Part shown: one piece after another, positions 1 to 64,000 of the stretch
How the letters are laid out: each line of letters opens with the position of its first letter
Numbering within the stretch: position 1 is the first letter of the stretch
Assembly (NCBI GenBank): GCA_964550035.1
Contig: CAZJVU010000004.1
Location: 7,820 to 71,819, forward strand
Direction: 5' to 3'
Source: an uncultured Candidatus Saccharibacteria bacterium
GTDB lineage: Bacteria > Patescibacteriota > Saccharimonadia > Saccharimonadales > EFPC-124
DNA length: 64,000 bases
The notes under the pieces: generated by a model
The model's input: only the letters and a program-made list of their open reading frames with translations
Databases searched by the model: none
What the model was told of the DNA's origin: nothing
Program-made: the position numbers and the translations under genes

Positions 1-1
1 C

Positions 2-1765
2 AACGACTGGCACACCACGCCAAAGGCTGGTCGCATTCAGGGCAGCAACCCGTGCTCTGAGTACATGCACCTCGACAACTCTGCCTGTAACCTCGCGAGC
101 ATCAACCTCCTGAAGTTCCTCAACGACGATTTCACCTACGACATCGAAGCGTTCAAGCACACTGTCGAAGTGATGTTCTTGGCACAAGAAATCCTGGTCG
201 GCTACAGCGAATACCCAACCGAGGCCATCGACAAAAACGCCAAGGCCTACCGCGAGCTCGGTATCGGCTACGCTAACCTCGGCGCGCTGCTGATGGCTCA
301 AGGCTTGCCATACGATAGCGACGAAGGCCGTGCCCAAGCCGCAGCTATCACCGCTTTGATGACTGGCTACAGCTACGCCACAAGCGCTAAAATCGCTAAG
401 CGTGTCGGCCCATTTGCCGGCTACAACAAGGACAAGGAAGGCATGAACCGTGTGCTTCGCAAGCACCGCGACGCCGTCCGCGACATCGACGCTAGCCTGG
501 TGAGCGAAGAACTCCTCAGCGCTGCTGCAAGCTCATGGGACGAAGCAGTCGAGCTGGGCGAGAAGTACGGTGTGCGTAACTCACAGGCAAGTCTGTTGGC
601 CCCAACCGGCACCATCGGCTTCATGATGGACTGCGACACAACTGGTATCGAGCCTGACTTTGCGCTTACCAAGTTCAAGACGCTCGTCGGTGGTGGTTCG
701 ATGATCATCGTCAACCAAACCATTCCTCGCGCGCTCAAGACACTGGGCTACAGCAAGTCTCAGACGGATGAGATCGTCAACTACATTCACGACAACTCGA
801 CCGTCGTTGGCGCGCCACACCTCAGGCCAGAACACCTCGATGTCTTTGCCTGCGCGGTCGGCGAGAACGCCATTCACTACCTTGGTCACGTCAAGATGAT
901 GGGCGCCGTGCAGCCATTCCTGAGCGGTGCTATCAGCAAGACCGTCAACATGCCAGAGGACGTTACCGTCGAAGATGTCGAGCAGCTCCACATGGATTCT
1001 TGGAAGCTTGGCCTCAAGGCCGTCGCCATCTACCGCGACAACTGTAAAGCATGGCAGCCACTCAGCGACAAGAAGAGCTCTGACAAGAAAGACGTTGCCG
1101 AAGCGCCAACCCAAGTTGTTGTGAAGGCCATGAAGCGCGAATTGCCTCGCACCCGCACCAGTCGTACGTTTGAGTTCCACATTGCGGACCTCAAGGGATT
1201 CGTGACGGTGGGGGAGTACGAAGACGGCACCCCTGGCGAACTTTTCGTCCGCGTGGCCAAGCAAGGTTCGACCCTGAGCGGCCTGATGGACAGTTTCGCT
1301 ATCAGCGTCAGTCACGGCCTACAATACGGCGTGCCACTGAAGAGCTACGTCAAGACGTTGAGTAACATGAGCTTTGCGCCATCGGGCCTGACCGACGACC
1401 CAGAGATTCGCACGGCCAGCAGCTTGATTGATTACATCTTTAAGCGACTCGCACGCGATTACTTGAGCTTCGACGATCGTCTTGAGCTTGGTCTCGCCAG
1501 CTTTGACGACCTCGAGGCCGAGACGCAGGCTAATCAACCAAGCCTTCTCGACCAGCCCACCGCTGAGCCTGCGGTCAAGGTAGAGCAAGAAGCCCCAAAA
1601 GCTGAAGCTAAACCCAAGGTTGTAGCTGCTCAGGCAAGCAAGCCAAAGACTTACGCTATTCGGGAGACCACGGCGCCAATGTGTCACGCTTGCGGCAACC
1701 AAACCCAGCGTGCCGGTAGCTGCTATGTCTGTAGCTCTTGTGGGGCTACGAGCGGTTGTAGCTAA
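2..1765 (+). CDS. nrdJ: Class II (adenosylcobalamin-dependent) ribonucleotide reductase, C-terminal part; 5' end lies outside the window
   Basis: Reading frame is open from the window edge. SNPCSEYMHLDNSACNLASINL active-site-like stretch. Cys-rich C-terminal ribbon CHACGN..CYVCSSCG. Confidence 0.8.
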   Translation, partial: NDWHTTPKAGRIQGSNPCSEYMHLDNSACNLASINLLKFLNDDFTYDIEAFKHTVEVMFLAQEILVGYSEYPTEAIDKNAKAYRELGIGYANLGALLMAQGLPYDSDEGRAQAAAITALMTGYSYATSAKIAKRVGPFAGYNKDKEGMNRVLRKHRDAVRDIDASLVSEELLSAAASSWDEAVELGEKYGVRNSQASLLAPTGTIGFMMDCDTTGIEPDFALTKFKTLVGGGSMIIVNQTIPRALKTLGYSKSQTDEIVNYIHDNSTVVGAPHLRPEHLDVFACAVGENAIHYLGHVKMMGAVQPFLSGAISKTVNMPEDVTVEDVEQLHMDSWKLGLKAVAIYRDNCKAWQPLSDKKSSDKKDVAEAPTQVVVKAMKRELPRTRTSRTFEFHIADLKGFVTVGEYEDGTPGELFVRVAKQGSTLSGLMDSFAISVSHGLQYGVPLKSYVKTLSNMSFAPSGLTDDPEIRTASSLIDYIFKRLARDYLSFDDRLELGLASFDDLEAETQANQPSLLDQPTAEPAVKVEQEAPKAEAKPKVVAAQASKPKTYAIRETTAPMCHACGNQTQRAGSCYVCSSCGATSGCS

Positions 1766-1788
1766 ACCTGAACGGCTTTGTTACGCCT

Positions 1789-1814
1789 AAAAACTCCCGT
1801 CCGCGGGAGTTTTT
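1789..1814 (+). terminator. Intrinsic terminator after nrdJ
   Basis: AAAAACTCCCG-tccg-CGGGAGTTTTT hairpin with flanking A and T tracts. A near twin lies at 59241-59268. Confidence 0.7.
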
Positions 1815-1819
1815 AGATG

Positions 1820-1917
1820 AAATGGGGTGGCGTCCGGCGGGGCGGCCCCACTTTTGCCCGCAGCTATAGCGAGGACAAAAGAAGGGGCGGACCGGACGAC
1901 AGGACCCCAGTCCTTCA
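1820..1917 (+). repeat. Copy A of a ~95-nt rod-like structured repeat (possible ncRNA)
   Basis: Shares AATGGGGTGGC...AGGGGCGG..GACAGGACCCC with copies at 23245 and 56718. Helices P1-P3 checked by hand: 1824-28/1904-08, 1831-37/1892-98, 1846-56/1876-87. Confidence 0.6.
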
Positions 1918-1920
1918 AAA

Positions 1921-1960
1921 GCAAAACGCCCTGCCGCACACTCGCGACAGGGCGTTTTGC
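1921..1960 (-). terminator. GC hairpin downstream of the 1994..2248 gene
   Basis: GCAAAACGCCCTG/CAGGGCGTTTTGC 13-bp stem, 33 nt after the minus-strand stop. Confidence 0.5.
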
Positions 1961-1993
1961 CTTATTCAGCGAGGGCAGCAGGGTGGGTGAAGG

Positions 1994-2248
1994 TCAGACC
2001 GTCGCGGTCATCGCCGGCGCGGAGCCGACGAGCACGATGATTTCCCCTTCGCCGTCCGGGGGGATGACGTACGCCGAGGCGATGCTGGCGGCGCGCTTCC
2101 CCAGCTCACTCACGTGTCGCTGGAAGGCGCCGCGGGCCTCGTCTTCGGTGTCGTACGGGTCGGCGTGATTGTCCTGGAACGCCGAGCAGACGAGTGTCCA
2201 CTTCTCCGGATATGGATTGGCGTTCCTCTGGCTCCGGCTCACGGTCAT
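1994..2248 (-). CDS. Hypothetical small protein (84 aa), GC-rich island
   Basis: ORF with GGAAGGAG SD. Paralogous to 2358..2624 (EKWTLV..F..DP..EDEAR vs DKWVVV..F..DP..NEKAAR). Confidence 0.6.
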   Translation of the reverse strand: MTVSRSQRNANPYPEKWTLVCSAFQDNHADPYDTEDEARGAFQRHVSELGKRAASIASAYVIPPDGEGEIIVLVGSAPAMTATV

Positions 2249-2296
2249 GGCGGTGTTCTCCTTCCGGAAGGATGGTGAATCTATATAATACCATAA

Positions 2297-2338
2297 AAGC
2301 GATATGCCTGCCCACAGCCGCGGGCAGGCATATCGCTT
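2297..2338 (-). terminator. GC hairpin downstream of the 2358..2624 gene
   Basis: AAGCGATATGCCTGCCC/GGGCAGGCATATCGCTT 17-bp perfect stem. Confidence 0.5.
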
Positions 2339-2357
2339 GCGGGAGCGGTGGGGCAGG

Positions 2358-2624
2358 CTACCGGAATGTGACCACGTGCGGCTCTTTTTTCAGCGTGGTT
2401 ATCGGCGGGTAGGCGATGGCGTAGATGATCTTGAGCGTGCCCCGCTGCAGCCGCGACCGGGCGGTGTTGGCCGCATCCCTGGCTGCTTTTTCGTTGTCGT
2501 GCGGCTCGGGATCGCTCAGCGCGTAGCGGTCGCTGCGCGGACGGCCGGAATCGAAGGTGTTGTACACCACCACCCATTTGTCGAGGTAGGAGAGCGGACG
2601 GTCCGGCGGAATGAACTTCGCCAT
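2358..2624 (-). CDS. Hypothetical small protein (88 aa), paralog of 1994..2248
   Basis: ORF with AATGAGGAG SD and an upstream TTGACT-N16-TATTAT promoter. Confidence 0.6.
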   Translation of the reverse strand: MAKFIPPDRPLSYLDKWVVVYNTFDSGRPRSDRYALSDPEPHDNEKAARDAANTARSRLQRGTLKIIYAIAYPPITTLKKEPHVVTFR

Positions 2625-2708
2625 AGCTCCTCATTTCTGAGTCAGCAGTTCCAGTAGAGATATAATATCATTAATTGGTTATAAGTCAAACTACGAGTAG
2701 AGTAGAAG

Positions 2709-2975
2709 GTGATGAAAGCGATGTTATTTTACCGACCAAACTCCGAGCACGAACGCATGGTAGAAGAATACGTGCGCGATTTTGCACGCCACACCGGCAA
2801 AGAGTTGCCACTTGTGAACATGAACACCCCCGACGGCACCGACAAAGCGCAGCTGTATGGCATCATGAAGTTCCCGAGCATCGTGGCCGTCGACGACACC
2901 GGTCAAATGCTCCAGACTTGGGATGATGAACTCTTGCCGCGATTTGACGAAGTAAGTTTTTACGTCCAAGACTAA
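2709..2975 (+). CDS. Hypothetical small protein (about 85 aa); start ambiguous (GTG 2709, ATG 2712 or ATG 2721)
   Basis: ORF with backbone-like composition. No recognisable catalytic motif (no CxxC). Confidence 0.55.
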   Translation: MMKAMLFYRPNSEHERMVEEYVRDFARHTGKELPLVNMNTPDGTDKAQLYGIMKFPSIVAVDDTGQMLQTWDDELLPRFDEVSFYVQD

Positions 2976-2996
2976 ACAGGAACAGGATACATCCAT

Positions 2997-3527
2997 ATGA
3001 TAGAGACCGAACTAGAATTAACGTATTTGGCGCGCGAAATCCCCGAAGGGCTCGCTGACTGCCCGTCGAAACTTATTGTCGACGTATACTATCCAGCCGA
3101 GCGTGACCATGCCGTGCTGCGTATCCGCCAGCGTGGTGACCATTACGAGATCACCAAGAAGCTGATGGCGGACGGCAACGACTCGTCGCACCAGCTCGAA
3201 CACACCATCGAGCTCGACGAGGCCGAGTACAAAGGCCTCACGCAAAACCCCGGCAAACGTGTGGCCAAGCGTCGGTACTTATATAACTACCAAGGGCGAA
3301 CAGCCGAGGTTGATGTCTTCGAAGGCGATCTCGCCGGCCTTGTGGAAGTCGACTTTGAGTTCGATGACCGCGACGACCAGCTCGCGTTCCAGATGCCTGA
3401 TTTCTGCCTGGCCGAAGTCACCCAAGAAGCCTTCGCCGCGGGCGGCAAGCTGGCCGGTAAGACCTATGCCGATATCCAGCCATACCTCGAGAATTATGGT
3501 TACAAACCGCTGAAGATGGAGGGGTAA
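2997..3527 (+). CDS. CYTH-domain protein (triphosphate tunnel metalloenzyme, CyaB/ThTPase-like)
   Basis: N-terminal ExExE-type acidic beta-strand motif MIETELELTY. Size and charged-strand pattern are typical of CYTH. Confidence 0.6.
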   Translation: MIETELELTYLAREIPEGLADCPSKLIVDVYYPAERDHAVLRIRQRGDHYEITKKLMADGNDSSHQLEHTIELDEAEYKGLTQNPGKRVAKRRYLYNYQGRTAEVDVFEGDLAGLVEVDFEFDDRDDQLAFQMPDFCLAEVTQEAFAAGGKLAGKTYADIQPYLENYGYKPLKMEG

Positions 3528-4136
3528 GTGGGGTTATTTGATCGCGACAAAATCCGCAAAGAGCACTGGATTTTCGGTGTCGTCGCAGTCTTTGCGACCG
3601 TCGGGCTCATCTGCTCGCTGATACTCTCCATCGAGAAACTCCAGCTTGCCGCCAACCCTCACCAGGCGCTGCCGTGCACACTCAACGCCTTCCTCAACTG
3701 CGCTACCGTTATGAACACGCCCGAATCGTCACTGCTCGGCTTTCCGAACTCGTTCATCGGCATGATGGCCTATTCGGTCCTGCTGACCGTGGCGATTGCG
3801 TATCTGTTCGGCGCCAAATTGCCGAAGAATTTCATGATGCTCGCCCAGCTCGGCGTAACAATCGAGATCATCTTCGCGTACTTCCTATTCTTCGACAGCG
3901 TGTTCGTCATCCAAGTGCTGTGTCCGTTCTGCCTGGCAGTGACATTCAGTAGCACAATGATCTTCGCCGCCATCACGCGGTATAACATCCTCCAGAAGAA
4001 TCTGTACTTTTCGGGCAAAACCCAGAGCCTGCTGGAGAAGTGGGTGAGTAAGGACTATGACAAAGTGTTTGTTGCCGGGTGGGTTGTGCTGATGGTCGCT
4101 TTGGTTCTGGTGAGATTCCCGGGGATATTTAGCTGA
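3528..4136 (+). CDS. Vitamin K epoxide reductase (VKOR) family membrane protein
   Basis: Polytopic protein with a loop Cys pair (LPCTLNAFLNC) and a CPFC redox motif inside a TM helix. Confidence 0.7.
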   Translation: MGLFDRDKIRKEHWIFGVVAVFATVGLICSLILSIEKLQLAANPHQALPCTLNAFLNCATVMNTPESSLLGFPNSFIGMMAYSVLLTVAIAYLFGAKLPKNFMMLAQLGVTIEIIFAYFLFFDSVFVIQVLCPFCLAVTFSSTMIFAAITRYNILQKNLYFSGKTQSLLEKWVSKDYDKVFVAGWVVLMVALVLVRFPGIFS

Positions 4137-4155
4137 GTATTATGTCAAGTATAAG

Positions 4156-4629
4156 ATGCGGGCAATTAACCCAGACGTGCCGCGAGATATCTATCATTTG
4201 GCGCAAGGGTTTTACCTCGCAGGTAACCGCGCGGCACTTGATATTGAAGTTGGACCTAATTTAACGCAGTCACTTTTATCGCCCTCGGTAGTTAACTTTT
4301 GTTTCTCTATTGAACTCTTTTTTAAAGCATTGATTCAGAAGGACGGCACTAAGCCACTACGTAGCCATTTGTTACAAGAACTTTTTGAGAAACTCGACCA
4401 GCCTACTCGAGCAGAAATTAAGAAATCATTCGAGAATATCGTTCCGCATCCGGCCTTTGAGGAATTTCTTAAACAAATTAACGATTATTTTCAAAAAGTA
4501 AGGTATGAATATGACTACCCAGTAGAGATCTTTTACGAAGGACCGATCGCACAGTTTGCGCGAGTGGTCTATCTGCATTGTTCTAAAATTTTTAAGGAAG
4601 ATAGCCAAGCCCCTCCGGCTACTCTTTAA
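4156..4629 (+). CDS. Hypothetical protein (157 aa), AT-rich islet; possibly a HEPN-like helical fold
   Basis: ORF of visibly low GC. Helical repeats (FSIELFFKALI...H.LQELFEKL). No confident motif. Confidence 0.45.
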   Translation: MRAINPDVPRDIYHLAQGFYLAGNRAALDIEVGPNLTQSLLSPSVVNFCFSIELFFKALIQKDGTKPLRSHLLQELFEKLDQPTRAEIKKSFENIVPHPAFEEFLKQINDYFQKVRYEYDYPVEIFYEGPIAQFARVVYLHCSKIFKEDSQAPPATL

Positions 4630-4725
4630 TATGTTCGGTTTGCAAAACCGACCCAATTGCTGTTAAGCTCCCTCAGATCCAGCTAGCGGCCATCCAGGCC
4701 CTAGCGCGATTGAGAGGACAAACAG

Positions 4726-5082
4726 ATGTCCTTCAAGGATGTCTTGGCCTGGCTGTTCGCCAGAAAGACCAAGTCGGGGAGTCGGTATCTGTATGGACCG
4801 GATCAGGAGCGACTGCGCAAGCGGCTGGAAGGCCGGTGGAGCAGCAAGTACCACGAGGAGGATGGGAAGATCCATCTCCTCATCGATCCGGACGGCAACC
4901 CCACGAAGACCTACCCGCACGTTCACGTCATCCACGACGAGCGGGCGAACCAGGTGCACTTCGTCGCGTCAACCGGCGAGAGGAGGCGTGTCTACAGTAG
5001 CACGCTCTCCGGAGACGTGAGCGGAAACGAGGTGAACGCCGAGATCGACAAGGCGCTCGCTGAGCTCCGACGACACCTGTGA
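4726..5082 (+). CDS. Hypothetical protein (118 aa), GC-rich island
   Basis: GAGAGGA SD 6 nt upstream. Followed directly by a 17-bp hairpin. Confidence 0.55.
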   Translation: MSFKDVLAWLFARKTKSGSRYLYGPDQERLRKRLEGRWSSKYHEEDGKIHLLIDPDGNPTKTYPHVHVIHDERANQVHFVASTGERRRVYSSTLSGDVSGNEVNAEIDKALAELRRHL

Positions 5083-5084
5083 TC

Positions 5085-5129
5085 GAATGGGCCGCCGCCA
5101 ATATGTTGGCGGTTGGCGGCGGCCCATTC
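5085..5129 (+). terminator. Long GC hairpin after 4726..5082
   Basis: GAATGGGCCGCCGCCAA/TTGGCGGCGGCCCATTC 17-bp perfect stem. No U tract. Confidence 0.6.
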
Positions 5130-5176
5130 GTGGATACTTGTGGTGGGTCGCAGGGTGATTCATAATTGAACGCAGC

Positions 5177-5506
5177 ATGATCAAATACTATCGAGGCCAT
5201 ATAAAGAAACACGCCGAGTTCTGGACAAGCTTTAGGGATTTGCCGCCCGCAAAGCATTTTGATTCTTTTGTGAGTTTTTTCAAAGAAGTAGCTCACGATG
5301 TCAATAAGGGTAAATTAACTCTTCGGGATGCCGGCTATGCATTGAAGCCGGCATTTTACGATGATGAAATATACGCTCCGCGCGAACCAGAGCTAACATT
5401 TGCACAGGACGCAGTCGAAGACTTAATAGTTGTTGCAGAAACTGATCAAAAACAGGCAGAGCGGCTCTGGGTACTTATAGTTGAAACCATGGAGCCCTAT
5501 CTGTAG
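5177..5506 (+). CDS. Hypothetical protein (109 aa)
   Basis: AT-rich ORF with no recognised motif. Confidence 0.45.
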   Translation: MIKYYRGHIKKHAEFWTSFRDLPPAKHFDSFVSFFKEVAHDVNKGKLTLRDAGYALKPAFYDDEIYAPREPELTFAQDAVEDLIVVAETDQKQAERLWVLIVETMEPYL

Positions 5507-5510
5507 ACCT

Positions 5511-5539
5511 CTTGCAAATTAACAGAGATAACGCTACTA
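5511..5539 (+). promoter_or_regulatory. Candidate sigma70-type promoter of the ileS leader
   Basis: TTGCAA-N17-TACTAT. Confidence 0.45.
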
Positions 5540-5545
5540 TTTAAA

Positions 5546-5765
5546 TAGTAAATGCATCTTGCGTAAGACAAGTAAGTGGCCATCACCCACGAAGCAGCGG
5601 GAAGAAATCGTAACAGAGAGTAGAACCCGACGACCTCGAGCTCGTGAGACTCGACAACAAAGCGCAAATTCGAGTCACCTCAATTTGAAGCTGGATGGTA
5701 CCGCCCGAATATGTGCCGTCCGAACGCCTTTTATACTCCCGTAGTATAGAAGGCGCTCGGACATC
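5546..5765 (+). promoter_or_regulatory. T-box leader upstream of ileS
   Basis: TGGATGGTACCGCC (5692-5705) matches the T-box core ..GGUGGUACCGCG.., including UGGU for the tRNA NCCA end. AGAGAGTAG Stem-I-like box at 5615-5623. 20-position helix at 5718-5762. The specifier codon was not resolved. Confidence 0.6.
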
Positions 5766-5827
5766 ACTCGGGTTCCAGTATCAGGCAGAGGTGACTTTTA
5801 TTATGTAACGAACCCGAAGGAGACGCT

Positions 5828-8689
5828 ATGAGTCAAACGCCACCAGCAAAATCAACACTTGCCACTTGGGAAGAAGAACTTATCGAGATCTGGGCCAAGG
5901 AGAAGACATTCGAGAAGAGCGTGGAAGGCCGCAAGGGCAGCCCGCTGTTTAGCTTTTACGATGGTCCTCCGTTTGCCAATGGTCTGCCACATTGGGGTCA
6001 TGCCCTCACGAGCGTGCTGAAGGATGCCGAGGCTCGCTATAAAACGATGCGCGGGTACTATGTGCCACGTCGTTTTGGCTGGGACTGTCATGGTCTGCCT
6101 CCAGAGCTGTTGGCCGAGAAGGAGCTGGGTGTCTCTGGCAAGAAAGCTATCCAGGAATATGGTGTGGCTAAGTTCAATAATTATTGCCGTCAGTCCGTCC
6201 TGCGTTTCACTGACGAATGGCGTAAGTTTGTACCGCGTATCGGTCGCTGGGTGGACTTCGACGACGAATACCGCACCATGGACACCACCTATACCGAGAG
6301 CGTGATGTGGGCGTTCAAGGAACTCTACAAGAAAGGTCTTGTCTACGAAGGGGAGCGTGTGGTTCCATACAGCTACGGCGCCCAGACTGCGCTGAGTAAT
6401 TCCGAGACGCGCCTCGACGATAGCTATCGCGACCGCGAAGATATCACAGCGACCATAAAGGTCAATCTCCCAGATGGTCGTAAGATGTTGGCCTGGACGA
6501 CCACACCATGGACGCTGCCGGCGAACTTGCTCCTCGCAGTTGGCAGCAAGATCGATTACGTACAGGTCGATAACGATGGCGAGCAGCTGATCCTTGCCGA
6601 AGCCGCACTCGAGCGCTACCCAGAGCTCGACGACGCCGATGTCGTGGCCCGCATGAAGGGTCATGAGCTGGTGGGATACACCTACGAGCCGCTGTTTGAC
6701 TACTTCCAGGATACCCCTGGCGCATTCCGTGTGGTTGCAGCTGACTTTGTAGACACCGAAGAAGGCGTGGGCATCGTGCACATTGCCCCCGGCCACGGTG
6801 AAGACGACTACTGGCTCGGCAAGCGCGAGCAAGTGCCGATCATCAGCCCAGTCGACGACGAAGGCCGTTTTACCAGCCAGGTCAGTGACTATGCTGGTCG
6901 CTTAGTCTTCGACGCCAACAACGAGATCGTTGCCGACCTCGAGAAACATCACAAGCTGTTCAAATCAGCACTGTACATGCACAAGTACCCACACTGTTGG
7001 CGCACGGACGTGCCGATCATCTACCGTGCCATGAGCGCGTGGTTTGTTGATGTACCAAAGATCAAAAAGCGTCTGCTCGAAACCAACCAAGAGATCAACT
7101 GGATCCCAGGTAACGTGAAGGACGGCGCGTTCGGCAAGTGGCTCGAGAACGCCCGCGAATGGAACGTCAGCCGCAAGCGCTACTGGGGTGCACCCATCCC
7201 GGTCTGGAAGACTGAAGATGGGGAAGTGATCGTCGTGGGCAGCATCAAAGAGTTGAAGGACATGGCTGTCGACCCTGCCAAGGTTGGCGATGACTTACAC
7301 CGTCCGTTCATCGACGATGTCGTGCTCAAGACCAAAGACGGCCGCCTGGCACACCGTGTCGACGACGTCTTCGATTGCTGGTTCGAGAGCGGTTCGATGC
7401 CATTCGCACAGATGCACTATCCGTTCGAGAACAAAAAGCTCTTCGAAGAAGGCTTCCCGGCAGACTTCATCACCGAATACATCGGCCAGACCCGCGGTTG
7501 GTTCTACTTGCTGCATGTGCTGAGTGTTGCACTGTTCGATAAGCCGGCGTTTAAGAACAACGTTGCGCACGGCATCATCCTCGGCACCGACGGCCGCAAG
7601 ATGAGTAAGCGCCTCAACAACTACCCAAGCCTCGATGAAGTCTTCAACAGTGTCGGTGCTGATTCAGTACGGTTCTATCTGCTTAGCAGCGCACTGTTTA
7701 GCGGCGAAACTGCTGCATTTGACACCAAGGCGCTCATCGAAAATCAGCGCAATGTCATCCAGCGGCTCAATAATGTCCGTAGCTTCTTCAAAATGTACGC
7801 CGATGTCGATGGTTGGAAGCCAGGCAAAGAGCTCGTCGAGCCAACCAGCAAGAATGTCCTCGACAAGTGGATGCTCTCGCGCCTCAATGAAACAATCCGA
7901 ATCGTCACAACCGAAGCCGACGCCTATCGCACGCCGCGTATGACCCGCGAGCTTGCACAGCTGATCGACGACACGAGCAACTGGTTCGTCCGTCGCTCTC
8001 GCCGTCGTTTCTGGAAGAGTGAGGATGATGGCGACAAGCAGGCCGCGTACGCAACCTTGCATTACGTACTGGTCCGCACTGCGCAGCTGCTTGCTCCATG
8101 GACGCCATTCATCGCTGACCACTTGTGGCGCGATCTGACAAAGGACATGGACGTGTCGAAGTCCGTTCACCTCAGTGACTGGCCAGAGGCGGGTAAGGTG
8201 AGCCGCAAAGCGGTCAACGACATGGCGGCGGTCCGCGAGGTCATTACTGTGGGCCTTGCTCAACGCGCTGAGGCCAAAGTAAAGGTTCGTCAGCCGCTTT
8301 CCAGCGTAACTGTAGGTGACGACGTGCCAACTATCTACACCGATATCATCGCCGAAGAGCTCAACGTCAAGACGGTGAAGTTTAGCGGCAAGAGTGTAAA
8401 GCTGAACAGCAAAATCACACGAGACCTCAAGCTTGAAGGCTTGATGCGCGATGTTGTCCGCCATGTACAGAACGCCCGTAAGAATGCTGGCTTGCAGGTC
8501 GATGACCGTATCAAGCTCGGCCTCAAGACCGAGTCAAAGGACCTCAACGACGCTATCAAGGCTCACCGTGAGACGCTGATGAATGAGACGCTTGCCATCG
8601 AACTGATTGACGACGCTGGGTTTGCGCACGTCGATGATGTAAAGGTTGAGGGCCAGTCTCTCGTCGTATCGCTCGAACGAGCAAAATAG
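5828..8689 (+). CDS. ileS: Isoleucyl-tRNA synthetase
   Basis: 953 aa. HIGH-type motif (PHWGHAL), KMSKR, full-length class Ia architecture, GAAGGAG SD. Confidence 0.95.
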
Positions 8690-8706
8690 TTCAGAAATAA
8701 AAAACT

Positions 8707-8754
8707 GCGTGTCTGGTGCGCCGCTCCCGGGGAGGGAGGGCGCACCAGACACGC
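8707..8754 (-). terminator. Hairpin between ileS and the 8757..9002 gene
   Basis: GCGTGTCTGGTGCGCC/GGCGCACCAGACACGC 16-bp stem. A T tract follows on the minus strand (AGTTTTTTATTT). Confidence 0.7.
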
Positions 8755-8756
8755 GT

Positions 8757-9002
8757 TCAGCTGAAGATGCCGGGGAAGATGGCGTACACCATCCCCGCCA
8801 GGCTACCAAGCCCGAGCACCCACCCGAGGAAGGTGAGGAGTTCGCGGGCTTCGCTCTTCCCGTTGGCACGCAACTTGTGCTCGATCACCAGCAGGATGAT
8901 GCCGAAGACCATGAGGCCGAGCGAGCCGAAGAACACCACCGTCGGGGACAGGTTCTCCAACATGCCGGGCTTGTCGGCGGTCGCCAAGACCAAGTTGGTC
9001 AT
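8757..9002 (-). CDS. Small 2-TM membrane protein (81 aa), GC-rich island
   Basis: AGAGAGGA SD. Paralog of 9049..9291 (MTNLVLATADKPGML vs MTTLLLADDKSGLL). Ends in FPGIFS. Confidence 0.65.
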   Translation of the reverse strand: MTNLVLATADKPGMLENLSPTVVFFGSLGLMVFGIILLVIEHKLRANGKSEARELLTFLGWVLGLGSLAGMVYAIFPGIFS

Positions 9003-9048
9003 GGGTGGATCCTCTCTGTGTGTGAAGTGGGCAGGCTGTGGAGGGGCC

Positions 9049-9291
9049 CTATTCGTCGAGAATGCTCGGGCCGAAGAAACCGGCAGCGATACCGACGACG
9101 CCGATGACGATCACCACCCAGCTGACCCACATCAGGACGTCGTGAGCGGTGTTCTCCTCGTTCATCTTGGCGGCGACCATCACGAGGATCACTCCCAAGA
9201 TCACCGCGATGAACCCGCCGACGACGAGCAGCCATGGCGGCGCCGTTTGCAGTAGGCCGGACTTGTCGTCGGCCAAGAGCAAAGTGGTCAT
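9049..9291 (-). CDS. Small 2-TM membrane protein (80 aa), paralog of 8757..9002
   Basis: GAAGGG SD. Two hydrophobic segments. Confidence 0.65.
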   Translation of the reverse strand: MTTLLLADDKSGLLQTAPPWLLVVGGFIAVILGVILVMVAAKMNEENTAHDVLMWVSWVVIVIGVVGIAAGFFGPSILDE

Positions 9292-9327
9292 GAGGCCAAA
9301 CCCTTCTATCCGAAGTTGGACTTGCTA

Positions 9328-9356
9328 ATTCTAGTATCTTTTTACGTGCTTGTCAA
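9328..9356 (-). promoter_or_regulatory. Sigma70-type promoter of the 9291..8757 cassette
   Basis: Minus strand TTGACA-N17-TAGAAT. Confidence 0.55.
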
Positions 9357-9378
9357 AATAAATAAGTTCAGTTTTTCT

Positions 9379-9412
9379 GAATGCTCCGGGCCGGGCAGGG
9401 CCCGGAGCATTC
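9379..9412 (-). terminator. GC hairpin after 9419..9718
   Basis: GAATGCTCCGGGCC/GGCCCGGAGCATTC 14-bp perfect stem. No U tract on the minus strand. Confidence 0.5.
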
Positions 9413-9418
9413 AAGTAG

Positions 9419-9718
9419 TCAGTCGTCGACGAGGGTCAGGTGGAAGCTCTGGAGCTTCGCCCGCGCGATGCCCAATGTCGCCGCGTTGTTTGGCGACATC
9501 ACGTTGAGCCTGACCACAGCTGCGACTTCGTAGGGCTTCATGCTGCCCTCGCCGTCGCCCCGCGTCATCGAACGGCCTTCGTCGTCGATGGAGACGACCT
9601 CGAGGTTGCGGTCCTCGAGGAACCGCTTGAAGACTGCCGGCGCGGTCGTTCGCCCCGTGGCCTTCACCGTGTGCTTCACCTTGATCGGCGGCGACTCGAT
9701 CAGTCGTTCTTCGGACAT
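9419..9718 (-). CDS. Hypothetical protein (99 aa), GC-rich island
   Basis: GAGGAAG SD. Soluble. No motif recognised. Confidence 0.55.
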   Translation of the reverse strand: MSEERLIESPPIKVKHTVKATGRTTAPAVFKRFLEDRNLEVVSIDDEGRSMTRGDGEGSMKPYEVAAVVRLNVMSPNNAATLGIARAKLQSFHLTLVDD

Positions 9719-9741
9719 GAAGCGCTCACTTCCTCGCGGTC

Positions 9742-10020
9742 TCAGACGACTCCGTGGGCGATGCGCATGACCAGGAGGATCGCGCAGATGCCCGCGGCGA
9801 TCGCGCTGATCGCTCGCGCGACCGCGGGAACCCGCTTGTTGCAGAGCACCAAGACGCCAACGATGACGACGACGCCGTCGGCCAGCGTGGCGAAGTGGTT
9901 GTCGGCTTCGTCGCTCGACAGAATCGAAGCGACCCGAATCCCTGCCTGTGTGAGTAGCAAGATGACTCCTTCTCCGTAGGGAAACAACTCATCTGGGAAT
10001 ATAGGGGATAGTGGGCTCAT
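9742..10020 (-). CDS. Small membrane protein, 2 predicted TM; start uncertain (ATG 10020, or TTG 9960 behind a GAAGGAG SD)
   Basis: Hydrophobic segments GVVVIVGVLVLC and AISAIAAGICAILLVM. Confidence 0.5.
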   Translation of the reverse strand: MSPLSPIFPDELFPYGEGVILLLTQAGIRVASILSSDEADNHFATLADGVVVIVGVLVLCNKRVPAVARAISAIAAGICAILLVMRIAHGVV

Positions 10021-10096
10021 TGTCAATAACACTATATTGACTTTTACGCACGAAGATGCTAATGTTAATTCATAACACCAATCAAAACAAAAAGTT

Positions 10097-10330
10097 ATGA
10101 CAAAAAATCAAATCATCGAAACCATCGCTAATCTCGGCCGCAAGCCCGTTGCCTTTGAGCCGATCCCAGTCGAAAACGACAACGACGAGCTCACTCGTGC
10201 TATCAACGACCCGATCTATCACGACAATCAGTGGGACCTCCACGAAGCCGTCGACGGCGAAGCACTCGAAAAGTTCTGGGACGACGCCACCAAGGAACTC
10301 CAACCAGAGGCCGACTCCTTTACAGAATAA
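10097..10330 (+). CDS. Hypothetical acidic protein (77 aa)
   Basis: ORF upstream of rplU. No motif recognised. Confidence 0.45.
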   Translation: MTKNQIIETIANLGRKPVAFEPIPVENDNDELTRAINDPIYHDNQWDLHEAVDGEALEKFWDDATKELQPEADSFTE

Positions 10331-10377
10331 GCCCAATCTGTTACGATTATTTGGATATTTAATAGAGAATTTCAGAA

Positions 10378-10683
10378 ATGAAAGCAGTCATTCAAGTTGG
10401 TGGCAAGCAATACCTTGTCACCGAGAAAGAGACCCTCTTGGTGGACCGCCTCCAAGATGGCACAAAAGAGCTCTCGCTTGAACCACTGATGGTCATTGAT
10501 GGCGACAAGACTCAGGTCGGCACTCCAGCCGTATCTGGTGTCACCGTCAAGGCTACGGTAGATGAGCCAGAGGTAAAAGGTGACAAGATCAAGGTTGTCC
10601 GTTTCGAATCAAAGAAGCGCGTCAAGAAGGTCAATGGTCACCGCCAGCAGTACAGCCGTATTACAGTCAGCACGATTGGCTAA
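10378..10683 (+). CDS. rplU: 50S ribosomal protein L21
   Basis: MKAVIQVGGKQYLV... is a canonical L21 N-terminus. 101 aa. Confidence 0.9.
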   Translation: MKAVIQVGGKQYLVTEKETLLVDRLQDGTKELSLEPLMVIDGDKTQVGTPAVSGVTVKATVDEPEVKGDKIKVVRFESKKRVKKVNGHRQQYSRITVSTIG

Positions 10684-10701
10684 TCGACAGCCGTACTTTA
10701 G

Positions 10702-10735
10702 GAAGGAGCTCCCGCAAAGGAGCTTCTTTTGTTTT
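10702..10735 (+). terminator. Intrinsic terminator after rplU
   Basis: Hairpin around GGAGCTCC..GGAGCTTC followed by TTTTGTTTT. Confidence 0.65.
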
Positions 10736-10796
10736 CACGCACGAGGCACGATCTGATACAATGAGTGGGACAAAGAGAGGGAAGACTAAAACAATC

Positions 10797-11558
10797 ATGG
10801 CTGTTACGATAGCTGTCACAAACCAAAAGGGCGGCGTAGGCAAGACTACGACTGCAGTGAACATGGCTTACTATCTGTCAAAGATGGGCAGGTCGGTTCT
10901 TCTCGTAGACTTTGACCCGCAGGGGAATGCGACAAGTGGCCTTGGTATCGATAAATATGGTGTTGACTTGACGGTCATCGACCTCGTGCAGGAGAAAGCC
11001 AAGCTCGAGGATTGTATCGTCCACACCAAGCACAAGAAACTCGACTGCGTCGTCGCCACGCCGCAGCTGGCCAATGCAGAGGCCGAGCTAGCCAAAGCGC
11101 AGCACAGATTTACCCGTCTTAAGAATGCATTAGCTACTGCATCGTACGATTACATCCTGATCGATTGCCCGCCGTCATTAAGTCTGCTGACTGTGAATGG
11201 TTTGATCGCTGCGCAGTACGTGCTCTTGCCGGTCCAGGCGGAGTTCTATGCGCTGGAAGGGCTGGGACAACTACTCGAGACGATGCAGCTGGTCCGCAAA
11301 GGTCTCAATCCAACGCTCGAGCTGCTTGGTGTTGTCCTAACTATGGTTGATGCTCGCACGACGCTGTCCGGCCAGGTGCACGAAGAAGTGAAGAAGCATT
11401 TCCCAGGCAAAGTATTTACCACTGTAATTCCTCGCAACATTCGGCTTGCCGAGGCGCCAAGTCATGGTTTGCCGGTTGGTGCTTATGACCGCTGGTCTAA
11501 GGGTGCCCGTGCATACAAGGTTCTGGCCAAGGAGGTAACCCAACGTGTCGAAAGCTAA
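10797..11558 (+). CDS. parA: Chromosome partitioning ATPase ParA/Soj
   Basis: Deviant Walker A NQKGGVGKTT. Start taken at MAVTIAVTNQKGG, downstream of a TGATACAAT extended -10. Confidence 0.85.
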   Translation: MAVTIAVTNQKGGVGKTTTAVNMAYYLSKMGRSVLLVDFDPQGNATSGLGIDKYGVDLTVIDLVQEKAKLEDCIVHTKHKKLDCVVATPQLANAEAELAKAQHRFTRLKNALATASYDYILIDCPPSLSLLTVNGLIAAQYVLLPVQAEFYALEGLGQLLETMQLVRKGLNPTLELLGVVLTMVDARTTLSGQVHEEVKKHFPGKVFTTVIPRNIRLAEAPSHGLPVGAYDRWSKGARAYKVLAKEVTQRVES

Positions 11559-12435
11559 CTCCCCGAAGCGTGGCCTCGGCCGCGGATTCGATACACTTAT
11601 CCCAACGCAACTTCTGGATGAAGAATTTGACCCAACAGCGCAGCAGGACGAGCAGGTTTCGCAGCTTCGTCAGTTGAAAGTCAGCGATATCGAGGCAGAT
11701 GCCGACCAGCCGCGCCGACATTTTGATGAAGATGCGCTGAACGAGCTCGCGGCATCGCTAAAAGAGCACGGCGTGTTGCAGCCGATTGTGGTGATAGCGA
11801 AGGGGAATAAGTTTGAGATTGTGGCTGGTGAACGGCGCTGGCGTGCGGCGCAGATTGCGGGGCTCGATAAGATCCCAACGATTGTCCGAACGCTCACCAA
11901 TCAGCACCGCCTGGAGATTGCGCTGATCGAGAACCTCCAGCGTGAAGATCTCAACCCGCTCGAGACCGCCACGGCATACTACAAGCTCCAGCAGCAATTC
12001 AACCTAACGTTGGACGATATCGGCAAGCGCGTGGGCGGTAAGGCAGTGAGCACTATTAGCAACATTTTACGGTTGCTTGGATTGCCGAAAGAGGCAAAAG
12101 AAGCGCTTGTAGAAGGCAAGATCAGTGAAGGCCACGCTCGCCAGATTCTGGCTATCCACGAAGAAGATATTCAGAAGGAACTGCTCGAGCTGATCATCAA
12201 GAACGATTGGTCAGTCCGCAAAGCCGAGCAATACGTCGTGGGTTACAAAGAAGGCAAGAAGGATAAAGAAACCGCTGTCGCCAAGGTAAAGACCGAGACG
12301 ACCGAGACAAAGGCGTTGAGCAAGCGTCTTGGGGCCGATGTGAGCGTCAAGAACATGGCCAAGGGCGGGCGACTGGTGATTCAGTTTAAGAACCAAGAGG
12401 ATTTTGAGCGTATTACGGGCATGCTGCTCGGTTAG
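11545..12435 (+). CDS. parB: Chromosome partitioning protein ParB/Spo0J
   Basis: GERRWRAA ParB box. Overlaps the end of parA. Confidence 0.85.
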   Translation: MSKANSPKRGLGRGFDTLIPTQLLDEEFDPTAQQDEQVSQLRQLKVSDIEADADQPRRHFDEDALNELAASLKEHGVLQPIVVIAKGNKFEIVAGERRWRAAQIAGLDKIPTIVRTLTNQHRLEIALIENLQREDLNPLETATAYYKLQQQFNLTLDDIGKRVGGKAVSTISNILRLLGLPKEAKEALVEGKISEGHARQILAIHEEDIQKELLELIIKNDWSVRKAEQYVVGYKEGKKDKETAVAKVKTETTETKALSKRLGADVSVKNMAKGGRLVIQFKNQEDFERITGMLLG

Positions 12436-12450
12436 CGAGCAAGTTCCTTA

Positions 12451-12558
12451 GCGGAAGATTAGCTCGTTGTAGGCCAGAAACATCCCCTTTCCGGGGCGAA
12501 CGGAGCGAGCTGTTTGCGAGCGAAGAGTTTTCTGGACACAACGAGCTAATCTTAGCGC
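12451..12558. repeat. Long rod-like hairpin X1 between convergent parB and lepB
   Basis: 16-bp outer stem AAGATTAGCTCGTTGT/ACAACGAGCTAATCTT. Inner stem CCAGAAA/TTTCTGG. The core GCGAGCTGTTTGCGAGCGAA is shared with 19450-19558. Confidence 0.6.
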
Positions 12559-12563
12559 GTCCC

Positions 12564-13163
12564 CTAGAACATCCGTAGTTGATTGAGCGGCCACAACCGC
12601 GCCACAACCACGCCCTGTACCTCACGCGTCGGGACAGTGCTCATGCCATTACGCGAATCGAGCGAGTTCTTGCCGAGGCGATTATCGCCGGCCACAAAGA
12701 GTTCATCATCGGAAACAACGCGGTCAACATTGCCGCTGGTGGGGCTTTGCGGACCAACGATAGTTTCATCAGGGTTGATTCCATTCGACGAGCTATCCGT
12801 ATAGACCGTGATACGTCCGTCGCGAACTACCACGTGGTCGCCCGGGAGGCCAACCACACGCTTGACGATAAACATGTCTGGGTCGCCTTGGTTGTAGAAC
12901 GGGTTGGTAAATACAACAAGATCGCCACGCTTTGGGGTGAAGCTTTTGCCGCCGACACCTGCTAGCGTTTTGCCAAGTTTGTTTGTGAGGAGCACATCGC
13001 CAGAGTGGAGTGTCGGCTCCATACTAATGCCATGCACAACATAGCTTCGTACGACGAAAGAGGCGAGTAGTATGGCTACGACTATCGCACCCACTGTCCA
13101 CAGCCCGGATGACACCCAGCTTCGTGCCCGAGGGGAGAGTTTGGCGGTGAGCTTGCTCCACAT
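12564..13163 (-). CDS. lepB: Signal peptidase I
   Basis: N-terminal TM, then SMEPTL (Ser box), KRVVGLPGD (Lys box) and GDNR..S.DSR. Confidence 0.85.
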   Translation of the reverse strand: MWSKLTAKLSPRARSWVSSGLWTVGAIVVAILLASFVVRSYVVHGISMEPTLHSGDVLLTNKLGKTLAGVGGKSFTPKRGDLVVFTNPFYNQGDPDMFIVKRVVGLPGDHVVVRDGRITVYTDSSSNGINPDETIVGPQSPTSGNVDRVVSDDELFVAGDNRLGKNSLDSRNGMSTVPTREVQGVVVARLWPLNQLRMF

Positions 13164-13166
13164 AGT

Positions 13167-13883
13167 CTAGAAAAATTTCGTTTGGTTCAGCGGGAAGATA
13201 CGAGCCAGGAGGCGGCCTTGGATTTTATCGCTTTCGATTGCGCCGAACGACCGAGAATCGAACGAACCGCCAGGCCCGCGGTTGTCGCCCATTACAAACA
13301 CTTGATCGTCGCCGACTGTAACACTGAGCGGTGGCGAGTCAACGAATGTTGGGTCAAGGTGCAGTCCGAGTGCGTCGTTGACGTTGAAGCCGGTGGGGTG
13401 CTCTTTGTTTGTGATGGTCACGACGCCGTTTTCGATAGCAATCTTGTCACCGGGTAGGCCGATAACGCGCTTGATGAGCTGTTCGCTCCTGCCGGTTTGA
13501 TCGACGAGCGAGCTGTCGAGGACGACAATTTGACCGCGTTGAGGAATGTAGTGCTTGCCTTGTATAAGTGCGGCTGTTCGTTCGACCTTATCGATGATGA
13601 GTCGGTCGTTATTGTGGAGCGTCGGGGTCATGCTCGTACCATCCACATAATAAGACTGAAAAACAAACTGGTTAATAAGCGTGGCCGCTATAACAATACC
13701 CATCACAAATGCGGCAACCGAAGCGAAAGCCTTTATGCCGGTAAGCCGTGGCCGCTTCGTGGGCTTTTCTGCCGGTACGGCAAGTGGCTGTGCGTGCGGA
13801 GGCTGACTCTCGGACATGTCGGTGCGGGGCTGCCCGGAGACTTCTTCCGGCTGCTTCGGGGTCGGGGATTGTTCCATAGGCAC
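13167..13883 (-). CDS. lepB: Signal peptidase I, second tandem paralog
   Basis: SMTPTL, KRVIGLPGD, GDNRGPGGSFDSR. Confidence 0.85.
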   Translation of the reverse strand: MPMEQSPTPKQPEEVSGQPRTDMSESQPPHAQPLAVPAEKPTKRPRLTGIKAFASVAAFVMGIVIAATLINQFVFQSYYVDGTSMTPTLHNNDRLIIDKVERTAALIQGKHYIPQRGQIVVLDSSLVDQTGRSEQLIKRVIGLPGDKIAIENGVVTITNKEHPTGFNVNDALGLHLDPTFVDSPPLSVTVGDDQVFVMGDNRGPGGSFDSRSFGAIESDKIQGRLLARIFPLNQTKFF

Positions 13884-13976
13884 TATAATAGCATGTTACT
13901 CTGCAGTGAGTGCGTGCCTGTAGTGCTTATGATTTCTCAGTATTATCTCAGTTTGTATCTTTACCATACTCCCGTT

Positions 13977-15785
13977 ATGCACGAAAAATCTGGTATACTA
14001 CCTCTGTCACTCCGCGGGTTTACGCATACGCTTAAACACGATATAGTGGGTAGCATTGCATCGCTTATGAGAAATTCATCACCCAGGAACACTGATGGCA
14101 TGTTTGTGCGCCGGCGAAGTTCGGAACCAGCACAGACCGGACGCCGACCGAGCATCGATGGTATGCACGTGCCGGCGCGTTTTTTGAATGACGCTCAGGC
14201 TCCGAAGGCTCACGCCAAAAATATGCCGCCGACACTTCACACGCGCCAGGCTGGCGATAAGGTTGCGGATCAAATCCAGTACAACAAAAAGGCCCTCGAA
14301 AAACCTGCAGCTGCTGGCCTCGATGCGCGCAAGCCAATCGACATCGATCTTACACTCGACGACGAAAAGGGTAAGGACGGTGGCAAAGACGGCAAAAAGA
14401 AGCGTGGTTTCCGATTCCGAAAGCCAAGCAAGAAGACCGTCAAGCGAATCATTATTGTACTTATTATCCTGTTAGTTATTGGCGGTGGATTTCTGGCCTA
14501 CCGAATACTGGTGGCATCGAGCCACATCTTCAAGGGAAATGTCCTGACCGCGGCCTTCAGCAGCGAGAAGCCGCTTAAGACCGACCAATACGGACGCACC
14601 AACTTGCTCGTCTTCGGTACGTCCGAGAGTGACCCAGGCCATCCAGCAGCACAGCTGACCGACTCGATTATGATCGTCAGTATCGACCAGAAGGCCAAGA
14701 GCGCTTTCCTGGTAAGCGTACCTCGCGACCTCTGGGTCAAATATGACAACCCTTGCACCTTTGGCTACCAGGGCAAGATTAATACTGTGTACGAGTGTGC
14801 AAGCGACGACGGTAAGAACGAAGAAGCCGGCCAGCAAGCGCTTTCAAGCAAGGTGAATGAAGTCTTCGGTGTCGACTTCCAGTACACCGTGCACCTGAAC
14901 CTCGCTGTCGTAAAGGAAGCAACTGATGCGCTTGGTGGTATCGACATCAATATCGAGAGCCCAGACCCACGAGGCATCCTGGACCGTAACTTCGACTGGC
15001 GCTGTAACTACACATGCTACCTTGTGAAGTATCCAAATGGTCCCGCACACCTGGATGGTGAACACGCCATGTGGTTGGCGCAGGCTCGCAACGATTCTGG
15101 CGGCTACGGTCTGCCGCGCAGCAACTTCGACCGCGAAGCCAACCAGCGCAAGATCGTGATCGGCATGAAGGACAAGGCTACGAGCGCAGGCTTCCTCGCG
15201 AACCCAGTCTCGGTGACGAACTTCATCGAGTCCCTTGGTAATAACATTCACACGAGCATCGACGCATCCGAGATCAAGACGTTCATCAAGGTTGCGAAGG
15301 ATATCGACTCCAAGAACATTCAGTCCATCAGTATCATCGACCAGAATCCGGCCATCCTGACCACCGGCGCCGGCCCAGATGGCTCATCCGTTGTGAAGTC
15401 AGTCGATGGTCTCTACACGTACACGAGTATTCAGAAGTTCATGAAGCTTCAACTATCGGGCCTCGGCGCGATCAAGAACGAAGCAGCCAAGGTCGACGTC
15501 CTGAACGGGAGCGGCGTACAGGGTGCGGCAGTTGAGCTTGCCAACAAGCTCGAGGACGACGCTATGACTATCGGTAACGTTGCGACCGCACCAACCACAT
15601 CAGGCAAGTACAAGCTCTATGACTTGAGTGGCGGCAAGAAGCCAGCCACACTGAAGAAGCTGCAAGAAGAACTCGGCCTGAAGTCGCCAACCAGCACAAC
15701 CTTGCCATCTGGCGTCACAAGCGACGCAGCATTCGTGGTCATCGTCGGGAGCGACGCGGCCGGTAGCTCATCGAACTCGAACTAG
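13977..15785 (+). CDS. LytR-CpsA-Psr (LCP) family protein with a long basic N-terminal region; start uncertain (ATG 13977 or 14067)
   Basis: TM anchor followed by TNLLVFGTSESD...DSIMIVSID...SVPRDLWV, an LCP-like core. Confidence 0.7.
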   Translation: MHEKSGILPLSLRGFTHTLKHDIVGSIASLMRNSSPRNTDGMFVRRRSSEPAQTGRRPSIDGMHVPARFLNDAQAPKAHAKNMPPTLHTRQAGDKVADQIQYNKKALEKPAAAGLDARKPIDIDLTLDDEKGKDGGKDGKKKRGFRFRKPSKKTVKRIIIVLIILLVIGGGFLAYRILVASSHIFKGNVLTAAFSSEKPLKTDQYGRTNLLVFGTSESDPGHPAAQLTDSIMIVSIDQKAKSAFLVSVPRDLWVKYDNPCTFGYQGKINTVYECASDDGKNEEAGQQALSSKVNEVFGVDFQYTVHLNLAVVKEATDALGGIDINIESPDPRGILDRNFDWRCNYTCYLVKYPNGPAHLDGEHAMWLAQARNDSGGYGLPRSNFDREANQRKIVIGMKDKATSAGFLANPVSVTNFIESLGNNIHTSIDASEIKTFIKVAKDIDSKNIQSISIIDQNPAILTTGAGPDGSSVVKSVDGLYTYTSIQKFMKLQLSGLGAIKNEAAKVDVLNGSGVQGAAVELANKLEDDAMTIGNVATAPTTSGKYKLYDLSGGKKPATLKKLQEELGLKSPTSTTLPSGVTSDAAFVVIVGSDAAGSSSNSN

Positions 15786-15814
15786 CGCGTTAACTTTGCT
15801 ATAATAAATCCATT

Positions 15815-16579
15815 ATGGAGTTACTCAAGACAGGCATTCGCCGTACAAAAGTGGGCGAGCTAGCCTATATTGGTATCAACGCAGCACTGCCGATCGTGCT
15901 CTTGCTGCTCGTGCTGGACTTTAGCTCTGCTTGGCCGGCGCTTGCGCTTGTGCTGCTCAGCAAATGGCGCGTCTTTGCGCTACGTCCACGATTCTGGTGG
16001 GTGAACATTAAGGCCAACTTCGTCGACTTCTTGGTTGGCGTCAGCTATGTAGGGCTTTTGTACTTTTGCTCCGGCAATCTACCGATTATGCTGCTCCTGG
16101 CGATTGGCTATGGCGTCTGGTTGCTCTATGTAAAGCCTCGTTCTGACCACGCATCGATTATGCTCCAGGCCGGCATCGCACAATTCCTCGCACTGACGGT
16201 GTTGTTCAACCTGTCGACAACAGTTAACGAGTTCTTTGTCATCCTCGGCTGTTTCATTATTGGGTATATCGCCGCACGGCACGTGGTTGCTAACTACGAG
16301 GAAGATCGCGCTAGCCTTATCAGCTACGTGTGGGGCTTAGTCATTTCTCAGCTTGGCTGGTTACTCTATCGGTGGACTATAACGTACGATGTACGATTGC
16401 CGTTTAAGATTCCGCAGATCGCGCTTCTCAGCCTCGTTATTGCGATGGCAGCTGCACGGCTGTATGCTGCCGCAAAGGCACGCCGCCTTAGCATGAGCCT
16501 TGTGCGCTCGACGGCGATTTTTAGCGCAATCCTCATCGCGTTCATTCTCATTTTCGCCCGCTGGGACGTCACGATCTAG
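15815..16579 (+). CDS. Polytopic membrane protein of unknown function (254 aa)
   Basis: At least six hydrophobic segments. No motif recognised. Confidence 0.6.
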   Translation: MELLKTGIRRTKVGELAYIGINAALPIVLLLLVLDFSSAWPALALVLLSKWRVFALRPRFWWVNIKANFVDFLVGVSYVGLLYFCSGNLPIMLLLAIGYGVWLLYVKPRSDHASIMLQAGIAQFLALTVLFNLSTTVNEFFVILGCFIIGYIAARHVVANYEEDRASLISYVWGLVISQLGWLLYRWTITYDVRLPFKIPQIALLSLVIAMAAARLYAAAKARRLSMSLVRSTAIFSAILIAFILIFARWDVTI

Positions 16580-16609
16580 TCCGTACATAAGTTTATAAGA
16601 GGGAAGGGT

Positions 16610-17827
16610 ATGGAAGAGCCAGTTCAGAAGAACGCGGATGCAGTTGAAGTAAAGCAGCCAGAAGCAACAGGGAGTAACACGCCTAAGCCCAAGCGTCGAT
16701 TGCCACGGCAGCTTGGTATTCTCGGGACAGTGGCGCTGTGTATCGTGAGTAGTGCGGCCACGGCGTGGATTCTTTTGGGCACAGGAATCATTCGGCCAGA
16801 TGCTTCGCAGACTATCACGCAAAACCGTGACAAGATTGTGCTTCAACAGGGCGAAATCGTTGCTGATGTCTTCAAGAAAGTCAGTCCTAGTACGGTGGCC
16901 ATCACCACCGAGTCACAATCCAGCTCGCGCCGTACGCTTGGTGCCACCGCAGTCGAACAGGGTGCGGGAAGCGGCATGATCATTTCGAGCGATGGCTACG
17001 TCATGACCAACAAGCATGTCATCCCGAGCGGCACGTCCAAGCTCACTGTTGTGCTGGCCGATGGCACAACATACGACGATGTGAGCGTTGTGGGGCGCGA
17101 TCCACTGAATGACATCGCCTTCCTCAAGATCAACAACGTCAACAATCTGCCCGCAGTCGAACTGGGCGATTCCAACACCGTCCAGACGGGACAGCAGGTC
17201 GTGGCCATCGGCAACGCGCTGGGCGAGTTCCGCAATAGTGTGACATCGGGGATTATATCTGGCAAAGGACGCCCCATCCAGGCCGAGGACGGCAGCGGTA
17301 CGGGAAGCAGCGAGCAACTAGAGAACCTGCTTCAGACCGACGCCGCGATCAACCCCGGTAATTCCGGCGGCCCGCTCGTAACGCTCGATGGCAAAGTTGT
17401 CGGCATCAATACGGCTGTTTCTGAGGAGGGCCAGGCGATTGGTTTCGCTATCCCGATCAACGACGCAAAGGGACTGCTCAACGCTGTTCTAAAGCAAGGC
17501 AAGATCGTTCGCCCATACCTCGGCGTCCGCTATATCAGCCTTGATAAGGCGACCGCCGAGCAGCTCAAGCTCAGCGTGTCTCAGGGCGCGTACGTTATGG
17601 CAGACAACAATGGCGAAGCGGTTGTCCCCGGCAGCCCTGCCGACAAGGCAGGTCTCAAGGCTGGCGATGTCATCACAAAGATAAACGGCACTGACATCAC
17701 CGAATCGCATTCGCTTGCAAGCAGCTTGGGGCAGTTCACGCCGGGAGACAAGGTGACACTTAGCGTTGTGCGTAGTGGCAAAACCCAAGACGTGACCGTG
17801 ACACTCGAACCGTATCCGAGCAGCTAG
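16610..17827 (+). CDS. htrA: HtrA/DegP-family serine protease with a PDZ domain
   Basis: TNKHV (His), DIAFLK (Asp), GNSGGPL (Ser). C-terminal PDZ-like GSPADKAGLKAGDVI. Confidence 0.85.
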   Translation: MEEPVQKNADAVEVKQPEATGSNTPKPKRRLPRQLGILGTVALCIVSSAATAWILLGTGIIRPDASQTITQNRDKIVLQQGEIVADVFKKVSPSTVAITTESQSSSRRTLGATAVEQGAGSGMIISSDGYVMTNKHVIPSGTSKLTVVLADGTTYDDVSVVGRDPLNDIAFLKINNVNNLPAVELGDSNTVQTGQQVVAIGNALGEFRNSVTSGIISGKGRPIQAEDGSGTGSSEQLENLLQTDAAINPGNSGGPLVTLDGKVVGINTAVSEEGQAIGFAIPINDAKGLLNAVLKQGKIVRPYLGVRYISLDKATAEQLKLSVSQGAYVMADNNGEAVVPGSPADKAGLKAGDVITKINGTDITESHSLASSLGQFTPGDKVTLSVVRSGKTQDVTVTLEPYPSS

Positions 17828-18630
17828 AGCTGGAAGAGAATCGCGTAGCCTTCGGTGCGGATGTGTCGGAGGCTATTTCTTTTGGCATGGGCAACGATAG
17901 CCGCATGCTGCTCGGGGTCGGCCTCGAGGAGAAGATAGCCATCCGAGTTGAGATGGGCTGGCGCCTGGACAACGAGCTTCTCGATGAGCGCTAAGCCGTG
18001 GTTGTCAGCAAAGAGTGCCTGTCGAGGTTCAAAGTCGGTCTCTGGCGAACGCTCCCAGGCTGGATCGACGTATGGTAAGTTGGCGACCATAACATCGACC
18101 GGGTTCCGGAGCGGAGTGGCAAGATTACCTTGCAGGAAGATGACATCGGCGTCAAGTTCACGGGCATTTTGCTCTGCGATGGCAAGCGCCTCAGCGCTGA
18201 TGTCGGTTGCGAGTATGCGCCGCTGGGGCTGATTCAGCTTGAGCGTGATAGCAATTGCGCCCGAGCCTGTCCCGATATCAGCAATGCTCGCATTCGGCGA
18301 AAGTTGTAGCGCCTCGATGACTTCGATGAGTGCCTCGGTCTCTGGCCGAGGAATGAGCACATACGGCGTCACCACAAAGTCGCGACCGTAGAATTCTTTG
18401 TGTCCAGAGATGTAGGCGAGTGGCGTGTGCTGTGCACGGCGCTTAAGCAGCTCATTAGCATGTGCGAGCTGAGCTGTGGTGAGGTCGTCATCCCCATGAG
18501 CGTGAAGGTGGGGGCGTGTCGTGCCGAGAACGTCACACAGGAGTAGCTCGGCGTCGAGGCAGGCGCTGGGAATGGTTGCTCCAGTAAGCTTGTCTGCGGC
18601 GCTGGCCAGCCATTGGTCGATGCGCATCAT
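17824..18630 (-). CDS. prmC: Release-factor glutamine N5-methyltransferase
   Basis: DIGTGSGAIA SAM motif and NLPY (an NPPY variant). Lies in the prfA-trmH-prmC minus-strand run downstream of prfA, separated from it by the TrmH-like gene. Confidence 0.75.
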   Translation of the reverse strand: MMRIDQWLASAADKLTGATIPSACLDAELLLCDVLGTTRPHLHAHGDDDLTTAQLAHANELLKRRAQHTPLAYISGHKEFYGRDFVVTPYVLIPRPETEALIEVIEALQLSPNASIADIGTGSGAIAITLKLNQPQRRILATDISAEALAIAEQNARELDADVIFLQGNLATPLRNPVDVMVANLPYVDPAWERSPETDFEPRQALFADNHGLALIEKLVVQAPAHLNSDGYLLLEADPEQHAAIVAHAKRNSLRHIRTEGYAILFQL

Positions 18631-19478
18631 TACTTCTTGGCACTACGCTGGCGCACAACCTCGTAGGCGATAGCGACCGTTGCAGCGCTGACGTTGAGTG
18701 AGTCGGCAATACCAGCCATCGGGAGGCGAACAGGCAGGTCGCAATCCTCGATCCACTGGTCGGTTAGGCCGAATTGTTCGCTGCCCATGACGATTGCAAC
18801 TGGTTCGGTGAGGTCGACGTCGGTATAAAGTTCTTGTGCGGCGGGCGTGGCGGCGAGAGAGCGGATGTGATGCTTGCGTAGAAACTCCAAGGCGGATTTG
18901 CTGTCGGTGATGATGGTTGGTGTCGTGAAGAGCACGCCGGTAGAAGCGCGAACAACGTTTGGGTTGAACGGATCGGTTACGGCGTCGCAGACGATGACTG
19001 CTTCGGCGCCAGTCGCATCAGCGGAGCGGAGGATGGTGCCAAGATTGCCTGGCTTTTCGATCGCTTCGACAACGATGAGGAACGGGTTATCGGATAGTTT
19101 CAGCTCTTGGAGCGAGGTATGCCATTGTTTGCCAACGCCAAGCAGGCCTTCGGGTCTTTCACGGTAGGCGATTTTAGCGAATGCTTCCTTGCCAAGCCGA
19201 GTGAGCGTGGCGCCGGCTTTTGCGGCATCGTCCAAGACTTTTTGCTCGTTGGTCCCGAGGAACCACTCGGGGCTGTAGTAGATCTCGTCGAAATGAAACC
19301 CTGCGGCCAAAGCTCGGGTAACCGGGCGATATCCTTCAGTGGTGAATACACCTTGTTCGTCGCGTTCACTGCGCTTGCGGAGCTTCGCGAGGGCTTTGAC
19401 ACGCGGGTTGTGGATGCTGGTGATGGCCTCACTGTCTGCGGAGGTGGGGGCGAAACTACCCATTCTTGCCTCGAACAA
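18630..19478 (-). CDS. TrmH/SpoU-family RNA 2'-O-methyltransferase; start may be ATG 19463
   Basis: SpoU-type C-terminal motifs (NLGTILRSA, GSEQFGL, IPMAGIADSLNVS). Confidence 0.75.
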   Translation of the reverse strand: MFEARMGSFAPTSADSEAITSIHNPRVKALAKLRKRSERDEQGVFTTEGYRPVTRALAAGFHFDEIYYSPEWFLGTNEQKVLDDAAKAGATLTRLGKEAFAKIAYRERPEGLLGVGKQWHTSLQELKLSDNPFLIVVEAIEKPGNLGTILRSADATGAEAVIVCDAVTDPFNPNVVRASTGVLFTTPTIITDSKSALEFLRKHHIRSLAATPAAQELYTDVDLTEPVAIVMGSEQFGLTDQWIEDCDLPVRLPMAGIADSLNVSAATVAIAYEVVRQRSAKK

Positions 19479-19558
19479 CCTCGACGTTCCCCGGAGGAAG
19501 GAAGCGAGCTGCTTGCGAGCGGACTGTAGTTGTGAGAGGTAAGAATGGGTAGTTTCGC
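19450..19558 (-). repeat. Long rod-like hairpin X2 between prfA and the TrmH-like gene
   Basis: 23-nt arms GCGAAACTACCCATTCTTgCCTC/GAGGtAAGAATGGGTAGTTTCGC. The left arm contains the ATG at 19463. The core GCGAGCTGCTTGCGAGCGGA is shared with X1. Confidence 0.6.
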
Positions 19559-19568
19559 TGCATACTTA

Positions 19569-20654
19569 TTATTTCTCCTGACCCTGCTCGGCCTCATGCG
19601 CACGCAAGGTTCGCTCAGCCTTCTGGAGCTCAAGGATGACATCTTCGAAGTCGCCGTCAAGCATGCGCGGCAAATTCGAGCGCGAGTAGCCGATACGGTG
19701 GTCAGTCACGCGGTCCTGAGGGAAGTTGTATGTGCGGATTTTTTCAGAGCGGTCGCCTGAGCCAATGAGCCCGCGTCGTTCGGCGCTCTGCTTGGCCTGC
19801 TCTTCTTCGATCTTCATCGTTAGCAGACGAGAACGGAGCACGCCCATGGCTTTGTCTTTGTTCTTGATCTGGGATTTTTCGTCCTGACAGGTCACCACGA
19901 TACCGGTCGGCAGGTGAGTGATGCGGACCGCCGAGTCGGTCGTGTTGACTGACTGACCGCCGTGGCCGGAACTACGATAGACGTCGATGCGCAGGTCGCC
20001 AGGATTGATTTCGACATCAGTTTCTTCGGCTTCGGGCATGACGGCAACAGTAACGGTGGAGGTGTGGATGCGGCCAGAGCTTTCAGTTGCAGGAACGCGC
20101 TGGACGCGGTGGACGCCGGACTCGAACTTGAATGTGCGATAGGCGTCGGCGCCTTTCACGCTAAAGATAATTTCTTTGTACCCGCCGACATCACTCGGGC
20201 TGTCGCTAATGTGCTCGACTTTGAACTCGTGTGTTTCGCAGTAGCGAATGTACATGCGGTACAGCTCTGCAGCAAAAAGCGAGGCTTCGTCGCCGCCGGC
20301 GCCGGCACGGATCTCGATGATGATGTCTTTCTCGTCGTTGGGATCGCGAGGCGTGAGAAGTACGAAGAGCTCTTCGCCGATGCGGGCGAGTTCATCCTCA
20401 AGTTCAGGAATTTCGAGCTTCGCGAGGTCAGCAAGCTCGCCGTCGTCCGAGCTGACAAGCCCGTGCGCATCGGTGAGCTGTTTCTTCAGCTCTTCTTGGC
20501 GAGCAGCAATGGTAATGATTTTCTCAAGCTCGCTGAGGCGACGCGTTTTTTTGGCGTAGTTGGGGTCAGAGAACGCGTTCGGCGTGCTCAAAAAAGCTTC
20601 GAGATCGTTTCTCTCGGACTGAAGTGTCTCTACATTGAGGTTGATTGTTGCCAT
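19569..20654 (-). CDS. prfA: Peptide chain release factor 1
   Basis: PAT tripeptide (RVPATES) and GGQ (SGHGGQSVN). Confidence 0.95.
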
Positions 20655-20690
20655 TTACCGTTCGCCCCCGGAGTCGGCTTCCGCCTGAAG

Positions 20691-21020
20691 TTATTCTTCG
20701 GTAGATTCGGCTTTTTTAGCAGCCTGAGAGGCAGCTTTCTTAGCCTTGTTGGCCAATGCGTCTTTGCGTGCTTGCGCAGCTTCGGCGCGAGCCTTGAAGC
20801 GGTCAACGCGACCTTCGGTGTCGAGCAGCTTTTCCTTACCAGTGTAGAACGGGTGAGAGGCGCTGCTAATGTGCACCAGAATAAGAGGATATTCGTTGCC
20901 ATCTTCCCACTTGATGGTCTGATCACTCTTGGCAGTAGAGCTGGTCAAGAATGCAAAACCAGCAGCAGCGTCCTGGAAGACGACTGGGCGGTATTCGGTT
21001 GGGTGTAGATCTTTTTTCAT
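20691..21020 (-). CDS. rpmE: 50S ribosomal protein L31 (type B-like) with an Ala/Lys-rich C-terminal extension
   Basis: [10 protein letters not shown]...HPFYTGK. No CxxC pair. Confidence 0.85.
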
Positions 21021-21078
21021 AATTCTTGATTATTCTATCTGTTTTCTAGAGAAATGTCAAAGATAAGTTTAAGTGAGT

Positions 21079-21111
21079 GACCCCGGCTGCGCAGTTCACG
21101 CTGCCGGGGTC
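21079..21111 (-). terminator. GC hairpin after 21125..21388
   Basis: GACCCCGGC/GCCGGGGTC stem. Confidence 0.45.
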
Positions 21112-21124
21112 GACGCCGCCGAGG

Positions 21125-21388
21125 CTACTTGGCAGCGAAGAGCTGCCGCAGTTGCTCGCGGATGACGCCCCGAGTCTTCGGCTTGGGGTGCGCCCAGTCC
21201 GTCTCGCTGGAGACGCCGAGGATGTACATGCACTCGCAGACGAGGTCCTCGGGCGGCAGGTCTGCCTGTCCCACATTGGCGACGATGCGTCCCCTCAGGC
21301 GATCGGCATTCAGGTGGAGCCTCTCGCCCAGCATGGCGTCGCAGATGATCGTCGTCGCCTTGGCGATGAGATTCGGGGTGAGTTTCAT
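21125..21388 (-). CDS. Hypothetical protein (87 aa), GC-rich island
   Basis: ORF divergent from the peptidase gene. The two share an AT-rich promoter region at 21400-21480. Confidence 0.5.
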   Translation of the reverse strand: MKLTPNLIAKATTIICDAMLGERLHLNADRLRGRIVANVGQADLPPEDLVCECMYILGVSSETDWAHPKPKTRGVIREQLRQLFAAK

Positions 21389-21509
21389 GACATCACCTTT
21401 CCTGTTGACCCGACAGAAGCCCGATGGGACATCCTTTACTTTTTATACAATAATGGTAAAATATTCGCAAGGTTTTGGGCCTTACAACACGTATCCCAGA
21501 GGGGGTGTA

Positions 21510-22319
21510 GTGACACAACCGAGACGGCAAAGGCGCATCATCATCGTGGTGCAACCATCACCGCAACAGCCGGCCGGTACGCAGCCGCGGCCACGCCCGA
21601 AACGGCGTCGATCAAAGTCGAAAAGCAGTAAAAGCGGATCGATTGTCATGGTTGTCGTGCTTGCCTTGGCGCTTGCTTGGTTCACTCGCGGCAGCAAGGA
21701 GGAGGGCAGTACGCCACCTCCCGCAGCCAACCCGCCCGCAGGCGACTCGCGACAGCTGGCTAGTCAGGTTTTGGGCCTGAAGGACGACATCGTTCTGACG
21801 GCAGCGACCCGAGGCGCGCTCGATGCCTACGCCAAGGGCGGCAAGCCGACTAACTTCTGTGGCGATGTGCTCCCGGAGGTGGACCCGTTGCTCCTGCAGG
21901 TGCTTCTCAAGCTCCAGCGGGATGGGTACCGGGTGATGATCAACAACCTGGGCCTCGGTTCGGACCGCGAGCATGCGCTGTGCTACAACAAAGACGGCAG
22001 CCGCTCACACGATCAGCATACGCAGCTGCGCGCTGCTGACCTGAACGGCATCATCAAGAAGGGCGGATCGCAAACCAACTGGGGCGACATCGCATTTCGC
22101 CCTGGCGCAGAGATGCAGACCATCCAGGCTTACGCTGATGCGTGGCTGGATTTCTTGCCTCGGAACCGAGGTGGTGTAGGTCAAGAAGGCTGCCTCAATG
22201 GTGTCTATCCGCGCCCGGGTGGGTTTCATGTTCGCATCCCGCCTGGGTCGACGAACGCCAACCCCGCATCCTTCACGGACACGTGCGGCCATCTGCATCT
22301 CGATGTGCGTCAGCGCTAG
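21510..22319 (+). CDS. Membrane-anchored LAS-superfamily (M15-like) zinc peptidase, probably a peptidoglycan hydrolase
   Basis: GTG start behind AGAGGGGG. Basic N-terminus plus a TM segment (IVMVVVLALALAW). H-x6-D (HTQLRAAD) and a terminal HLHLD H-x-H motif. Confidence 0.55.
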   Translation: MTQPRRQRRIIIVVQPSPQQPAGTQPRPRPKRRRSKSKSSKSGSIVMVVVLALALAWFTRGSKEEGSTPPPAANPPAGDSRQLASQVLGLKDDIVLTAATRGALDAYAKGGKPTNFCGDVLPEVDPLLLQVLLKLQRDGYRVMINNLGLGSDREHALCYNKDGSRSHDQHTQLRAADLNGIIKKGGSQTNWGDIAFRPGAEMQTIQAYADAWLDFLPRNRGGVGQEGCLNGVYPRPGGFHVRIPPGSTNANPASFTDTCGHLHLDVRQR

Positions 22320-22348
22320 AGAGGTGAGGCCCCGGCCCTCAAACCTGG

Positions 22349-22385
22349 GGGGCGGCGCCGGCATTACGAATGTCGGCGCCGCCCC
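22349..22385 (+). terminator. GC hairpin after the peptidase gene
   Basis: GGGGCGGCGCCG/CGGCGCCGCCCC 12-bp perfect stem. No U tract. Confidence 0.5.
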
Positions 22386-22522
22386 TGAAACCATGAACTT
22401 ATTGCATTGTGCTACCAGAGTAGATATGGTACACTACCTCAGTAACAAATTTTAATGAAACACCCTGACGCGCGTACAAATCCTCCCACTTGGGATAAGC
22501 GCAGGGGAAGGAGAAGGATTTT

Positions 22523-23239
22523 ATGGCAGTTGCTGTAGATATCAAGGCTTTGCTGGCCAGCGGTGCTCACTTTGGGCACAAGACCAGTCGTTGGCACCCA
22601 AAGATGGCGCCGTACATTCACAGTAAGCGTGCTGGCATGCACATTATCGACCTGACCAAGACCGTCGAAGGCCTGGACAGGGCGCTTGCGTTCATCGAAA
22701 AGGAAGTTGCTTCTGGCAAGCAAGTGCTTTTCGTTGGCACGAAGCGACAAGCTAAAGACATTCTCAAGGCTGCTGCCGAAGACGTCAAAATGCCATTTGT
22801 CACTGAACGTTGGATGGGCGGTATGCTGACCAACATCAAGACCATCGGCGAACGCGTCAAGCGCCTTAAGGACCTCGAGACCCGCATGGCCGCTGGTGAA
22901 CTCGCGAGCCGCTACAACAAGCTCGAAGTGCAGCGTTTCCAAGAAGAAATCGACAGCTTGAACTTCAAGTACGGGGGAATCAAGGACATGAACGGCCAGC
23001 CAGGCGCTATGTTCGTTGTTGACGTCGTGGCCGAAGAAAACGCCGTCAAAGAAGCTCGTCGCCTCGGTATCCCTGTGGTTGCAATCGTTGATACCAACGC
23101 CAACCCAGATGTTGCAGACTACATCGTTCCTGCAAACGACGACGCTATCAAGAGCGTTCAGTTGATCACCGACTACGTAAAGCAAGCTATTACTGAAGGT
23201 GTTGCTGCGCGCAAGGCGGCTACTCCAGCAGAAAAATAG
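22523..23239 (+). CDS. rpsB: 30S ribosomal protein S2
   Basis: LLASGAHFGHKTSRWHPKM is a canonical S2 N-terminus. Confidence 0.95.
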   Translation: MAVAVDIKALLASGAHFGHKTSRWHPKMAPYIHSKRAGMHIIDLTKTVEGLDRALAFIEKEVASGKQVLFVGTKRQAKDILKAAAEDVKMPFVTERWMGGMLTNIKTIGERVKRLKDLETRMAAGELASRYNKLEVQRFQEEIDSLNFKYGGIKDMNGQPGAMFVVDVVAEENAVKEARRLGIPVVAIVDTNANPDVADYIVPANDDAIKSVQLITDYVKQAITEGVAARKAATPAEK

Positions 23240-23244
23240 ATAGA

Positions 23245-23350
23245 AAATGGGGTGGCAGCCGGCGGGACAGCTCCCAGGTTTTTGCCCGCAGGATTTTTAA
23301 TCCGAGGACAAAAACTAGGGGCGGGCCGACTGACAGGACCCCTTCCACTA
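23245..23350 (+). repeat. Copy B of the ~95-nt rod-like structured repeat, in the rpsB-tsf spacer
   Basis: P1 23249-53/23338-42, P2 23256-62/23326-32 (one mismatch), P3 23279-84/23309-14, apical GGATT/AATCC. Confidence 0.6.
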
Positions 23351-23373
23351 AATTCGTTATAAGGAGAAAAGAG

Positions 23374-23973
23374 ATGGGAGCAATTTCACTCGAAGAAGTA
23401 AAGAAGCTCAAAGAGCTCACCGGCGTGGGCCTCACCGACGCTAAGAACGCACTAACCGAAGCCGACGGCGACTTTGACAAAGCGCTCGAAGCCATGCGCA
23501 AGAAGGGCCTGACCCGTGCCGAGAAAAAAGGTGAGCGCGAAGCTCGCGAAGGCCTCGTAGACAGCTACGTCCACGGTGGTCGCATCGGTGTTGTCGTCGA
23601 AGTAAACTGCGAGACTGACTTCGTAGCTCGTACCGACGACTTCAAGAATCTCGTTCACGACGTTGCCATGCACATCGCTGCCGCCAACCCTCAGTTCGCC
23701 AGCATCGAGGAAATTCCTGCCGATGTCCGCGAGGCCAAGAAAGCGGAGTTCGTCGAGAAGGTAAAGAACGAAGGCAAGCCAGAAAACATCGCTGAGCAAA
23801 TTGTCGAAGGCATGCTGAAGAAGCACTTTGCCGAAAAGACGCTCACCGAGCAGTCATTCATCAAGAATCCTGACCAGACAGTCGGCGACTACGTCAAAGA
23901 GCATATCGCTCGCTTGGGCGAGAACATCGTTGTTCGTCAGTTCAAGCGCATTGAGCTTGGTGTAAGCGAATAA
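23374..23973 (+). CDS. tsf: Elongation factor Ts (short form, 199 aa)
   Basis: VKKLKELTGVGLTDAKNAL UBA-like N-terminus and EVNCETDFVA. Confidence 0.9.
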   Translation: MGAISLEEVKKLKELTGVGLTDAKNALTEADGDFDKALEAMRKKGLTRAEKKGEREAREGLVDSYVHGGRIGVVVEVNCETDFVARTDDFKNLVHDVAMHIAAANPQFASIEEIPADVREAKKAEFVEKVKNEGKPENIAEQIVEGMLKKHFAEKTLTEQSFIKNPDQTVGDYVKEHIARLGENIVVRQFKRIELGVSE

Positions 23974-23996
23974 TATAGTTGTTCGTTAGTCAAAAA

Positions 23997-24024
23997 GAAG
24001 CCGTGAAATAGCGGCTTCTTTTAG
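23997..24024 (+). terminator. Intrinsic terminator after tsf
   Basis: GAAGCCG/CGGCTTC hairpin followed by TTTTAGTTT. Confidence 0.6.
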
Positions 24025-24053
24025 TTTGAGTACAAAAGTTGGGGTGACACGCA

Positions 24054-24091
24054 GGCGGCGCCCTCGGCTCAGTGAGCTGGAGGGCGCCGCC
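24054..24091 (-). terminator. GC hairpin after 24111..24755
   Basis: GGCGGCGCCCTC/GAGGGCGCCGCC 12-bp perfect stem. Confidence 0.5.
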
Positions 24092-24110
24092 TGGCGCGTC
24101 GGGGTTCTCG

Positions 24111-24755
24111 TCAGGACCGCTTGCCGGGGGTCCGCTTCGGCATGATCGGGTTGAACAGCGACCTGCTGATCGGGTTGATCGTGACACGCTTGCGGCCCAC
24201 GCGAATCCAGCCCCTTTCGATTTCATCGGCTGTCGCGAAGCGGAAGAGCGAGTTGGGGCTCGCCGACCTTTGCAGCAGCTTCTGTATGACCTCCTGGGGG
24301 AAGAAGACCGCGTAGCATTCGATGAAGTACTTCGTGTTGGTCGCCTTCACCTCGCGGAACGTTTCACCTTCCGCCTGACTGAAACCGGAGAACACCTCAC
24401 GTGCCGTTGCGACATCTTCGAGCGTGAGCGTGCGAGTTTCCGTGACCAGCGACGTGGCGAGCACGTCTCGGAGGGATGTGGTGCGCTCCTTGCGCTGGCT
24501 GAACCAGTTGGCGATCTTGGTCACGTTCTCGGAGGGTGCCACGAAGCGCAAGGTGTCCCTGCCGCCAGGGTCGAACCCGTCGGCGCGGACGCCGAAATCG
24601 CTCATGAGCCGGATGGTTCCCTCCGAGGTGGCGGTGAGCGCCCCACCGATGGGCATGAACCCGGTCTTGAGCTCCGTGTCGTACACCAGGCCGTAGCGAC
24701 TGTGGCCATCCATGAGGATGGCGAAGCCAGGGCAGCTGATACGCGTCAGCGGCAT
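24111..24755 (-). CDS. Hypothetical protein (~214 aa), GC-rich island between tsf and frr
   Basis: ATG 24755 lies 9 nt after AAGGGAG. The track start at 24764 is a GTG abutting the SD. Confidence 0.55.
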   Translation of the reverse strand: MPLTRISCPGFAILMDGHSRYGLVYDTELKTGFMPIGGALTATSEGTIRLMSDFGVRADGFDPGGRDTLRFVAPSENVTKIANWFSQRKERTTSLRDVLATSLVTETRTLTLEDVATAREVFSGFSQAEGETFREVKATNTKYFIECYAVFFPQEVIQKLLQRSASPNSLFRFATADEIERGWIRVGRKRVTINPISRSLFNPIMPKRTPGKRS

Positions 24756-24879
24756 GTCGATCACTCCCTTGGTAGGTGTCCACAGCTGGACAAGAACGAA
24801 GGGATATTATAAACATTTGTGTAGTTATGACAACCCTTACTTTGCTATGATAAGAGGTGAAGAAACTTTTAGGAGATGT

Positions 24880-25434
24880 ATGTTCGACACAAAACCATTT
24901 GCAGATAAGATGAACCAAGCCTTTGCTCACTTCGAGGACGACCTCAAGAAAGTGCGCACCGGCCGTGCTCACCCAGGTATGCTCGACGGCATCATGGTTG
25001 AGGCGTATGGCGCGAAAATGCCACTGAATCAAGTAGCGAACATCGTTGCGCCAGAGGCCCAACTAATCCAGGTGACACCATTTGATCCGACTAATCTGAA
25101 GGCGATTGTGGCCGCCGTCCGCGACGACCAATCCCTTGGCTTCAACCCAAGCGACGACGGCCGCATTGTGCGCATCCCTGTGCCGGCCCTGACTACCGAA
25201 CGTCGCCAGCAGATCGCCAAGCAGCTGGGCGAGAAGGTAGAAGACTGCCGTATCGCGCTGCGCAATGTGCGTCATGATGCACTCAAGGCTGCCAAGAAAG
25301 CCAAAGACGACAAAGAAATCGCCGAAAACGAAGCTCAGCGAGTCGAGCGCGTTGTCGACGATCTCATGAAGGACATGCAGACCAAGCTCGATACCGCAGC
25401 AAAGGCCAAAGAAACCGAAATAATGACGATCTAG
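24880..25434 (+). CDS. frr: Ribosome recycling factor
   Basis: The MFDTKPFADKMNQAFAHFEDDLKKVRTGRAHPGMLD start fits RRF. The upstream part of the track ORF is antisense read-through. Confidence 0.9.
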   Translation: MFDTKPFADKMNQAFAHFEDDLKKVRTGRAHPGMLDGIMVEAYGAKMPLNQVANIVAPEAQLIQVTPFDPTNLKAIVAAVRDDQSLGFNPSDDGRIVRIPVPALTTERRQQIAKQLGEKVEDCRIALRNVRHDALKAAKKAKDDKEIAENEAQRVERVVDDLMKDMQTKLDTAAKAKETEIMTI

Positions 25435-25506
25435 GCTGCCTTGACCTAGGTCATATCTGATAGTATAGTATCCCTCGAAGTCGATAGAAAATGGACGGAG
25501 AGTGAA

Positions 25507-25998
25507 ATGCCTTCTGTGCAGAGTGTCCGGTGCGACAAAGCGCTGTACCTCTTGAACATCCCCATACCGCCGCGATTCCAGCACGTGCTCGATTACGAGG
25601 AAACAGGCGCGACCGGGTTGTACTTACCGGAAGCGCTTGGCCACATCCCTGGGATGACCATCGGGAGCGGTACTGGCCCAGGCTACTTTTACACGTGGTT
25701 CGACGCAAGCCAGGTCGACGAGCAGCGAATCCTTCAGGGAGTCGCGGCGACGTTGAAGCGCTTGACCCCGGGGGCGCGAATCGCTGTGGACCTACAGCGG
25801 CGCTGGAGGGTGGTGATCGCCTTCCGATCCCCTGTGGTGAGAGAAGGCGACCAGCAGCGAGTCATCCAGCGACTGCGGACGGCCTTAGCTTACGACAAGT
25901 GGTGGTGGGAGGAGAACTTTACAACGCTTGTTGGGCGAATCCCACAACGGCCGAACCCTGCCCTCGGTGCCGCCCTCCAGCGGGCGGCGACCTTCTGA
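25507..25998 (+). CDS. Hypothetical protein (163 aa), GC-rich island between frr and uppS
   Basis: TTGACC-N17-TATAGT promoter at ~25447-25475 and a GGAGAG SD. Confidence 0.55.
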   Translation: MPSVQSVRCDKALYLLNIPIPPRFQHVLDYEETGATGLYLPEALGHIPGMTIGSGTGPGYFYTWFDASQVDEQRILQGVAATLKRLTPGARIAVDLQRRWRVVIAFRSPVVREGDQQRVIQRLRTALAYDKWWWEENFTTLVGRIPQRPNPALGAALQRAATF

Positions 25999-26010
25999 CG
26001 ACGTGCGCAT

Positions 26011-26041
26011 CGTGGCCCATACCCAAGCGGGATGGGCCACG
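26011..26041 (+). terminator. GC hairpin after 25507..25998
   Basis: CGTGGCCCAT/ATGGGCCACG 10-bp stem. Confidence 0.5.
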
Positions 26042-26095
26042 ATGTGCAGATACATGATTTTATTTCGAGACGACTTACCAGTATAATGACTAGGC

Positions 26096-26797
26096 ATGAC
26101 AACTAAGACTGCTATTATACCGCACCACCTGGGATTTATCATCGATGGAAACCGTCGATGGGCAAAACAGCACGGCGTCCCTAACTACGAAGGCCACCTG
26201 GCTGGCTACAACGCGTTGAAAGACGTCCTCTACGAGGCGTTTGACCAGGGTGTGACGTACGCCAGTGTCTACGCATTCTCGACCGAGAATTGGAAACGGG
26301 CCGAAGAAGAAGTGGGCTACCTTATGAAACTCACACTCCGCATGGTCAAATCTGATCTACACGAGTTTATTGACCGCGGCATTCGGTTCCGTCACCTTGG
26401 CTCCAAGGAAGGTTTGCCCGACAAAGTCGCCAAAGCGCTCGAAGAAGCCGAAGAAAAAACAAAAGACCTGACGAGCGGCACAGTCTGCGCGTGCTTCAAC
26501 TACGGCGGCCAACGTGAAATCGCCGCTGCGGCGCGAAAATGCGTTGAGGATGGTCTGTCGGCCGAAGAGATTACCGAAGATGCAATTGCAGAGCGACTGT
26601 ACGCGCCAGATGTACCACCAGTCGACATGATGGTCCGTACCTCTGGTGAACGCCGTATCAGCAACTTTATGCTCTGGCGTATTGCGTACAGCGAGCTCAT
26701 GTTCATCGACAAGTTTTGGCCATCCATGACAAAAGACGATGTTACTACTATTATAGAAGAGTACACTAAGCGTAACCGCCGTTTCGGAGGCAACTAG
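26096..26797 (+). CDS. uppS: Undecaprenyl diphosphate synthase
   Basis: HLGFIIDGNRRWA and FSTENWKR. Confidence 0.9.
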   Translation: MTTKTAIIPHHLGFIIDGNRRWAKQHGVPNYEGHLAGYNALKDVLYEAFDQGVTYASVYAFSTENWKRAEEEVGYLMKLTLRMVKSDLHEFIDRGIRFRHLGSKEGLPDKVAKALEEAEEKTKDLTSGTVCACFNYGGQREIAAAARKCVEDGLSAEEITEDAIAERLYAPDVPPVDMMVRTSGERRISNFMLWRIAYSELMFIDKFWPSMTKDDVTTIIEEYTKRNRRFGGN

Positions 26798-26801
26798 TAT
26801 T

Positions 26802-27896
26802 TTGGGAACTATTTACTTTATTATCGGGATCATTCTGTTTGTGCTGCTCGTGGTCATACACGAGCTGGGCCACGCCATCGTGGCGCGCCGTAATGGCGTA
26901 GGGGTAGAGGAGTTCGGTATTGGATTTCCGCCACGTGCCTGGAAGAAAAAGCTAAAGAATGGCACGCTCTTCACAATCAACTGGCTGCCGCTCGGGGGAT
27001 TCGTCCGGCTGAAAGGTGAGCACGACTCGGCCACTGGACCGGGAACATACGGTGGCGCAACGATGTGGGTGAAGGCCAAAATTCTCCTCGCTGGCGTGGT
27101 GATGAACTGGGCCACGGCGGCCGTTATCTTTACGATTCTTGCGTTGACCGGTTTGCCGCAACTCGTGCCGAACCAGTTCACCGTCCCAAGTGACACGCGC
27201 ACGTCGGCAGAGCAAGTGTACGCAGCAGCAGTCGCCGATGGCTCGCCGGCAGCAAAGGCAGGAATCAAACCGCAAGATGTCATTGTGGCCGCAAACCACC
27301 AGAACCTCACTAGTGCTCAGCAGCTGGTCGACTTTACCTCGAAGCACGCTGGCCAGAACGTAACCTTGAACATTGTGCACGACAAGCAGTCGCGCGATGT
27401 CACTCTGACGCTCAACAAAGAGCGTACCGCGTCACAAGGCTATGCTGGTATAAGCCCGTACGAGCAGACAACACGCACGTCGACATGGTCCGCGCCAATT
27501 GTGGGCGTCGGTCTGACAGCGCAGCTGACGTGGGAAACGCTGAAAGGACTCGGCACCACCGTAGCCCAGCTCGCGCATCAACAATACAAAGAGGCTGGGC
27601 AGAACGTCGCCGGACCGGTTGGTATCTTTACTATCCTCAAAAGTAGCAGCGAAATTGGATTCAAGCCGGTGTTATTCCTGATCGGTATCATCTCGTTAAC
27701 ACTAGCGGTTATGAACGTCTTGCCGATTCCGGCGCTCGATGGTGGACGGCTCTTTGTGACGCTGATTTTCCGTGCGTTGAAGCGTCCGCTGACAAAAGAA
27801 CGCGAAGAATCAATCCAGGCGGCAGGCTTTTTGGCGCTGATGCTGCTCGTCGTGGTGGTAACCGTCGTCGACGTTGGTCGTCTGACCGGGAAGTAG
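26802..27896 (+). CDS. rseP: RseP-like site-2 (M50) zinc metalloprotease with a PDZ domain
   Basis: HELGHA in TM1, a central PDZ-like segment, and NVLPIPALDGG. TTG start. Confidence 0.85.
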   Translation: MGTIYFIIGIILFVLLVVIHELGHAIVARRNGVGVEEFGIGFPPRAWKKKLKNGTLFTINWLPLGGFVRLKGEHDSATGPGTYGGATMWVKAKILLAGVVMNWATAAVIFTILALTGLPQLVPNQFTVPSDTRTSAEQVYAAAVADGSPAAKAGIKPQDVIVAANHQNLTSAQQLVDFTSKHAGQNVTLNIVHDKQSRDVTLTLNKERTASQGYAGISPYEQTTRTSTWSAPIVGVGLTAQLTWETLKGLGTTVAQLAHQQYKEAGQNVAGPVGIFTILKSSSEIGFKPVLFLIGIISLTLAVMNVLPIPALDGGRLFVTLIFRALKRPLTKEREESIQAAGFLALMLLVVVVTVVDVGRLTGK

Positions 27897-27898
27897 CC

Positions 27899-28609
27899 AT
27901 GGCATCCACCAAAAATGTTCAAACACCTGAACCTCGCCAGTGGGGTGTGGTTGGTGGAACGTTTTGGGGGTTCGTGGCGTTTTTCTTGCCGCAATACGCG
28001 TTGCTGCCGTTCGTCGATCTCTTCCAGGCTATGCCGATCGATCGCAATACAAAATTATTTGTCTTGCAGGGGGTCTCGGAGCTAGCCGCTGTCGTGCTAC
28101 TGTGGCTTATCCTGAAGTACATATACTTCAGCAATCTTAGGACGATCGGTCTCGGCAAGTTTCAGCCAGGGCTCTTGGGTTGGTCGGTTTTGGCGTTCCC
28201 GTTGTATCTCATTGTATCGACGGCTATTTCAAATATATTTGCAGTTATTTTCCATATCGATCTCTTCCAGGAGCAAAACATCGGCTACACGCATCCTGGT
28301 GGGTTCGAGCTGACGCTCATCTTTGTGGCGCTGGTGCTACTGGCGCCATTTGTTGAGGAAGTACTGTTTCGTGGATTTTTGTTCCGCGCCTTCCGTCGAA
28401 CGTTTGGCTTCTGGATCGGAGCGATAGGGGTGAGCTTGCTGTTTGCGGTCGCGCACGGGCAGGCAAATGTCGGCGTCGATGTCTTTGTGCTCAGCATGTT
28501 TCTGTGTTATTTGCGCGAGAAAACCGATTCGCTCTGGCCGTCGATCGCTCTGCACGCCTTGAAAAATTTGGTTGCATTTATAGTTCTGTTTATAATAAGG
28601 GGCAATTAG
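27899..28609 (+). CDS. CPBP-family intramembrane glutamic endopeptidase (CAAX protease-like)
   Basis: EEVLFRGFLF, FAVAH and ALHALKN motifs. Confidence 0.75.
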   Translation: MASTKNVQTPEPRQWGVVGGTFWGFVAFFLPQYALLPFVDLFQAMPIDRNTKLFVLQGVSELAAVVLLWLILKYIYFSNLRTIGLGKFQPGLLGWSVLAFPLYLIVSTAISNIFAVIFHIDLFQEQNIGYTHPGGFELTLIFVALVLLAPFVEEVLFRGFLFRAFRRTFGFWIGAIGVSLLFAVAHGQANVGVDVFVLSMFLCYLREKTDSLWPSIALHALKNLVAFIVLFIIRGN

Positions 28610-28728
28610 GACCTCTGACGATGGTAATTCAAGCAGCCCAACCAGTCATGCACACGCCCATTCCGGCTTGCCGGCCGTCATTTTTATACTCATAATTTCG
28701 CACTAAATTTAATCAGAAAGATTGAAGC

Positions 28729-29973
28729 ATGAAAGTTTCACAGTTATTTACCAAAACGCGCAAGCAAGCACCTGCGGACGAGACCGCAAAGAACGCGCAG
28801 CTACTGATACGCGCAGGATTCGTCTATAAAGTCATGGCCGGTGTGTACGCTTACACGCCGCTTGGTCTTCGTGTGCTCGAGAATATCAAACAAATCGTTC
28901 GCGAAGAGATGAACGCCGTGAACGGCCAGGAGCTTATTATGACCAATCTCCAGCCCAAAGAGACATGGGAAACCACGACTCGCTGGAGTGACGACGTCGT
29001 AGACGTATGGTTCAAGACAAAGCTCAAGGACGAATCTGAGGTCGGTCTGGCCTGGTCGCACGAAGAAGCCATCATGGAAATGATGCAACAATACATCGAG
29101 AGCTACCGCGATCTGCCAACCAGTGTATATCAGTTTCAGACCAAGCTTCGTAATGAGCTCCGCGCCAAGAGCGGCATCATGCGCGGCCGTGAATTCGTCA
29201 TGAAGGATATGTATTCGCTGCACGCCACCAGCGAAGACCTCGACGAGTATTACAACAAGGTCATCGAAGCTTACAAGCGTATTTACGACCGCCTTGGTCT
29301 GGGCAAAGATACATATGTCACGTTCGCCAGCGGCGGTGCATTCACGAAGTTCAGCCACGAGTTCCAGACGGTCTGTGACGCTGGCGAAGATATCTTGTAC
29401 CTCCACCGCGAGAAAAACATTGCAGTGAACGAAGAAGTGCTCGACGATGCCGTCAAAGAGCTCGGCATCAACAAAGATGAGCTCGAAAAGGTGAAAAGCG
29501 CTGAGGTCGGTAATATCTTCAACTTTGGTACCGAAAAGTCTGAGCAAATGGGTATTTATATCACTGGCCCCGACGGAACCGAGCAGCCGATCTATCTGGC
29601 AAGCTACGGCATCGGCATTACGCGCGCGATGGGCGTGATGGTGGAGAAGTTTTCCGATGATCGAGGTATCGTTTGGCCAGAAAACGTCGCTCCGTATAAG
29701 GTATACCTGGTGCGTTTAGGCGAGAGCGAGGCGGTTATCAAACAAGCTGATAAACTTTACGAGAACCTCCGCGACAAGGGTGTCGAAGTGTTGTATGATG
29801 ATCGTGACGCACGCGCAGGCGAGAAGTTCGCCGATGCCGATTTACTCGGCATCCCACACCGTGTCGTGGTAAGCGAAAAAATGCTCGCGAAAAGCAAGTA
29901 CGAATACAAAGCTCGCACGTCTAGCACCCCTGAAGAGTGCGACCGCGAAGTCTTACTTGCCAAAATAGTTTAG
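28729..29973 (+). CDS. proS: Prolyl-tRNA synthetase (short form without an insertion/editing domain)
   Basis: Class II motifs (REFVMKDMYS, GIGITRAM) and a ProRS-type N-terminus. Confidence 0.85.
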   Translation: MKVSQLFTKTRKQAPADETAKNAQLLIRAGFVYKVMAGVYAYTPLGLRVLENIKQIVREEMNAVNGQELIMTNLQPKETWETTTRWSDDVVDVWFKTKLKDESEVGLAWSHEEAIMEMMQQYIESYRDLPTSVYQFQTKLRNELRAKSGIMRGREFVMKDMYSLHATSEDLDEYYNKVIEAYKRIYDRLGLGKDTYVTFASGGAFTKFSHEFQTVCDAGEDILYLHREKNIAVNEEVLDDAVKELGINKDELEKVKSAEVGNIFNFGTEKSEQMGIYITGPDGTEQPIYLASYGIGITRAMGVMVEKFSDDRGIVWPENVAPYKVYLVRLGESEAVIKQADKLYENLRDKGVEVLYDDRDARAGEKFADADLLGIPHRVVVSEKMLAKSKYEYKARTSSTPEECDREVLLAKIV

Positions 29974-30106
29974 ACTGCTATACTGTAGCGTACGAACAAG
30001 CACGGTGGTAGCTGACGGCCAGTAAATTTGCTACCGACCACGTGGGCCTTGTCCGCTCCACATAACTTATGAATATCCTAAACTTTGAGGAAAGGGGTAA
30101 GGAAGA

Positions 30107-30565
30107 ATGAAGAAAGTGTATCAGCTGACCCCAGCTGGCAAGTTAGAGCTAGAAAAAGAGCTCGAAGAATTAAAGTCTCAGCGTAGCGATATCGCGCAGA
30201 AGATCGCCGACGCGCGTGATTACGGTGATCTCAGCGAGAACGCCGAATACGATGCTGCCCGCACGGAGCAAGGCCAGCTCGAGACTCGTATCTCTGAAAT
30301 TGAAGAAATCCTCCAGAACGCAAGTATCATCGAGCACACCAAGAGCTCGAAGGTCGCAGTCGGTGTAACCGTTGTCCTGAAGTCAGACAAGGGTAAGGCC
30401 GTGAGCTACACGATTGTCGGTTCTGTCGAGGCAGACCCACTCGAGGGCAAGATCTCTGACGAGTCACCAATTGGTCAGGCGCTCCTGAACAAGAAAGTCG
30501 GCGACACCGTTGCCATCAAGACTCCTGGTGGTGAAGTGAGCTACACCGTCGAAGAGATCAAGTAA
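30107..30565 (+). CDS. greA: Transcription elongation factor GreA
   Basis: DLSENAEYDAA acidic tip and a C-terminal FKBP-like domain. Confidence 0.9.
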   Translation: MKKVYQLTPAGKLELEKELEELKSQRSDIAQKIADARDYGDLSENAEYDAARTEQGQLETRISEIEEILQNASIIEHTKSSKVAVGVTVVLKSDKGKAVSYTIVGSVEADPLEGKISDESPIGQALLNKKVGDTVAIKTPGGEVSYTVEEIK

Positions 30566-30584
30566 GACTTCGGAACTACCCCGC

Positions 30585-30615
30585 AAAAACACCCTGCATT
30601 TGTCAGGGTGTTTTT
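30585..30615 (+). terminator. Intrinsic terminator after greA
   Basis: AAAAACACCCTG-catttgt-CAGGGTGTTTTT. Confidence 0.75.
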
Positions 30616-30741
30616 GTTGCAGTAAAAGCTTAGATATTGTATTATATTCGGACAATCCGCGTTTTTCTGTGAAGAAAGGGCGCGGTGCAATTTAACGTGT
30701 AAGTCAGTACAAAAACTCCTGAGAAGGGAAGGTGGCGACCC

Positions 30742-32340
30742 ATGCTGAGGCTCGCCGAAGGCTCGCGGGCCGTCGATCTGGCCATCAGTCCAACGCAGTG
30801 GCTCGTGATCGCCGGCTATGTGCTGGCGGTGCTCTGCTTCGATCGGCTGGTGCTCAACCGGAGACCGCGGGAACTGACGCTGCGCCAGAGTGGACTCCAG
30901 ACGGCGTTCTTCGTCGCCTTGAGTCTGCTGTTCGGCGTAGCGTTCGTGTTGCCGGATTACGGCATGCAGGGTCTGCAGCAGTACGTCGGCCTGTACGCGA
31001 GCGAGCTCACGCTGTCGCTCGACAATCTCTTCGTCCTGATGATCATCCTCAAGACGTGCGGCATTCCGCGACAGTTCCACCAGAAGGCACTCTACTGGGG
31101 GATCAACATCGCGATCGTCTTCAGGATGGTTATGGTGGTCGGCGGTACGACCGTGCTGAGCAAGATCGAGTGGCTGATGCTGCTCGTGGCCGCCTACATG
31201 ATCTATGTGGGCGTCAGTCAGCTCCGCGGCGGCGAAGACACCGACATCACGCAGGGTCGAGTCTACAAGCTGCTGACCCGGGTGATGCCGCTGACCTACC
31301 GGGCGTACGGCGACAAGCTGTTCATCCGGCAGGGTGGCAAGCGTCTAGCGACGCTGCTGCTCCTCGCGATCGTCTTGATCGGCAACACCGATGCGGTGTT
31401 CGCGCTGGACTCTATCCCTACGGCGATTGCGCTCAGCACCATCATGTACGTGACGGTGGCGGGCAACATCAACGGGGTGTTGGGGTTGCGGCCGGTGTAC
31501 TTCCTGATGCAACACATCACGAAGTACATCACGCGTCTCAACTGGGGTCTCGCGAGCATCTGCTGTGCGGTGGGGCTCAAGCTGATCGTCGGGAACGTGT
31601 GGCTCATGCACGACGTGTTCGGCGTGTCGCCGCTCGACATTCCTATCGGCATCAGCCTGGGCTGGATCGCGGGGTCGCTGATCTTCGCATACGTCGCCGG
31701 AATCGTGTGGCCGCCCAAGGTCATCGAGGAAGACGACGAGGCGAACGCCGTCCAAAACACCATGGTCCGAGTCTACCTGGACTGCGGTGCGGAGATGGAC
31801 GGCGAGTGGAGCAGCGGCTTGATGAGCCGTTACCTGGCGGAGGTTATGCGCCAGGCGCGGTTCTACGACTCGGATGGCACAGTGCCGATCTTCGCCTTCG
31901 GCGAAACGGTCAAGCCGTACGAGGCGTTGACGCCGACCGAGGATGGCCCCGAGCTGTCCCGGCGACGGATGCTGGGTTGGGACTCCAACTTGGCCGCGGC
32001 ATTGCATCACGCCAAGGATGCCGCCGAAGCGGAACCGGGGACGCATGTGGACATCATCATGACCCCAGGCGTGACGCTCGGTTACGAATCGGCTCGACGG
32101 GCGCTGCGCAAGATGCCCGACAACTCGTTCGTGGTGCTGGTGCGGGTTTCCGACGAGCCGGGTGGTGCGGCGTTCCTGCAGGAGCTCGACGATCTGCTGG
32201 AGGGCAAGCGTGACCGGTGCAATGCCGTCCACGCGACCGACGACAACGGTCAGCCCAAAGATCGCATCGAGGAAGCGATCGGTGACGAACTCGACGAGTG
32301 GCTGAAGGGGCGTGATGCTCTTCCGGTGCTGGCCGCTTAA
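30742..32340 (+). CDS. TerC-family integral membrane protein fused to a ~210-aa soluble C-terminal domain (possibly vWA/TerF-like)
   Basis: Two TerC-type repeats (SLDNLFVLMII and ALDSIPTAIAL). GC-rich. The C-terminal domain assignment comes from weak recall only. Confidence 0.65.
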   Translation: MLRLAEGSRAVDLAISPTQWLVIAGYVLAVLCFDRLVLNRRPRELTLRQSGLQTAFFVALSLLFGVAFVLPDYGMQGLQQYVGLYASELTLSLDNLFVLMIILKTCGIPRQFHQKALYWGINIAIVFRMVMVVGGTTVLSKIEWLMLLVAAYMIYVGVSQLRGGEDTDITQGRVYKLLTRVMPLTYRAYGDKLFIRQGGKRLATLLLLAIVLIGNTDAVFALDSIPTAIALSTIMYVTVAGNINGVLGLRPVYFLMQHITKYITRLNWGLASICCAVGLKLIVGNVWLMHDVFGVSPLDIPIGISLGWIAGSLIFAYVAGIVWPPKVIEEDDEANAVQNTMVRVYLDCGAEMDGEWSSGLMSRYLAEVMRQARFYDSDGTVPIFAFGETVKPYEALTPTEDGPELSRRRMLGWDSNLAAALHHAKDAAEAEPGTHVDIIMTPGVTLGYESARRALRKMPDNSFVVLVRVSDEPGGAAFLQELDDLLEGKRDRCNAVHATDDNGQPKDRIEEAIGDELDEWLKGRDALPVLAA

Positions 32341-32396
32341 CACGCTGGCGGCGACGGTCTTGGGTGCATCGCACTCGGGGCCGTCGCCACAGCGTG
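32341..32396 (+). terminator. Compound GC hairpin after the TerC gene
   Basis: CACGCT/AGCGTG outer stem and GGCGACGG/CCGTCGCC inner stem. Confidence 0.5.
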
Positions 32397-32493
32397 GAGC
32401 CGTGCTGACTTACACACTTTCAATGAGCTTATATTGACTTCATTGTTTCACCCCTGGTGCAAGGGTAGAGAATAGGGTAAAATACAGCCAGTT

Positions 32494-34014
32494 ATGGCAA
32501 CACTCAAAGATTATCGCGACGAACGCTTACGCAAGCTCGATGAGCTCAAGGCATTGAGGGTCAACCCTTACCCTGCAAATGTTGAGCGCACTAATACACT
32601 TGCAGAAATAACCGAAGATTTCTCTTCGTTTGAGGGCAAAGAAGTGAGTGTGGTAGGCCGTATTATGAACATTCGTCGCTTCGGTAAGTTAGCGTTTCTT
32701 GTGATTCGCGACGCGACGGGCACTATACAGCTTTTTCTGCGTGAAGGCACTGTTGAGGCGCTCGATGCCGAGAACAGCCAGCTTGGCATGGATCAGCTAC
32801 CGCTTCTTGACAGAGGTGATTTTGTTGAGGCTCACGGTCCGATTATTAAAACGCAGACCGGCGAGGTTTCCGTTGAGACGCATCGATTGCGACTTCTTAC
32901 TAAGGCGTTGCGCCCTTTACCGGCAGCACAGGACGAGTTCACAAATAAGGAAGAGCGCTTTCGCCGCCGCTATGTCGATACTAATGCTAACCCCGATGTC
33001 TTCCAGAGGTATGTACGCAGAAGCTTGTTTTGGCAAGCTACTCGCGAATTTCTGATGAGCGAAGGTTTTATAGAGATCAACATTCCTGTACTCGAAACTA
33101 CAACTGGTGGTGCCGATGCAACGCCGTTTTTGACCCACATGAATGCGCTCGATCAAGATTTTTATCTTCGAATCAGCCACGAATTGCCATTGAAACGCTT
33201 GCTCGTGGGTGGCTACGAAAAAGTGTTCGATATTGGCCCGCGGTTTCGCAACGAGAACTATTCAGACGAGCATCTTCCTGAGCATGTCGCTATGGAGTGG
33301 TACTGGGCGTACGCTGATTGGGAAAAGGGGATGAAGCTTACCGAGCGTTTGGTCCGTTCTGTAGCCGACAAGACGTGGGGTAGGCGACAATTCAAGCTAG
33401 CGAATGGTATGGAAGTGGACCTAGGCCCAGACGGTGAGGACTGGCCTCGAGTGAGTTTCGTCGATGTTATCAAAGAGCACTATGGGCTCGATGTATTCAC
33501 CTGCACGCTGGACGAGGTAAAAGTGCAGCTCCATAAGCACAACATAGAGGTGGAACAAACCGAGAATCGTTCGCGGGGGATTGATAAATTATGGAAGAAG
33601 ATTCGCACTACCATCGAAGGCCCTGCTTTCCTTGTAGATATTCCGACCTTTTTGCAACCACTTGCGAAGACTCAGGCTGGCAAGCCCGAACTTACCGAGC
33701 AGTTCAATATGCTTCTGGGCGGGACTGAGCTCTGCAAGGCCTACTCTGAACTGAACGATCCTATCGATCAGCTTAATCGCTTCAAAGAACAGCAAGCCAT
33801 GCGAGATGCCGGTGATGACGAGGCGATGATGCTCGATATTGATTATGTCGAAGCGCTGGAGTATGCTATGCCGCCGGCCTGTGGGTTCGGCTACTCTGAA
33901 CGCGTGTTTTGGTATCTCGAGGGTGTAACGGCCCGCGAAGGTGTGGTCTTTCCGCAACTTCGGCGCGAAGTCGACGAAGTAACTAAGGGAATCTATCCAG
34001 ACATCAAGCTCTAG
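32494..34014 (+). CDS. lysS: Lysyl-tRNA synthetase, class II
   Basis: OB-fold N-terminus (GRIMNIRRFGKLAFLVIRD), motif 2/3 region, 506 aa. Confidence 0.9.
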   Translation: MATLKDYRDERLRKLDELKALRVNPYPANVERTNTLAEITEDFSSFEGKEVSVVGRIMNIRRFGKLAFLVIRDATGTIQLFLREGTVEALDAENSQLGMDQLPLLDRGDFVEAHGPIIKTQTGEVSVETHRLRLLTKALRPLPAAQDEFTNKEERFRRRYVDTNANPDVFQRYVRRSLFWQATREFLMSEGFIEINIPVLETTTGGADATPFLTHMNALDQDFYLRISHELPLKRLLVGGYEKVFDIGPRFRNENYSDEHLPEHVAMEWYWAYADWEKGMKLTERLVRSVADKTWGRRQFKLANGMEVDLGPDGEDWPRVSFVDVIKEHYGLDVFTCTLDEVKVQLHKHNIEVEQTENRSRGIDKLWKKIRTTIEGPAFLVDIPTFLQPLAKTQAGKPELTEQFNMLLGGTELCKAYSELNDPIDQLNRFKEQQAMRDAGDDEAMMLDIDYVEALEYAMPPACGFGYSERVFWYLEGVTAREGVVFPQLRREVDEVTKGIYPDIKL

Positions 34015-34131
34015 ACTATACTTGTACCAAAGGGGGGAGTGTTGTGTTTCAGAGCATCAAGGGCAGTAGCGCTTCGGTAAGAGGCCTCAGATCTTCTATT
34101 GTTGGGGCCTGGCTATGGTAAGAGGAGTTTT

Positions 34132-35904
34132 ATGAAACTGATTACTCGTTTCCTGACAGCGGTACTTCTGATCGGCGCGTTGTCATTAGCAGCCGTTCCT
34201 GTCCATGCACAGAGTACACAAGACTTTACGATTAAGTCATTTACGGCAGATTACTACCTAAGCCGGGATTCGCAGCGTATTTCTAATCTGTCGGTGACGG
34301 AGAAGATCGTCGCCGAGTTCCCCAGCTACGATCAGAATCACGGCATCTTGCGCGCTATTCCTCAGACGTATCAGGGCCATGACGTTGGCCTCAAGATCGA
34401 CAAAGTCGTCGACGCAGGTGGAACTAAGCTGTCATATTCAACCGACACGAGCAACAACAACCTTGTACTCAAAATTGGCGATGCGAATCGCTATGTCCAT
34501 GGTCTCCAGGAATATGACATTACGTATCACATGCAGAATGTCACACAAAAGTTCAAGGATCATGACGAACTCTTCTGGGACGTCAACGGCGATCAATGGC
34601 AGCAACCATTTGGGCAGGTGAGCGCGCGTATTCATGTGCCGGCAGATCTAGCTGGCAATCTCCAGACCGACAAGCGTTGCTATACCGGAACGAATGGCTC
34701 GACTATTTCAGACTGTACTATTATTGCCGCCAAAGGCGACGGCGGCGCACTGATTACGATCACCACGACGCATAGTTTGGCTGCCACGGAAACGCTGACA
34801 TACGTGCTTGGTTTTACGCCGGATACATTTGTGGCGTATCAGGTGCCACTGAGCCAGATCTTGTGGTGGGCCGCAGGGATAACCATCCTGGGTCTCGTGC
34901 CACCAGCATTTGCGCTGCGGTTTGTTATCCGCAAGTGGCGCCAGTACGGTCGCGACGCCAAAGGTCGCGGTACGATCGTGCCGCAGTATTTGCCACCGAA
35001 AGACCTGAGTGTCCTGGGGAGTAGCGAGGTGCTGAAGCAGCGGTTTCTGCCGGCATCTATCTCGGCCCAGATTCTGGACTTGGCAGTGCGGCATTACTTC
35101 AAGATTTACGAAACAACCGAGAAAAAACTGCTCAAGGATAAGACGAGCTACACCGTCGAGCTCACCAAGACCACCACGGGCCTCAAGCTGGAAGAGAAGT
35201 CGGTCGTGACAATGCTCTTTGGCGATAGCCCGACGGTCGGCGATAAAGTTGATCTGAGCGACCTGAGCAACAAGCTTTACAAGAAAGCCGCCGATCTCGG
35301 CAAAAGCATCGACACGCAGCTCGCCAACGACGGCTACTTCGTGCGTGCGCCGCAGCAAGTCTTCCAAACGTATCTCACGTGGGGAATCGTGCTGTGCGTG
35401 CTCGGGTTCATCTTCCCGCCATATACACTCGGCATTTTGCTGGCTGGTGTTGTGGTGCTCGTGTCGGCACGGCTCATGCCTGCGCGGACGCAAAAGGGCG
35501 TGGATATGCGCGACTACCTCTATGGGCTTCGTGATTACATGAAGCTTGCTGAGGCCGATCGTCTCAAAGTTTTGCAAAGCCCGAAGGGTGAGCTTACCGA
35601 GAAAATCGACGTCAACGACACGACGAAGCTCATGAAACTCTACGAAAAGCTCCTACCATACGCCATGCTCTTTGGCATCGAACGCGAGTGGGCCAAGCAG
35701 TTTGCTGATCTGTACAATGACAAACAACCCGACTGGTATAACGGCTCCAGCGCGTTCAATGCTGTGTACTTTGCCGGAGCGCTCCACAGTTTTTCGACCG
35801 CAAGCAATGCGACCTTTACGCCGCCAAGTAGTTCGTCGTCGAGCGGTTTTAGCGGAGGAGGCGCTGGTGGCGGCGGAGGTGGAGGAGGCGGTGGCGGCTG
35901 GTAA
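34132..35904 (+). CDS. DUF2207-like membrane protein with a signal peptide and a Gly-rich C-terminus
   Basis: Signal peptide MKLITRFLTAVLLIGALSLAAVPVHAQ. Extracellular domain, TM cluster, and a terminal SSSSSGFSGGGAGGGGGGGGGGGW tail. Confidence 0.65.
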   Translation: MKLITRFLTAVLLIGALSLAAVPVHAQSTQDFTIKSFTADYYLSRDSQRISNLSVTEKIVAEFPSYDQNHGILRAIPQTYQGHDVGLKIDKVVDAGGTKLSYSTDTSNNNLVLKIGDANRYVHGLQEYDITYHMQNVTQKFKDHDELFWDVNGDQWQQPFGQVSARIHVPADLAGNLQTDKRCYTGTNGSTISDCTIIAAKGDGGALITITTTHSLAATETLTYVLGFTPDTFVAYQVPLSQILWWAAGITILGLVPPAFALRFVIRKWRQYGRDAKGRGTIVPQYLPPKDLSVLGSSEVLKQRFLPASISAQILDLAVRHYFKIYETTEKKLLKDKTSYTVELTKTTTGLKLEEKSVVTMLFGDSPTVGDKVDLSDLSNKLYKKAADLGKSIDTQLANDGYFVRAPQQVFQTYLTWGIVLCVLGFIFPPYTLGILLAGVVVLVSARLMPARTQKGVDMRDYLYGLRDYMKLAEADRLKVLQSPKGELTEKIDVNDTTKLMKLYEKLLPYAMLFGIEREWAKQFADLYNDKQPDWYNGSSAFNAVYFAGALHSFSTASNATFTPPSSSSSSGFSGGGAGGGGGGGGGGGW

Positions 35905-35968
35905 TATTCCGACTACTTTGGTGATATAGTTTGTACGTCGGACTAGTCGCGAGTAGTGGAAGGAAGCC

Positions 35969-36247
35969 ATGGAGCTCACGGTGGTTTTGATGGGGCGAGT
36001 CCTGGGCGCTCGGAATACTCGGCATTTCGTGCTGCGCAAGAAGGGGGTGCATCTGAATGGTGTGGGCCTTAAGAGGTGGCTCGAGATCGATCTCGGGCCA
36101 ACCTATCGCGACCCGCTGAACATGACGATCCAATTCTATCAAACGTCATGCGCCATTGTGATTACGGCGGACAACGCCGGGCTCACGGACAAAGTGGTAC
36201 AAGACTTCAAGCGTGTCGTCGAGGTGAACTTCCGCAACCTCGACTAA
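35969..36247 (+). CDS. Hypothetical protein (92 aa)
   Basis: GGAAGGAAG SD. Followed by a hairpin at 36258-36299. Confidence 0.45.
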   Translation: MELTVVLMGRVLGARNTRHFVLRKKGVHLNGVGLKRWLEIDLGPTYRDPLNMTIQFYQTSCAIVITADNAGLTDKVVQDFKRVVEVNFRNLD

Positions 36248-36257
36248 ACTGACTCCA

Positions 36258-36299
36258 TGACCGCATGGTGCCTGCGGGAATGCGGGCGCCATGCGGTCA
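36258..36299 (+). terminator. GC hairpin after 35969..36247
   Basis: TGACCGCATGGTGCC/GGCGCCATGCGGTCA, 15 bp with one G-U pair. Confidence 0.5.
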
Positions 36300-36348
36300 C
36301 GGTATGTATTTGTAGAGTTACGTGATTTTATAAAGCAAAGGAGGAACG

Positions 36349-36855
36349 ATGGCGAAGACACAAACTGCGCTACTTGCAGCTGGTTGTTTCTGGGGCGTGC
36401 AGGCGTACTTTGATGACCTCGACGGCGTGGTGAGCACCGAGGTTGGTTACAGCGGCGGGCATGTCGCCAATCCAACATACGAACAAGTCACATCGCATAC
36501 AACAGGCCACGCCGAGACCACAAAGATCGAGTTCGACCCACAGAAGATCAGCTACCACGACATCCTCGAGAATTTTTTCCGTATGCACGATCCAACCACG
36601 CCGAACCAGGATGGGCCGAATATTGGCGAGAACTATCGGTCGGCGATTTTTTATCTTGATGACGAACAGAAGCACGCGGCGGAGCAGGTGATCGCGGAGC
36701 TCACAGACAAGAAGAAGTTCAAAGCGCCAATCATAACTGAGGTCACTGAAGCGGGGCCATTCTATCCGGCAGAAGAGTATCACCAGAAGTTTTTCCAGAA
36801 AACTGGGTATGGCGCGTGTCACGTCTGGCCGAGTGAAGTGGACATAGAAGAGTAA
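36349..36855 (+). CDS. msrA: Peptide methionine sulfoxide reductase MsrA
   Basis: AAGCFWGVQ active-site motif. Confidence 0.9.
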   Translation: MAKTQTALLAAGCFWGVQAYFDDLDGVVSTEVGYSGGHVANPTYEQVTSHTTGHAETTKIEFDPQKISYHDILENFFRMHDPTTPNQDGPNIGENYRSAIFYLDDEQKHAAEQVIAELTDKKKFKAPIITEVTEAGPFYPAEEYHQKFFQKTGYGACHVWPSEVDIEE

Positions 36856-36917
36856 TAAAGATCAAATTATGGTATAGTATGTTTCGTTAGTGGCACCCCT
36901 TGTAGGAGGCTAATCGT

Positions 36918-37190
36918 ATGGCACTGTTCACTGTCCGTTTGGTGGCCCACGACCAGCCAGATGTGGTGGTCGTGGAGGAGTGTATGCAGGTGGCAACCCT
37001 CGCGGGCCTCAAGGAGCGATTTCGGCGGTGGGTTTTCTCAACGGGTACAGGCAGGATGCTGACGGAGCTCGAGAGTAACGACTCGGCTGTCATGACGTTC
37101 TCCGGTAGCCGAGAGGACGTTGCTAAGTACAAAGAGAATGTCGAGACCGTCTTCGTGGCGGGCCTGGCCGGCCTGACCCGTTTGCGCTGA
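36918..37190 (+). CDS. Hypothetical protein (90 aa)
   Basis: AGGAGG SD. Followed by a 17-bp hairpin. Confidence 0.5.
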   Translation: MALFTVRLVAHDQPDVVVVEECMQVATLAGLKERFRRWVFSTGTGRMLTELESNDSAVMTFSGSREDVAKYKENVETVFVAGLAGLTRLR

Positions 37191-37197
37191 CATTTGC

Positions 37198-37236
37198 GGG
37201 GTCGCATGGCCAGAGAGCGTCTGGCCATGCGACCCC
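37198..37236 (+). terminator. GC hairpin after 36918..37190
   Basis: GGGGTCGCATGGCCAGA/TCTGGCCATGCGACCCC 17-bp perfect stem. Confidence 0.55.
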
Positions 37237-37298
37237 AATAGATACCGAAGTTATTTTGCCGCTCGTAACAGATACGAGCTTATTGTATAATTAACCCC

Positions 37299-38597
37299 AT
37301 GTTAGACATCCGATACATTCGGGAGAATGCTGCCCGTGTCCAAGAGGCAAGCGAGCAAAAGGGCTACCGCAACGTAGACATTGCTCACTTACTCCAGCTC
37401 GATGAGGAGCGTCGAACGCTTCTCGGGAAGGTCGAGGAACTCCGTAAAGAGCGCAACGACCTGTCCTCGAGTCTGAAAGGGCAGAAGCCGAGTGACGAAC
37501 AATTGAGCCGTGGTCGCGAGCTGAAAACAAATATTGCCGAGATCGAAGATCGCCTTAATATCGTTGAGAGCGAGTTTACAACTGACCTCAAAAAAGTTCC
37601 GAACATGCCGCTCGACTACGTACCCGTTGGCGCCAGCGAAGACGAAAACGTCATTGCGAGGACCGTCGGCGAGCCACCAAAGTTTGACTTCAAGCCAAAG
37701 AATCACTGGGAAATTGCCCAGGAGCGTGACTGGATCGACAAAGAGCGGGCCGCTAAAGTTGCGGGTGCTCGATTTGCGTACGTGAAGGGCGAGCTTGCGA
37801 GGCTTCACTTTGCGCTGATGAGCTATGGCATGGATGTTGTGTCAGACGCAGCCAAGATGAAAGAGATCGTTGAAGGCGCAGGCCTCGGCGTTTCGACCAA
37901 GCCGTTCACGCTCGTCATGCCACCCGCTGTTGCCCGCACCGAAGTCTACGATGCGACTGGACGCTTGAACAAAGAAGAGCAAACCTACAAGCTTGCCGAC
38001 GATGACCTCTGGCTCAACGCCAGCGCCGAACATGTCATGGCGCCAATGTATTTGGGCGAAATCCTCGACGAAGCGCAGCTGCCAATTCGCCTCGTGGGCT
38101 ACACGACCGCCTTCCGCCGCGAAGCTGGCACGTACGGCAAGGACATGGAAGGCATCCTGCGCATGCACCAGTTCGACAAGCTCGAAATGGAAAGCTTCAC
38201 AACCGGTGACACCGGCCTCGAAGAGCACAAACTGATGGTTGCTATCCAGGAGTATCTCATGAGCAGCCTCGGCATTCCGTACCGTGTGCTCCAGAAGTGC
38301 ACGGCTGACATTGGTGGACCAAACGCCGCTGGCGTGGACATCGACGCGTGGTTGCCTGGTCAAGACAAATACCGCGAGACGCATACCGCTGACTACATCA
38401 CCGATTACCAAGCTCGCCGTATGCACACCCGTGTTCGTCGTAGCAATGGTGACCTCGAGCTGGTTCATACCAATGACGCCACAGCCTTCTCGCAGCGCCC
38501 GCTCATCGCCATCATCGAGAATTTCCAGCAAGCTGACGGCACGATCGTGATTCCTGAAGTGCTGCGATCGTACCTCGGTGGCCGCGAACTACTGTAA
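37299..38597 (+). CDS. serS: Seryl-tRNA synthetase
   Basis: N-terminal coiled-coil arm (MLDIRYIRENA...) and a class II core (FRREAG, TAFSQRPLIAIIEN). Confidence 0.95.
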   Translation: MLDIRYIRENAARVQEASEQKGYRNVDIAHLLQLDEERRTLLGKVEELRKERNDLSSSLKGQKPSDEQLSRGRELKTNIAEIEDRLNIVESEFTTDLKKVPNMPLDYVPVGASEDENVIARTVGEPPKFDFKPKNHWEIAQERDWIDKERAAKVAGARFAYVKGELARLHFALMSYGMDVVSDAAKMKEIVEGAGLGVSTKPFTLVMPPAVARTEVYDATGRLNKEEQTYKLADDDLWLNASAEHVMAPMYLGEILDEAQLPIRLVGYTTAFRREAGTYGKDMEGILRMHQFDKLEMESFTTGDTGLEEHKLMVAIQEYLMSSLGIPYRVLQKCTADIGGPNAAGVDIDAWLPGQDKYRETHTADYITDYQARRMHTRVRRSNGDLELVHTNDATAFSQRPLIAIIENFQQADGTIVIPEVLRSYLGGRELL

Positions 38598-38599
38598 CT

Positions 38600-39121
38600 A
38601 TGAAGGCGATTACGACCGAGCGATACGACCAGGTCATCGCCGCGTCCGGCCTCAAACCAAAATTTGTGCGCGAACTGCGCCCGCGTTTTGACCTTGTGTC
38701 CGACTGGGAAGATCGAGAATTTTTGCCGATCACTAACCGTAGTGGAAACGATGGCGTGCTATGGGTCGAGCACGGCGGTGGCGTGTATGTGCTACCGTAT
38801 TCGCTGAGTCGTGGCATCATCGATAAAGCCAGCGGCCGGGCGCGACCAGTGATCTGCGACCTCTGCTACACGCAGCAACTTGGCACGGCCGCGGCGCGAA
38901 TAAGTTTTGCCATGCCGGGCAGGGGAGGGGCGAGTCGAAGCTTGCTCTGCTGCGCCAACCTTGACTGTAACGAGCACGCCCGCGGTAAGACGAAGGCGAG
39001 TCTGCGCTCCAAAACGCAACTGCGCGAAAGCATCTCCGTCGGAGACCGAGTCTTACGTCTACATCGTCGACTCGGCGAATTGCTGGACCTACTCCAAGCC
39101 GAAAAAGTAATTTCCGTCTAA
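38600..39121 (+). CDS. FBP-domain protein (EF-G-binding protein family, C-terminal treble-clef zinc finger)
   Basis: CDLC...CCANLDCNEH cysteine pattern. Starts 2 nt after the serS stop. Confidence 0.5.
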   Translation: MKAITTERYDQVIAASGLKPKFVRELRPRFDLVSDWEDREFLPITNRSGNDGVLWVEHGGGVYVLPYSLSRGIIDKASGRARPVICDLCYTQQLGTAAARISFAMPGRGGASRSLLCCANLDCNEHARGKTKASLRSKTQLRESISVGDRVLRLHRRLGELLDLLQAEKVISV

Positions 39122-39123
39122 AG

Positions 39124-39170
39124 TGAGCGAAGCCCCGAGCGGGCCGGAAGATTCCGGCCACACTCGGGGC
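39124..39170 (-). repeat. Cassette-boundary hairpin R1
   Basis: TGAGCGAAGCCCCGAGCGGGCCGGAAGATTCCGGCCACACTCGGGGC, 20 nt downstream of the gene 1 stop. Confidence 0.85.
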
Positions 39171-39190
39171 TTTTTGGCGCGTCTCTGACG

Positions 39191-39424
39191 CTACTGGTTG
39201 CGTGATTTCCGCTTCCTCCTCAGGAGGATGGGAATGACCACAACGGCGGCGCCACTGATGTAGGCAAGTGCCAGCAACGCGCTGTAGCCCTCCTGCAAAT
39301 GCAACAATGCGACGGACCCGAGTGCTGTACCGGCCGTCAAGGCGGCGTAGGCGACTGCCTTCCGGCGAGCACCGACGGTGAGGCCGGTGATGCAGCCCCC
39401 GAGGATCAGCAGTATCCACCACAT
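39191..39424 (-). CDS. Array gene 1: small 3-TM protein with a polybasic tail (77 aa)
   Basis: GAAGGAG SD. TM1 GGCITGLTVGARRK. Tail LLRRKRKSRNQ. Confidence 0.7.
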   Translation of the reverse strand: MWWILLILGGCITGLTVGARRKAVAYAALTAGTALGSVALLHLQEGYSALLALAYISGAAVVVIPILLRRKRKSRNQ

Positions 39425-39463
39425 GGGTGTGACTCCTTCGATGGTGAGCCTGACGTGCCTGGT

Positions 39464-39757
39464 TCAGCGCTTGCCCTTCTTCGGCCGCTTGGGCCGGATC
39501 CGGCGGTTGGGTCGGTCGGCGCCGAAGATGTGGCCGATGAAACCGCCGCACGCCAGAGCCGCAGGGAAGCTGAGCCACTGCAGCGTCGTGAGCTCGAACG
39601 GTTTGCACCACACCAGGATGATGGCCACGGCGCCGACGAACGCCACCGCGCCCAGCAGCTCGTGCGTGTTCTTCTCGTGCCACCGTCCCTTGAAGAAACA
39701 GTAGCCTGCCAGCACCATGAATGCGCCAGCGAGACCAAATGCGACCTGTGCGGTCAT
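39464..39757 (-). CDS. Array gene 2: small 3-TM protein with a polybasic tail (97 aa)
   Basis: AGAGGGG SD. Tail RPNRRIRPKRPKKGKR. Confidence 0.7.
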   Translation of the reverse strand: MTAQVAFGLAGAFMVLAGYCFFKGRWHEKNTHELLGAVAFVGAVAIILVWCKPFELTTLQWLSFPAALACGGFIGHIFGADRPNRRIRPKRPKKGKR

Positions 39758-39797
39758 TGGTACCCCTCTGAGGAATGGATGGACAGAACGTTTAATG

Positions 39798-39825
39798 ATT
39801 ATAGTATAATTGTAGATATTGTCAA
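39798..39825 (-). promoter_or_regulatory. Cassette A promoter
   Basis: Minus strand TTGACA-N16-TATAAT. Confidence 0.6.
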
Positions 39826-39855
39826 TTTAGTAGGGCAGAGTCATACCCTAAAAAT

Positions 39856-39903
39856 TGAGCGAAGCCCCGAGCGGGCCGGAAAATATCCGGCCACACTCGG
39901 GGC
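39856..39903 (-). repeat. Cassette-boundary hairpin R2
   Basis: TGAGCGAAGCCCCGAGCGGGCCGGAAAATATCCGGCCACACTCGGGGC. Confidence 0.85.
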
Positions 39904-39938
39904 TTGTTGTACGTACCGACCGTGTGCGCGGGTCGGCT

Positions 39939-40202
39939 TCAGGACCCTTCGGCGTGCTTGCGCTTTTTCCGCCGCAGCTTCACCGAAGTAGTGACGAAGG
40001 TTGCGAGCACGAGGGTGGCTGACCAGGCGGCGACCGTGCCCACGTTCTCACCCTTGAGGGGGTCGACCCCTCGCGCCAGCAGGAGCGCCCAGGTGCCCAG
40101 CATGAGGCACGTGCCTGCGACCAACCGCGACACATCTCGGTTGATGGCGCCAACGACGACGCCGGTCACGAGGGCGAGGCCGACTGCTATCACAAAGGTC
40201 AT
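39939..40202 (-). CDS. Array gene 3: small 3-TM protein with a polybasic tail (87 aa)
   Basis: AAGGAG SD. VDPLKGE turn. Tail KLRRKKRKHAEGS. Confidence 0.7.
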   Translation of the reverse strand: MTFVIAVGLALVTGVVVGAINRDVSRLVAGTCLMLGTWALLLARGVDPLKGENVGTVAAWSATLVLATFVTTSVKLRRKKRKHAEGS

Positions 40203-40231
40203 CTACTTTACTCCTTGTTGGTGCAGGATGT

Positions 40232-40504
40232 TCAGGGGTGACGCTTGGACTTGCGCAGTTGCTTGAGCCGCCTCGCACCTACAGCGCTCATGACCGCTGA
40301 GGAGACTGTGACGCTGACCACCAAGGCGATCAGAAAGTTTGCCGTTTCCGGCTCGTTTGCGGGGTCGTGTCCCACAATCACGAGCGCCAACCACGCAGCG
40401 GCCAAGATGACCGCCCCGGCGAGGAGCTTCTGCCAGGCACGTAGGGAGGCAGCGGCGAGTATGCCGCACAGAAACCCTGTGATGACAAATACGACTACAG
40501 CCAT
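40232..40504 (-). CDS. Array gene 4: small 3-TM protein with a polybasic tail (90 aa from ATG 40504)
   Basis: AGAAGG SD before the internal ATG. GHDPANE turn. Tail RRLKQLRKSKRHP. Confidence 0.65.
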   Translation of the reverse strand: MAVVVFVITGFLCGILAAASLRAWQKLLAGAVILAAAWLALVIVGHDPANEPETANFLIALVVSVTVSSAVMSAVGARRLKQLRKSKRHP

Positions 40505-40613
40505 GACGTAACCTTCTTGTTCGGCTCGGGTTTGTGCTTCGATGATCGCGCTGCACATGGAGGGCAGCTGTCAGTACCGCACATCCTTATGCAGGGGTAG
40601 AGCGTACTATATT

Positions 40614-40642
40614 CTTATAGTATAAGTTCAGTATTATGTCAA
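40614..40642 (-). promoter_or_regulatory. Cassette B promoter
   Basis: Minus strand TTGACA-N17-TATAAG. Confidence 0.6.
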
Positions 40643-40670
40643 TGTAACTAGCGTACAGCTTGGCATAAAA

Positions 40671-40717
40671 TGAGCGAAGCCCCGAGCGGGCCGAAGATAT
40701 CCGGCCACACTCGGGGC
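40671..40717 (-). repeat. Cassette-boundary hairpin R3
   Basis: TGAGCGAAGCCCCGAGCGGGCCGAAGATATCCGGCCACACTCGGGGC. Confidence 0.85.
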
Positions 40718-40738
40718 TTTTGTTGCTGATCGATGCTT

Positions 40739-41029
40739 CTAGCGGCTCCAGCGCTTGGGCTTGGGACGAACGTCCTTCAGCCTCTTGCGCTTGGCCAGCT
40801 TGAGCTTCACGATGCCGGCGACGATCGCCGCGAGCCCAAGGCTGAACAGCCAGGCGAGCACCACGGTCTTGTCGGGGTTGGGGAAGGGGTTGAGCCCCGT
40901 CAGCATCAGGATGATCTGAGAGATCAGCATGATGAACCCTACGGCCATCAGTCGGGGCACCACCTTTCGGACGCCGACGGCGGCGATGCCGGTCAGAATC
41001 CCCGACGCGATCACCAGAAGTACCAGCAT
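40739..41029 (-). CDS. Array gene 5: small 3-TM protein with a polybasic tail (96 aa)
   Basis: AGGAGG SD. TM1 ASGILTGIAAVGVRK. Tail KLKLAKRKRLKDVRPKPKRWSR. Confidence 0.7.
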   Translation of the reverse strand: MLVLLVIASGILTGIAAVGVRKVVPRLMAVGFIMLISQIILMLTGLNPFPNPDKTVVLAWLFSLGLAAIVAGIVKLKLAKRKRLKDVRPKPKRWSR

Positions 41030-41053
41030 GATTCCTCCTACGACGGTGGTGCG

Positions 41054-41320
41054 TCAGCGACGCGGCGTCTGGGCTGCCGTCTCGCGCTTCCGCTTCACGA
41101 TCACCGCGATGAAGGCGGCGATGATGCTGCTGCCCGTGAAGGTGGCCGCCATCGCGGCGTTCTGCATCGGCTCGAACACCAGCGCCTTCGCGGCGAGGCC
41201 CGCGCCCAGGAGCATGAACATGGCACCGCAGATCCGGAAGAACTGAAGCTTGGAGCCGAGGGCCCAGAAGCCGCAGAGCGCTCCGGTGCCGATCAGCAGG
41301 GGCCAGAGGTAAAGGGGCAT
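41054..41320 (-). CDS. Array gene 6: small 3-TM protein with a basic tail (88 aa)
   Basis: AAGGAG SD. VFEPMQN turn. Tail VKRKRETAAQTPRR. Confidence 0.7.
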   Translation of the reverse strand: MPLYLWPLLIGTGALCGFWALGSKLQFFRICGAMFMLLGAGLAAKALVFEPMQNAAMAATFTGSSIIAAFIAVIVKRKRETAAQTPRR

Positions 41321-41359
41321 CGGTATGTCTCCTTAGTATGGTGGATACAGCGTATTGTA

Positions 41360-41388
41360 TTTATAGGATAAGTTCAATATTTTGTCAA
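41360..41388 (-). promoter_or_regulatory. Cassette C promoter
   Basis: Minus strand TTGACA-N17-TATAAA. Confidence 0.6.
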
Positions 41389-41406
41389 TTCTACTGTGTC
41401 TAGAAA

Positions 41407-41454
41407 TGAGCGAAGCCCCGAGCGGGCCGAAGAATATCCGGCCGCACTCGGGGC
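41407..41454 (-). repeat. Cassette-boundary hairpin R4
   Basis: TGAGCGAAGCCCCGAGCGGGCCGAAGAATATCCGGCCGCACTCGGGGC. Confidence 0.85.
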
Positions 41455-41482
41455 TTGGAACGCGCTGGTCGACGGGCGCAGC

Positions 41483-41755
41483 CTACTTGCCATGTGTGTC
41501 GTCGTACCACTCACGAGTGAAGTATCCAGCGAGTGCGCCCACCGCCGCACTGCCGGCGAAGACGACGATGAAGAGCAACCAAGAGGATTGCGCCTGCGCC
41601 TGCAGCTGCTCGAACTTTGGGTCGAACGGGTACAGGGCGGCCCCCGCGGCCACCATGATGCTGACGGCCACCGCCATGGCGAGACCGAAGCGTCTGATGA
41701 AGCCGATGGCCACACCACCGAGCGCGCCGGCAACAACCAAGAACGTGGTGATCAT
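41483..41755 (-). CDS. Array gene 7: small 3-TM protein (90 aa); the only member without a polybasic tail
   Basis: AGAGAGG SD. TM1 VAGALGGVAIGFIRR. PFDPKFE turn. Ends in YFTREWYDDTHGK. Confidence 0.7.
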   Translation of the reverse strand: MITTFLVVAGALGGVAIGFIRRFGLAMAVAVSIMVAAGAALYPFDPKFEQLQAQAQSSWLLFIVVFAGSAAVGALAGYFTREWYDDTHGK

Positions 41756-41783
41756 GAGTACACCTCTCTGCTGTAGGGAGCGG

Positions 41784-42044
41784 TTATCGTTTACTCTTCT
41801 TTTGACCGCCCTTCAGGACGCCGATGACGGTAAGCGTGATGAACGCCACGCTGCCATAGATCACCCCCACGGCGATGAGCTTCGACCACTTGGTGGGGTC
41901 GAAGCCGACGCAGAGCAGGGTGACGAAGCCGCCCGCCGTGATGACGGCTGCCACCATGACAGCGACATCTTCGCGCCGAATGACACCAAATGCGAGTCCG
42001 CACAAGATGCCGGCGACCAAGGTCACCAGAAAGCTCGGGAACAT
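41784..42044 (-). CDS. Array gene 8: small 3-TM protein with a basic tail (86 aa from ATG 42044)
   Basis: AAGGA SD. TM1 VAGILCGLAFGVIRR. GFDPTKW turn. Tail KGGQKKSKR. Confidence 0.65.
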   Translation of the reverse strand: MFPSFLVTLVAGILCGLAFGVIRREDVAVMVAAVITAGGFVTLLCVGFDPTKWSKLIAVGVIYGSVAFITLTVIGVLKGGQKKSKR

Positions 42045-42130
42045 GGCTCGAGTATCCTTGTCTGTGAAGTCGGCGCGCGCTAAGACTGAAGCGCGATTCT
42101 GTTCTCGCACTGAGGCGAGAAGCTTATACA

Positions 42131-42159
42131 TTTATAGTATTAAATAATTGCTTTGTCAA
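42131..42159 (-). promoter_or_regulatory. Cassette D promoter
   Basis: Minus strand TTGACA-N17-TATAAA. Confidence 0.6.
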
Positions 42160-42179
42160 TGTTTTCTTGGTGTCTAAAA

Positions 42180-42224
42180 TGAGCGAAGCCCCGAGCGGGC
42201 CGGGTTTCCGGCCACACTCGGGGC
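42180..42224 (-). repeat. Cassette-boundary hairpin R5
   Basis: TGAGCGAAGCCCCGAGCGGGCCGGGTTTCCGGCCACACTCGGGGC. Confidence 0.85.
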
Positions 42225-42267
42225 TTGTTGCGCCGCACGACGGACGCGCTGTGGGTTGGTCGACTTC

Positions 42268-42552
42268 TCAGCGTGAGCGCTTCTTGGGCTTGAACTTCCG
42301 CTTCACGATGGCCGCGGTGACGAGCCAGGGGATCCCGGCTGCGATACCCAGTACTAGCGTGGCCACCCCGTCCCGGCCGTACAGGATTCCCATTCCGGCA
42401 GTGGCCACGGCGGTGAGAAACATGAGCCAGCCGAACATCTTGAAGAGCAGCGTGACCCGCGGGTGGGTGGCCAAAACGCCATACGCAGCACTGCCGAAGA
42501 CCGCGAGCAGCCAGAACCACCAGGGCACATTCGCAAACGTGAGCGTGATCAT
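42268..42552 (-). CDS. Array gene 9: small 3-TM protein with a polybasic tail (94 aa; alternative start ATG 42570)
   Basis: Tail VKRKFKPKKRSR. Only gene in cassette E. Confidence 0.65.
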   Translation of the reverse strand: MITLTFANVPWWFWLLAVFGSAAYGVLATHPRVTLLFKMFGWLMFLTAVATAGMGILYGRDGVATLVLGIAAGIPWLVTAAIVKRKFKPKKRSR

Positions 42553-42584
42553 CTCCCTTGTGCAGTACACGATAGTACTGCAAA

Positions 42585-42613
42585 ACTATAGGATGGAATC
42601 ACGTGTCTGTCAA
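42585..42613 (-). promoter_or_regulatory. Cassette E promoter
   Basis: Minus strand TTGACA-N17-TATAGT. Confidence 0.6.
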
Positions 42614-42645
42614 TAGTTCAACTCGTAGCGTGCTCTCTATAAAGC

Positions 42646-42683
42646 GGCGTCTGAGCGGGCCAGTGTGGCCGCGCCCAGACGCC
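42646..42683 (-). repeat. Cassette-boundary hairpin R6 (diverged copy with a compensated stem)
   Basis: GGCGTCTG-AGCGGGCC-agtgt-GGCCGCGC-CCAGACGCC. It retains GAGCGGGCC and the fold, but the outer stem has a different sequence. Confidence 0.7.
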
Positions 42684-42697
42684 GTACGGACGGTCGG

Positions 42698-42946
42698 TTA
42701 CTTCTTGTTCTTCTTGGTGATGTAGGCCCTCACGAAGCCCACGATCATCGCCGAAACGACGGTACTGATCAGGAGGGCCAGCCAGGCCGAATCATCCTTG
42801 TGCGCATCGTACCCGAGGCTGTACAGGGCGATGCCCGTGGCCACCGCAATGACAAAAGCGATGAGAATCGCAAGCGACACTTGCCGGAGGCCACCGATCA
42901 GGGCGCCGCATGCAGTACCGGCGACGATTGTTATGAAGTAGAACAT
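42698..42946 (-). CDS. Array gene 10: small 3-TM protein with a basic tail (82 aa from ATG 42946)
   Basis: GGGAG SD 5 nt upstream. TM1 VAGTACGALIGGLRQ. GYDAHKDD turn. Tail ITKKNKK. Confidence 0.65.
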   Translation of the reverse strand: MFYFITIVAGTACGALIGGLRQVSLAILIAFVIAVATGIALYSLGYDAHKDDSAWLALLISTVVSAMIVGFVRAYITKKNKK

Positions 42947-42980
42947 AAAAACTCCCAACACGGACGCTGAGGTCAATAGC

Positions 42981-43013
42981 TTTATATAAGTATAGATTTG
43001 TCTGTGTCGTCAA
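42981..43013 (-). promoter_or_regulatory. Cassette F promoter (weaker match)
   Basis: Minus strand TTGACG followed 18-19 nt later by TTATAT/TATATA. Confidence 0.4.
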
Positions 43014-43028
43014 GCGATATCCAGCGAA

Positions 43029-43076
43029 TGAGCGAAGCCCCGAGCGGGCCGAAGGGTATCCGGCCGCACTCGGGGC
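43029..43076 (-). repeat. Cassette-boundary hairpin R7
   Basis: TGAGCGAAGCCCCGAGCGGGCCGAAGGGTATCCGGCCGCACTCGGGGC. Confidence 0.85.
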
Positions 43077-43104
43077 TTGGGTCGGCGTGTCTGGTTGGAC
43101 TCAC

Positions 43105-43377
43105 CTAGTGCCGTTTTTTGGATCGACGACCGGGCTGGCTGCCACCCAGGCACCCGCATACACTGCCGCATGCGAACAGGGTGAAGACGGCGGCCCATTG
43201 CGCCAGACTGTACTCCAGTGCTTGCCCCCATACGCACATGACGATGGCGGCCGATACCAGCGCCAGCACTCCAGCCCGTGTGATGGCGATCTTCGTGCGG
43301 GAGAATCCTCTGAAGATGCAGAAGCCAGCTCCGGCGATGAGCAGGCTCGTGATGACGCCCGCAAGTTGTACGGACAC
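43105..43377 (-). CDS. Array gene 11: small 3-TM protein with a basic tail (90 aa, GTG start)
   Basis: AAGGAGG SD 3 nt before GTG 43377. Tail GRRSKKRH. The longer track ORF runs through gene 12 in another frame. Confidence 0.6.
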   Translation of the reverse strand: MSVQLAGVITSLLIAGAGFCIFRGFSRTKIAITRAGVLALVSAAIVMCVWGQALEYSLAQWAAVFTLFACGSVCGCLGGSQPGRRSKKRH

Positions 43378-43415
43378 GGCCCTCCTTGAGGCTCGGATGA
43401 AGCGTACGGCGCAGG

Positions 43416-43673
43416 CTACTTCTTGGCCTTGCGCTTCTTCTTGCTGTCCTTCGCGATGGTGACGATCGTCGTGACGACAGAGGTGCTGGCCAGGAAGGCC
43501 AGCCAGGGCAGAATGTCCTCGCGCGCGTCGTATTCGAGGCCAAACAGCACAAAGGACGTGATCAGCACGATGGCACCGTCGATGGCGAACGCGACGCGCA
43601 GTCGCTGGACGCCACCGAGCACGACGCCACACAGCACTCCTGAGAGGACGGTGACCAAGTAGTACACGAACAT
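43416..43673 (-). CDS. Array gene 12: small 3-TM protein with a polybasic tail (85 aa)
   Basis: AAAGGAG SD. TM1 LSGVLCGVVLGGVQR. EYDAREDILPW turn. Tail KDSKKKRKAKK. Confidence 0.7.
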   Translation of the reverse strand: MFVYYLVTVLSGVLCGVVLGGVQRLRVAFAIDGAIVLITSFVLFGLEYDAREDILPWLAFLASTSVVTTIVTIAKDSKKKRKAKK

Positions 43674-43710
43674 GACTGACTCCTTTAACGTGGATGTTCA
43701 GTTCATTGTC

Positions 43711-43739
43711 TTTATAGTATTTATTTATGAGTTTGTCAA
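43711..43739 (-). promoter_or_regulatory. Cassette G promoter
   Basis: Minus strand TTGACA-N17-TATAAA. Confidence 0.6.
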
Positions 43740-43753
43740 ATTATAAGCTCGTA

Positions 43754-43800
43754 TGAGCGAAGCCCCGAGCGGGCCGGAAAGTTCCGGCCACACTCGGGGC
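43754..43800 (-). repeat. Cassette-boundary hairpin R8
   Basis: TGAGCGAAGCCCCGAGCGGGCCGGAAAGTTCCGGCCACACTCGGGGC. Confidence 0.85.
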
Positions 43801-43832
43801 TGTATGGCGTTGGAGCTGCGACCCTGTAGGGT

Positions 43833-44087
43833 TTAGCGCCGGCGTTTGTCTTGCTTTTTGCGCATGACGGCGAGCACGACGATCGTGATCACCACGCTGC
43901 CCACTGCGCTGCCCAACCAGGCGAGCAGTACGTTGACATTCGAGGGTTCGAAGCCGGCGCCCACCAGAATGAACGCGGTGACGACGGTGATGCCGACTGC
44001 GATCGGCAGGTAAATGATCGCCCGCTGGAGCGCACCCAGCACAATGCCCGTCAGGATGCCTGCGACGATCACAATCAGAAAGAGCAT
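43833..44087 (-). CDS. Array gene 13: small 3-TM protein with a polybasic tail (84 aa from ATG 44087)
   Basis: GGAGGG SD. TM1 VAGILTGIVLGALQR. GFEPSNVN turn. Tail MRKKQDKRRR. Confidence 0.65.
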   Translation of the reverse strand: MLFLIVIVAGILTGIVLGALQRAIIYLPIAVGITVVTAFILVGAGFEPSNVNVLLAWLGSAVGSVVITIVVLAVMRKKQDKRRR

Positions 44088-44126
44088 GACTGTTTTCCCT
44101 CCAAGAGCGGTAACGAGTACGATATA

Positions 44127-44155
44127 GTTATAGTATATAGAGATGGCATCGTCAA
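44127..44155 (-). promoter_or_regulatory. Cassette H promoter
   Basis: Minus strand TTGACG-N17-TATAAC. Confidence 0.55.
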
Positions 44156-44238
44156 ATATTACTTTATGCTCGCGGAGTTGCGCGAGGGTTGTTATAATAA
44201 AAGGAGCCAAATCAGGGAAGAAAGGTGTAGCGAGTAGC

Positions 44239-44619
44239 ATGATTGCTCGGATTGACAAGTCAGGAATCAACCTTGAGTTAGATGACGATGTGGTCAAATA
44301 CATTGATCGCAAGATCGGCCGGTTAGATCGTTACATCCCACGCGGTGCCCGCATGTCGGTGCACGCAGTGGTGACGATTCGTGAGACCGGGAACCAGAAT
44401 GGGAACAAATATGAGTGTGAAGTCATTTTGCATGTGCCCGGTGAAACGGTAACCGCAAAGGACTCCACGATGAACAAGTTCGCTGCTGTCGATATTGTCG
44501 AGGCCAAGCTGCGTAACCAGCTGCACAAATACAAGACAACACACGGCGCGCGAAGCCACCGCGGCCTTTTGCGCCGAGTGAAGGAGAGGCTTTTTCTGAA
44601 TTCGACCGAAGAAGCTTGA
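44239..44619 (+). CDS. hpf: Ribosome hibernation promoting factor / RaiA family
   Basis: MIARIDKSGINLELDDDVVKYIDRKIGRLDRY...ECEVILHVPG pattern. A TGTTATAAT extended -10 lies upstream. Confidence 0.7.
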   Translation: MIARIDKSGINLELDDDVVKYIDRKIGRLDRYIPRGARMSVHAVVTIRETGNQNGNKYECEVILHVPGETVTAKDSTMNKFAAVDIVEAKLRNQLHKYKTTHGARSHRGLLRRVKERLFLNSTEEA

Positions 44620-44664
44620 TGAACTACTAGCTGCCTGCAGCAACAAAGAAGGACGTACATACCC

Positions 44665-47256
44665 ATGAGACAGTTTTTAACCAAAATTTTCGGTGACCCA
44701 CAGGCAAAGATCCTAAAGCGGCTTCGAAAGCGCGTCATTGCAGTCAATAACTTGGCCGAACAGTACAAGGCCATGACTATTCCGGAGCTCAAGAAGCAGA
44801 CCGCGGTTTTGCAGGAGCGTTTGAGTGACAAGAAGACGACCCTCGATGACATCTTGCCTGATGCATTCGCAGTCATGCGTGAAGCAAGTGACCGCGTCCT
44901 CAAGATGCGACATTTCGACGTACAGCTCATTGGTGGCATGGTTCTCCACGAAGGAAACGTCGCCGAGCTGAAGACTGGTGAAGGTAAGACTCTCATGGCG
45001 ACACTACCGGCGTATCTCAACGCCCTCGAGGGCAAGGGCGTGCACATTGTGACCGTGAACGATTATCTGGCGCAGCGTGACGCTGGTTGGAACGGTCCGG
45101 TTTTTCATTTCCTGGGCATGAGCGTCGGTGTGGTTGTGGGCGACAAGTCGTTCATCTTCGACCCAAAGTTTGACAACGAAGACCACGACGATCCGCGCAT
45201 CAAGCAGCTGAAGCCTTGCACCCGCAAGGAAGCCTACGCCGCCGACGTGACCTATGGCACGAACAACGAATTCGGATTTGACTATTTGCGCGACAACATG
45301 GTCGATCAAGTCGACCTACTCCGTCAGCGCGAGTTGAACTTCGCGATTGTGGACGAGGTCGACTCAATCCTTATCGACGAAGCCCGCACACCACTTATTA
45401 TTAGTGCACCAGCGAGTGACAGTGGTCAGAGCTATGGTACGTTCGCAGCCATTGCTCGCAAACTCGTCCCCGACGATTACATCTTGGACGAAAAACGCAA
45501 GGCCGTCAGCCTGACCGACGAAGGCGTCGAGAAGGTGCAAAAGATGCTTGGCGTCATGAACCTTTACGCTCCGGAGCACGTCCGCTCGGTGTACCACATG
45601 GACCAAGCCCTACGCGCCGAAACGCTCTTCAAGCGCGACCGCGACTACGTTGTGACTACTGATAAAGAAGTCATTATCGTTGACGAGTTCACTGGTCGCC
45701 TGATGCACGGCCGACGCTACAACGAAGGCTTGCACCAGGCTATCGAAGCTAAAGAAGGCGTGCCTGTTCTGCAAGAGAGCATGACGCTGGCGACCATTTC
45801 GTTCCAAAACTACTTCCGCATATATAACAAGCTGAGCGGTATGACCGGTACGGCATTTACCGAGGCTGAAGAGTTTCAGCAGATCTACGGGCTCGATGTC
45901 ATTCAGGTACCACCGAACAAACCAGTTGTTCGCGAAGACCGCACCGATATGATCTTCAAGACCGAACCAGGCAAAATCCGTGCGCTTGTCCGCGATGTTG
46001 CTGAGTTCCAGAAGCAAGGCCGGCCGGTGCTTATCGGGAGCGCTTCTATCGAGAAGAACGAACTGATCAGCCGCGCCTTGACCAAGGCGGGCATCAAGCA
46101 CCAACTGCTGAACGCCAAGAATAACGAGCGCGAAGCCTCAATTGTGGCCGAAGCAGGGCAGAAGGGCGCTGTGACGCTCGCAACGAACATCGCTGGCCGT
46201 GGTACTGACATTGTGCTCGGTGAAGGTGTTCGTGAGCTCGGTGGTCTTGTGGTCATTGGCTCAGAGCGACACGAGGCTCGTCGTATCGACAACCAGCTTC
46301 GTGGCCGTGGCGGCCGCCAGGGCGACCCGGGTATGACACAGTTCTATGTATCAACCGAAGACGACCTGATGCGTATTTTCCAGGGTGAGCGAATCAAGGG
46401 ATTGATGGACCGCTTGGGCGTCGACGAGGAAACACCAATCCAAAACCGTTCCGTCAGTCGTACCTTGGAGAGTGCGCAAAAGAAAGTCGAAGGATATAAT
46501 TTCGATACGCGCAAAAATGTTGTTCAGTATGACAACGTCATGAACCGTCACCGTAAGGCCGTCTACAGCATGCGCCGTCAGATCCTCGAGCAAGACGACA
46601 TCAGCACGGAAGTGAAAGAGCTTGTCGAGGAAGCAGTTCGCCAGCTGACTGTCTTTGCTCCTGGCAATACCGCGCAGTTTACCGAACAGTTCGAATCAGT
46701 TATTCCACTTAAGAAAGATGTGTTAAAGAAGCTCGCTGACGAGCCTAAGGAAAAAGACCGTTTCGAGAAAGCCCTGAAAGCCACAACCAAGCTTTACAAA
46801 GAGCGCGAGAAAGATTTCGGTAGTGAAATCGTGCGTAAGCTTGAGCGCGAGATCTACCTGCAGGTTCTCGATACACTCTGGATGCAGCACCTCGAGAACA
46901 TGCAGCATCTGCGCGACGGTATCCACTGGCGTAGTATCGGCCAGCGCGATCCGCTCGTCGAGTATCGCCAAGAGTCGCAGCGCCTGTTTGAGCAGCTGCA
47001 AGGAACGCTTCGCGAAGAAGTTGTCAGGGCGATCTTCCACGTTTCGCGTCATGATGTCGCTCACGCTAACGAAGAGTTTGAGACCGAGCTCACCAAAGCT
47101 GCAGAACAGTCGGTAGAGCAGGGCGTCAATGAAGTCGCGGACATCACGCGCGAAGCTAGCTTCGAGAAAAAAGACGAGAACTTGGCCAAGAAGAAAAAAG
47201 CCGAAGCCAAGAAGAAACGCAAACAGCAGCGTCAGAATCGTAAGAAACACAAATAG
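44665..47256 (+). CDS. secA: Preprotein translocase ATPase SecA
   Basis: 863 aa. MKTGEGKTL Walker A, DEVDSILIDEARTPLIIS, TNIAGRGTDI. Confidence 0.95.
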   Translation: MRQFLTKIFGDPQAKILKRLRKRVIAVNNLAEQYKAMTIPELKKQTAVLQERLSDKKTTLDDILPDAFAVMREASDRVLKMRHFDVQLIGGMVLHEGNVAELKTGEGKTLMATLPAYLNALEGKGVHIVTVNDYLAQRDAGWNGPVFHFLGMSVGVVVGDKSFIFDPKFDNEDHDDPRIKQLKPCTRKEAYAADVTYGTNNEFGFDYLRDNMVDQVDLLRQRELNFAIVDEVDSILIDEARTPLIISAPASDSGQSYGTFAAIARKLVPDDYILDEKRKAVSLTDEGVEKVQKMLGVMNLYAPEHVRSVYHMDQALRAETLFKRDRDYVVTTDKEVIIVDEFTGRLMHGRRYNEGLHQAIEAKEGVPVLQESMTLATISFQNYFRIYNKLSGMTGTAFTEAEEFQQIYGLDVIQVPPNKPVVREDRTDMIFKTEPGKIRALVRDVAEFQKQGRPVLIGSASIEKNELISRALTKAGIKHQLLNAKNNEREASIVAEAGQKGAVTLATNIAGRGTDIVLGEGVRELGGLVVIGSERHEARRIDNQLRGRGGRQGDPGMTQFYVSTEDDLMRIFQGERIKGLMDRLGVDEETPIQNRSVSRTLESAQKKVEGYNFDTRKNVVQYDNVMNRHRKAVYSMRRQILEQDDISTEVKELVEEAVRQLTVFAPGNTAQFTEQFESVIPLKKDVLKKLADEPKEKDRFEKALKATTKLYKEREKDFGSEIVRKLEREIYLQVLDTLWMQHLENMQHLRDGIHWRSIGQRDPLVEYRQESQRLFEQLQGTLREEVVRAIFHVSRHDVAHANEEFETELTKAAEQSVEQGVNEVADITREASFEKKDENLAKKKKAEAKKKRKQQRQNRKKHK

Positions 47257-47257
47257 T

Positions 47258-47286
47258 AAAATGCTCCGGATATCCCGGAGCATTTT
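47258..47286. terminator. Bidirectional intrinsic terminator after secA
   Basis: AAAATGCTCCGG-atatc-CCGGAGCATTTT. Confidence 0.75.
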
Positions 47287-47311
47287 ACATATAAGCTCAG
47301 ATAGGTGTGGC

Positions 47312-47342
47312 GGGCGTCGACGAATCATTCTCATCGACGCCC
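47312..47342 (-). terminator. GC hairpin after 47366..47671
   Basis: GGGCGTCGA/TCGACGCCC stem. Confidence 0.45.
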
Positions 47343-47365
47343 GGCCACGGCGTGTGGTCAGCGGT

Positions 47366-47671
47366 TCACAGGAACAGCGCCTGGTAGGTGATGTCGGTGC
47401 TCGGCACTCGCGATGGCGGTAGGGCATAGAACCGCAGGTCGGTGCAGTTGCCCTCGAGCACGCCGCTCATCACCGTCTTCAGCGCCGCCGGGTTGCGAAT
47501 CGGATAGCTCTGGCCGTTGCTGAACTGCGGCTTCGTCCAGCAGGCCACCACCGTGCGATCCGACCCGATCCCGCGGCGGAGAGTCGTGAACGCCCTGAGC
47601 GCGTCGGGGTCGTTCTCGGCGATCTTGCGTCGCAGGGCTTCGTCCGTCGTGAAGCGGTTGGTGATTTCCAT
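47366..47671 (-). CDS. Hypothetical protein (101 aa from ATG 47671), GC-rich island
   Basis: AGAGGA SD 5 nt upstream. TTGACT-N16-TATCCT promoter. Confidence 0.55.
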   Translation of the reverse strand: MEITNRFTTDEALRRKIAENDPDALRAFTTLRRGIGSDRTVVACWTKPQFSNGQSYPIRNPAALKTVMSGVLEGNCTDLRFYALPPSRVPSTDITYQALFL

Positions 47672-47813
47672 TTCCGTCCTCTGTTCGTCGCGGCTGACGG
47701 TACCGCATAAGGATATCACTATTCGGCCAAAAGTCAACCGTACTTACCTCTATAACATTACCCAACAAGTGGTATGATGGTACAAGAACACGTAATCTGG
47801 ATTTCTTTGTAAT

Positions 47814-49100
47814 ATGAAACATTCTGTTGAAGAAGTAGTACTCCAAAATGGCAGCCGTGGTTTGCTTATCCACGTTCCGAACGCCACTGTTATGAGCTTT
47901 GATTTTGAGTTTCGCGCAGGATACGAATACGCGCTGAGCGAAGATATTTACGAAGCACCACACATCATGGAACACATGGTTCTCGGTGCAAACGAAGAGT
48001 ACCAAAACGCTCGCCTTTACAACGCCGAGCTCGAGAAAAACGGCGCCTACAGCAACGCCAGCACCAGCACTGTTAGCTTGAAGTACGTTGCCGACTGCGC
48101 GGACTTTGAGTGGGACCGTGTGCTCGATCTTTTGAAGCTCGCAGTTACTAAGCCATTATTCCTCCAGAGCGAATTCAAAGCCGAGTACGGCAATGTTAAA
48201 GAAGAGTTGACCGGTTATCTCAACAACCACGGCCGTGTCTTATGGCAGCGCATCGGTCGCGAGAGCGGCGAGCGTTTCCTCAGCGACGAACAGCGCATGA
48301 CAACGATGCCGAACATCAAGCTCAAGGACATCAAGGAACATTATGAACGCACCCATACCAGCGACAACTTGCGATTTGTGATCGCTGGCAACCTCAGCGG
48401 GGAGCGTCACAGCGCCGTTATCGACAAGCTCGAGAAATGGTCGCTGCCGCGCGGCGAGCGATTCGCCGTGAAACGCGAAGAACTGGTCGGCGCCCCGGAG
48501 CCGATTCATATCTTGCGCAAAGACGTTGAGAATCTTATCTTTGGCCTAGCCATCGAGGCGAACTGGCGGTTTACTGACGCCGAGCACGATGCTATGAAGG
48601 CGCTCAATCATATCCTCACCGGCACATTGCACTCTCTGATTCTGGGTCGCGCCCGTGAACAGGGCCTGGTATATGGTATGTGGTCTGACTTCCTGGTCAG
48701 CGACAGTACGAGCGAGTGGGACTTCGGTGGGCAAGTGAGCCTGAAGAACGCGCCAAAGCTCTTCGAAATCCTCAACGAAGAAGTCAGCAAAGTTCTCAGC
48801 GGCGACATCAAGGTCAAAGACCTCGAGGCCTCTAAGCAATTCGCGCTCGGCAAACACCAGATGGGTTGCCAGACGGTCGGGTCAATCGCGCACTGGTATG
48901 GTGACCGCTATTTCTTTGATGGATACATTGACGACTACGCCAAGCGACCGAAGGCTATCGAGGCTATTACTAAGCAGACGATCATCACTGCTGCGAACAA
49001 TTTGGTCAACGGCAAGCGCTGGGCGTTCGGCGCACTTGGTCAGTCCAAGAAAGAAGATCTCGAGAAACTCCATGGTCAGCTCGGAGGGTTATTCCAATGA
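47814..49100 (+). CDS. M16-family (pitrilysin/insulinase-like) zinc peptidase
   Basis: Inverted zinc motif HIMEH (HxxEH) near the N-terminus. 428 aa. Confidence 0.75.
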   Translation: MKHSVEEVVLQNGSRGLLIHVPNATVMSFDFEFRAGYEYALSEDIYEAPHIMEHMVLGANEEYQNARLYNAELEKNGAYSNASTSTVSLKYVADCADFEWDRVLDLLKLAVTKPLFLQSEFKAEYGNVKEELTGYLNNHGRVLWQRIGRESGERFLSDEQRMTTMPNIKLKDIKEHYERTHTSDNLRFVIAGNLSGERHSAVIDKLEKWSLPRGERFAVKREELVGAPEPIHILRKDVENLIFGLAIEANWRFTDAEHDAMKALNHILTGTLHSLILGRAREQGLVYGMWSDFLVSDSTSEWDFGGQVSLKNAPKLFEILNEEVSKVLSGDIKVKDLEASKQFALGKHQMGCQTVGSIAHWYGDRYFFDGYIDDYAKRPKAIEAITKQTIITAANNLVNGKRWAFGALGQSKKEDLEKLHGQLGGLFQ

Positions 49101-50386
49101 GCCAACGGGTAGCGATAGTTGGTTACGGCGTCGAAGGCCGGTCGGCATATCGTTACTTTGCCGCACAGGGCGCCGATATCACGGTGTACCACAAGGAACG
49201 CCCAACCGATCTGCCCGCAGACGTACATGTGGTTGAAGATCCGCACGCCACCGAGCTGTACGGCTATGACGTCGTTGTCCGTTCGCCGGCTGTTCCGCCC
49301 AGCAGCATAAAAACCGACGGACGTATTACAACCGTCACCAAAGAATTCTTCTCCGTCTTTGACCCGACGCGTATCATCGGTGTGACAGGGAGCAAAGGGA
49401 AGGGGACGATGAGTGCACTGGTCTATGAGATGCTGAAGGCCGCCGGCAAGCGCGTGCACCTTGGTGGCAATATTGGCGTGCCCGCGCTTGATCTGCTGCC
49501 AGATGTAAAGGACGGCGACTATGTTGTGCTCGAGCTGAGTAGCTTTCAGCTGTGGGATTTTGAGACAAGCCCGCACATCGCGGTTGTGGGAATGATCACG
49601 CCCGATCACTTGGACGTGCACAAAGATTTCGATGACTACATCAACGCCAAGGCGAACATTGCTCGCTATCAGAAACCAGAAGATGTGATTATCTACCATC
49701 CGACGAACGAGCATTCCAAATGGATTGCCGACCAGTCGGCCGCGACGACGAAACTTCGCTACAACACACCTGAAGCTGCGCACATTACAGACGGCTACTT
49801 TACGATTGCCGAGCAGAAGATTGCTCAGACGAGTGACGTACAGATTCCTGGTCAACACAATCTCGAAAATATATGCGCCGCACTGACTGCAGCCTGGCAA
49901 GTGACACAAGATACCGAGGCGTTGGGGCGTGCGATTGCTGGATATAAAGGCCTCGAGCATCGTATCGAATTCGTTCGGAACGTCGACGGCGTGGATTACT
50001 ACGACGATAGCTTTGCGGCGAGTACGAGCGCGGCTGTCGTTGCGGTCCAGGCATTTGACGGACCGAAGGTGCTGATCCTCGGTGGCTACGACCGCGGGAT
50101 TGACCTCGAGCCAATGGTCAGTGAGCTTGCTGAGTTGAACTTGCGCAAAGTTTTGTTGATTGGTCAGACTGCGGCGCGGTTGGCGAGCTCCTTTGAAGCG
50201 GCCGGTAAACGCGATATTGTCGAGCAGCTCGGTGCCGTTCCCATGAGTGATATCGTGGCGCGAGCGCACGAAATTGCTCAGAAAGGCGATGTTGTTGTCC
50301 TGTCGCCAGGAAGCGCCAGCTTTGATATGTTCAAGGATTACAAAGACCGCGGCAACCAGTTCAAGAAAGCGGTGGAGGCGCTATGA
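49097..50386 (+). CDS. murD: UDP-N-acetylmuramoyl-L-alanine--glutamate ligase (MurD family, possibly MurD2 type)
   Basis: Rossmann N-terminus VAIVGYGVEGRS and Mur ligase P-loop GVTGSKGKGT. ATGA overlaps with both neighbouring genes. Confidence 0.8.
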   Translation: MSQRVAIVGYGVEGRSAYRYFAAQGADITVYHKERPTDLPADVHVVEDPHATELYGYDVVVRSPAVPPSSIKTDGRITTVTKEFFSVFDPTRIIGVTGSKGKGTMSALVYEMLKAAGKRVHLGGNIGVPALDLLPDVKDGDYVVLELSSFQLWDFETSPHIAVVGMITPDHLDVHKDFDDYINAKANIARYQKPEDVIIYHPTNEHSKWIADQSAATTKLRYNTPEAAHITDGYFTIAEQKIAQTSDVQIPGQHNLENICAALTAAWQVTQDTEALGRAIAGYKGLEHRIEFVRNVDGVDYYDDSFAASTSAAVVAVQAFDGPKVLILGGYDRGIDLEPMVSELAELNLRKVLLIGQTAARLASSFEAAGKRDIVEQLGAVPMSDIVARAHEIAQKGDVVVLSPGSASFDMFKDYKDRGNQFKKAVEAL

Positions 50387-51729
50387 TGTTTGATCCAGAG
50401 ACTATTAAGACATTCGAAATTCGTGGCTACGATTTCGACCAAGAAAGTGGGGAAGTCCTACTCCGCTATGCACTACTTGGTCCGAGCGAGCCCGTTACAT
50501 TTACTGAGCGAGTAGTTATCCCTGTCAGTAATAGCGACCCGCAGGTACTTGAAGTCGCTGATCGGCTGGCACGTCTGCTTTTGCTCGCGGCAAGTGTCAG
50601 CTACTACAAGATCGCTGCGCCAGGTCAAGTGAGCGTGACCGTGCCGATAACGGCGCCAGAGAAACAGTTCCTGGCGGAAGTCATCCGACGCGGTATGACC
50701 GAGTTCGCATATGTTAATAACCTGCCACAAGCACTTACACCAACCATTCAGGTGACAGAGATTATCCCGAACGAACCGCGTGCCTTGCAAGACATCGCCG
50801 AATCAAAGCCGCTCGTCGCGGTTGGTGGTGGCAAAGATTCGATTGTGACTACCGAGGCTCTCCGCGCAGCCGATTTCACACCCACGCTCTTTTCGGTTAA
50901 TGCCTACACGCCCATCACAAATACCGTCGAGTGCGCTGGGTTGCCCTACTTGCAGGTCAAGCGTCAGATCGACCAGACCATGGGCGACCTTAACGACCAT
51001 GGCGCGCTGAATGGCCACGTGCCAATTACGATGATTAACTCAGTTCTAGCGCTGATGACTGCAGTCATGAACGGCCTTACGACGGTTATTTTTAGCAATG
51101 AGCGCTCGGCGTCCATCGGCAATCTTGTGTGGCACGGTATCGACGTGAACCACCAGTGGGCTAAGAGCATCGAAGCAGAGAAGCTTTTGCAAGACACTCT
51201 TGCGGCTGTGGTTTCGCCGTCGCTTACGTATTTTTCGTTGCTCCGCCCACTATCCGAGCTGCGTATCGCCCGGCAATTTGCCACGCTGCAGCAATATCAC
51301 GACATTTTTACTAGCTGCAATCGCGCGTTTCATCTTGATCCGACCAAACGTCGTATTTGGTGCGGTGAGTGCGACAAGTGCCGCTTTGTATTCCTCATAC
51401 TTGCACCGTATATGAGCAAAGAGCAGCTCGAAGCTGTCTTTCACAAGAATATGTATGACGACGGTGCGCAGCTTTCTGGCTTTCGCGAACTCTTAGGTAT
51501 CGAGGGCCACAAGCCGCTTGAGTGCGTCGGCGAAATTGCCGAATCGCGACTGGCGCTATTGATGGCTGCAGAGAAAGAGGAGTGGAAGCACACTGCGCTC
51601 GTACCCGTTTTACTACGCGATCTTCCGCAAGATGCGCTTCCTAGCCCAGCACAAGAGAAGGAAATCTTCGAGACTGGCGAGCACCTTATCCCAGAGACAT
51701 ATCTCTCGGCTCTTGAGCAGATTCGTTAG
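50383..51729 (+). CDS. PP-loop-like ATP-utilising protein translationally coupled to murD; candidate MurL-type UDP-MurNAc-L-Ala-L-Glu epimerase
   Basis: VAVGGGKDS (SGGxDS-like PP-loop) and CGECDKCRF. 4-nt overlap with murD. The MurL assignment is from memory of the MurD2/MurL pathway and is not verified. Confidence 0.45.
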   Translation: MMFDPETIKTFEIRGYDFDQESGEVLLRYALLGPSEPVTFTERVVIPVSNSDPQVLEVADRLARLLLLAASVSYYKIAAPGQVSVTVPITAPEKQFLAEVIRRGMTEFAYVNNLPQALTPTIQVTEIIPNEPRALQDIAESKPLVAVGGGKDSIVTTEALRAADFTPTLFSVNAYTPITNTVECAGLPYLQVKRQIDQTMGDLNDHGALNGHVPITMINSVLALMTAVMNGLTTVIFSNERSASIGNLVWHGIDVNHQWAKSIEAEKLLQDTLAAVVSPSLTYFSLLRPLSELRIARQFATLQQYHDIFTSCNRAFHLDPTKRRIWCGECDKCRFVFLILAPYMSKEQLEAVFHKNMYDDGAQLSGFRELLGIEGHKPLECVGEIAESRLALLMAAEKEEWKHTALVPVLLRDLPQDALPSPAQEKEIFETGEHLIPETYLSALEQIR

Positions 51730-51738
51730 TTCTAGTGG

Positions 51739-52197
51739 CTATTTTGTAATCTGCTGGACTTGTTCTGCCAAGTCAGCGCCTTGTGGCTGAGTCGCGCCTA
51801 CGCCTGCGCCCGCGGCGCTTGGTGGAGGGGTCATTGTAACGGGTACGGCTCGTTGGGTCATCTCTGCTGTCGTCTGGACAGGATAGGGAAGCGGCGCTTC
51901 GGCAGATGGGGCAGGACCATGAATCGCGGCGAGCTCACGGCGTGCTCGGGCTTCGAGCTCACGCTGCTCAGTTTCTCCGGCAGCTTTGAGCGTTTGCTCT
52001 GCTTGGGCGATGGCGCCAGCGTCGGCACCTTCGGCAAGGAGCTTGTTCAATCGGATAAGTGCTTTCTTTGATTCGGGGTCCTCAGGTCGAATGCCAGCCT
52101 CAGGGGTGGGTTGCACCGGCTGCTGGACTTCTGGCTGCGTGGGCAGGCCGTTGACGTGACCTTCGGGGCCAAATTGATTTTTGTTTTCGGGCTGCAT
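51739..52197 (-). CDS. Pro/Gln/Ala-rich hypothetical protein (152 aa), probably on a leaderless mRNA
   Basis: No SD. TTGACA-N17-TAATGT ends 6 nt before the ATG. Confidence 0.5.
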   Translation of the reverse strand: MQPENKNQFGPEGHVNGLPTQPEVQQPVQPTPEAGIRPEDPESKKALIRLNKLLAEGADAGAIAQAEQTLKAAGETEQRELEARARRELAAIHGPAPSAEAPLPYPVQTTAEMTQRAVPVTMTPPPSAAGAGVGATQPQGADLAEQVQQITK

Positions 52198-52203
52198 AAC
52201 TAA

Positions 52204-52232
52204 ACATTAGCGCAATATTTACATTTTGTCAA
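52204..52232 (-). promoter_or_regulatory. Promoter positioned for a leaderless transcript of 51739..52197
   Basis: Minus strand TTGACA (52232-52227), 17-nt spacer, TAATGT (52209-52204), then 6 nt to the ATG at 52197. Confidence 0.5.
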
Positions 52233-52254
52233 CCTAGTTGAGTGGTAGAGCTTT

Positions 52255-52289
52255 GTCCCGCCCACACGGAGATTACCGTGGGGCGGGAC
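52255..52289 (-). terminator. GC hairpin after 52310..52741
   Basis: GTCCCGCCCACACGG/CCGTGGGGCGGGAC. Confidence 0.5.
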
Positions 52290-52309
52290 AGTCGGCAGCG
52301 CCTCTGATG

Positions 52310-52741
52310 TCATTTCGCGGTCGTGCGGCTCAGGACCTGAACCCAGTGGTGATACACATCCAGACAGGTCTTGATCAGTTCCTTCGACGGGATTGCGTTT
52401 TCGGGAATGATGGTTTCGTCTCCGATCGCTCTCGTCCAAGAGACCACAAGCCTAAGGTCTGGGGCGCGAGCGATAAGCTGGCACAGAGCTTCGTGCGAAC
52501 GGGGAATTCCGACGTGAGCTCTGAGCTCCCTTGCTGTCGCCGTTACCTTGTGCGCATTGACTCTCGAGCCGCCGAGGGCTTTATTGGAAGCCGCTTCCTC
52601 GAGCGCGGACATCGTAGCGGGTCGCTCCAGGTACGCCATGAACAACCGGAGAACACGCGCGTTGGCCGTGATCTCTCGAGGCAGTCGGAGCGGACCTTTA
52701 GCGAGGCGGTTGACTCTTTCGTAATCGCTTGAACCGGACAT
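52310..52741 (-). CDS. Hypothetical protein (143 aa), GC-rich island; possible LuxR/GerE-type HTH
   Basis: GCAGGAG SD. The segment SRVNAHKVTATARELRAHVGIPRSHEALCQLIARA resembles a GerE-type helix-turn-helix (weak). Confidence 0.45.
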   Translation of the reverse strand: MSGSSDYERVNRLAKGPLRLPREITANARVLRLFMAYLERPATMSALEEAASNKALGGSRVNAHKVTATARELRAHVGIPRSHEALCQLIARAPDLRLVVSWTRAIGDETIIPENAIPSKELIKTCLDVYHHWVQVLSRTTAK

Positions 52742-52816
52742 TACAACTCCTGCGGGTAGTCGACCGACGTATAGTAAAATATTAATTAGCTTTTGACAAG
52801 TGATATACTAGAGGTA

Positions 52817-53899
52817 ATGGAGAAATTGCAACAACGAGCACAAGCGCTGATCGCCCAGTGCGGTCAAGCCTGGCAGAAGCTGCGGGGTGATGAGCTGGTA
52901 CGCGAGCAGCAGGCCCTGCAAATACTAATGGGGCAGCCGGAATTCTGGCAAGACAATCAGCGCGCTCAAACGCTCACCAAACAAGAAGCTAAGTTAGCGG
53001 CTCAGCTTTCACCGTGGCAAAAAATACGACAGGAGGTCGCTGATCTCCAAGAGTTAGCCGCAGCAGGGGATGCGTCCCTGCGAAATGAGCTCGAACAGCA
53101 ATTGCTTGATCTGGAGAATCGGTACCAAACACTCAAGCGTGACCTGCTTTTTTCGGGCAAATACGACGACCACGACGCGATTCTGCGCCTGAGCGCCGGC
53201 GCCGGCGGAACCGACGCGCAGGATTGGGCGCAGATGATGCTGCGTATGTATACGCGTTGGGCGGAGCGAGAGTCCATGAAAGTCGAACTGCTCGAGCAGT
53301 CAACCGGTGAAGAAGCCGGCATCAAAAGTGCGGTGTTGAGTGTCAGCGGACCGTTTGCATACGGTAAGCTTCGTGGCGAGCACGGCGTGCATCGACTCGT
53401 ACGCCTCAGCCCATTTAACGCCGACAATCTGCGCCAGACATCGTTCGCGCTTGTAGAGGTACTACCGCAAATCGACGCACCAGATGAAGTAGCAGTCGAC
53501 GATAAAGACCTCAAGATAGACGTCTTCCGCGCTGGCGGTCATGGCGGCCAGTCGGTCAATACTACTGACTCTGCCGTGCGCGTCACGCATGTGCCGACCG
53601 GCATAACGGTCAGCATTCAGAACGAGCGATCACAGCTGCAGAACAAAGAAATGGCGCTCAAACTTGTCCGCTCCAAGCTCGCCCAACTCGCGCAGGAGCA
53701 GCACCAAGATCGTATCAACGAGCTCAAGGGTCCAACCAAATCAGCCGAATGGGGCGCCCAGATTCGCAATTACGTTCTCCATCCGTACACCTTGGTAAAA
53801 GATGCGCGCACCCGTCACGAAGAGCACGACGCGCAAGCGGTTCTGGATGGCAAACTCGAAGGGTTTATCAATGCATATTTGGAACATGCAGAAGTATAG
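52817..53899 (+). CDS. prfB: Peptide chain release factor 2, in a single uninterrupted frame
   Basis: SPF tripeptide (RLSPFN) and GGQ (GGHGGQSVN). Start taken at ATG 52817 after AGAGG. Confidence 0.9.
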   Translation: MEKLQQRAQALIAQCGQAWQKLRGDELVREQQALQILMGQPEFWQDNQRAQTLTKQEAKLAAQLSPWQKIRQEVADLQELAAAGDASLRNELEQQLLDLENRYQTLKRDLLFSGKYDDHDAILRLSAGAGGTDAQDWAQMMLRMYTRWAERESMKVELLEQSTGEEAGIKSAVLSVSGPFAYGKLRGEHGVHRLVRLSPFNADNLRQTSFALVEVLPQIDAPDEVAVDDKDLKIDVFRAGGHGGQSVNTTDSAVRVTHVPTGITVSIQNERSQLQNKEMALKLVRSKLAQLAQEQHQDRINELKGPTKSAEWGAQIRNYVLHPYTLVKDARTRHEEHDAQAVLDGKLEGFINAYLEHAEV

Positions 53900-53943
53900 C
53901 TTTGGCACTATATTCATGAGCGGCATGCTGCTACAATAGGAGA

Positions 53944-54630
53944 GTGATTTTACTCGACCGAGTGACCAAAATCTACGGAAAAGACAACAAGCCAGCGCTC
54001 AACAGAATAAGCCTGCATGTCGAGCCCAAAGAGTTCGTCATTTTAGTAGGCACCAGCGGCGCGGGTAAATCTTCATTGCTTAAAATTTTGACCCGAGAAG
54101 AGCGCCCAACCAGCGGCAAAATTGTCGTCGGCGGTATCGACTACGACACATTGAAAGATAAGAATATTCCTTTGCTCCGTCGCAAGATTGGTGTTGTTTT
54201 CCAGGACTTCAAACTATTGCCACAGCGAACGGTGTTCGAGAATATTGCTTTTGCACTCGAGCTTGTGGGCATGAGCAACCGCGAGATCCGCCATACTGTG
54301 CCAAAGGTGATCGAGCTTGTTGGTCTCACTGGCAAGGAAAACAAATTTCCAAATGAACTCTCAGGCGGTGAGCAGCAGCGCGTCGCGATTGCGCGTGCCG
54401 TTGTGCGCCAGCCAAAGATTCTGATCGCCGACGAGCCAACTGGCAACCTCGATCCCAAACACAGCTGGGATATTGTGCGCCTGCTGGAGAAGATTAACCG
54501 CTACGGCACGACTGTCCTGCTGACCACGCACAACCAAGATATTGTGAACAAACTTAAACGCCGCGTGATCACCATCGATCACGGCAAGATCATTTCAGAT
54601 GTCGCGCAAGGCAGCTACAACCAAGGATAA
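53944..54630 (+). CDS. ftsE: Cell division ABC ATPase FtsE
   Basis: GTSGAGKSS Walker A and [14 protein letters not shown] signature. Confidence 0.9.
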
Positions 54631-54634
54631 AACT

Positions 54635-55555
54635 ATGAGACGAACGATGACCACCATCCTTCGAATTTTCCGTTACGGACTCGACAATTTCCGTCGCAAT
54701 GCGTGGCTGACGACTGCAGCAACGATCGTGATGACCATCACGCTCCTGATTATCTTAGTTACGGTGTTTGCTCGGTTTGTCTTTAACGACACCATCGATC
54801 AAGTTCGCCAGAAGATCGATATTTCTGTGTACCTCAAGGACGAAGACACGCCAAGCCAGATCCAAAAGTTCGCCACCGAAATCAAAAACGTTCCACAGGT
54901 TACCTCTGTCCAGTACATTAGCAAAGACCAAGCTCGCCAGGCGTTTGAGCAGCAGAACAAGACTGAGTTTAGTAATCTCCAGGCACTCGCCGAGCTCGGC
55001 AGCGACAATCCATTTCCAGCAAGCCTCAAAGTAAAGACCAACGACCCAAATAAACTCGACGGCCTGAACGCAGTCATTAGCAAGAACAAGTCGTTGCTCG
55101 AAAAGACAAGTTACTCAGGCGAACGCAAAGCGGCTATTGATAACATTGCTAACGTATCGCAGTTCTCGGAGACGGCCGGACTCGTCGCGGCGGCAGTGTT
55201 TGTGGTCATCTCGATCATGATCGTCTTCAACACGATCCGTATGGCGATCTTCAACCGACGTGATGAGATCGAAATGATGAAGCTCATTGGAGCGGAGAAG
55301 TCCTTTATCCGAGGTCCATTCGTGGTCGAGGCGGCTATGTATGGCGCACTGGCGGCTATTGTTTCGATTATCCTTATGTATGCCGTGTTACTCACTCGGG
55401 TCAGCGATCTTGCGAAATATGAGATTGTGGTTGCTAATACGGTGCACTTTTTCCAAGCTTGGCCGGTGCTTATTGTGCTTGGCCAGCTGCTCGTTGGTAT
55501 ACTTATTGGTGTCTTCTCGGCCCAGTTGGCCATCCGGAGATACCTTAAGCTTTAG
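54635..55555 (+). CDS. ftsX: Cell division ABC permease-like protein FtsX
   Basis: 4-TM topology with a large first extracellular loop. Immediately follows ftsE. Confidence 0.85.
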   Translation: MRRTMTTILRIFRYGLDNFRRNAWLTTAATIVMTITLLIILVTVFARFVFNDTIDQVRQKIDISVYLKDEDTPSQIQKFATEIKNVPQVTSVQYISKDQARQAFEQQNKTEFSNLQALAELGSDNPFPASLKVKTNDPNKLDGLNAVISKNKSLLEKTSYSGERKAAIDNIANVSQFSETAGLVAAAVFVVISIMIVFNTIRMAIFNRRDEIEMMKLIGAEKSFIRGPFVVEAAMYGALAAIVSIILMYAVLLTRVSDLAKYEIVVANTVHFFQAWPVLIVLGQLLVGILIGVFSAQLAIRRYLKL

Positions 55556-55586
55556 CGAATTGACAGAAGGTAGGTTATAGGATATT

Positions 55587-56714
55587 ATGACGGTGATTAC
55601 TATGCGCACGAAAACAAAAACAACCATCCTTGCAAGTCTTCGAAAGGCTGCCACGGGCACGTTCCTGGCGGTGTTGATGGCGATTGCGCCAGCTCTGAGC
55701 GCGAGCGCCGATAACTTCGACGACCAGATCAACGCCCTTCAGCAGCAGATCAGCGGCTATCAGCAGCAAGCCGGTCAGCTCCGTGCACAGGCTGATAACT
55801 TGCAAGCGCAAATTGGCGCCATCGACGCCCAGAAGCAAGCGATAGAAGCGCAGATTTCCGCCAACGAAATCAAGAAAGAGCAGCTCAACGAGAAAATCCA
55901 AGAAACCTCAAACAAGCTCGCCCAGCAAAAGCAAGGTCTCGGCGACAACCTCCGCTCGATGTATGTCGAAAACGACATCACCCCGCTCGAGATGATCGCT
56001 TCGAGCAAAAGTATTAGCGATTTTATCGACAAACAGGAGTACCGCAACAAGATTCGTGATGCTATACAGGAGAGTTTGAAGCAGATCAAAGACCTCCAGG
56101 CTCAGTTGACCAAACAGCGCCAGGACGTCGAGAACGTGCTCGCAAACCAAAAAGCACTGCAGTCAAGCCTCGCCGACCAAGAGAGCCAGAAGAACCAGTT
56201 GCTTGCCGAAACCCAAGGTCAAGAAGCCGCATATCAGCAGCTCACAGCCGACAAGAACAGTAAGATCTCCGATCTCCGTGCTCAACAGCGCGCTGCTAAT
56301 GCTCGGTTTATCGGCGCGGCGGGCTCGGGCCCTGCTTGTGGCGGTGGCTACCCGGGCGTCTACTGTAATGCGCCGATGGACACCGTCGTCGACAACTGGC
56401 TGATGTATAACCGTGAATGCGTAAGCTATGCCGCCTGGAAGACGAACCAAGTGCACGGATACAACCCAACTGGTTGGGGTAACGCTAACCAATGGCCGGG
56501 CGCTGCGCGCTCATCTGGCCTCTCTGTGGATGGCAATCCTCGCTCTGGCGACATCGCCGTCTGGAATGTCGGCTACTATGGCCACGTGATGTACGTTGAA
56601 TCGGTAAATGGTAACGGTACGATCAACGTGAGCCAGTACAACGCTGACTGGAATGGTACGTTTAGCTACGCTAACAATATTAGCGCTAGCGGTTTGCAGT
56701 TTATTCACTTCTAA
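55587..56714 (+). CDS. PcsB/EnvC-like secreted coiled-coil protein with a C-terminal CHAP peptidoglycan hydrolase domain
   Basis: Signal peptide. About 200 aa of Q-rich heptad coiled coil. CHAP Cys (NRECVSYAAWK) and His (GHVMYVESV). Confidence 0.75.
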   Translation: MTVITMRTKTKTTILASLRKAATGTFLAVLMAIAPALSASADNFDDQINALQQQISGYQQQAGQLRAQADNLQAQIGAIDAQKQAIEAQISANEIKKEQLNEKIQETSNKLAQQKQGLGDNLRSMYVENDITPLEMIASSKSISDFIDKQEYRNKIRDAIQESLKQIKDLQAQLTKQRQDVENVLANQKALQSSLADQESQKNQLLAETQGQEAAYQQLTADKNSKISDLRAQQRAANARFIGAAGSGPACGGGYPGVYCNAPMDTVVDNWLMYNRECVSYAAWKTNQVHGYNPTGWGNANQWPGAARSSGLSVDGNPRSGDIAVWNVGYYGHVMYVESVNGNGTINVSQYNADWNGTFSYANNISASGLQFIHF

Positions 56715-56717
56715 ATT

Positions 56718-56810
56718 AAATGGGGTGGCAGCTCGCGGGGTGGCCCCAAAAAGTTTTCTGTACTCAGAAAACCTTTTTAGGGGCGGACGAGCTGACAGGA
56801 CCCCTTCCTA
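56718..56810 (+). repeat. Copy C of the ~95-nt rod-like structured repeat
   Basis: P1 56722-26/56800-04, P2 56729-35/56788-94 (perfect), P3 56744-53/56773-83, P4 56754-60/56765-71. Confidence 0.6.
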
Positions 56811-56891
56811 TTTTTTCTCTCGTTTGGCTAAAAGCCGTCACTCGAGTGCCACTGGCAATGTTCGGGACCCCAGTCCTATTTGGTATGATGG

Positions 56892-57401
56892 GTGAGTATG
56901 GAAAAACTGACGTCGCACGCCAAAAAGTCCCACACCACACGCCGCGCGCTTGGCTTTGGTTTCGTAGCGCTTGTCGTGGTTACACTTGTGGCGTCGGCGA
57001 TCGCCATAGCGGCGAGAGGCCCAGCTTGCGGCGGGGGATATCCCGAGAAATGGTGCAATCGCCCGCTCGATTCGGTCGTAGATACCTGGGGTATGTACAA
57101 CCGTGAATGTGTGAGCTATACAGCGTACCGCGTGGCTCATTCGGGCCGTCATATGCCATATGGATTTGGTGATGCCAATAAGTGGCCAGCGGCCGCCAAG
57201 GCTAAGGGCATAGCCGTTGACTACTCGCCGCGGGCAGGGGACGTCGCCATCGATATGGCGGGCGACCATGGCCACTCAATGTACGTCGAATGGATCAACG
57301 ACAACGGAACGCTCCACATCAGCGAGTACAACAAGAACAAAACCGGCACCTACGCCGAAGAAGACGTTGACCGTATGGGCCTCCTATTTATACACTTCTA
57401 A
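56892..57401 (+). CDS. Membrane-anchored CHAP-domain peptidoglycan hydrolase (169 aa), paralog of the C-terminus of 55587..56714
   Basis: CGGGYPEKWCNRPLDSVVDTWGMYNRECVSY.. aligns with CGGGYPGVYCNAPMDTVVDNWLMYNRECVSY.. Confidence 0.75.
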   Translation: MSMEKLTSHAKKSHTTRRALGFGFVALVVVTLVASAIAIAARGPACGGGYPEKWCNRPLDSVVDTWGMYNRECVSYTAYRVAHSGRHMPYGFGDANKWPAAAKAKGIAVDYSPRAGDVAIDMAGDHGHSMYVEWINDNGTLHISEYNKNKTGTYAEEDVDRMGLLFIHF

Positions 57402-57446
57402 GTGACCTCTCAGCACGTCCGCGCATACTCAAGCTAGATTACAAAA

Positions 57447-58745
57447 GTGCTCATGTTTTGGGGTAGAAACATGATAGTATCAAAGGTAGACGTTTCAAAC
57501 ATGAAAGACAAAGGAGCAGACGTGGCCGTTAGTGATGCCTTGCCTCGCCCGACTAAAAAGGCGCGGACAGTTAAACTCAGTAGTGTTATTTTGATTGGTG
57601 TAATTGTGTTGGTGTTTGGATTTATTGCCGGCATGCGCGCAAACGACTTGCTTATAGCCTTCGGCAATAGCCAGAACAAAGATACACCATCGCAGCTGAA
57701 CTTTGCGAGCGTACAGCAAGTATATGATCAGCTACGACAGAAGTACGATGGCAAACTGGACGCGCAAAAACTTATCGACGGTGCGAAGAAGGGAATGGTC
57801 GAGGCGACCGGCGACCCATACACCGTGTACTTCACCGATAGCGAAGCCAAGCAGTTCTTTGGCGATCTCGAAGGAAAGTTTAGCGGCATCGGCGCTGAGC
57901 TCGACAAGCGCAATAACCAGCTTGTCATTAGCTCAACGCTCGACGATTCGCCGGCACGCAAGGCCGGATTGCAGCCAGGCGATGGTATCGCTAAGGTCAA
58001 CGACGAGGATGCATCAACGTGGAGCATTGAGCAGGCGGTTAGCAAAATCCGCGGCGACAAGGGCACAACGGTGAAGCTCAGCATCATCCGTGATGGCAAG
58101 CTCCAAGAAATCTCGATCGTCCGTGATGATATTGTCACCCCAAGCGTCACGTACAGTGTCGGAGACGACGGAATCGGCTACATGCGCATCTCGCGCTTCG
58201 CCGAGGGTGACACCTCGAGTCTCACCGCAAAGGCTGCGCAGGAGTTCAAGAATAAGGGCGTGAAGGGCATCGTGGTTGACGTGCGCGGCAATGGCGGCGG
58301 CTACCTGACAGCAGCACAAGACGTCGCGAGCCTCTGGCTCAAGAGCGACAAGACTATTGTGCAAGAGCGACGCGGTACGGTTGTCCAGGAAACCTTGAAG
58401 GCAACCGGCGATAACCCCATTCTCGCGGGCATACCGACAGTCGTCCTCGTCGATGGTGGTAGCGCAAGCGCGAGTGAGATTGTTGCCGGTGCGCTGCATG
58501 ATAATGGCGCTGCTAAGCTCGTTGGTGTGAAGACCTTCGGGAAGGGAAGCGTCCAAGATATCCTCAATATTCCAACCGGCGGCGAGCTGAAAGTAACAAT
58601 CGCCAAGTGGTATACGCCAAACGGCAAGAACATCAACAAGGAAGGTATCCAGCCCGACACCACCGTAAATCTCTCTGATGACGACCTTAAGAATAACCGC
58701 GATCCGCAAAAGGACAAAGCCTACGAGCTCGTAAAAAATCAGTAA
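57447..58745 (+). CDS. ctpA: C-terminal processing (S41, tail-specific) peptidase; start uncertain (57447-57501)
   Basis: PDZ (GLQPGDGIAKVND), GGSASASEIVAGAL Ser motif and TFGKGSVQ Lys motif. Confidence 0.85.
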   Translation: MLMFWGRNMIVSKVDVSNMKDKGADVAVSDALPRPTKKARTVKLSSVILIGVIVLVFGFIAGMRANDLLIAFGNSQNKDTPSQLNFASVQQVYDQLRQKYDGKLDAQKLIDGAKKGMVEATGDPYTVYFTDSEAKQFFGDLEGKFSGIGAELDKRNNQLVISSTLDDSPARKAGLQPGDGIAKVNDEDASTWSIEQAVSKIRGDKGTTVKLSIIRDGKLQEISIVRDDIVTPSVTYSVGDDGIGYMRISRFAEGDTSSLTAKAAQEFKNKGVKGIVVDVRGNGGGYLTAAQDVASLWLKSDKTIVQERRGTVVQETLKATGDNPILAGIPTVVLVDGGSASASEIVAGALHDNGAAKLVGVKTFGKGSVQDILNIPTGGELKVTIAKWYTPNGKNINKEGIQPDTTVNLSDDDLKNNRDPQKDKAYELVKNQ

Positions 58746-58767
58746 CTCGTGCTACACTAAAAACACT

Positions 58768-59154
58768 ATGGACGCAAAGAAAAAGATACTGCTAGTCGAG
58801 GATGACACTGCGCTCGCAAGCGTCTACGTATCTCGTTTACAGCTCGAGGGGTTCGACGTCAAGCATGTGCAGAACGGTGAAGACGCACTCAGCACGGCGA
58901 TTGCCTACAGGCCAGATCTCATCGTTCTCGACGCGATGATGCCAAAGATCAGTGGCTTCGATGTTCTGGATATCTTACGCAATACAGCACAGACCGCAAA
59001 TGTGCGTATCATCATGCTAACAGCGCTCAGTCAGGCTAAGGATAAAGAGCGCGCTGAGCAGCTCGGCGTGGATGACTACTTGGTAAAATCTCAAGTTGTG
59101 ATTGGTGATGTTGTCGCTCGTATCAAGCATCACCTGGGTATGGAGGAGAAGTAG
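58768..59154 (+). CDS. Stand-alone response-regulator receiver domain protein (CheY-like)
   Basis: KKILLVEDD, DLIVLDAMMP and LTALS..K motifs. 128 aa with no output domain. Confidence 0.8.
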   Translation: MDAKKKILLVEDDTALASVYVSRLQLEGFDVKHVQNGEDALSTAIAYRPDLIVLDAMMPKISGFDVLDILRNTAQTANVRIIMLTALSQAKDKERAEQLGVDDYLVKSQVVIGDVVARIKHHLGMEEK

Positions 59155-59240
59155 CTCCAGCCTCCCCTTCGGGCAGCGCTCCCTGCAAGCCGTTGCCTTT
59201 CTTTCTTGGCCACGCATTGAAGCTGGCGATCTATGAATCT

Positions 59241-59268
59241 AAAAACTCCCGCGAAATCGGGAGTTTTT
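59241..59268. terminator. Bidirectional intrinsic terminator between the receiver gene and rpmA
   Basis: AAAAACTCCCG-cgaaat-CGGGAGTTTTT. Near twin of 1789-1814. Confidence 0.75.
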
Positions 59269-59288
59269 AGCTAGTAGGGCGAGAGGCC

Positions 59289-59609
59289 TTACTTCTTTGT
59301 GGCTGCAGCAACCGGCTTCTTTGCCGGTGCGGCTGGTTCGACAACCTGCACCTGAGTGCGAACGGCAGTTTTACCGGTAAAGCGCTTGATCTTTACCTTA
59401 GCAAAACTCACAACGCCAGCTTTGGCGGCGTGAATAGTGAAGTCGCGACCCATAAATGTGCCAGGACCTGCGATTTTTGTCTGACCTACCTGACGAACGA
59501 GGACTTCGCCTTCGTTCACCTTTTGGCCACCGAAACGCTTCACACCAAGGCGTTGGCCGGGTGAGTCATGTACGTTTTTGGCTGTACCGCCTGCTTTGAC
59601 GTGTGACAT
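59289..59609 (-). CDS. rpmA: 50S ribosomal protein L27 with an Ala/Lys/Pro-rich C-terminal extension
   Basis: MSHVKAGGTAKNVHDSPGQRLGVKRFGGQ. Confidence 0.9.
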   Translation of the reverse strand: MSHVKAGGTAKNVHDSPGQRLGVKRFGGQKVNEGEVLVRQVGQTKIAGPGTFMGRDFTIHAAKAGVVSFAKVKIKRFTGKTAVRTQVQVVEPAAPAKKPVAAATKK

Positions 59610-59617
59610 ATATTAGT

Positions 59618-60784
59618 TTACTCCTTGACTGTTATCACCAGTAGCTCGCGCGCAACGACCTGATCTTCACGGTGGTAGATCAGCTCAGTATTACTCGCGC
59701 GCTTAAAACTCATCCGATTATAGCCGATTTTCTCGAGGTCGTCAACAACTGGTAGGTGTTTAAATGTTCGACCGTCAAACCACGCCGGCACAGCAACGCA
59801 GCATCGAGTGCCCGGCTGGAGCTGTTTGTGGAGATTCGTGAAGAATGCTGCGGTGATATCGTTGCAGTCGCGAATGATTTTTTCGAGCTTGGTTTGCTCG
59901 GGTATGGCGGTCAACGGTTGACCCAGATATACCTCGCAAGCGACGCTGTCGATCGGCTGTTCCCAGGTGGCAGTGGTGGCATCTGCCGGGTTGAGCTGAG
60001 ACTCAAAGTCGATATGGTATGTGCTCTTGAGCCAGTTGAGATTGTAGCGCGTGTACTCTACCATGCGCTCGCTTATGTCGGTGCCGTAGACATGAGCGTT
60101 CATGAGCGCAGCTTCTTGGAGCACGACACCTGTGCCGCAGAACGGGTCGAGGACGTGGTCACCCGGCTTGATTTGCGCGAGATTGAGCATTGTCTGGGCG
60201 AGCTTAGGCGGGAGCATACCGACAAATGAATCGCGCTTTGGCCGGCCGAAATCGCGCTTGGCGTAGTCATCAATATCTTGCACGTACAGCGTGCGCGCGA
60301 GATGCGTTTGGCGTCCATCGCGTATGAGAAGTAGTTCGCAGCCGACCTCTGTCGTCAGGCGATTGTGAATAACCTGGGCGCTGTTGAGTTCGAGCCCTGT
60401 ATTGGGCACAACCCGGACGGAGCGGCCGGCGCTGCGCACGGTTTTTTTGAGCTCGAGGCTGGAGCGCTGAAGGGTTTTGAGGTTGATCGGAAGATCATAG
60501 ACGCTGAGGCCGAGTTTGATTTTGCCTTCAGGGAGTGTATCGAGGAGTTCGAGTAGCTTCTCGCCGGCCATCGAGATAATCGTGCTCCATTCGATCGTCT
60601 CGAAGGTAGCAAGCGGTGTTGCGAACTTCATGACGCTGCCGAGGAGCGGGAAGGGGATTGCATCTGCGCCGACATCAACCTGCGCTGCCACATCACCAAG
60701 TGGCGACAAACGTTCAGCGCCAAAGCGGCTTTCAAGTTCGGCCATGCCGAGCGCGGGCTGACGCCCCAGAATGCAAATAACCAT
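59618..60784 (-). CDS. Class I SAM-dependent methyltransferase (UPF0020/Trm11-like RNA or DNA methylase)
   Basis: VLDPFCGTGVVLQEA SAM motif. Start taken at ATG 60784 (MVICILGRQ). The longer track ORF is read-through across the MOSC island. Confidence 0.55.
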   Translation of the reverse strand: MVICILGRQPALGMAELESRFGAERLSPLGDVAAQVDVGADAIPFPLLGSVMKFATPLATFETIEWSTIISMAGEKLLELLDTLPEGKIKLGLSVYDLPINLKTLQRSSLELKKTVRSAGRSVRVVPNTGLELNSAQVIHNRLTTEVGCELLLIRDGRQTHLARTLYVQDIDDYAKRDFGRPKRDSFVGMLPPKLAQTMLNLAQIKPGDHVLDPFCGTGVVLQEAALMNAHVYGTDISERMVEYTRYNLNWLKSTYHIDFESQLNPADATTATWEQPIDSVACEVYLGQPLTAIPEQTKLEKIIRDCNDITAAFFTNLHKQLQPGTRCCVAVPAWFDGRTFKHLPVVDDLEKIGYNRMSFKRASNTELIYHREDQVVARELLVITVKE

Positions 60785-60826
60785 ACGTCTAAGTATACCG
60801 TTTTTGGAATAAGAGCATAGGGGGTT

Positions 60827-60855
60827 GGCCCGGCGCCCGAGTGGGGCGCCGGGCC
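60827..60855 (-). terminator. GC hairpin after the MOSC gene
   Basis: GGCCCGGCGCCC/GGGCGCCGGGCC 12-bp perfect stem, 6 nt after the stop. Confidence 0.5.
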
Positions 60856-60861
60856 GGTAGG

Positions 60862-61458
60862 TCAGTCGTCCAAGCCCGGCAGGTCGGGGACGATGGGCTC
60901 GCGCTTGACCTTGGCGCGGAACGAATCCAGGATGGTCATTCCGCCGGCCGGTCGCGATTCGAGCTCCAGCGCGCCGTGCGTCGGCACTTCGCCGGGCTCG
61001 AGCACACTGCAGTACCACCCGCAGCGGCCGTTCCCCATCATCGCCTTGGCGGTGCCCGGCCCACGAAGCATGTCGAGCTTGTAGCACGGCCGGCGGTGCC
61101 CAGTCACTTGCAGCAGGGCGTCACCCCACCGCCAGACCTCACCGATGCGCACGTCGGCCTCGAGCCTGTCATCCACCGTGACGTTCTCGCCGAACATGCC
61201 CGGACCGAGAGCTTCGTTGCGCTCGGCGCACCACATGGTGTAGTGCGCACTGGGGTAGAAGTACACGGCCTTGAGCGGGCCGCCGTGGATCTGTCGGTCG
61301 TCTTGCTCGTCACCTTCCAGGCCGAGCGGGCTGAGATAGAGCCAATCGAATATGACGGGCGTTTTGCGGATGCCCGAGCTGACGTCGTGACCCAGGCGGT
61401 TGCCGAGGGGCGCGACGCGGCCGACGTTGACGGACGCGATCGGCATCGTGACGGTCAT
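60862..61458 (-). CDS. MOSC-domain protein (198 aa), GC-rich island
   Basis: Size and pattern (..GLEGDEQDDRQIHGG..AVYFY..GENV.. and a conserved C-terminal Cys region PCYKL) recall the YiiM/MOSC family. Confidence 0.5.
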   Translation of the reverse strand: MTVTMPIASVNVGRVAPLGNRLGHDVSSGIRKTPVIFDWLYLSPLGLEGDEQDDRQIHGGPLKAVYFYPSAHYTMWCAERNEALGPGMFGENVTVDDRLEADVRIGEVWRWGDALLQVTGHRRPCYKLDMLRGPGTAKAMMGNGRCGWYCSVLEPGEVPTHGALELESRPAGGMTILDSFRAKVKREPIVPDLPGLDD

Positions 61459-61561
61459 GGTGCTACCTCCGTACGTAGGGGACTGAACCTTGAGTATTTA
61501 TAATATAAAAATGATTTTTTATCAACTAACGCTGAGATTAGACTGACGGAAACCGAAAGTC

Positions 61562-62617
61562 ATGCTATATAATGAAACGAGCACTATTATGAAACTAAAA
61601 CTTTGGATCAACATTGTAACGTTTGTGGCGATCGGGATCGTTGTTATTTTTGCCCGCCACGATATAGCGCTTGCGTTCCAGAAGCTCCAGCATCTCAATT
61701 TGCTGGTGTTGGTGCTGATGATTCCAGCGCAGTTCTTTGCTTTTTACGCTGTTGGGCGGGTGTATTACCATTTCTTCAAGGCGACAGGCACGCCGTTGCC
61801 TATGAAGACACTAGTGCCGGCTGCGGTAGAGCTAAATTTCGTGAACCATATCTTTCCCAGTGGCGGTATCTCGGGCTTCTCGTATCTGACCGTGCGTTTG
61901 AAGCACGATAATATTTCGACTGCCAAGGCGACCCTGGCGCAGCTGGTGCGATTTACGCTGGCGTTTGTGACGTTTATCTTGCTACTACTCGTGGCGTTGG
62001 TACTTCTGGCGACTGAGGATAAGGTCAATCGGTTTATCATGCTCATTGCTGCGGCGCTGACGTTTACGATTCTGTTTGGTACGCTGACTGTCACTTACGT
62101 GATCAGTAAGGAGAGCCGTATTCGGGAATTTACGCAGGGTCTGAGCCGTGCGCTCAACCGCGTGATTCACCTGGTGCGACGCCATCACCCTGAGACGATC
62201 AACCTCAAGCGCACCGAAAAGACATTTACCGAGCTCCACGAAGACTACGTCACGCTCCGTGGTGAGTTCCGCAAGATGTGGCTGGTTGTTGTGTGGGCGC
62301 TTCTTGCGAATATCGCGGAGATTGCGCTGATCTATGTCGCGTTTGTGGCGCATGGTGCGTGGATTAATCCTGGCGCGCTGATTATCGCGTATGCCATTGC
62401 GACGACGGCTGGGCTGATTGCAATCTTGCCAGGCGGTTTGGGCGTGTATGAGCCGCTCATGGCAACGGTGCTACTGAGCGCTGGCGTGCCTGCTGACCTC
62501 GCATTGAGTGCCACGCTTGTGTCGCGCGTGGTAACACTTGTGCTCGCACTTGGCTCTGGGTATGTCTTGTATCAACGAACACTGAGGCGGTATGGAGACG
62601 TTAGTCCTCGGAGTTAG
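61562..62617 (+). CDS. UPF0104 / lysylphosphatidylglycerol-synthase-TM-like flippase-type membrane protein; start may be ATG 61589
   Basis: Polytopic. LPGGLGVYE signature loop. Confidence 0.6.
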   Translation: MLYNETSTIMKLKLWINIVTFVAIGIVVIFARHDIALAFQKLQHLNLLVLVLMIPAQFFAFYAVGRVYYHFFKATGTPLPMKTLVPAAVELNFVNHIFPSGGISGFSYLTVRLKHDNISTAKATLAQLVRFTLAFVTFILLLLVALVLLATEDKVNRFIMLIAAALTFTILFGTLTVTYVISKESRIREFTQGLSRALNRVIHLVRRHHPETINLKRTEKTFTELHEDYVTLRGEFRKMWLVVVWALLANIAEIALIYVAFVAHGAWINPGALIIAYAIATTAGLIAILPGGLGVYEPLMATVLLSAGVPADLALSATLVSRVVTLVLALGSGYVLYQRTLRRYGDVSPRS

Positions 62618-63716
62618 TGACCTCATTGCGTTGGTCAGTCAGACGCTCGAGTATGCCTACCCGAGCGTTGTGGTTGAAGGCGAGCTGAGCTCGTTCAAGG
62701 TGAGTAAAGGCAAGTATGTATTCTTTGACCTGAAGGACGAAAATAGCGTGGTGAGCTGTTTCATGATGGTCTACCAGCTGCGTACCGCGCTGGAGGATGG
62801 CATGAAAGTTCGCATCGTGGCGCAGCCCAAGCTGACGGCATGGGGAAAGTTTAGCCTAACAGTGCGGCAAGTTGCGCCGGTTGGCGAGGGGAGTCTGAAG
62901 CGTTCGTTCGAGCTGCTCCGCGCCAAACTAGAAAAGGAAGGACTGTTTGACCAAGCGCGCAAACGTTCGCTGCCGCAGATCCCCGCGCGTATCGGTGTCA
63001 TTTCGTCGGTTGAGTCTGCCGGCTATGCCGACTTTGTAAAGATACTTAACCAGCGATGGGGCGGCGTGGATGTGACCGTGGCAGACACGTTGGTCCAGGG
63101 CTCTGAGGCGAGCAAGCAGATCATTGATGCAATCAGCCACTTCAACGAACAGGCTCAGCCTGTCGATGTGCTCGTGTTGGTACGCGGCGGTGGAAGCGCC
63201 GAGGACCTAAGCGTGTGGAACGAAGAGCTGCTGGTGCGCGCCATCGCCGCAAGTCGCATCCCGACGCTGGTCGGTGTAGGGCATGAGATCGACACAAGTC
63301 TGAGTGATCTCGCCGCTGACGTGCGCGCCGCGACACCGAGCAATGCGGCACAGATTCTGGTGCCGGACCGCCAGGCGATCATTCGTGAGCTTCACCACAA
63401 ACAGCAACACATGCTCACAAAACTATCTTCGCGCCGCCAGCAAGAACAACGCCGCATGGAGCAAGCAATTGAGCGATTACTCGGCCGCCTGCACGCCAAG
63501 CTCACGGCGCAACAACGCCATGTGAAGTACGCTCGCCAGACGCTGCGGCAGCTGGACCCCAAAGTCGTGCTCAGTCGTGGTTACGCGATTGTACGCGACC
63601 AAACAGGGGCGATTGTACGCGATGCATCCACGTTGAAACCAGAAGAACAGATTGCAATTGAACTACAGAAAGCCATAATACATGCAGGAGTACGAAATGT
63701 CCGCAGCAAAGAATGA
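62592..63716 (+). CDS. xseA: Exodeoxyribonuclease VII large subunit
   Basis: N-terminal OB fold (VVVEGELSSFKVSKGKYVFFDLKD). RIGVISS..GA and VLVRGGGS motifs. Confidence 0.85.
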   Translation: METLVLGVSDLIALVSQTLEYAYPSVVVEGELSSFKVSKGKYVFFDLKDENSVVSCFMMVYQLRTALEDGMKVRIVAQPKLTAWGKFSLTVRQVAPVGEGSLKRSFELLRAKLEKEGLFDQARKRSLPQIPARIGVISSVESAGYADFVKILNQRWGGVDVTVADTLVQGSEASKQIIDAISHFNEQAQPVDVLVLVRGGGSAEDLSVWNEELLVRAIAASRIPTLVGVGHEIDTSLSDLAADVRAATPSNAAQILVPDRQAIIRELHHKQQHMLTKLSSRRQQEQRRMEQAIERLLGRLHAKLTAQQRHVKYARQTLRQLDPKVVLSRGYAIVRDQTGAIVRDASTLKPEEQIAIELQKAIIHAGVRNVRSKE

Positions 63717-63912
63717 CAAACCACTCAGCGATCAACTTCGCCAACTTGACGAACTTATTGCTTGGTTTGACCATGACGATTTCGACCTCGACGAAGCGCT
63801 GAAGAAGTTCGACGAAGGCGTGAAGCTGACGAGCACGATCGAAGAGCGGCTCCAGAAGCTCGAAAACAAGATCACCGTCCTGCGAGAGCGGTTTGACGCG
63901 AGCGGAAGGTAG
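63697..63912 (+). CDS. xseB: Exodeoxyribonuclease VII small subunit
   Basis: GCAGGAG SD. L..LDELI..F....LDEAL..F.EG helical hairpin pattern. Overlaps the end of xseA. Confidence 0.8.
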   Translation: MSAAKNDKPLSDQLRQLDELIAWFDHDDFDLDEALKKFDEGVKLTSTIEERLQKLENKITVLRERFDASGR

Positions 63913-63914
63913 CG

Positions 63915-64000
63915 ATGATCTTGGTGTGGATTGTCGGATTCATCATCGCCTGTTTCTTGGTTGTTGTGTTTCGTGGCGCACCGTATGTGCCGACGCACCG
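63915..64000 (+). CDS. 5' end of a membrane-anchored protein, truncated by the window edge
   Basis: ATG overlaps the xseB stop (TAGCGATG). MILVWIVGFIIACFLVVVFRGAPYVPT.. is a hydrophobic N-terminus. Confidence 0.35.
   Translation, partial: MILVWIVGFIIACFLVVVFRGAPYVPTH

Follow-up and report, generated by a model that had tools for sequence, protein, structure and literature searches.

Three similar sequences of roughly 95 nt, each predicted to fold into a long rod, lie on the plus strand of the 64-kb stretch of Saccharibacteria DNA analyzed here (hereafter, the window), which its homologs assign to the Saccharimonadales. They raise the question of whether such a locus encodes a functional RNA, serves the host as a DNA or mRNA signal, or is a repeat that has spread through intergenic space. 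To answer this question, we consider in turn the copies in the window, their homologs in other genomes, the pattern of sequence change within the family, and the fate of individual copies among close relatives.

Three copies in the window fold into a common rod

A scan of the window recovered ATGGGGTGGC as an exact plus-strand match at positions 1822, 23247, and 56720, and GACAGGACCCC likewise at 1898, 23332, and 56794, in agreement with the three copies (A, B, and C) listed in the first-pass annotation. Since only about 0.1 occurrences of one exact 10-mer are expected per 128 kb, counting both strands, three pairs of a 10-mer and an 11-mer at the right spacing cannot be attributed to chance. 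The terminal motifs alone, with up to two mismatches allowed, are no more frequent than in shuffled sequences. When the window was scanned with a covariance model built from 35 copies, A, B, and C scored 83.0, 82.5, and 87.8 bits, respectively, and no credible fourth match appeared.

The minimum-free-energy folds of all three copies reproduce the rod that had been drawn earlier, with a P1 stem of GGGGU/ACCCC, a 7-bp P2, P3, and an apical hairpin. The P2 strands are also as first read, namely CGTCCGG/CCGGACG in copy A, CAGCCGG/CCGACTG in copy B (with one C.A mismatch), and CAGCTCG/CGAGCTG in copy C. The description of P3 as CCCC plus 6 bp paired with 6 bp plus GGGG stands as part of the rod and needs one correction, in that the 5′ side in copy B reads UCCC rather than CCCC. 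The z-scores of the plus-strand folds are −3.5 for A, −2.1 for B, and −3.7 for C; the minus strands of the same copies fold at least as well (z between −4.2 and −5.7). In addition, the conserved unit is larger than first drawn, extending about 8 nt farther upstream (an A/T-rich stretch that ends in AAT) and 4–5 nt farther downstream (N-K-Y-C after ACCCC).

Copy A illustrates the full unit, which runs from 1814 to 1916 on the plus strand with an A/T-rich leader, a core at 1822–1908, and the trailer AGTCC, and which folds as a rod at −46.1 kcal/mol. In this fold, the 5′ strand of P1 (GGGGT, 1824–1828) pairs with ACCCC at 1904–1908. It is followed at 1829–1837 by the junction nucleotides GG and the 5′ strand of P2 (CGTCCGG, 1831–1837), whose partner CCGGACG lies at 1892–1898. 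P3 and the apex occupy 1846–1887; P3 joins CCCC-A-CTTTTG to CAAAAG-AA-GGGG, and the apical module inside it consists of CCCGCAG (1857–1863) and CGAGGAC (1870–1876). The segment at 1898–1913 holds the 3′ junction GACAGG with its AGG bulge, the 3′ strand of P1 (ACCCC), and the trailer. Copy A lies 3′ of the gene for a class II ribonucleotide reductase and of the terminator hairpin that follows this gene. The earlier remark that no plus-strand gene follows it is correct, and this position fits a repeat that merely occupies intergenic space.

Copy B (23239–23350, core 23247–23342, plus strand) is located between rpsB (22523–23239) and tsf (23374–23973). Copy C (56712–56812, core 56720–56804, plus strand) is located between a PcsB-like CHAP gene (55587–56714) and a second CHAP gene (56892–57401), which encode CHAP-domain peptidoglycan hydrolases and have ftsEX upstream of them. 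In place of the CGCAG..CGAG module, copy C has a plain A/T hairpin at its apex. Tentatively, the plus-strand sequence at 56860–56885 (GTTCGGGACCCCAGTCCTATTTGG), at which the covariance model has no match, may be the 3′ remnant of a second, collapsed copy, given its likeness to the collapsed copies at positions 113–153 of locus L127 and 2536–2570 of locus L101.

The copies belong to a family that spans several phyla

A search for further copies with sequence patterns and with a covariance model, the latter as the first-pass annotation had proposed, yielded more than 80 beyond the three in the window. Specifically, when one genome per species was scanned with exact patterns, 34 loci were recovered, the majority of them in Saccharibacteria, with up to 6 in a single genome; the other carriers are two Aminicenantes, of which one is represented by a 3.18-Mb chromosome, together with two genomes of Gammaproteobacteria and one of Nitrospirales. 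Two or three of the 34 pattern loci look like chance matches (L007, L019, and perhaps L015). The covariance model then added more divergent copies within the same 8-kb loci, and a metagenome scan that included soil contributed 48 loci with 53 model hits, at GC contents from 36% to 78%. Several copies can fall within 8 kb, and in one lineage every successive spacer of the thiD-tag-DUF5647 gene cluster holds a copy.

The reading that the resemblance arose by chance or from an assembly artefact has next to no probability, given the three correctly spaced exact pairs in the window, and it is refuted by the more than 80 homologous copies, which come from independent assemblies (NCBI, ENA, JGI, and Logan). 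By comparison, the 51 pattern matches in viral contigs are all chance, as none is a rod and none passes the model. A blastn search of plasmids with one Saccharibacteria copy or one gammaproteobacterial copy returned no match. We found no description of the element in the literature searched by topic and by sequence string; the sole enriched match there, a primer for the Caulobacter dciA coding sequence, is a coincidence.

Paired stems vary while the ends and the junction are kept

We aligned 84 covariance-model hits at E ≤ 1e-6, 82 of them distinct. From 5′ to 3′, the unit consists of an A/T-rich leader ending in AAT, the GGGGU/ACCCC stem, an asymmetric junction, P2, a second internal loop, a variable apex, and the 3′ tail N-K-Y-C, so that the termini read AATGGGGT... 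and ...ACCCCNKYC. The core measures about 100 nt, and the unit with its outer arms up to about 170 nt. The trailer consensus is derived from 63 copies, and the leader ends in AAT in 57–61 of these 63, most of which were retrieved with a pattern that demanded AT. Because the search patterns also demanded the terminal 10-mer and 11-mer, the invariance of the termini is partly built into the search; the 13 copies retrieved by the model only still have GGGTG(G/A)C and G(A/G)CAGGACCC.

The stems differ in how they vary. P1 is nearly invariant, its five pairs being unchanged in 78–82 of the 82 sequences, with a C-G first pair in one copy. P2 is free in sequence yet paired, with 12–40 double changes per column. 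Between the two lies the conserved asymmetric junction, in which GGC faces GAC, with one G.A pair and a bulged AGG; in five copies, the G.A pair turns into A.G (TGAC...GGCAGG versus TGGC...GACAGG). An apical module, GCNCGCAG-loop-CGAGNAC, is present in many copies from all phyla and missing from about half of the copies. The palindrome is imperfect: the left end, GGGGTGGC-P2-CGGGGYRG, and the right end read as its reverse complement, GGGGTCCTGTC-P2-TCCG, differ in every loop.

The compensatory changes noted in the three window copies are genuine at the level of the family. Across the 82 distinct sequences, the modeled pairs are formed in 94.8% of cells versus 79.3% in shuffles, and 184 cells carry double changes versus 54 in shuffles; none of 500 shuffles reached the observed values. 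Moreover, the pairing collapses when the 3′ partners are slid by 1–3 columns.

Such a pattern brings to mind a structured non-coding RNA of a new class, transcribed from the plus strand, with the junctions as its functional core and P2, P3, and the arms as structural parts; it could be a self-cleaving ribozyme or a small RNA that is freed from a long stem by processing. We regard this reading as unlikely, even though strong covariation coincides here with invariant unpaired nucleotides, the junction sequences are conserved across phyla, and the swap between G.A and A.G recurs in five copies. Such an RNA, if it is one, would be new, because no Rfam family matches. The scan of the whole window against Rfam 15 gave no match at gathering thresholds, which bears out the earlier impression that the element belongs to no known family, and permissive scans of A, B, C, and one distant copy gave weak, unrelated matches that differed from copy to copy. 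A tRNA/tmRNA scan of the window found no gene. We note that strong covariation and a clean rod fold do not suffice to identify a functional RNA, as the same signal is produced by mobile repeats that are palindromic; this calls for caution in RNA-discovery pipelines.

The plus strand is the better candidate for the folded strand

An excess of G.U over A.C mismatches would suggest that the plus strand is the one that folds. In the unfiltered 35 copies, G.U-type and A.C-type cases are nearly balanced (14 versus 12) and the folding energies are equal on both strands. With a strand-symmetric filter applied to a larger set, the first six P2 pairs hold 19 G.U versus 4 A.C, and 43 of 59 copies fold at lower energy on the plus strand; in the model alignment, P2 and P3 together hold 34 G.U versus 22 A.C. 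These counts are not phylogenetically independent. Since many of the cases are inherited within genome-specific subfamilies, the evidence that the plus strand is the strand that folds, as single-stranded DNA or as RNA, is suggestive rather than established. A real bias would imply that the element is selected in single-stranded form, be it single-stranded DNA or RNA. The P2 counts and the energies are in line with a non-coding RNA, and the asymmetry between G.U and A.C opposes a role that is purely one of double-stranded DNA.

Copies are intergenic, without a fixed partner or orientation

All copies are intergenic, and their neighbors are unrelated housekeeping genes, such as msrA, ddl, gyrA, argS, priA, lolA, thiD, tag, dnaA, and jag. 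A conserved partner gene was sought and rejected, as an all-against-all BLAST of the flanking ORFs returned synteny groups only and Pfam returned housekeeping functions. The possibility of a short conserved ORF starting at an ATG was likewise discarded, given frames of about 15 aa, 17 aa, and more than 100 aa and copies that start with GTG, AAG, or ACG instead. In the loci examined, no promoter, terminator, or gene was associated with the copies, and inspection of the leaders revealed no conserved −35/−10 elements.

The orientation of the element relative to the flanking genes is tandem-sense in 6 cases, tandem-antisense in 15, convergent in 12, and divergent in 10. Relative to the local GC skew, the copies split 27 versus 27, so a replication-strand bias was dismissed. 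At one orthologous spacer, between a glycosyltransferase gene and jag, the element lies in the plus orientation in L133 and in the minus orientation in L138. These observations weigh against the non-coding RNA reading, under which neither the random, even antisense-biased, orientation nor the flipping at orthologous sites would be expected. The same holds for the lack of a gene association, for the absence of the apical module from so many copies, and for the absence of a conserved promoter or terminator, in that high-GC leaders are not −10-like and no consistent U-tract follows the stem.

The tolerance of either orientation is what one would expect of a DNA site or a symmetric hairpin, and it therefore favors an element that serves the host at DNA or mRNA ends (a bidirectional terminator, a 3′-end stabilizer, or a protein or cruciform site like BIME/REP for gyrase or IHF) and that has spread secondarily. 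Many copies are indeed found in convergent spacers or right behind a stop codon, with arms that often start at or include the stops of both genes; copy A sits between two terminator hairpins, and the stems stay complementary in place. However, the ten divergent copies occupy promoter-side spacers, the U-tract is not consistent, and copy B lies within the essential rpsB-tsf operon, where termination would be harmful. A host-serving function of this type is improbable in our assessment. As for intrinsic termination in particular, N-K-Y-C is followed by variable sequence, and the 15 tandem-antisense and 10 divergent copies are placed where a terminator of the adjacent gene would not be expected.

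Copies are gained, lost, and internally deleted among close relatives

Orthologous sites show that individual copies turn over quickly. The rpsB-tsf spacer measures 134 nt with copy B in the window and only 2–3 nt in L086, L088, L089, and L144, relatives whose EF-Ts or ParB proteins are 88–93% identical to those of the window. At the same site, L087 holds an internally deleted copy. Conversely, L090 (93% identity) has a copy after a response-regulator gene, where the window has none. The spacer of copy C holds a different hairpin element in L090 and a 6PGD-like gene in L091–L093. The closest relatives sampled (L142 at 96%, L143, and L144) contain no copy in 45 kb. Collapsed, internally deleted copies are found in L087, L101, and L127.

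Gain and loss among very close relatives, together with the persistence of internally deleted copies, are hard to reconcile with a non-coding RNA, and orthologous spacers that manage without the element oppose a service to the host. The dedicated ~95-nt functional RNA or switch considered in the first-pass annotation is not supported, given copies in both orientations, the absence of any promoter, terminator, or gene association, gain and loss, and deleted remnants. What we observe is a family that is multi-copy and intergenic, lies in either orientation, is present or absent at orthologous sites, decays by internal deletion, and keeps its stems complementary. Altogether, copies A, B, and C are probably members of a dispersed family of imperfect palindromes, which we read as small intergenic elements of the REP/REPIN/MITE/RPE kind that are non-autonomous and are, or once were, mobile.

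Insertion also appears to leave traces in the adjacent genes. The filled rpsB-tsf alleles have an altered rpsB C-terminus and stop codon, with a new Shine-Dalgarno sequence downstream of the element.

Outer arms and a sister family

Of 63 copies, 22 have outer arms, inverted repeats of 12–31 bp that start 8–10 nt beyond the core on each side. The arms are common to several copies in some genomes (L014, L027 and L028, and two L030 copies) and unique elsewhere; the Aminicenantes-type copies have the common arms TTTCCGTGAT...ATCACGGAAA. Often the stop codons of the neighboring genes lie at the ends of the arms or within them. The arms evolve fast yet stay complementary, as exemplified by L131 versus L137, in which two adjacent substitutions are mirrored in both arms. 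When arms were searched as possible guides or antisense sequences against the rest of the window, they matched nothing except the arms themselves, and this possibility was rejected.

The window also contains a sister family with the core GGA(R)GCGAGCTGYTTGCGAGCG(R)A, at 12455–12553 and 19450–19558. Between the window and L142, whose ParB is 96% identical, each of the two sister-family hairpins carries four perfectly compensated pairs, with an almost unchanged core between the arms. The corresponding empty sites in L086, L143, and L144 have no hairpin. Since these relatives lack any hairpin, the arms of the sister family are part of the inserted unit; for this family, the alternative that they are pre-existing hairpins or inverted native flank was therefore rejected, also because the spoU gene of L143 has no arm-like sequence. 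In L087 and L089, the sister-family core lies in the opposite orientation at homologous sites or within homologous arms. At 19450–19558, an arm of the sister element contributes the Shine-Dalgarno sequence, start codon (ATG), and initial codons of a SpoU-type methyltransferase, whose N-terminus is about 10 residues longer than in L143. Because both the filled rpsB-tsf alleles and this methyltransferase start carry element-linked changes, comparison of the alleles suggests that the elements remodel gene ends (rpsB-tsf; 19450–19558) of this very compact genome.

In orthologous copies, the core changes 4–5 times more slowly than the arms, both in L131 versus L137 and in the sister family at 19450–19558. 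Either constraint in place or gene conversion between copies could account for this slower evolution. We interpret the arms as unconstrained in sequence and kept complementary, either through selection on folding or through arm-to-arm correction. A core that is kept while the arms drift and remain paired also resembles an RNA with a closing or processing stem, which speaks for the non-coding RNA discussed above.

A possible mode of propagation

For a mobile or formerly mobile repeat, these features can be assembled into a mechanism. An enzyme acting in trans would recognize the conserved termini and junction and work on the folded plus strand; its substrate would most simply be single-stranded DNA, as in REP/RAYT or IS200/IS605 systems. 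Complementarity would be maintained since only foldable copies propagate, possibly aided by arm-to-arm correction within the palindrome. Elements inside operons would have to be co-transcribed, and an operon-borne copy such as B in rpsB-tsf may then act on the mRNA only passively, as a stable hairpin, a side effect resembling that of REP sequences. The mobilizing mechanism is inferred rather than shown, because no transposase, terminal inverted repeats, or consistent target-site duplication was found.

Three features look more constrained than a decaying selfish repeat would lead one to expect, namely the termini kept across phyla, the slow core compared with the arms, and the G.U bias of one strand. 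It is conceivable, if rather doubtful, that the core (GGGGU/ACCCC, the junction with the G.A pair and the bulged AGG, N-K-Y-C at the 3′ end, and the apical GCNCGCAG..CGAGNAC module) is the working part of an as-yet-undescribed structured RNA common to several phyla (a released small RNA or a self-cleaving ribozyme), or else the folded single-strand substrate of a hairpin-specific recombinase or transposase. In the former case, a widespread new RNA class would be at hand. In the latter case, the outer arms would be self-correcting, and the ends of genes would be remodeled by stop codons, ribosome-binding sites, and start codons that the element supplies.

A mobile repeat of this kind would matter for Saccharibacteria, whose genomes of about 1 Mb are thought to be poor in mobile DNA; a repeat that turns over would fill their spacers and break short-read assemblies. 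Furthermore, the presence of the same core in Aminicenantes, Gammaproteobacteria, and Nitrospirales would point to a horizontally transferred partner enzyme or to reliance on a universal host function.

Comparison with known families

The element is multi-copy, non-coding, and polymorphic for insertion among relatives, as generic interspersed repeats are, and it can be compared with several described types. Like attC sites, it would have one particular strand that folds, giving a hairpin with conserved boxes at its ends, conserved unpaired or extrahelical nucleotides, and a terminal structure that varies. In contrast to attC sites, it has no R″/R′ consensus (RYYYAAC/GTTRRRY), no cassette arrays, and no integrase, and its neighbors are housekeeping genes.

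The ends of IS200/IS605 elements and their ORF-less derivatives (PATEs) are similar in that they form strand-specific DNA hairpins without terminal inverted repeats or target duplication, next to a short conserved sequence directly 5′ of the element (here AAT). They differ in having two separate subterminal hairpins, whereas the present element is one rod, and in showing a replication-strand bias, compared with 27:27 here; in addition, no Y1 transposase was found. Specifically, phmmer searches with approximate IS200 TnpA and Escherichia coli RAYT queries against the six-frame translation of 750 kb of loci gave no match to a RAYT/Y1 transposase, and the surroundings of the copies yielded neither a transposase nor a RAYT gene.

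With MITEs and similar repeats (Correia/NEMIS, ERIC, RUP, and BOX), the element has in common that it is a small, non-coding, multi-copy, intergenic imperfect palindrome with insertion polymorphism, and that it may be co-transcribed and alter mRNA. MITEs, however, have family-wide terminal inverted repeats, target-site duplications, and a related IS that encodes a transposase. Here, the ends of the core share only the 5-bp GGGGT/ACCCC, the arms differ among loci and genomes, and conservation is highest internally, with outer arms that vary from copy to copy. Candidate target-site duplications are few (TCAG, and T-runs around two L030 copies), with nothing consistent across the copies inspected. 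The first-pass annotation had itself considered MITE- or REP-like behavior; the dispersed copies in both orientations that it envisaged were found, and the target-site duplications could not be demonstrated. A search of 750 kb for an autonomous parent IS, as a split pair of left and right ends 0.2–5 kb apart, gave no credible candidate, since the one such pair, with a gap of 900 nt, encloses rpsR and efp.

Rickettsia palindromic elements (RPEs) are palindromic repeats of about 100–150 nt in reduced genomes, with a patchy distribution among relatives. They have no recognizable transposase, inverted repeats, or duplications, and they can alter gene ends. RPEs often insert in frame inside genes, whereas the present copies lie between genes and go no further than remodeling gene termini; the two are not similar in sequence.

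The closest parallels are with REPINs, REP doublets that form hairpins and are mobilized by RAYT (TnpA-REP), a Y1 HUH protein whose gene usually has the repeats on its flanks. REPINs have conserved ends and a variable, hairpin-forming spacer, and compensatory changes are common in them (PMC3116915). The element shows the same combination of conserved ends, variable spacer, and compensatory changes. Both are extragenic repeats of about 70–110 nt, the whole unit of which forms a long hairpin in single-stranded DNA or RNA, and both occur in either orientation and in many copies per genome (PMC3116915). They differ in that the two ends of the element are not inverted copies of one REP, as the element is symmetric only in GGGGT/ACCCC and the stems and its loops are asymmetric; in that the element has no conserved GTAG/CTAC motif; and in that its core is common to several phyla, while REPIN families are lineage-specific. 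Membership among the REPINs is thus not established, and the most economical reading is that copies A, B, and C represent a new repeat family that is closest to REPINs in its logic.

Stop codons and genomic arrangement of the element

The A/T-rich leader directly 5' of the core, or the outer arm, usually carries TAA or TAG in more than one frame in many copies (for example, window positions 23237-23246 and 56712-56719, and the loci L014, L028, and L121 from other genomes or metagenomes). In many copies, the element contains the stop codon of the upstream gene, often together with that of the convergent gene. Insertion into gene 3' ends may be tolerated because the element itself supplies a stop codon.

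A soil lineage of high GC content has the element in successive intergenic spacers of a syntenic thiD-tag-DUF5647 cluster (L107, 3299-4901; L126, 2407-3424; L120, 430-1274), where the copies are antisense to the genes in every case and follow one another in an array-like manner at a spacing of ~750 nt. Elsewhere, pairs of copies are inverted head-to-head (L003, 105-306, and L034, 7685-8000), with gaps of ~20 nt and ~200 nt.

At the site of copy C, three relatives (L091 to L093) have a 6-phosphogluconate-dehydrogenase-like gene (~309 aa) that separates the PcsB-like and CHAP genes. Hairpin repeats replace this gene in the window (56715-56891) and in a further relative (L090), both of which lack it. 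Beginning 56 nt 3' of copy C, the sequence GTTCGGGACCCCAGTCCTATTTGG (56860-56885) has the appearance of the 3' terminus of another, collapsed element copy.

Other hairpins and repeats in the window

Five intergenic hairpins (1787-1816 and 59239-59270, as well as 1918-1963, 2297-2338, and 37198-37236) have perfectly paired stems of unusual length (13-20 bp), and the stem CTAAAAACTCCCG/CGGGAGTTTTTAG is identical in two of them. In this genome, terminators seem normally to take the form of long perfect hairpins.

A tandem array of seven units of ~750 bp occupies 39124-44155. Every unit contains a 56-nt nested-hairpin repeat (TGAGCGAAGCCCCGAGCGGGCCGG...CCGGCCACACTCGGGGCTTTT), which in most units is accompanied by a promoter-like repeat with the minus-strand sequence TTGACAAA...ATACTATAAA. 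No Pfam match was obtained for the small ORFs of the array.

A sister hairpin family

The two window members of a sister hairpin-repeat family (12455-12553 and 19450-19558) share a core that consists of CCCC-loop-GGGG and, after it, GGA(R)GCGAGCTGYTTGCGAGCG(R)A. Their long arms (16 and 30 bp) are perfectly paired and differ from locus to locus. Among relatives, the family shows presence/absence differences, flipped cores, and compensated changes in the arms. Its GCGAGC boxes are similar to the apical module of the main family, GCNCGCAG..CGAGNAC.

On the minus strand, a SpoU-family methyltransferase gene begins within the hairpin arm at 19450-19479: its Shine-Dalgarno sequence (GAGG), its ATG (19463-19461), and its initial ~4 codons all lie in the arm, so that, if transcribed, this gene start would be hidden within a 30-bp duplex. 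In the relative L143, the hairpin is absent, the SpoU-family gene overlaps prfA (TAATG), and the N-terminus of the protein is ~10 residues shorter.

Two short-read Logan contigs from the window's own strain (L145 and L146), which carry the identical ParB, both stop ~88 nt past parB, within the hairpin at 12455-12553. Thus, these palindromic repeats appear to break short-read assemblies.

Follow-up and report, generated by a model that had tools for sequence, protein, structure and literature searches.

Short GC-rich islands lie between the housekeeping genes of a 64,000-nucleotide stretch of DNA (the window), raising the question of whether they were imported from elsewhere or belong to the lineage that carries them. 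The window comes from a Saccharimonadales genome, as the original prediction of a Saccharibacteria-like organism had anticipated, and holds about 12 tiny, quickly evolving accessory units, usually with their own promoter and GC hairpin. On balance, we favor reading the islands as flexible-genome hot spots that host self-contained, rapidly diversifying mini-operons whose GC-rich codon dialect is actively maintained.

Composition and codon usage

The 11 islands listed originally (13 394 bp) have a GC content of 0.614, compared with 0.534 in the other 50 606 bp, and each lies above the rest of the window, as had been claimed. Ten of them ranked above at least 99.9% of the non-island windows of equal length (z = 2.3–5.3), with island 10 (52250–52745) weaker (z = 1.7, top 2%), and a recount of five hand-counted G+C values per 60-nt line gave identical values. 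The inventory was incomplete, having overlooked at least two further units (35969–36302 and 36860–37290) and an AT-rich insertion (4156–4629).

The predicted enrichment of G/C at third codon positions also held: mean GC3 was 0.818 (0.65–0.93) in 28 island genes vs 0.633 (0.50–0.76) in 49 backbone genes, and the two classes separate (Mann–Whitney p = 2.7e-12), although weakly for i10 (0.65), i4b (0.68), i6 (0.74), and i12 (0.75). Islands prefer the codons CGG, CCC, GGG, and TCC, and the backbone CGT, CCA, and GGT. In the relatives L083, L084, L087, L088, L107, and L110, most accessory genes have GC3 of 0.79–0.96 vs 0.50–0.73 in their backbones. Across 72 Saccharibacteria loci, gaps were usually AT-richer than core, and the GC-rich-gap pattern was limited to near relatives of the window.

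Organization of island units

All 13 array ORFs (see below) are identical, also in size, to independent gene calls, matching the predicted number, as are 11 further island ORFs that were queried by their exact sequence. The strict promoter pattern (TTGACN-N16-18-TANNNT) occurs 15 times vs 3.0 expected. Promoter-like sites (score ≥ 10, found in 3.4% of random 130-nt windows) lie 29–41 nt 5′ of the start codon in 12 island units, and at 86 nt in a further one (array gene a5). The AT-rich consensus promoters said to drive the islands are thus present at most units but less clear for i2, i7, and i4a/b. Because backbone genes use the same sigma-70-like promoter type, island promoters are native-style rather than island-specific.

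Island transcription units end in GC-rich 3′ hairpins of 12–24 pairs (dG −28 to −48 kcal/mol); the best hairpins at backbone 3′ ends have a median of −14 kcal/mol. The array unit ending in a4 scored −19.8 in the 75-nt scan window, where its hairpin is clipped (full copy 42180–42235), and the internal genes i3d and i3b, which are not unit ends, have only weak ones (−10.7 and −11.9). A U tract is absent after most island hairpins, and backbone terminators at 1787, 30584, 47256, and 59239 have the A-tract/stem/T-tract form, both as originally described. The island stems are long and GC-rich, as claimed, but not all are sequence-unique, since the array contains a single 50-nt hairpin in seven copies. 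Relatives retain the hairpins, and compensatory substitutions were seen at i1a, i3a, and i3c.

A unit consists, in order, of a sigma-70 promoter of native type, a Shine-Dalgarno sequence, one or two short genes, and a very stable GC-rich stem-loop, which may serve transcription termination or insulation and 3′ end protection. Such insulation could allow units to be tolerated between essential genes, often antisense, without read-through.

Synteny and divergence of island cargo

The housekeeping backbone is rigidly syntenic in Saccharimonadales relatives, and islands occupy recurrent hot spots in a limited number of spacers, among them nrdJ|CYTH, ileS|L21, L31|rpsB, tsf|frr, frr|uppS, greA|lysS, msrA|serS, FBP_C|hpf, secA|M16, MurL|prfB, and MTase|LPG-synthase. 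That islands split otherwise contiguous neighbors is clearest at frr|uppS, where the gap is 662 bp here vs 25–53 bp in about six relatives (L002, L003, L004, and L084–87). Comparison with relatives gave a divided picture: i6, i12, the array, the AT-rich insertion (AT1), and i3b are insertion polymorphisms, with the frr|uppS and msrA|serS insertions and most of the 13-gene array specific to the window, but for most islands near relatives carry an orthologue in the same position. These orthologues share 31–78% protein identity (i2, 92%) vs 82–95% for flanks in the nearest relatives, and island dN/dS is 0.13–0.86 (i2, 0.08) vs 0.02–0.16 in the backbone. The cargo appears lineage-restricted, its proteins evolving 3–10 times faster than those of the backbone. 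Besides orphans and small membrane proteins, it contains a TerC-vWA fusion, a MOSC protein, and a conflict-type Sa_NUDIX domain that stands alone.

Several islands illustrate this divergence in place. Island 1 (1919–2689, minus strand; promoter 2662–2689) encodes the paralogues i1b (2358–2624, 88 aa; hairpin 2297–2339 with a 17-bp stem) and i1a (1994–2248, 84 aa; hairpin 1919–1962), both exact independent gene calls with GC3 of 0.84 and 0.87. Their orthologues at the same place in sister L089 are 51% and 54% identical vs 92–95% for flanks (dN/dS 0.45–0.53). Island 3 (8707–10032, minus strand; GC3 0.86–0.93) comprises two bicistronic units, one with promoter 9998–10026, i3d (~9742–9957), i3c (9419–9718), and hairpin 9377–9414, the other with promoter 9328–9356, the two-TM paralogues i3b (9049–9291) and i3a (8757–9002), and hairpin 8707–8754, common to i3a and the convergent ileS. 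The unit hairpins (−32 and −47 kcal/mol) are retained in the sister with compensatory changes, and its orthologues are 47–58% identical (dN/dS 0.62–0.72); i3b is missing there and is therefore a tandem duplicate.

At the L31|rpsB hot spot, island 4 (21072–22388) has two genes diverging from an AT-rich spacer, i4a (21125–21388, minus strand; hairpin 21072–21120) and i4b (~21453–22319, plus strand; hairpin 22346–22388), the latter a single-TM protein; a frame-specific GC plot backs both frames. L087 has homologues of both genes at this locus (44% and 65%), and L084–86 have one of i4b (58%); L002 has almost nothing there (219 bp), and the content differs elsewhere. Island 7 (30742–32395, plus strand; greA|lysS; hairpin 32342–32395) encodes a 532-aa TerC-vWA (TerF-like) fusion (Pfam TerC E = 8e-33, vWA-TerF-like E = 2.7e-4; NCBIfam TerC/Alx E = 1e-68). 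It lies at the same position in L084–87, at another hot spot within a Ter-type cluster in L088, and beside L31 in L006.

Island 9 (47307–47737, minus strand; secA|M16 peptidase) has a promoter at 47710–47737, a 101-aa gene (~47366–47671; GC3 0.83–0.88), and a hairpin at 47307–47348 (dG −33); identity to the genes at this position in L107 and L108 is 46–57% vs 94% for M16, and L105 carries a different plus-strand gene there. Island 11 (60827–61525, minus strand; promoter ~61497–61525) encodes a 198-aa MOSC protein (60862–61458; Pfam E = 5e-28) and ends in a 12-bp all-GC hairpin (60827–60855); the protein's NCBIfam match, 6-hydroxyaminopurine reductase-like (E = 2e-35), falls short of the equivalog cutoff. 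The protein shares 58% identity with the orthologue at this position in L107 vs 72–83% for flanks (GC3 0.86 and 0.82; dN/dS 0.37). The unlisted unit x92 (35969–36302, plus strand; 92-aa gene 35969–36247, hairpin 36255–36302, dG −41.5) shares 70% aa identity with its sister copy vs 91–94% for neighbors (GC3 0.74 here, 0.82 in the sister; dN/dS 0.29); a different 88-aa gene (GC3 0.85) takes its place in L084.

Island 5 (24046–24833, minus strand), at the tsf|frr hot spot, holds a stand-alone Sa_NUDIX-domain gene (24111–24764, 217 aa; promoter ~24806–24833, hairpin 24046–24100) with a Pfam PF18167 match above cutoff (E = 6.8e-7) and dN/dS of 0.76; in PADLOC, the product matches a DRT-associated NUDIX as well as the NUDIX portion of CBASS 2TM effectors. 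L002 (two copies), L003, L004, and L084–87 carry homologues in the corresponding place, with only 30–44% aa identity. Compared with L087, flanks, hairpin, and promoter are 82–95% identical in nucleotides vs 50–55%, gapless, in the ORF core, which suggests that the core may have been replaced inside a conserved promoter/hairpin frame; in-situ diversifying selection is the alternative. The island ORFs had been considered unassignable apart from four partial exceptions: TerC and MOSC were confirmed and island 5 proved assignable too, but an M15-like peptidase label (island 4) was not reproducible in family searches, and a possible HTH (island 10) found no HTH family match.

Other units are restricted to the window. 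Island 6 (25441–26048, plus strand; promoter 25441–25469, 163-aa gene 25507–25998, hairpin 26004–26048) is a window-specific insertion, which junction alignment places after the frr stop codon and before the uppS −10 box; its gene is a singleton cluster with no homologue at any compared locus. The same holds for the gene of unlisted island 12 (36860–37290, plus strand; msrA|serS; 36918–37190, 90 aa), which has an extended −10 element, TGGTATAGT, at ~36870–36878, the Shine-Dalgarno sequence AGGAGG, and a hairpin with a perfect 17-bp stem (37198–37236); the island is missing in sister L083 (gap ~19–30 bp) and in L084. The AT-rich insertion (plus strand; GC 0.42, GC3 0.39) encodes a weakly HEPN-like product (Pfam HEPN E = 2.4e-4, just under cutoff) and is missing in sister L089, where the i2 orthologue directly follows VKOR.

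In the MurL|prfB gap, island 10 (51739–52799, minus strand) comprises i10 (52310–52741, 143 aa; promoter ~52771–52799, hairpin 52250–52296), without a homologue at any compared locus, and the low-complexity gene x152 (51739–52197; GC3 0.54). In L107 the gap is occupied by AraC, glyoxalase, and a 118-aa gene, of which L108 has just the last; in L105 it is empty. This is the compositionally weakest island, and its ordinary composition is a counterpoint to the hot-spot reading. Another counterpoint is island 2 (4726–5130, plus strand; i2 4726–5082, 118 aa; 19-bp hairpin 5084–5130, dG −39.7), the conserved exception among islands, which is GC3-rich (0.82) yet 92% identical to its counterpart in sister L089 (dN/dS 0.08); family searches gave no match.

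A 13-gene array

Island 8 (39124–44157, minus strand; FBP_C|hpf) is an expandable family of small membrane proteins, with 13 paralogous genes (77–97 aa) in eight promoter-led units: a0 (43833–44087), a1 (43416–43673), a2 (43105–43377), a3 (42698–42946), a4 (42268–42552), a5 (41784–42044), a6 (41483–41755), a7 (41054–41320), a8 (40739–41029), a9 (40232–40504), a10 (39939–40202), a11 (39464–39757), and a12 (39191–39424). Promoters (TTGACA-N17-TATAAx) start at ~44128, 43712, 42990, 42585, 42132, 41361, 40615, and 39798. The 50-nt hairpin recurs at 39124–39179, 39856–39911, 40671–40726, 41407–41462, 42180–42235, 43029–43084, and 43754–43809, and a single differing hairpin lies at 42645–42684. The proteins have three helices (AF2 model, pLDDT 76) and basic C-terminal tails, and are 15–35% identical to the first member.

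An exhaustive HMMER search with the array profile against 1.84 billion representative proteins returned only 19 matches, 13 of them the window's own, so the family is nearly orphan; the members traced so far map to this locus in relatives of the window. The array is lacking in L084 (FBP_C|hpf gap 92 bp); sister L083 has at least two array genes, and L110 has five at this locus, with the same promoter and hairpin. Among 12 hairpin copies from three genomes, stems are almost invariant and loops variable.

Origin and maintenance of the GC-rich islands

The original prediction suggested repeated import of single genes from a high-GC donor, possibly an actinobacterial host or its phages, followed by promoter domestication, and the several true insertion polymorphisms, like the native-looking promoter, Shine-Dalgarno sequence, and GC hairpin of each unit, agree with parts of it. 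However, tblastn and phage-family searches, of limited sensitivity for small orphan ORFs, revealed no actinobacterial or phage donor. Full-length TerC-vWA homologues (55–77% identical; the next best is generic TerC at 33%) occur only in related Saccharimonadales-type contigs: the organism-named one is Saccharimonadales, and the three contigs read carry the window's backbone. The few array relatives and the positional orthology of most islands likewise argue against recent import. In Patescibacteria, most detected gene transfers have Patescibacteria on both ends (PMC12455944).

Base composition weighs further against import. TerC-vWA copies from four genomes all keep GC3 at 0.80–0.90 (dN/dS 0.24–0.32) although their synonymous differences (pS 0.43–0.50) are about saturated for that composition, a level we estimate at ~0.40–0.45. 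GC3 is lower in window-unique than in shared units (i6 0.74, i12 0.75, and i10 0.65, the last unique among fewer compared relatives), the reverse of what amelioration predicts. As GC3 is kept at saturation and window-unique units are not the GC-richest, recent high-GC import is poorly supported. The other suggestion, a dedicated lineage-specific cassette-insertion mechanism, is not supported: neither a recombinase nor a tRNA gene was found in or around the region, and the island hairpins have no common core motif.

Comparison of loci shows whole-unit insertion and deletion, as well as tandem duplication (i1a/b, i3a/b, the two Sa_NUDIX copies in L002, and arrays of 5–13 genes). The agent could be homologous recombination on conserved flanks and repeated hairpin–promoter junctions, which natural competence would favor. 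Natural competence is on record for several Saccharibacteria, with uptake of linear constructs into neutral sites (bioRxiv 10.1101/2024.11.25.624915).

The GC-rich codon style looks like a maintained trait of the island gene class in the window's sub-lineage rather than a decaying donor mark. Candidate forces are ongoing exchange among related Saccharimonadales through a shared GC-rich mobile gene pool, or GC-biased gene conversion at recombination-prone loci. Relaxed constraint alone is insufficient to explain the dialect, since the quickly evolving backbone genes PrmC (49–56% identity) and CPBP (66–81%) have normal GC3.

Composition and codon usage of the islands

The GC-rich islands that lie between housekeeping genes are best read as hot spots of the flexible genome, which hold insulated, fast-evolving mini-operons and keep a GC-rich codon dialect. 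The organism had been called a relative of Saccharibacteria, rightly: among 80 loci retrieved with its ribosome recycling factor (24880-25434), nearly all are labelled Saccharibacteria or Saccharimonadales, and the closest are 83-89% identical. Overall GC of the window is 0.551. Its backbone, named from Pfam tables of the orthologous regions of relatives and from direct scans of window genes, runs nrdJ, CYTH, VKOR, ileS, L21, parA, parB, lepB, LCP, htrA, prmC, trmH, prfA, L31, rpsB, tsf, frr, uppS, rseP, CPBP, proS, greA, lysS, DUF2207, msrA, serS, FBP_C, hpf, secA, M16 peptidase, murD, murL, prfB, ftsE, ftsX, two CHAP genes, ctpA, a response regulator, L27, a methyltransferase, an LPG-synthase-like gene, xseA and xseB.

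The original prediction listed at least 11 GC-richer islands in this backbone, illustrated by hand counts of G+C that proved exact on recount. The 11 segments have a GC of 0.614 versus 0.534 for the remaining window, and 10 of them lie above ≥ 99.9% of same-length non-island windows, with island 10 marginal; two further units, at 35969-36302 and 36860-37290, had been overlooked. ORFs were chosen by codon statistics, and the choice coincides exactly with independent gene calls for 13 of 13 array genes and 11 other island ORFs. Mean GC3 (GC at third codon positions) is 0.818 in island genes and 0.633 in backbone genes (Mann-Whitney p = 2.7e-12), with CGG, CCC, GGG, and TCC commoner in the islands and CGT, CCA, and GGT commoner in the backbone. 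With composition and codon usage both separating the two gene sets, the pattern is real and consistent.

Island genes are predominantly on the minus strand (23 of 28, versus 8 of 49 backbone genes; Fisher p = 2e-8); counted per island, no more than about half run antisense to the genes on both sides. A public gene call on a contig of a relative (L084, 1007-1615, 202 aa, minus strand) overlaps the plus-strand homologue of i4b, an island 4 gene, which is called as such in the near-identical contigs L085 (943-1704) and L086; the L084 call probably picked the wrong strand of GC-rich DNA.

Architecture of the island units

Consensus promoters had been described at the islands, and strict matches are indeed enriched (15 versus 3.0 expected). 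A site with a score ≥ 10, which 3.4% of random windows attain, is located 29-41 nt 5' of the start in 12 island units and 86 nt 5' of the array gene a5; the promoter type is the same in backbone genes.

The case for long GC hairpins is stronger than originally stated. A hairpin of 12-24 pairs (dG -28 to -48 kcal/mol) stands at the end of every island unit except, in our scan, that of the array gene a4, which scored -19.8 because the scan window truncated its copy of the array hairpin; the full copy is present. Backbone 3' ends, by comparison, have a median best hairpin of -14 kcal/mol, and the backbone terminators are, as described, of the A-tract/stem/T-tract kind that defines canonical intrinsic terminators. 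A U tract follows few island hairpins only (i3a, i1b, and some array copies past a 6-nt spacer). The hairpins were also held to be sequence-unique, which fails in the array, where one hairpin is used seven times.

Long GC stems right after the stop codon recall U-tract-less terminators, 3' stabilising stem-loops, and REP-like elements. Two differences stand out: the backbone genes of this genome use the canonical type, and the array hairpin is conserved in sequence as well as structure; a terminating role of the island hairpins is putative.

Junction alignments with relatives revealed three clean insertions, namely i6 between frr and uppS, i12 between msrA and serS, and the array between FBP_C and hpf. 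All three lie past one gene's stop codon and ahead of the next gene's -10 box, and all are made up of a promoter, a Shine-Dalgarno sequence, at least one ORF, and a GC hairpin. Within units, an AT-rich promoter part contrasts sharply with a GC-rich part that holds ORF and hairpin.

Turnover at recurrent sites

Mean backbone protein identity to the window is 91% in L087, 89% in L084-86, 86% in L002/L003 (same genome as L107), 82% in L004, and ≤ 67% in all other relatives; in the sister genome (L083, L089, and L090), backbone proteins are 82-95% identical. Among relatives with backbones 82-95% identical, content or allele differs between L31 and rpsB, tsf and frr, frr and uppS, greA and lysS, msrA and serS, FBP_C and hpf, secA and M16, MurL and prfB, and ileS and L21: the same core pairs flank different genes in different genomes, the mark of an accessory-turnover hot spot. 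Units specific to the window are i6, i12, i3b, an AT-rich gene, i10 with the small gene x152, and most of the array; i10/x152 has no homologue in any locus, and the same gap is occupied by other genes in L107 and empty in L105. Relatives, for their part, carry islands at places without one in the window, as between prfB and ftsE in L107. A 6-phosphogluconate dehydrogenase (6PGD) gene without window counterpart (L107, 12871-13800; GC3 0.88) lies between two CHAP-domain genes, and L089 has a gene after L21 where the window has none. Because content differs at the same sites among relatives, the islands are recurrent hot spots of gain, loss, duplication, and replacement. As to positional conservation, which the original prediction had proposed to check, most islands have positional orthologues in near relatives, and presence/absence and replacement polymorphisms occur at the same sites.

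These positional orthologues diverge much faster than the flanking genes. Protein identities are 51% and 54% for i1a and i1b; 47%, 57%, and 57% for i3a, i3c, and i3d; 44% and 58-65% for i4a and i4b; 30-44% for i5; 63-77% for i7; 46-57% for i9; 58% for i11; 78% and 47% for the array genes a11 and a12; and 70% for the small gene x92. Only i2 is backbone-like (92%). Values of dN/dS (Nei-Gojobori) are 0.02-0.16 for backbone pairs, 0.13-0.86 for island pairs, and 0.08 for i2.

Even an essential gene has undergone non-orthologous displacement at a hot spot. Following the TerC gene, the window (32494-34014) and L087 (11750-13270) encode a class II lysyl-tRNA synthetase (tRNA-synt_2), and L084-86 encode the class I enzyme (tRNA-synt_1f; 11776-13299 in L084), a class switch despite backbones about 89-91% identical. 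The class II match is also missing at this position in L002-L004.

Island genes and their products

Most island ORFs had been left unassigned. The TerC and MOSC labels given to two of them are borne out by Pfam, and the Sa_NUDIX domain encoded by island 5 had been overlooked. The TerC-vWA protein of island 7 belongs to TerC (PF03741, 114 bits, cutoff 27.8), its NCBIfam TerC/Alx score of 232 bits falling just below the subfamily cutoff of 246, and the island 11 product belongs to MOSC (PF03473, 98 bits, cutoff 22.7). An island 4 ORF labelled as an M15-like peptidase has no sequence match in Pfam, NCBIfam, PHROG, or PDB, even at E = 1; an H..D / HxH-like motif is visible by eye only, and the AF2 single-sequence model of i4b is unusable (pLDDT 39). 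The HTH label was not reproducible.

The Sa_NUDIX gene has tsf and frr as its neighbours, in the window as in all relatives. The tsf-frr interval holds pyrH in many bacteria; in the window (23973-24880), as in the near relatives whose gap was examined, it holds the Sa_NUDIX gene in antisense. A pyrH gene in this gap was considered and rejected, the plus-strand ORF having non-coding-like codon statistics and the minus-strand ORF matching Sa_NUDIX. Between the window and L087, flanks, hairpin, and promoter of the locus share 82-95% nucleotide identity and the ORF core 50-55%, gap-free, a mosaic of the kind that would be expected for allele replacement or intense diversification within a conserved frame.

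By domain content, island 5 resembles CBASS/DRT effectors with SMODS-associated NUDIX, and island 7, which combines TerC with a TerF-like vWA, resembles Ter (TerC/TerF-vWA) clusters. Unlike in those systems, both genes stand alone in the window, with no CD-NTase (SMODS) cyclase, reverse transcriptase, or other Ter gene adjoining. The TerC-vWA gene lies between greA and lysS in the window, L084, and L087, and between L31 and rpsB in L006; in L088, whose contig stops short of rpsB, it is downstream of L31 in a Ter-type cluster. That cluster (2651-13696) includes two PRTase_3 genes, a HAD hydrolase, a vWA-TerF-like gene, and a second TerC/DUF475 gene, with GC3 of 0.79-0.96 in most genes.

An array of paralogous genes with an invariant hairpin

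Island 8 (39124-44157, minus strand) is an array of 13 genes (a0-a12) encoding proteins of 77-97 aa, arranged in eight units, each led by a promoter and five with two genes, and flanked by FBP_C/serS and hpf/secA. The proteins are paralogues, 15-35% identical to the first member, with three predicted helices and a Lys/Arg-rich tail. Seven of the eight units end in one 50-nt imperfect palindrome, the remaining one in a different hairpin. On the coding strand the palindrome reads AAGCCCCGAG-UGU-GGCCGG-loop-CCGGCC-CG-CUCGGGGCUU, followed by CGCUCA and often UUUU; its stems are almost invariant across 12 copies from three genomes, and the loop alone varies. Every module has its own TTGACA-N17-TATAAx promoter, and the hairpin-promoter junction forms a repeat of about 100 nt with 77-96% identity.

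Array gene number is 0 in L084, 5 in L110, at least 2 in L083, and 13 in the window, and array proteins are 27-47% identical between genomes (a11, 78%). The length of the hairpin-promoter repeat suffices for RecA-dependent unequal crossing-over, by which the array may grow and shrink at these junctions. An array profile run against 5.8 billion proteins retrieved the window's own genes and one sister protein only; an exhaustive search of 1.84 billion representatives yielded 19 proteins, of which the window itself supplies 13, and three of the other six (P0205, P0207, and P0209) make up part of the 5-gene array between hpf and FBP_C in L110. A 20-mer of the array occurs nowhere else in the window, and its 14 metagenome matches were dismissed as chance, in high-GC contigs without the hairpin.

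Two kinds of known genes invite comparison. The AID/rAID clusters of Bacteroidales, which are acquired interbacterial defence, share with the array tandem, fast-diverging small multi-TM paralogues in a conserved non-coding frame and a strain-variable copy number. Holins share with the array proteins a small size, several TM helices, and a basic C-terminal tail, and the predicted three-helix architecture would fit a holin. Unlike both, the array has no associated toxin, recombinase, endolysin, or phage genes, and its proteins have no family or fold match, with none in PHROGs and none significant among viral structures (BFVD).

Persistence of the GC3 excess and origin of the islands

Most accessory genes in relatives have GC3 of 0.79-0.96, versus 0.50-0.73 in their backbones. 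The TerC-vWA orthologues of four genomes keep GC3 at 0.80-0.90 with pS of 0.43-0.50, about the ceiling for such skewed composition (estimates from third-position frequencies: islands, about 0.40-0.45; backbone, about 0.6), and small island genes compared with the sister genome show the same retained GC3 at about-saturated synonymous sites. Under two-state relaxation toward the backbone, roughly half of the GC3 excess would have been lost since the window-sister split, which is not seen. Units unique to the window have lower GC3 (i6 0.74, i12 0.75, and i10 0.65) than shared, older units (0.82-0.93). The unameliorated GC3 and the lower GC3 of window-unique units therefore contradict recent import followed by amelioration. 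Nor is relaxed constraint alone sufficient, because the fast-evolving backbone genes PrmC, CPBP, and methyltransferase keep GC3 at about 0.61-0.66. We infer active maintenance of the GC-rich codon dialect, possibly through continuing exchange among related Saccharimonadales that share a GC-rich gene pool, or through GC-biased gene conversion at loci prone to recombination.

GC-rich gaps as a phylum-wide property were rejected, gaps being AT-richer than the core in 72% of 72 Saccharibacteria loci. In the L105/L106 lineage, whose FtsE falls in the same 90% identity cluster as that of the window, GC3 is about 0.45-0.53 in the backbone and the same in accessory genes, and there is neither FBP_C nor any GC-rich island. 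As this lineage lacks both the GC shift and the islands, shift and island dialect are recent and lineage-specific.

The original prediction offered repeated import of single genes from a high-GC donor (possibly an actinobacterial host or its phages), followed by promoter domestication. In the form considered here, the import would have been fairly recent, with ORF and U-tract-less terminator taken from the donor and promoter and Shine-Dalgarno sequence domesticated afterwards. Such import agrees with the strongly C/G-ending island codons (CGG, CCC, and GGG up, as in high-GC genomes), with the long, GC-rich hairpins mostly without a U tract, a terminator type described in high-GC Actinobacteria, with a GC-rich segment that spans ORF and hairpin and excludes the AT-rich promoter, and with several units being true insertions; the best plasmid-database matches of TerC are actinobacterial, but at ∼32% identity, like alphaproteobacterial ones. 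Yet no donor outside the lineage is visible in protein, phage, viral-contig, or plasmid searches. Full-length homologues of TerC-vWA are 55-77% identical (one is named Saccharimonadales, P0015, and the backbone is the same in the three contigs read), the next being generic TerC at 33%; a separate Saccharimonadales clade without an actinobacterial sister is partly seen already. The array family likewise has no close homologue outside Saccharibacteria, and the closest relatives of both come only from related Saccharimonadales-type contigs. The orphan ORFs had no match in phage genomes (tblastn) or PHROGs, although donor searches with small orphans have limited power, and IMG/VR viral contigs scanned with i4b and i5 gave none. 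Plasmid tblastn for TerC, MOSC, and the L107 6PGD yielded only matches of 32-53% identity from mixed phyla and does not decide the matter, that GC3-rich 6PGD reaching only about 50% to diverse phyla. Given also the positional orthologues of most islands, the missing amelioration, and the low GC3 of window-unique units, we regard import from such a donor as unlikely. A reading without any transfer fares no better in our view and seems quite unlikely: the islands would be old resident genes under a different selective regime, non-essential ones drifting to a GC-rich synonymous equilibrium through mutation bias or GC-biased gene conversion while codon selection keeps backbone GC3 lower. It would account for positional conservation in near relatives, high island dN/dS, GC3 that is stable across relatives, codon preferences that follow the backbone direction in more extreme form for most amino acids, and a sub-lineage that as a whole is GC-richer than most Saccharibacteria. 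It is at odds with the clear presence/absence and replacement polymorphisms at the same sites, with the location of TerC-vWA in different hot spots in different genomes, with the GC3 of the fast-evolving backbone genes, with a GC of only 0.51 in non-coding DNA, and with i2, which is strongly constrained yet GC3-rich.

A lineage-specific cassette-insertion mechanism had been proposed as well. In the dedicated, integron-like form considered here, an enzyme would recognise folded hairpins and place promoter-ORF-hairpin units after a stop codon and ahead of the promoter that follows. The units are indeed modular and built alike, and the three documented insertions fall exactly between stop codon and downstream -10 box. 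The array, moreover, resembles integron cassettes in its short, mostly single-ORF modules, set in one orientation and each bounded by an imperfect palindrome (two stems, variable loop) that stays almost invariant across copies and genomes while genes diverge to 27-47%, and in a copy number that varies between genomes (0, 5, and 13). The defining parts are nevertheless missing, which makes this mechanism very improbable. No integrase, transposase, or other recombinase appears in the relatives' Pfam tables, which cover most of the window's span, or among the window genes scanned directly, and there is no IntI integrase or attI site by the array. The palindrome (AAGCCCCGAG..CTCGGGGCTT) lacks the GTTRRRY core of attC R''/R' sites (RYYYAAC/GTTRRRY), and the hairpins of different islands have no common core motif. 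There are no clear target-site duplications, the i6 junction showing no convincing direct repeats. Units bring their own promoters, unlike promoterless integron cassettes, and, the array excepted, are scattered singly along the chromosome. Orthologous hairpins retain structure and position through compensatory changes, as structural terminators do, and the array 20-mer is confined to the array apart from chance matches. The islands also lack the marks of genomic islands: the 64 kb have no tRNA or tmRNA gene, and no integrase domain is listed in the relatives' Pfam tables. A further idea, that the GC3-rich dialect is a second one for mobile promoter-ORF-hairpin micro-cassettes, with hairpins (especially those of the array) as recombination or recognition sites and with upkeep by GC-biased repair, strikes us as a long shot; if true, units would be shuffled between strains and between hot spots, and the hairpins would be more than terminators, being used by a cassette-handling mechanism.

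The islands are best described as a variant of core-genome hot spots, unusual in a persistent GC3 excess and in an orphan array with an invariant hairpin. Integration hot spots in the core genome were reportedly treated by Oliveira and colleagues in 2017, in work on the chromosomal organisation of horizontal gene transfer in bacteria. As in such hot spots, content varies only in a few intervals between conserved core genes, which are the same from one related genome to the next; turnover plausibly proceeds by homologous recombination in the flanks, and orphans, membrane proteins, and conflict-type domains are overrepresented in the cargo. Unlike in the usual ones, units are tiny (0.4-1.7 kb, usually one or two genes), each is complete from promoter to hairpin, integrases and tRNA sites are absent, and the islands are GC-richer than the core rather than AT-richer, a difference that persists in orthologues instead of ameliorating.

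Genomes of Saccharibacteria and other CPR bacteria are tiny and highly syntenic, and the sites of their adaptive, fast-changing genes are poorly mapped. Insulated single-gene mini-operons, slotted at recurrent sites between essential genes and evolving several-fold faster than the backbone, would be a compact solution, and conflict-type domains with orphan small membrane proteins are plausible in the interaction of an epibiont with its host or phages. Accessory genes that are GC-richer than the core past synonymous saturation run contrary to the usual rule of AT-rich islands and offer a natural setting in which GC-biased gene conversion can be tested cleanly against gene-pool exchange. In the 13-gene array with its invariant hairpin, copy-number dynamics and function are open to test at one concrete locus.

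Other features of the window

The 64 kb contain no tRNA or tmRNA gene, nor any Rfam family that reaches the gathering score. A conventional AT-rich insertion, the gene at 4156-4629 (GC 0.42, GC3 0.39), adjoins the GC-rich island 2; it has a weak HEPN-domain match and is absent from the sister contig L089. The ORF of x152 (51739-52197, minus strand; GC1 0.76, GC3 0.54) encodes a low-complexity product rich in Pro, Ala, and Gln, with no family match and no homologue among the fetched loci. Two bidirectional backbone terminators 57 kb apart, at 1787-1816 and 59239-59270, share one and the same 13-bp stem (CTAAAAACTCCCG / CGGGAGTTTTTAG) and differ in the loop.

Follow-up and report, generated by a model that had tools for sequence, protein, structure and literature searches.

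A lineage-specific hypervariable array of small three-helix membrane proteins in a Saccharibacteria genome

Why would an ultra-small parasitic bacterium carry a run of tiny membrane-protein genes amid its housekeeping genes? To address this question, we analysed a 64-kb stretch of DNA (the window) from a soil Saccharibacteria genome, an affiliation that agrees with the earlier guess. It contains a lineage-specific hypervariable array on the minus strand (44155..39124) with housekeeping genes on either side. The array units are located between an FBP_C-domain gene (PF16571; 38600..39121, plus strand) and hpf (Ribosomal_S30AE; 44239..44619, plus strand), which is divergent from cassette 1. Eight autonomous cassettes were found, each with a sigma-70-like promoter, a Shine-Dalgarno sequence (SD), one or two ORFs and a strong stem-loop, and the hairpins were spaced 725–849 nt apart. 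Three cassettes (g1, g4 and g5) carry one gene and five carry two, giving 13 minus-strand ORFs of 77–97 codons each. The preliminary description had proposed this layout of promoter, gene or genes and hairpin, and it was borne out: the ORFs were re-found and coincided with the genes called independently on a 6.2-kb public contig of identical sequence (L001). Taken jointly, the anatomical and evolutionary description that follows is, in our judgement, very probably correct.

Seven of the eight promoters consisted of TTGACA or TTGACG, a 16–17 nt spacer and TATAAN (TATAGT in P4), scoring 10–12 of 12. On the minus strand these were P1 of cassette 1 (TTGACG-17-TATAAC, 44127..44155), P2 (TTGACA-17-TATAAA, 43711..43739), P4 (TTGACA-17-TATAGT, 42585..42613), P5 (TTGACA-17-TATAAA, 42131..42159), P6 (TTGACA-17-TATAAA, 41360..41388), P7 (TTGACA-17-TATAAG, 40614..40642) and P8 (TTGACA-16-TATAAT, 39798..39825), the last scoring 12/12. 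The g4 promoter, P3, was weaker (TTGACG, 18–19 nt, TATATA; 42982..43013, minus strand), and the orthologous promoter in the related locus L002 had the same form. The near-consensus sigma70-type promoter claimed for every cassette holds for seven, that of g4 being weaker.

The GC hairpin said to end each cassette was confirmed as seven near-identical copies plus one diverged copy, with folding energies of -35 to -38 kcal/mol (z about -6 to -7). On the minus strand, the stem-loops with their tails were h1 (43754..43809, terminator-like, tail TTCGCTCA), h2 (43029..43084), h4 (42180..42235, tail TTCGCTCATTTTAGAC), h5 (41407..41462), h6 (40671..40726) and h7 (39856..39911). The diverged copy, h3 (about 42646..42683, minus strand), is orthologous to L002_h3, and its stem is preserved through compensatory changes. 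The last, h8 (39124..39179), is shared by two convergent genes, g13 on the minus strand and FBP_C on the plus strand; it starts 3 nt past the FBP stop codon and, on that strand, is followed by TTTTT. The 18-mer GAAGCCCCGAGCGGGCCG occurred 7 times in the 64 kb, all within the array, against 0.09 copies expected by chance. No copy of the hairpin was found outside the arrays, either in the window or in any of the related loci compared, and viral and metagenome collections gave no real match. In 15 of 24 hairpin copies a G-U wobble corresponded to an A-C mismatch on the opposite strand, so the hairpin is better formed by sense RNA than by DNA or by antisense RNA. Because no U-tract directly follows the stem, its terminator function is one that we infer.

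The products are three-helix inner-membrane proteins of 77–97 aa. Ten of the 13 could be linked as family A, all encoded on the minus strand: g1 (84 aa, 43833–44087; three TM helices and a basic tail, supported by the ORF, phmmer and the L001 gene call), g2 (85 aa, 43416–43673), g4 (82 aa, 42698–42946; 73% identical to its orthologue P0006 in L002), g6 (86 aa, 41784–42044; orthologue L005_a2, 45% identical), g7 (90 aa, 41483–41755), g8 (88 aa, 41054–41320), g9 (96 aa, 40739–41029), g10 (90 aa, 40232–40504), g11 (87 aa, 39939–40202) and g13 (77 aa, 39191–39424; orthologue L005_f2, merely 48% identical). Nine of these were mutually significant by phmmer, and a richer profile also drew in the remote member g8 (E=1e-8; hhalign 91%). 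The minus-strand genes g3 (90 aa, GTG start, 43105–43377) and g12 (97 aa, 39464–39757; orthologue L005_f1, 75% identical) form a separate family B, for which sequence comparison did not demonstrate a relationship to family A (hhalign 68%, the alignment covering TM3 and the tail alone). The remaining product, g5 (94 aa, 42268–42552, minus strand), is a separate subfamily with a weak link to family A and L002_b1 as its sole relative; its SD lies directly against the ATG, which leaves the start codon uncertain. The proposal of 13 paralogues stands for ten, is not borne out for g3 and g12, and is weak for g5. Likewise, the single shared architecture held for three hydrophobic helices (13/13) and a K/R-rich tail (12/13, g7 being the exception), whereas the GxxxG-R/K and G-F-D-P motifs were confined to family A, in which the helix-packing positions G10, G14, R21/22 and GxDP are conserved. 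The predicted topology places the N-terminus outside and the basic C-tail inside. With three hydrophobic segments in every product and an AlphaFold model of modest quality (pLDDT 71, pTM 0.40), membrane insertion appears plausible, as had been supposed.

Neither family A nor family B had a match in Pfam, NCBIfam, PHROGs, PADLOC, PDB, phages or plasmids, in agreement with the earlier remark that the family was not recognised. An exhaustive search of 1.84e9 representative proteins returned 16 hits, 9 of them the window's own and the other 7 family A relatives, all from the same locus in close relatives; family B has 7 members and the g5 family 2. The best sub-threshold sequence match was to the NuoK/MrpC/MBH subunits (PF00420, Oxidored_q2), which are alike in having about 100 aa and three TM helices. 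However, the match stayed under every threshold (g10, E=0.003, 17.7 bits against a cut-off of 26.1, in 1 of 10 products scanned; PDB profile E about 0.2), and no respiratory-complex or Mrp genes lie near the array. The resemblance is probably compositional or topological.

We then compared the same interval in close relatives. It held 13, 9 or 5 genes in loci whose SerS and SecA were 93–95% identical and whose flanking proteins were 82–95% identical, and no array genes in two slightly more distant Saccharibacteria MAGs (SerS 90% and 83% identical), where hpf and FBP are about 70–100 nt apart. Genomes with hpf 99% identical already differed by 8–26% in their array proteins. Array dN/dS was 0.17–1.56 (mostly about 0.5–1) versus 0.03–0.07 in the flanks, a 10–20-fold difference, with similar synonymous rates and every gap in frame. 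Nonsynonymous to synonymous codon differences, array versus flanks, were 43:16 versus 2:12 (Fisher p=9e-5) and, in another comparison, 110:44 versus 114:618 (p=9e-42). Some orthologue pairs showed dN/dS of 0.17–0.28, and orthologue lengths were exact or in-frame despite 25–55% amino-acid divergence. A dN/dS near 1 would also be expected from relaxed constraint on any hydrophobic helix. These results support the accessory, diversifying locus envisaged in the preliminary description but do not support its old, maintained expansion: given the absence in near MAGs and the 8–26% differences, rapid change accounts for the divergence better than great age does.

Gene birth and death were visible in L005, which carries a gene fusion, in L002, which has an internal deletion, and in L024, where a promoter has been deleted. 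The terminator-promoter junctions are conserved and look homogenised within each genome, and the internal hairpin tails carry copies of the FBP 3' end, as plain tandem duplication would be expected to leave. Duplication of the terminator next to FBP probably started the array, which would then grow, shrink and be reshuffled through unequal homologous recombination between the conserved junctions, each a terminator with a promoter and about 100 nt long. The junctions of any one genome stay alike, whereas its coding sequences diverge at nearly the speed of silent sites.

Immunity to pore-forming colicins is provided by proteins with 3–4 TM helices, and circular bacteriocins have immunity peptides. 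Small TM proteins also serve as immunity proteins against pore-forming effectors, as does Sip6 for a T6SS effector (10.1101/676247), and Actinomycetota hosts use secreted Esx effectors against Saccharibacteria (PMC13622651). Tandem immunity arrays (poly- or orphan-immunity) resemble the present locus in their small polytopic inner-membrane proteins with basic segments, their diverged tandem paralogues, their fast evolution and their presence or absence between close strains. Their protection is exerted within the membrane, and we propose a similar role here: our best guess, with a probability of roughly one in three, is that the array encodes an immunity-like battery of inner-membrane proteins that protect the cell and diversify fast, in line with the immunity role considered earlier, which stays plausible. 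The array differs from such systems in that the window holds no cognate toxin gene, toxin remnant, secretion system, phage or defence gene, that its proteins share no sequence or fold similarity with any immunity family, and that its units each have a near-consensus promoter and a conserved terminator.

Those promoters, together with strong SDs, variable copy number, the lack of partner genes nearby and a dN/dS of about 0.5–1 under persisting hydropathy and basic tails, would also suit proteolipids that are made in abundance, tolerate sequence change and condition a membrane of scavenged host lipids, with copy number selected for amount and diversity tolerated. We give this possibility some credence, but dosage selection usually holds copies alike, whereas here the coding parts diverge and the regulatory parts are homogenised; moreover, at least two families of no demonstrable kinship (A and B) and further subfamilies stand side by side, specific motifs are conserved, and close relatives manage without any array. 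Holin-like permeabilising proteins, acting in autolysis, release or perforation of the host's membrane where the cell is attached, had been suggested earlier and appear unlikely. Class I holins (lambda S105 type) have three TM helices, an N-out/C-in topology and a basic C-terminus; the array proteins match them in size (about 80–100 aa), predicted topology and Lys/Arg-rich cytoplasmic tail, and holins are among the best, non-significant, structural and profile matches. However, no holin family gave a significant hit (Pfam Phage_holin_4_1 E=0.42; Foldseek E about 4–9), phrog_785 (E=0.007 for 1 of 13 proteins) was not beyond chance, phage genomes gave no match, and the array sits in a housekeeping region without an endolysin, phage lysis cassette or phage gene in the 64 kb. 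Thirteen copies behind constitutive-looking near-consensus promoters would be self-lethal and fit a lethal timer protein badly, and an export route to the host membrane is not evident.

The tandem units with their own promoters and terminators also recall the tandemly repeated type I toxin loci ldr/rdl and ibs/sib, which are head-to-tail small hydrophobic ORFs. Toxin-antitoxin-like units held by antisense RNAs, or neutrally evolving junk, would accommodate a dN/dS near 1 and the truncated or fused copies, yet both are improbable: the products are far larger (77–97 aa with three TM helices, versus a single helix and <60 aa), SDs are strong and accessible, array promoter scans found no consistent antisense promoter, motifs and reading-frame lengths are kept, and dN/dS is low in some pairs. 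Least probable, at very long odds, is an integron- or REP-like system in which the hairpins are DNA sites for a site-specific recombinase or HUH enzyme encoded elsewhere that captures and shuffles the cassettes. Serial short cassettes split by a conserved imperfect hairpin, variable content among close relatives and homogenised hairpins all recall integrons, but the array lacks IntI, attI and attC core sites (GTTRRRY/RYYYAAC), its cassettes carry their own promoters, its hairpin is confined to arrays and behaves like a sense-strand RNA terminator, and tandem duplication explains its growth. Integron membership was rejected on context, since the 64 kb contain no integrase, transposase or RAYT gene.

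If the array is a protective battery, its proteins would act in the epibiont's own membrane, several versions being produced simultaneously at high level, and each would bind a membrane-inserting aggressor by packing its GxxxG-type TM1 against one of the aggressor's helices. Recognition would need to happen inside the membrane because the externally exposed parts amount to a few residues. Candidate aggressors are pore-forming toxins of hosts or competitors and phage membrane proteins. The tiny three-helix proteins themselves occur almost nowhere else, and in number and sequence they change much more quickly than the genome around them.

The ORF list of the window contains 13 small minus-strand ORFs (g1–g13) between 44155 and 39124. 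A public 6.2-kb contig (L001) matches the window base for base, and independent gene calling on that contig gave the same 13 genes. The array is flanked on one side by serS and the FBP_C-domain gene FBP (38600–39121, plus strand, convergent with the array) and on the other by hpf (44239–44619, plus strand, divergent from cassette 1) and secA. Sequence reading and alignment of nine intergenic segments, by which the module was defined, reproduced the recurring unit of promoter, gene or genes and hairpin proposed in the preliminary description. Three cassettes carry one gene (g1, g4 and g5) and five carry two, and the spacing of the hairpins follows the number of genes per cassette. The tail of the stem-loop is followed by TTGACA or TTGACG, a 16–17 nt spacer and TATAAN; seven of the array promoters score 10–12 out of 12, and that of g4 is weaker (TTGACG-18/19-TATATA). 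Since similar promoters occur elsewhere in the window, TTGACA/TATAAN represents the organism's ordinary promoter type. Between the promoter of cassette 1 (P1) and that of hpf, a small perfect hairpin (CTCGCGGAGTTGCGCGAG) at 44169–44186 abuts the hpf TGTTATAAT box; a similar sequence is present in the related loci L003 and L005, and the element may serve the two divergent promoters as an operator or insulator.

An Rfam scan of the whole window returned no RNA family, a tRNA/tmRNA search found none, and Pfam annotation of the 64 kb showed housekeeping genes only, with no toxin, secretion, phage or defence gene. Among the housekeeping genes lie three plus-strand ORFs of 254, 396 and 448 aa (15815–16579, 21129–22319 and 50383–51729) that had no Pfam match at E ≤ 1e-4. 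The minus strand also carries two tandem, adjacent signal peptidase I (Peptidase_S26) paralogues (12564–13163 and 13167–13883). An Rce1-like CAAX protease (PF02517; 27899–28609, plus strand) lies ~10 kb from the array and has no evident tie to it; PF02517 is the Abi family, often annotated as bacteriocin immunity.

The stem-loops closing the cassettes lie 14–43 nt downstream of the stop codons and read AGCCCCGAG-YG-Y-GGCCGG-loop-CCGGCC-CGCTCGGGGCT, then TTCGCTCATTTTAG. The 64-kb window contains seven copies of their 18-nt core, all within the array, against 0.09 copies expected; the eighth stem-loop (h3, ~42646–42683) is a diverged copy. Folding energies ranged from −35 to −38 kcal/mol (z ~ −6 to −7). 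We compared 24 hairpins taken from five arrays: 97.8% of cells were paired, the outer pair alternated between AU and CG (11 vs 10 copies), and several double changes preserve the stem in the two diverged orthologous hairpins. In 15 of the 24 copies one pair is G-U, which is an A-C mismatch on the opposite strand, and the sense RNA folds better than the other strand (−38.3 vs −36.0 kcal/mol). The wobble pair and the better folding of the sense RNA favor a coding-strand RNA 3′-end element, probably a terminator or stabilizer, rather than a DNA recombination site. As expected of intrinsic terminators, the 3′ ends of the transcription units carry a stable, GC-rich stem-loop. After the stem, the sense strand (GGGGCUUCGCUCAUUUU) carries one or two U, a 6-nt spacer (CGCUCA) and then UUUU; because CGCUCA parts the U-tract from the stem, efficient intrinsic termination is putative. 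The FBP-proximal stem-loop (h8) is followed by UUUUU on the opposite strand and can terminate FBP.

Within each genome the hairpins appear homogenized, and the nearest neighbor of a copy is nearly always another copy from the same genome. Copies in the window share GGCCGGA...TCCGGCC, an A..T base pair and the tail TCGCTCA, and internal copies in L005 share GGCC-TAYCCA-GGCC, a C..G base pair and the tail TTGCTCA; the genome-specific form holds even upstream of the orthologous genes g12 and L005_f1. Comparison of the window hairpins with those of L005, L003 and L002 thus indicates that the junctions evolve in concert even as the genes diverge. The tail after the internal hairpins copies the 3′ end (stop and last codons) of the convergent FBP gene, the window tail TTTAGAC being the complement of FBP GTC-TAA-A. 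These copies lie at 39124–39179 and in the internal tails (e.g., 42180–42195) in the window, and at 5990–6010 vs 6712–6735 in L005, where internal and FBP-proximal copies have 14 nt in common after GCTCA (19 nt including GCTCA). The repeated FBP end is probably a molecular fossil, left by tandem duplication that began at the FBP terminator. The array would have started there, and either unequal homologous recombination or gene conversion, acting between the ~100-nt junctions, would have made it grow, shrink and become homogenized. The hairpin had no match in the viral collection, and its 13 single matches in the JGI metagenome collection were all chance hits within coding regions (twelve in contigs of 59–77% GC, one at 55%).

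Hydropathy and charge profiles showed three hydrophobic segments in 13/13 proteins and a Lys/Arg-rich tail in 12/13, and the positive-inside rule predicted an outside N-terminus and an inside C-terminus. AlphaFold2, run on a 17-sequence family A alignment, gave three helices (residues 2–22, 27–43 and 51–83) at modest confidence (pLDDT 71, pTM 0.40). We compared the proteins pairwise by phmmer with shuffled and reversed controls. The results showed nine mutually significant proteins (g1, g2, g4, g6, g7, g9, g10, g11 and g13), termed family A; g3 and g12 formed family B, and g5 and g8 were unlinked at this level. A richer family A profile recovered g8 (E = 1e-8; hhalign 91%), while g5 was linked to family A weakly and family B matched it only over TM3 and the tail (hhalign 68%), which we count as no link. 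The 13 products had been described as paralogues of one another; this stands for the nine family A members and, through the richer profile, for g8, is weak for g5 and is not demonstrated for g3 and g12. Family A conserves G10xxxG14 in TM1, an R/K at the TM1–TM2 turn and a GxDP turn before TM3, and family B conserves a KGR(W/Y)HEKN cytoplasmic loop. One 98-aa family B homologue (P0022) bears the JGI name 'apolipoprotein N-acyltransferase', a label that is almost certainly spurious for a three-TM protein of 98 aa.

Scans of all 13 proteins against Pfam, PHROGs, PADLOC and NCBIfam returned nothing above threshold. A PDB sequence-profile search gave NuoK/MrpC-like three-TM proteins only (E ~0.2), and Foldseek found no PDB match and only non-significant viral models (BFVD, E 3.9–9). 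Exhaustive HMMER with the family A profile against 1.84 billion representative proteins retrieved 16 proteins, nine of them the window's own. Word-indexed searches of 5.8 billion proteins yielded seven family B members and two of g5 type. No match was obtained by tblastn of g9 against 50,697 phage genomes or by blastn of the array against plasmids, and a literature search found no description of the locus.

We then examined the same locus in relatives, using a genome scan with hpf, which led to Candidatus Saccharibacteria MAGs, and lookup of the few homologues, which recovered the locus from other samples. Between hpf and FBP, the window carries 13 genes in 8 cassettes. L005 carries 9 genes in 6 cassettes (identity to the window: SerS and SecA 94–95%, hpf 89%, FBP 82%), and L003 carries 5 genes in 4 cassettes (SerS 93%, hpf 91%, FBP 83%). 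L024/L025 represent a variant of L003 (hpf 99% identical to L003), and L002 with L028/L029 represents another array variant. No array genes were present in L007 (SerS 90%, hpf 81%) or L008 (SerS 83%, hpf 71%); in both, array and hairpin are absent between FBP and hpf, and a conserved hpf promoter follows FBP by ~70–100 nt. In the window and in all fetched loci, family members and hairpins were confined to the arrays. The absence from L007 and L008 and the lack of copies outside arrays indicate a clade-specific accessory insertion of variable content, apparently confined to a narrow clade. The interval is neither identical nor universal (13, 9, 5 or 0 genes), in agreement with the accessory, diversifying locus first suggested.

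The array genes differed sharply from their neighbors in evolutionary rate. dN/dS was 0.03–0.07 in flanking genes and 0.17–1.56, mostly 0.5–1.0, in orthologous array genes. In the closest pair (L003 vs L024), synonymous differences were equal in flanks and array (~5–6% of codons), whereas nonsynonymous differences were ~18-fold commoner in the array; nonsynonymous:synonymous codon differences were 43:16 in the array and 2:12 in the flanks (Fisher P = 9e-5). Between the window and L005, the counts were 110:44 in the array and 114:618 in the flanks (P = 9e-42). Orthologue lengths were exact or in frame (97/97, 77/77 and 86/87 aa), every gap was in frame, and hydropathy, tails and SD sites persisted. 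This suggests that the ORFs continue to be translated into membrane proteins and that the constraint on them is loose or diversifying. Gene birth and death are ongoing in the relatives: L005_e1 (L005 5615–5917) fuses the two genes that make up the L003 d1/d2 cassette, with the join at a shared ATCGTC in TM1; L002 (1109–1255) retains d1 as 47 codons only, after an internal deletion; and the third cassette of L024 (~1733–1805) has lost its promoter, so that the hairpin directly precedes the SD and gene. One L005 cassette also contains a short upstream ORF (MIGWIVNIAANGKKTARS, 4671–4727) with its own SD ahead of gene c1. Cassettes contained A alone, B alone, A+B, B+A, A+A or B+A+A. This unfixed composition argues against obligate two-component units, and we dropped the idea of obligate toxin/immunity or heterodimer pairs.

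Of the systems described so far, polyimmunity or orphan-immunity arrays come closest to the array in the way it would work, and class I holins come closest to its proteins in appearance. The array cannot be shown to belong to either, because the linkage and the family membership that mark them were looked for and not found. Small size, three TM helices, N-out/C-in topology and a charged C-terminal tail all agree with class I holins, the reading raised in the preliminary description. However, the array has no lysis cassette, endolysin or phage/prophage context (64-kb Pfam annotation, 50,697 phage genomes and viral contigs) and no holin family or fold (Pfam E = 0.42, Foldseek BFVD E 3.9–9), and the single phrog_785 match (E = 0.007 in 1/13 proteins) is at chance level for 13 × 38,880 tests. 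With copy number and promoters also out of keeping, topology alone fits, and holin-like or permeabilizing proteins have only a slim chance of being the answer. Type I toxin-like units or decaying ORFs are similarly improbable. Type I toxins have fewer than ~60 aa and a single TM helix and are repressed by a cis/overlapping antisense RNA, whereas the array products have 77–97 aa and three TM helices, with no consistent antisense promoter; a candidate plus-strand antisense promoter or tiny hairpin RNA (TTGTCA...TAAAAT over the conserved tail) had workable spacing in one cassette only and was rejected. In Pfam, likeness to NuoK/MrpC (PF00420) was limited to one protein and stayed below threshold (17.7 bits vs the 26.1 gathering cut-off), and the PDB profile search gave E ~0.2.

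The resemblance to integrons lies in the layout only. The hairpins (AGCCCCGAG-YG-N-GGCC...GGCC-MGCTCGGGGCT) lack the RYYYAAC...GTTRRRY cores of attC, no IntI or recombinase is encoded in the 64 kb, each cassette has its own TTGACA-17-TATAAN promoter, and the hairpin favors sense RNA; site-specific cassette mobility directed by the hairpin is therefore highly improbable. REP/BIME elements are dispersed through intergenic regions with an associated RAYT transposase, whereas 7/7 hairpin copies in the 64 kb lie inside the array, all fetched loci have them in arrays only, and no RAYT gene was found in the window. A broader proposal, doubtful when taken as a whole, is an integrase-free cassette system, in which the conserved terminator–promoter junctions would serve as both portable expression modules and recombination handles. 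The ultra-small epibiont, with its reduced genome, would thereby continually generate, shuffle and strongly express private orphan membrane micro-proteins deciding the outcome of host contact. They might form a feeding interface, for example, or neutralize membrane-acting effectors of the host, Esx-type or other; the genome-homogenized hairpin, with its conserved bulge, would also be a recognition site for a co-evolving factor. We regard the locus as a set of orphan protein families whose autonomous-cassette architecture is unusual and whose regulatory junctions are homogenized.

Our preferred reading, held tentatively at a probability of about 0.35, is that the products form a putative diversified, strongly expressed, immunity-like inner-membrane set that neutralizes membrane-inserting aggressors by intramembrane helix–helix binding. 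The aggressors could be host or competitor toxins, or phage membrane proteins. An arms-race signature (fast protein change with gain and loss in a conserved neighborhood), the co-residence of several families and the conserved GxxxG-type packing motifs argue for this reading; as in immunity arrays, the paralogues stand in tandem, have diverged, evolve fast and vary between close strains. We also count in its favor the precedent of small TM proteins conferring immunity to pore-forming effectors (10.1101/676247) and recent evidence of attacks on Saccharibacteria by Actinomycetota hosts, which use secreted Esx effectors (PMC13622651). Against it, the window contains no toxin, secretion, phage or defence gene and no cognate toxin or remnant, and the proteins match no known immunity family (Pfam, NCBIfam and PADLOC). 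A dN/dS near 1 also counts against it, being equally expected under relaxed constraint. That the products are dosage-driven, sequence-tolerant bulk membrane proteins is conceivable, though rather unlikely.

Like other Patescibacteria, Saccharibacteria have tiny genomes and live as obligate epibionts, and to our knowledge few of the genes by which they fight hosts, competitors and phages have been recognized. The array is the fastest-evolving and most copy-number-variable stretch seen, amid an otherwise housekeeping region, and its expression signals are unusually strong; this combination is the signature expected at an antagonistic interface. If the products were mere membrane filler, the locus would still show the birth and expansion of orphan small-protein families in reduced genomes. 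If they are protective or offensive, the candidate phyla radiation would gain a new class of effectors or immunity factors that are membrane micro-proteins, and the array would offer, in addition, a clean natural case of uniform regulatory modules carrying diversifying cargo. The array is a well-defined candidate for an epibiont–host or epibiont–phage interface in a poorly understood phylum.
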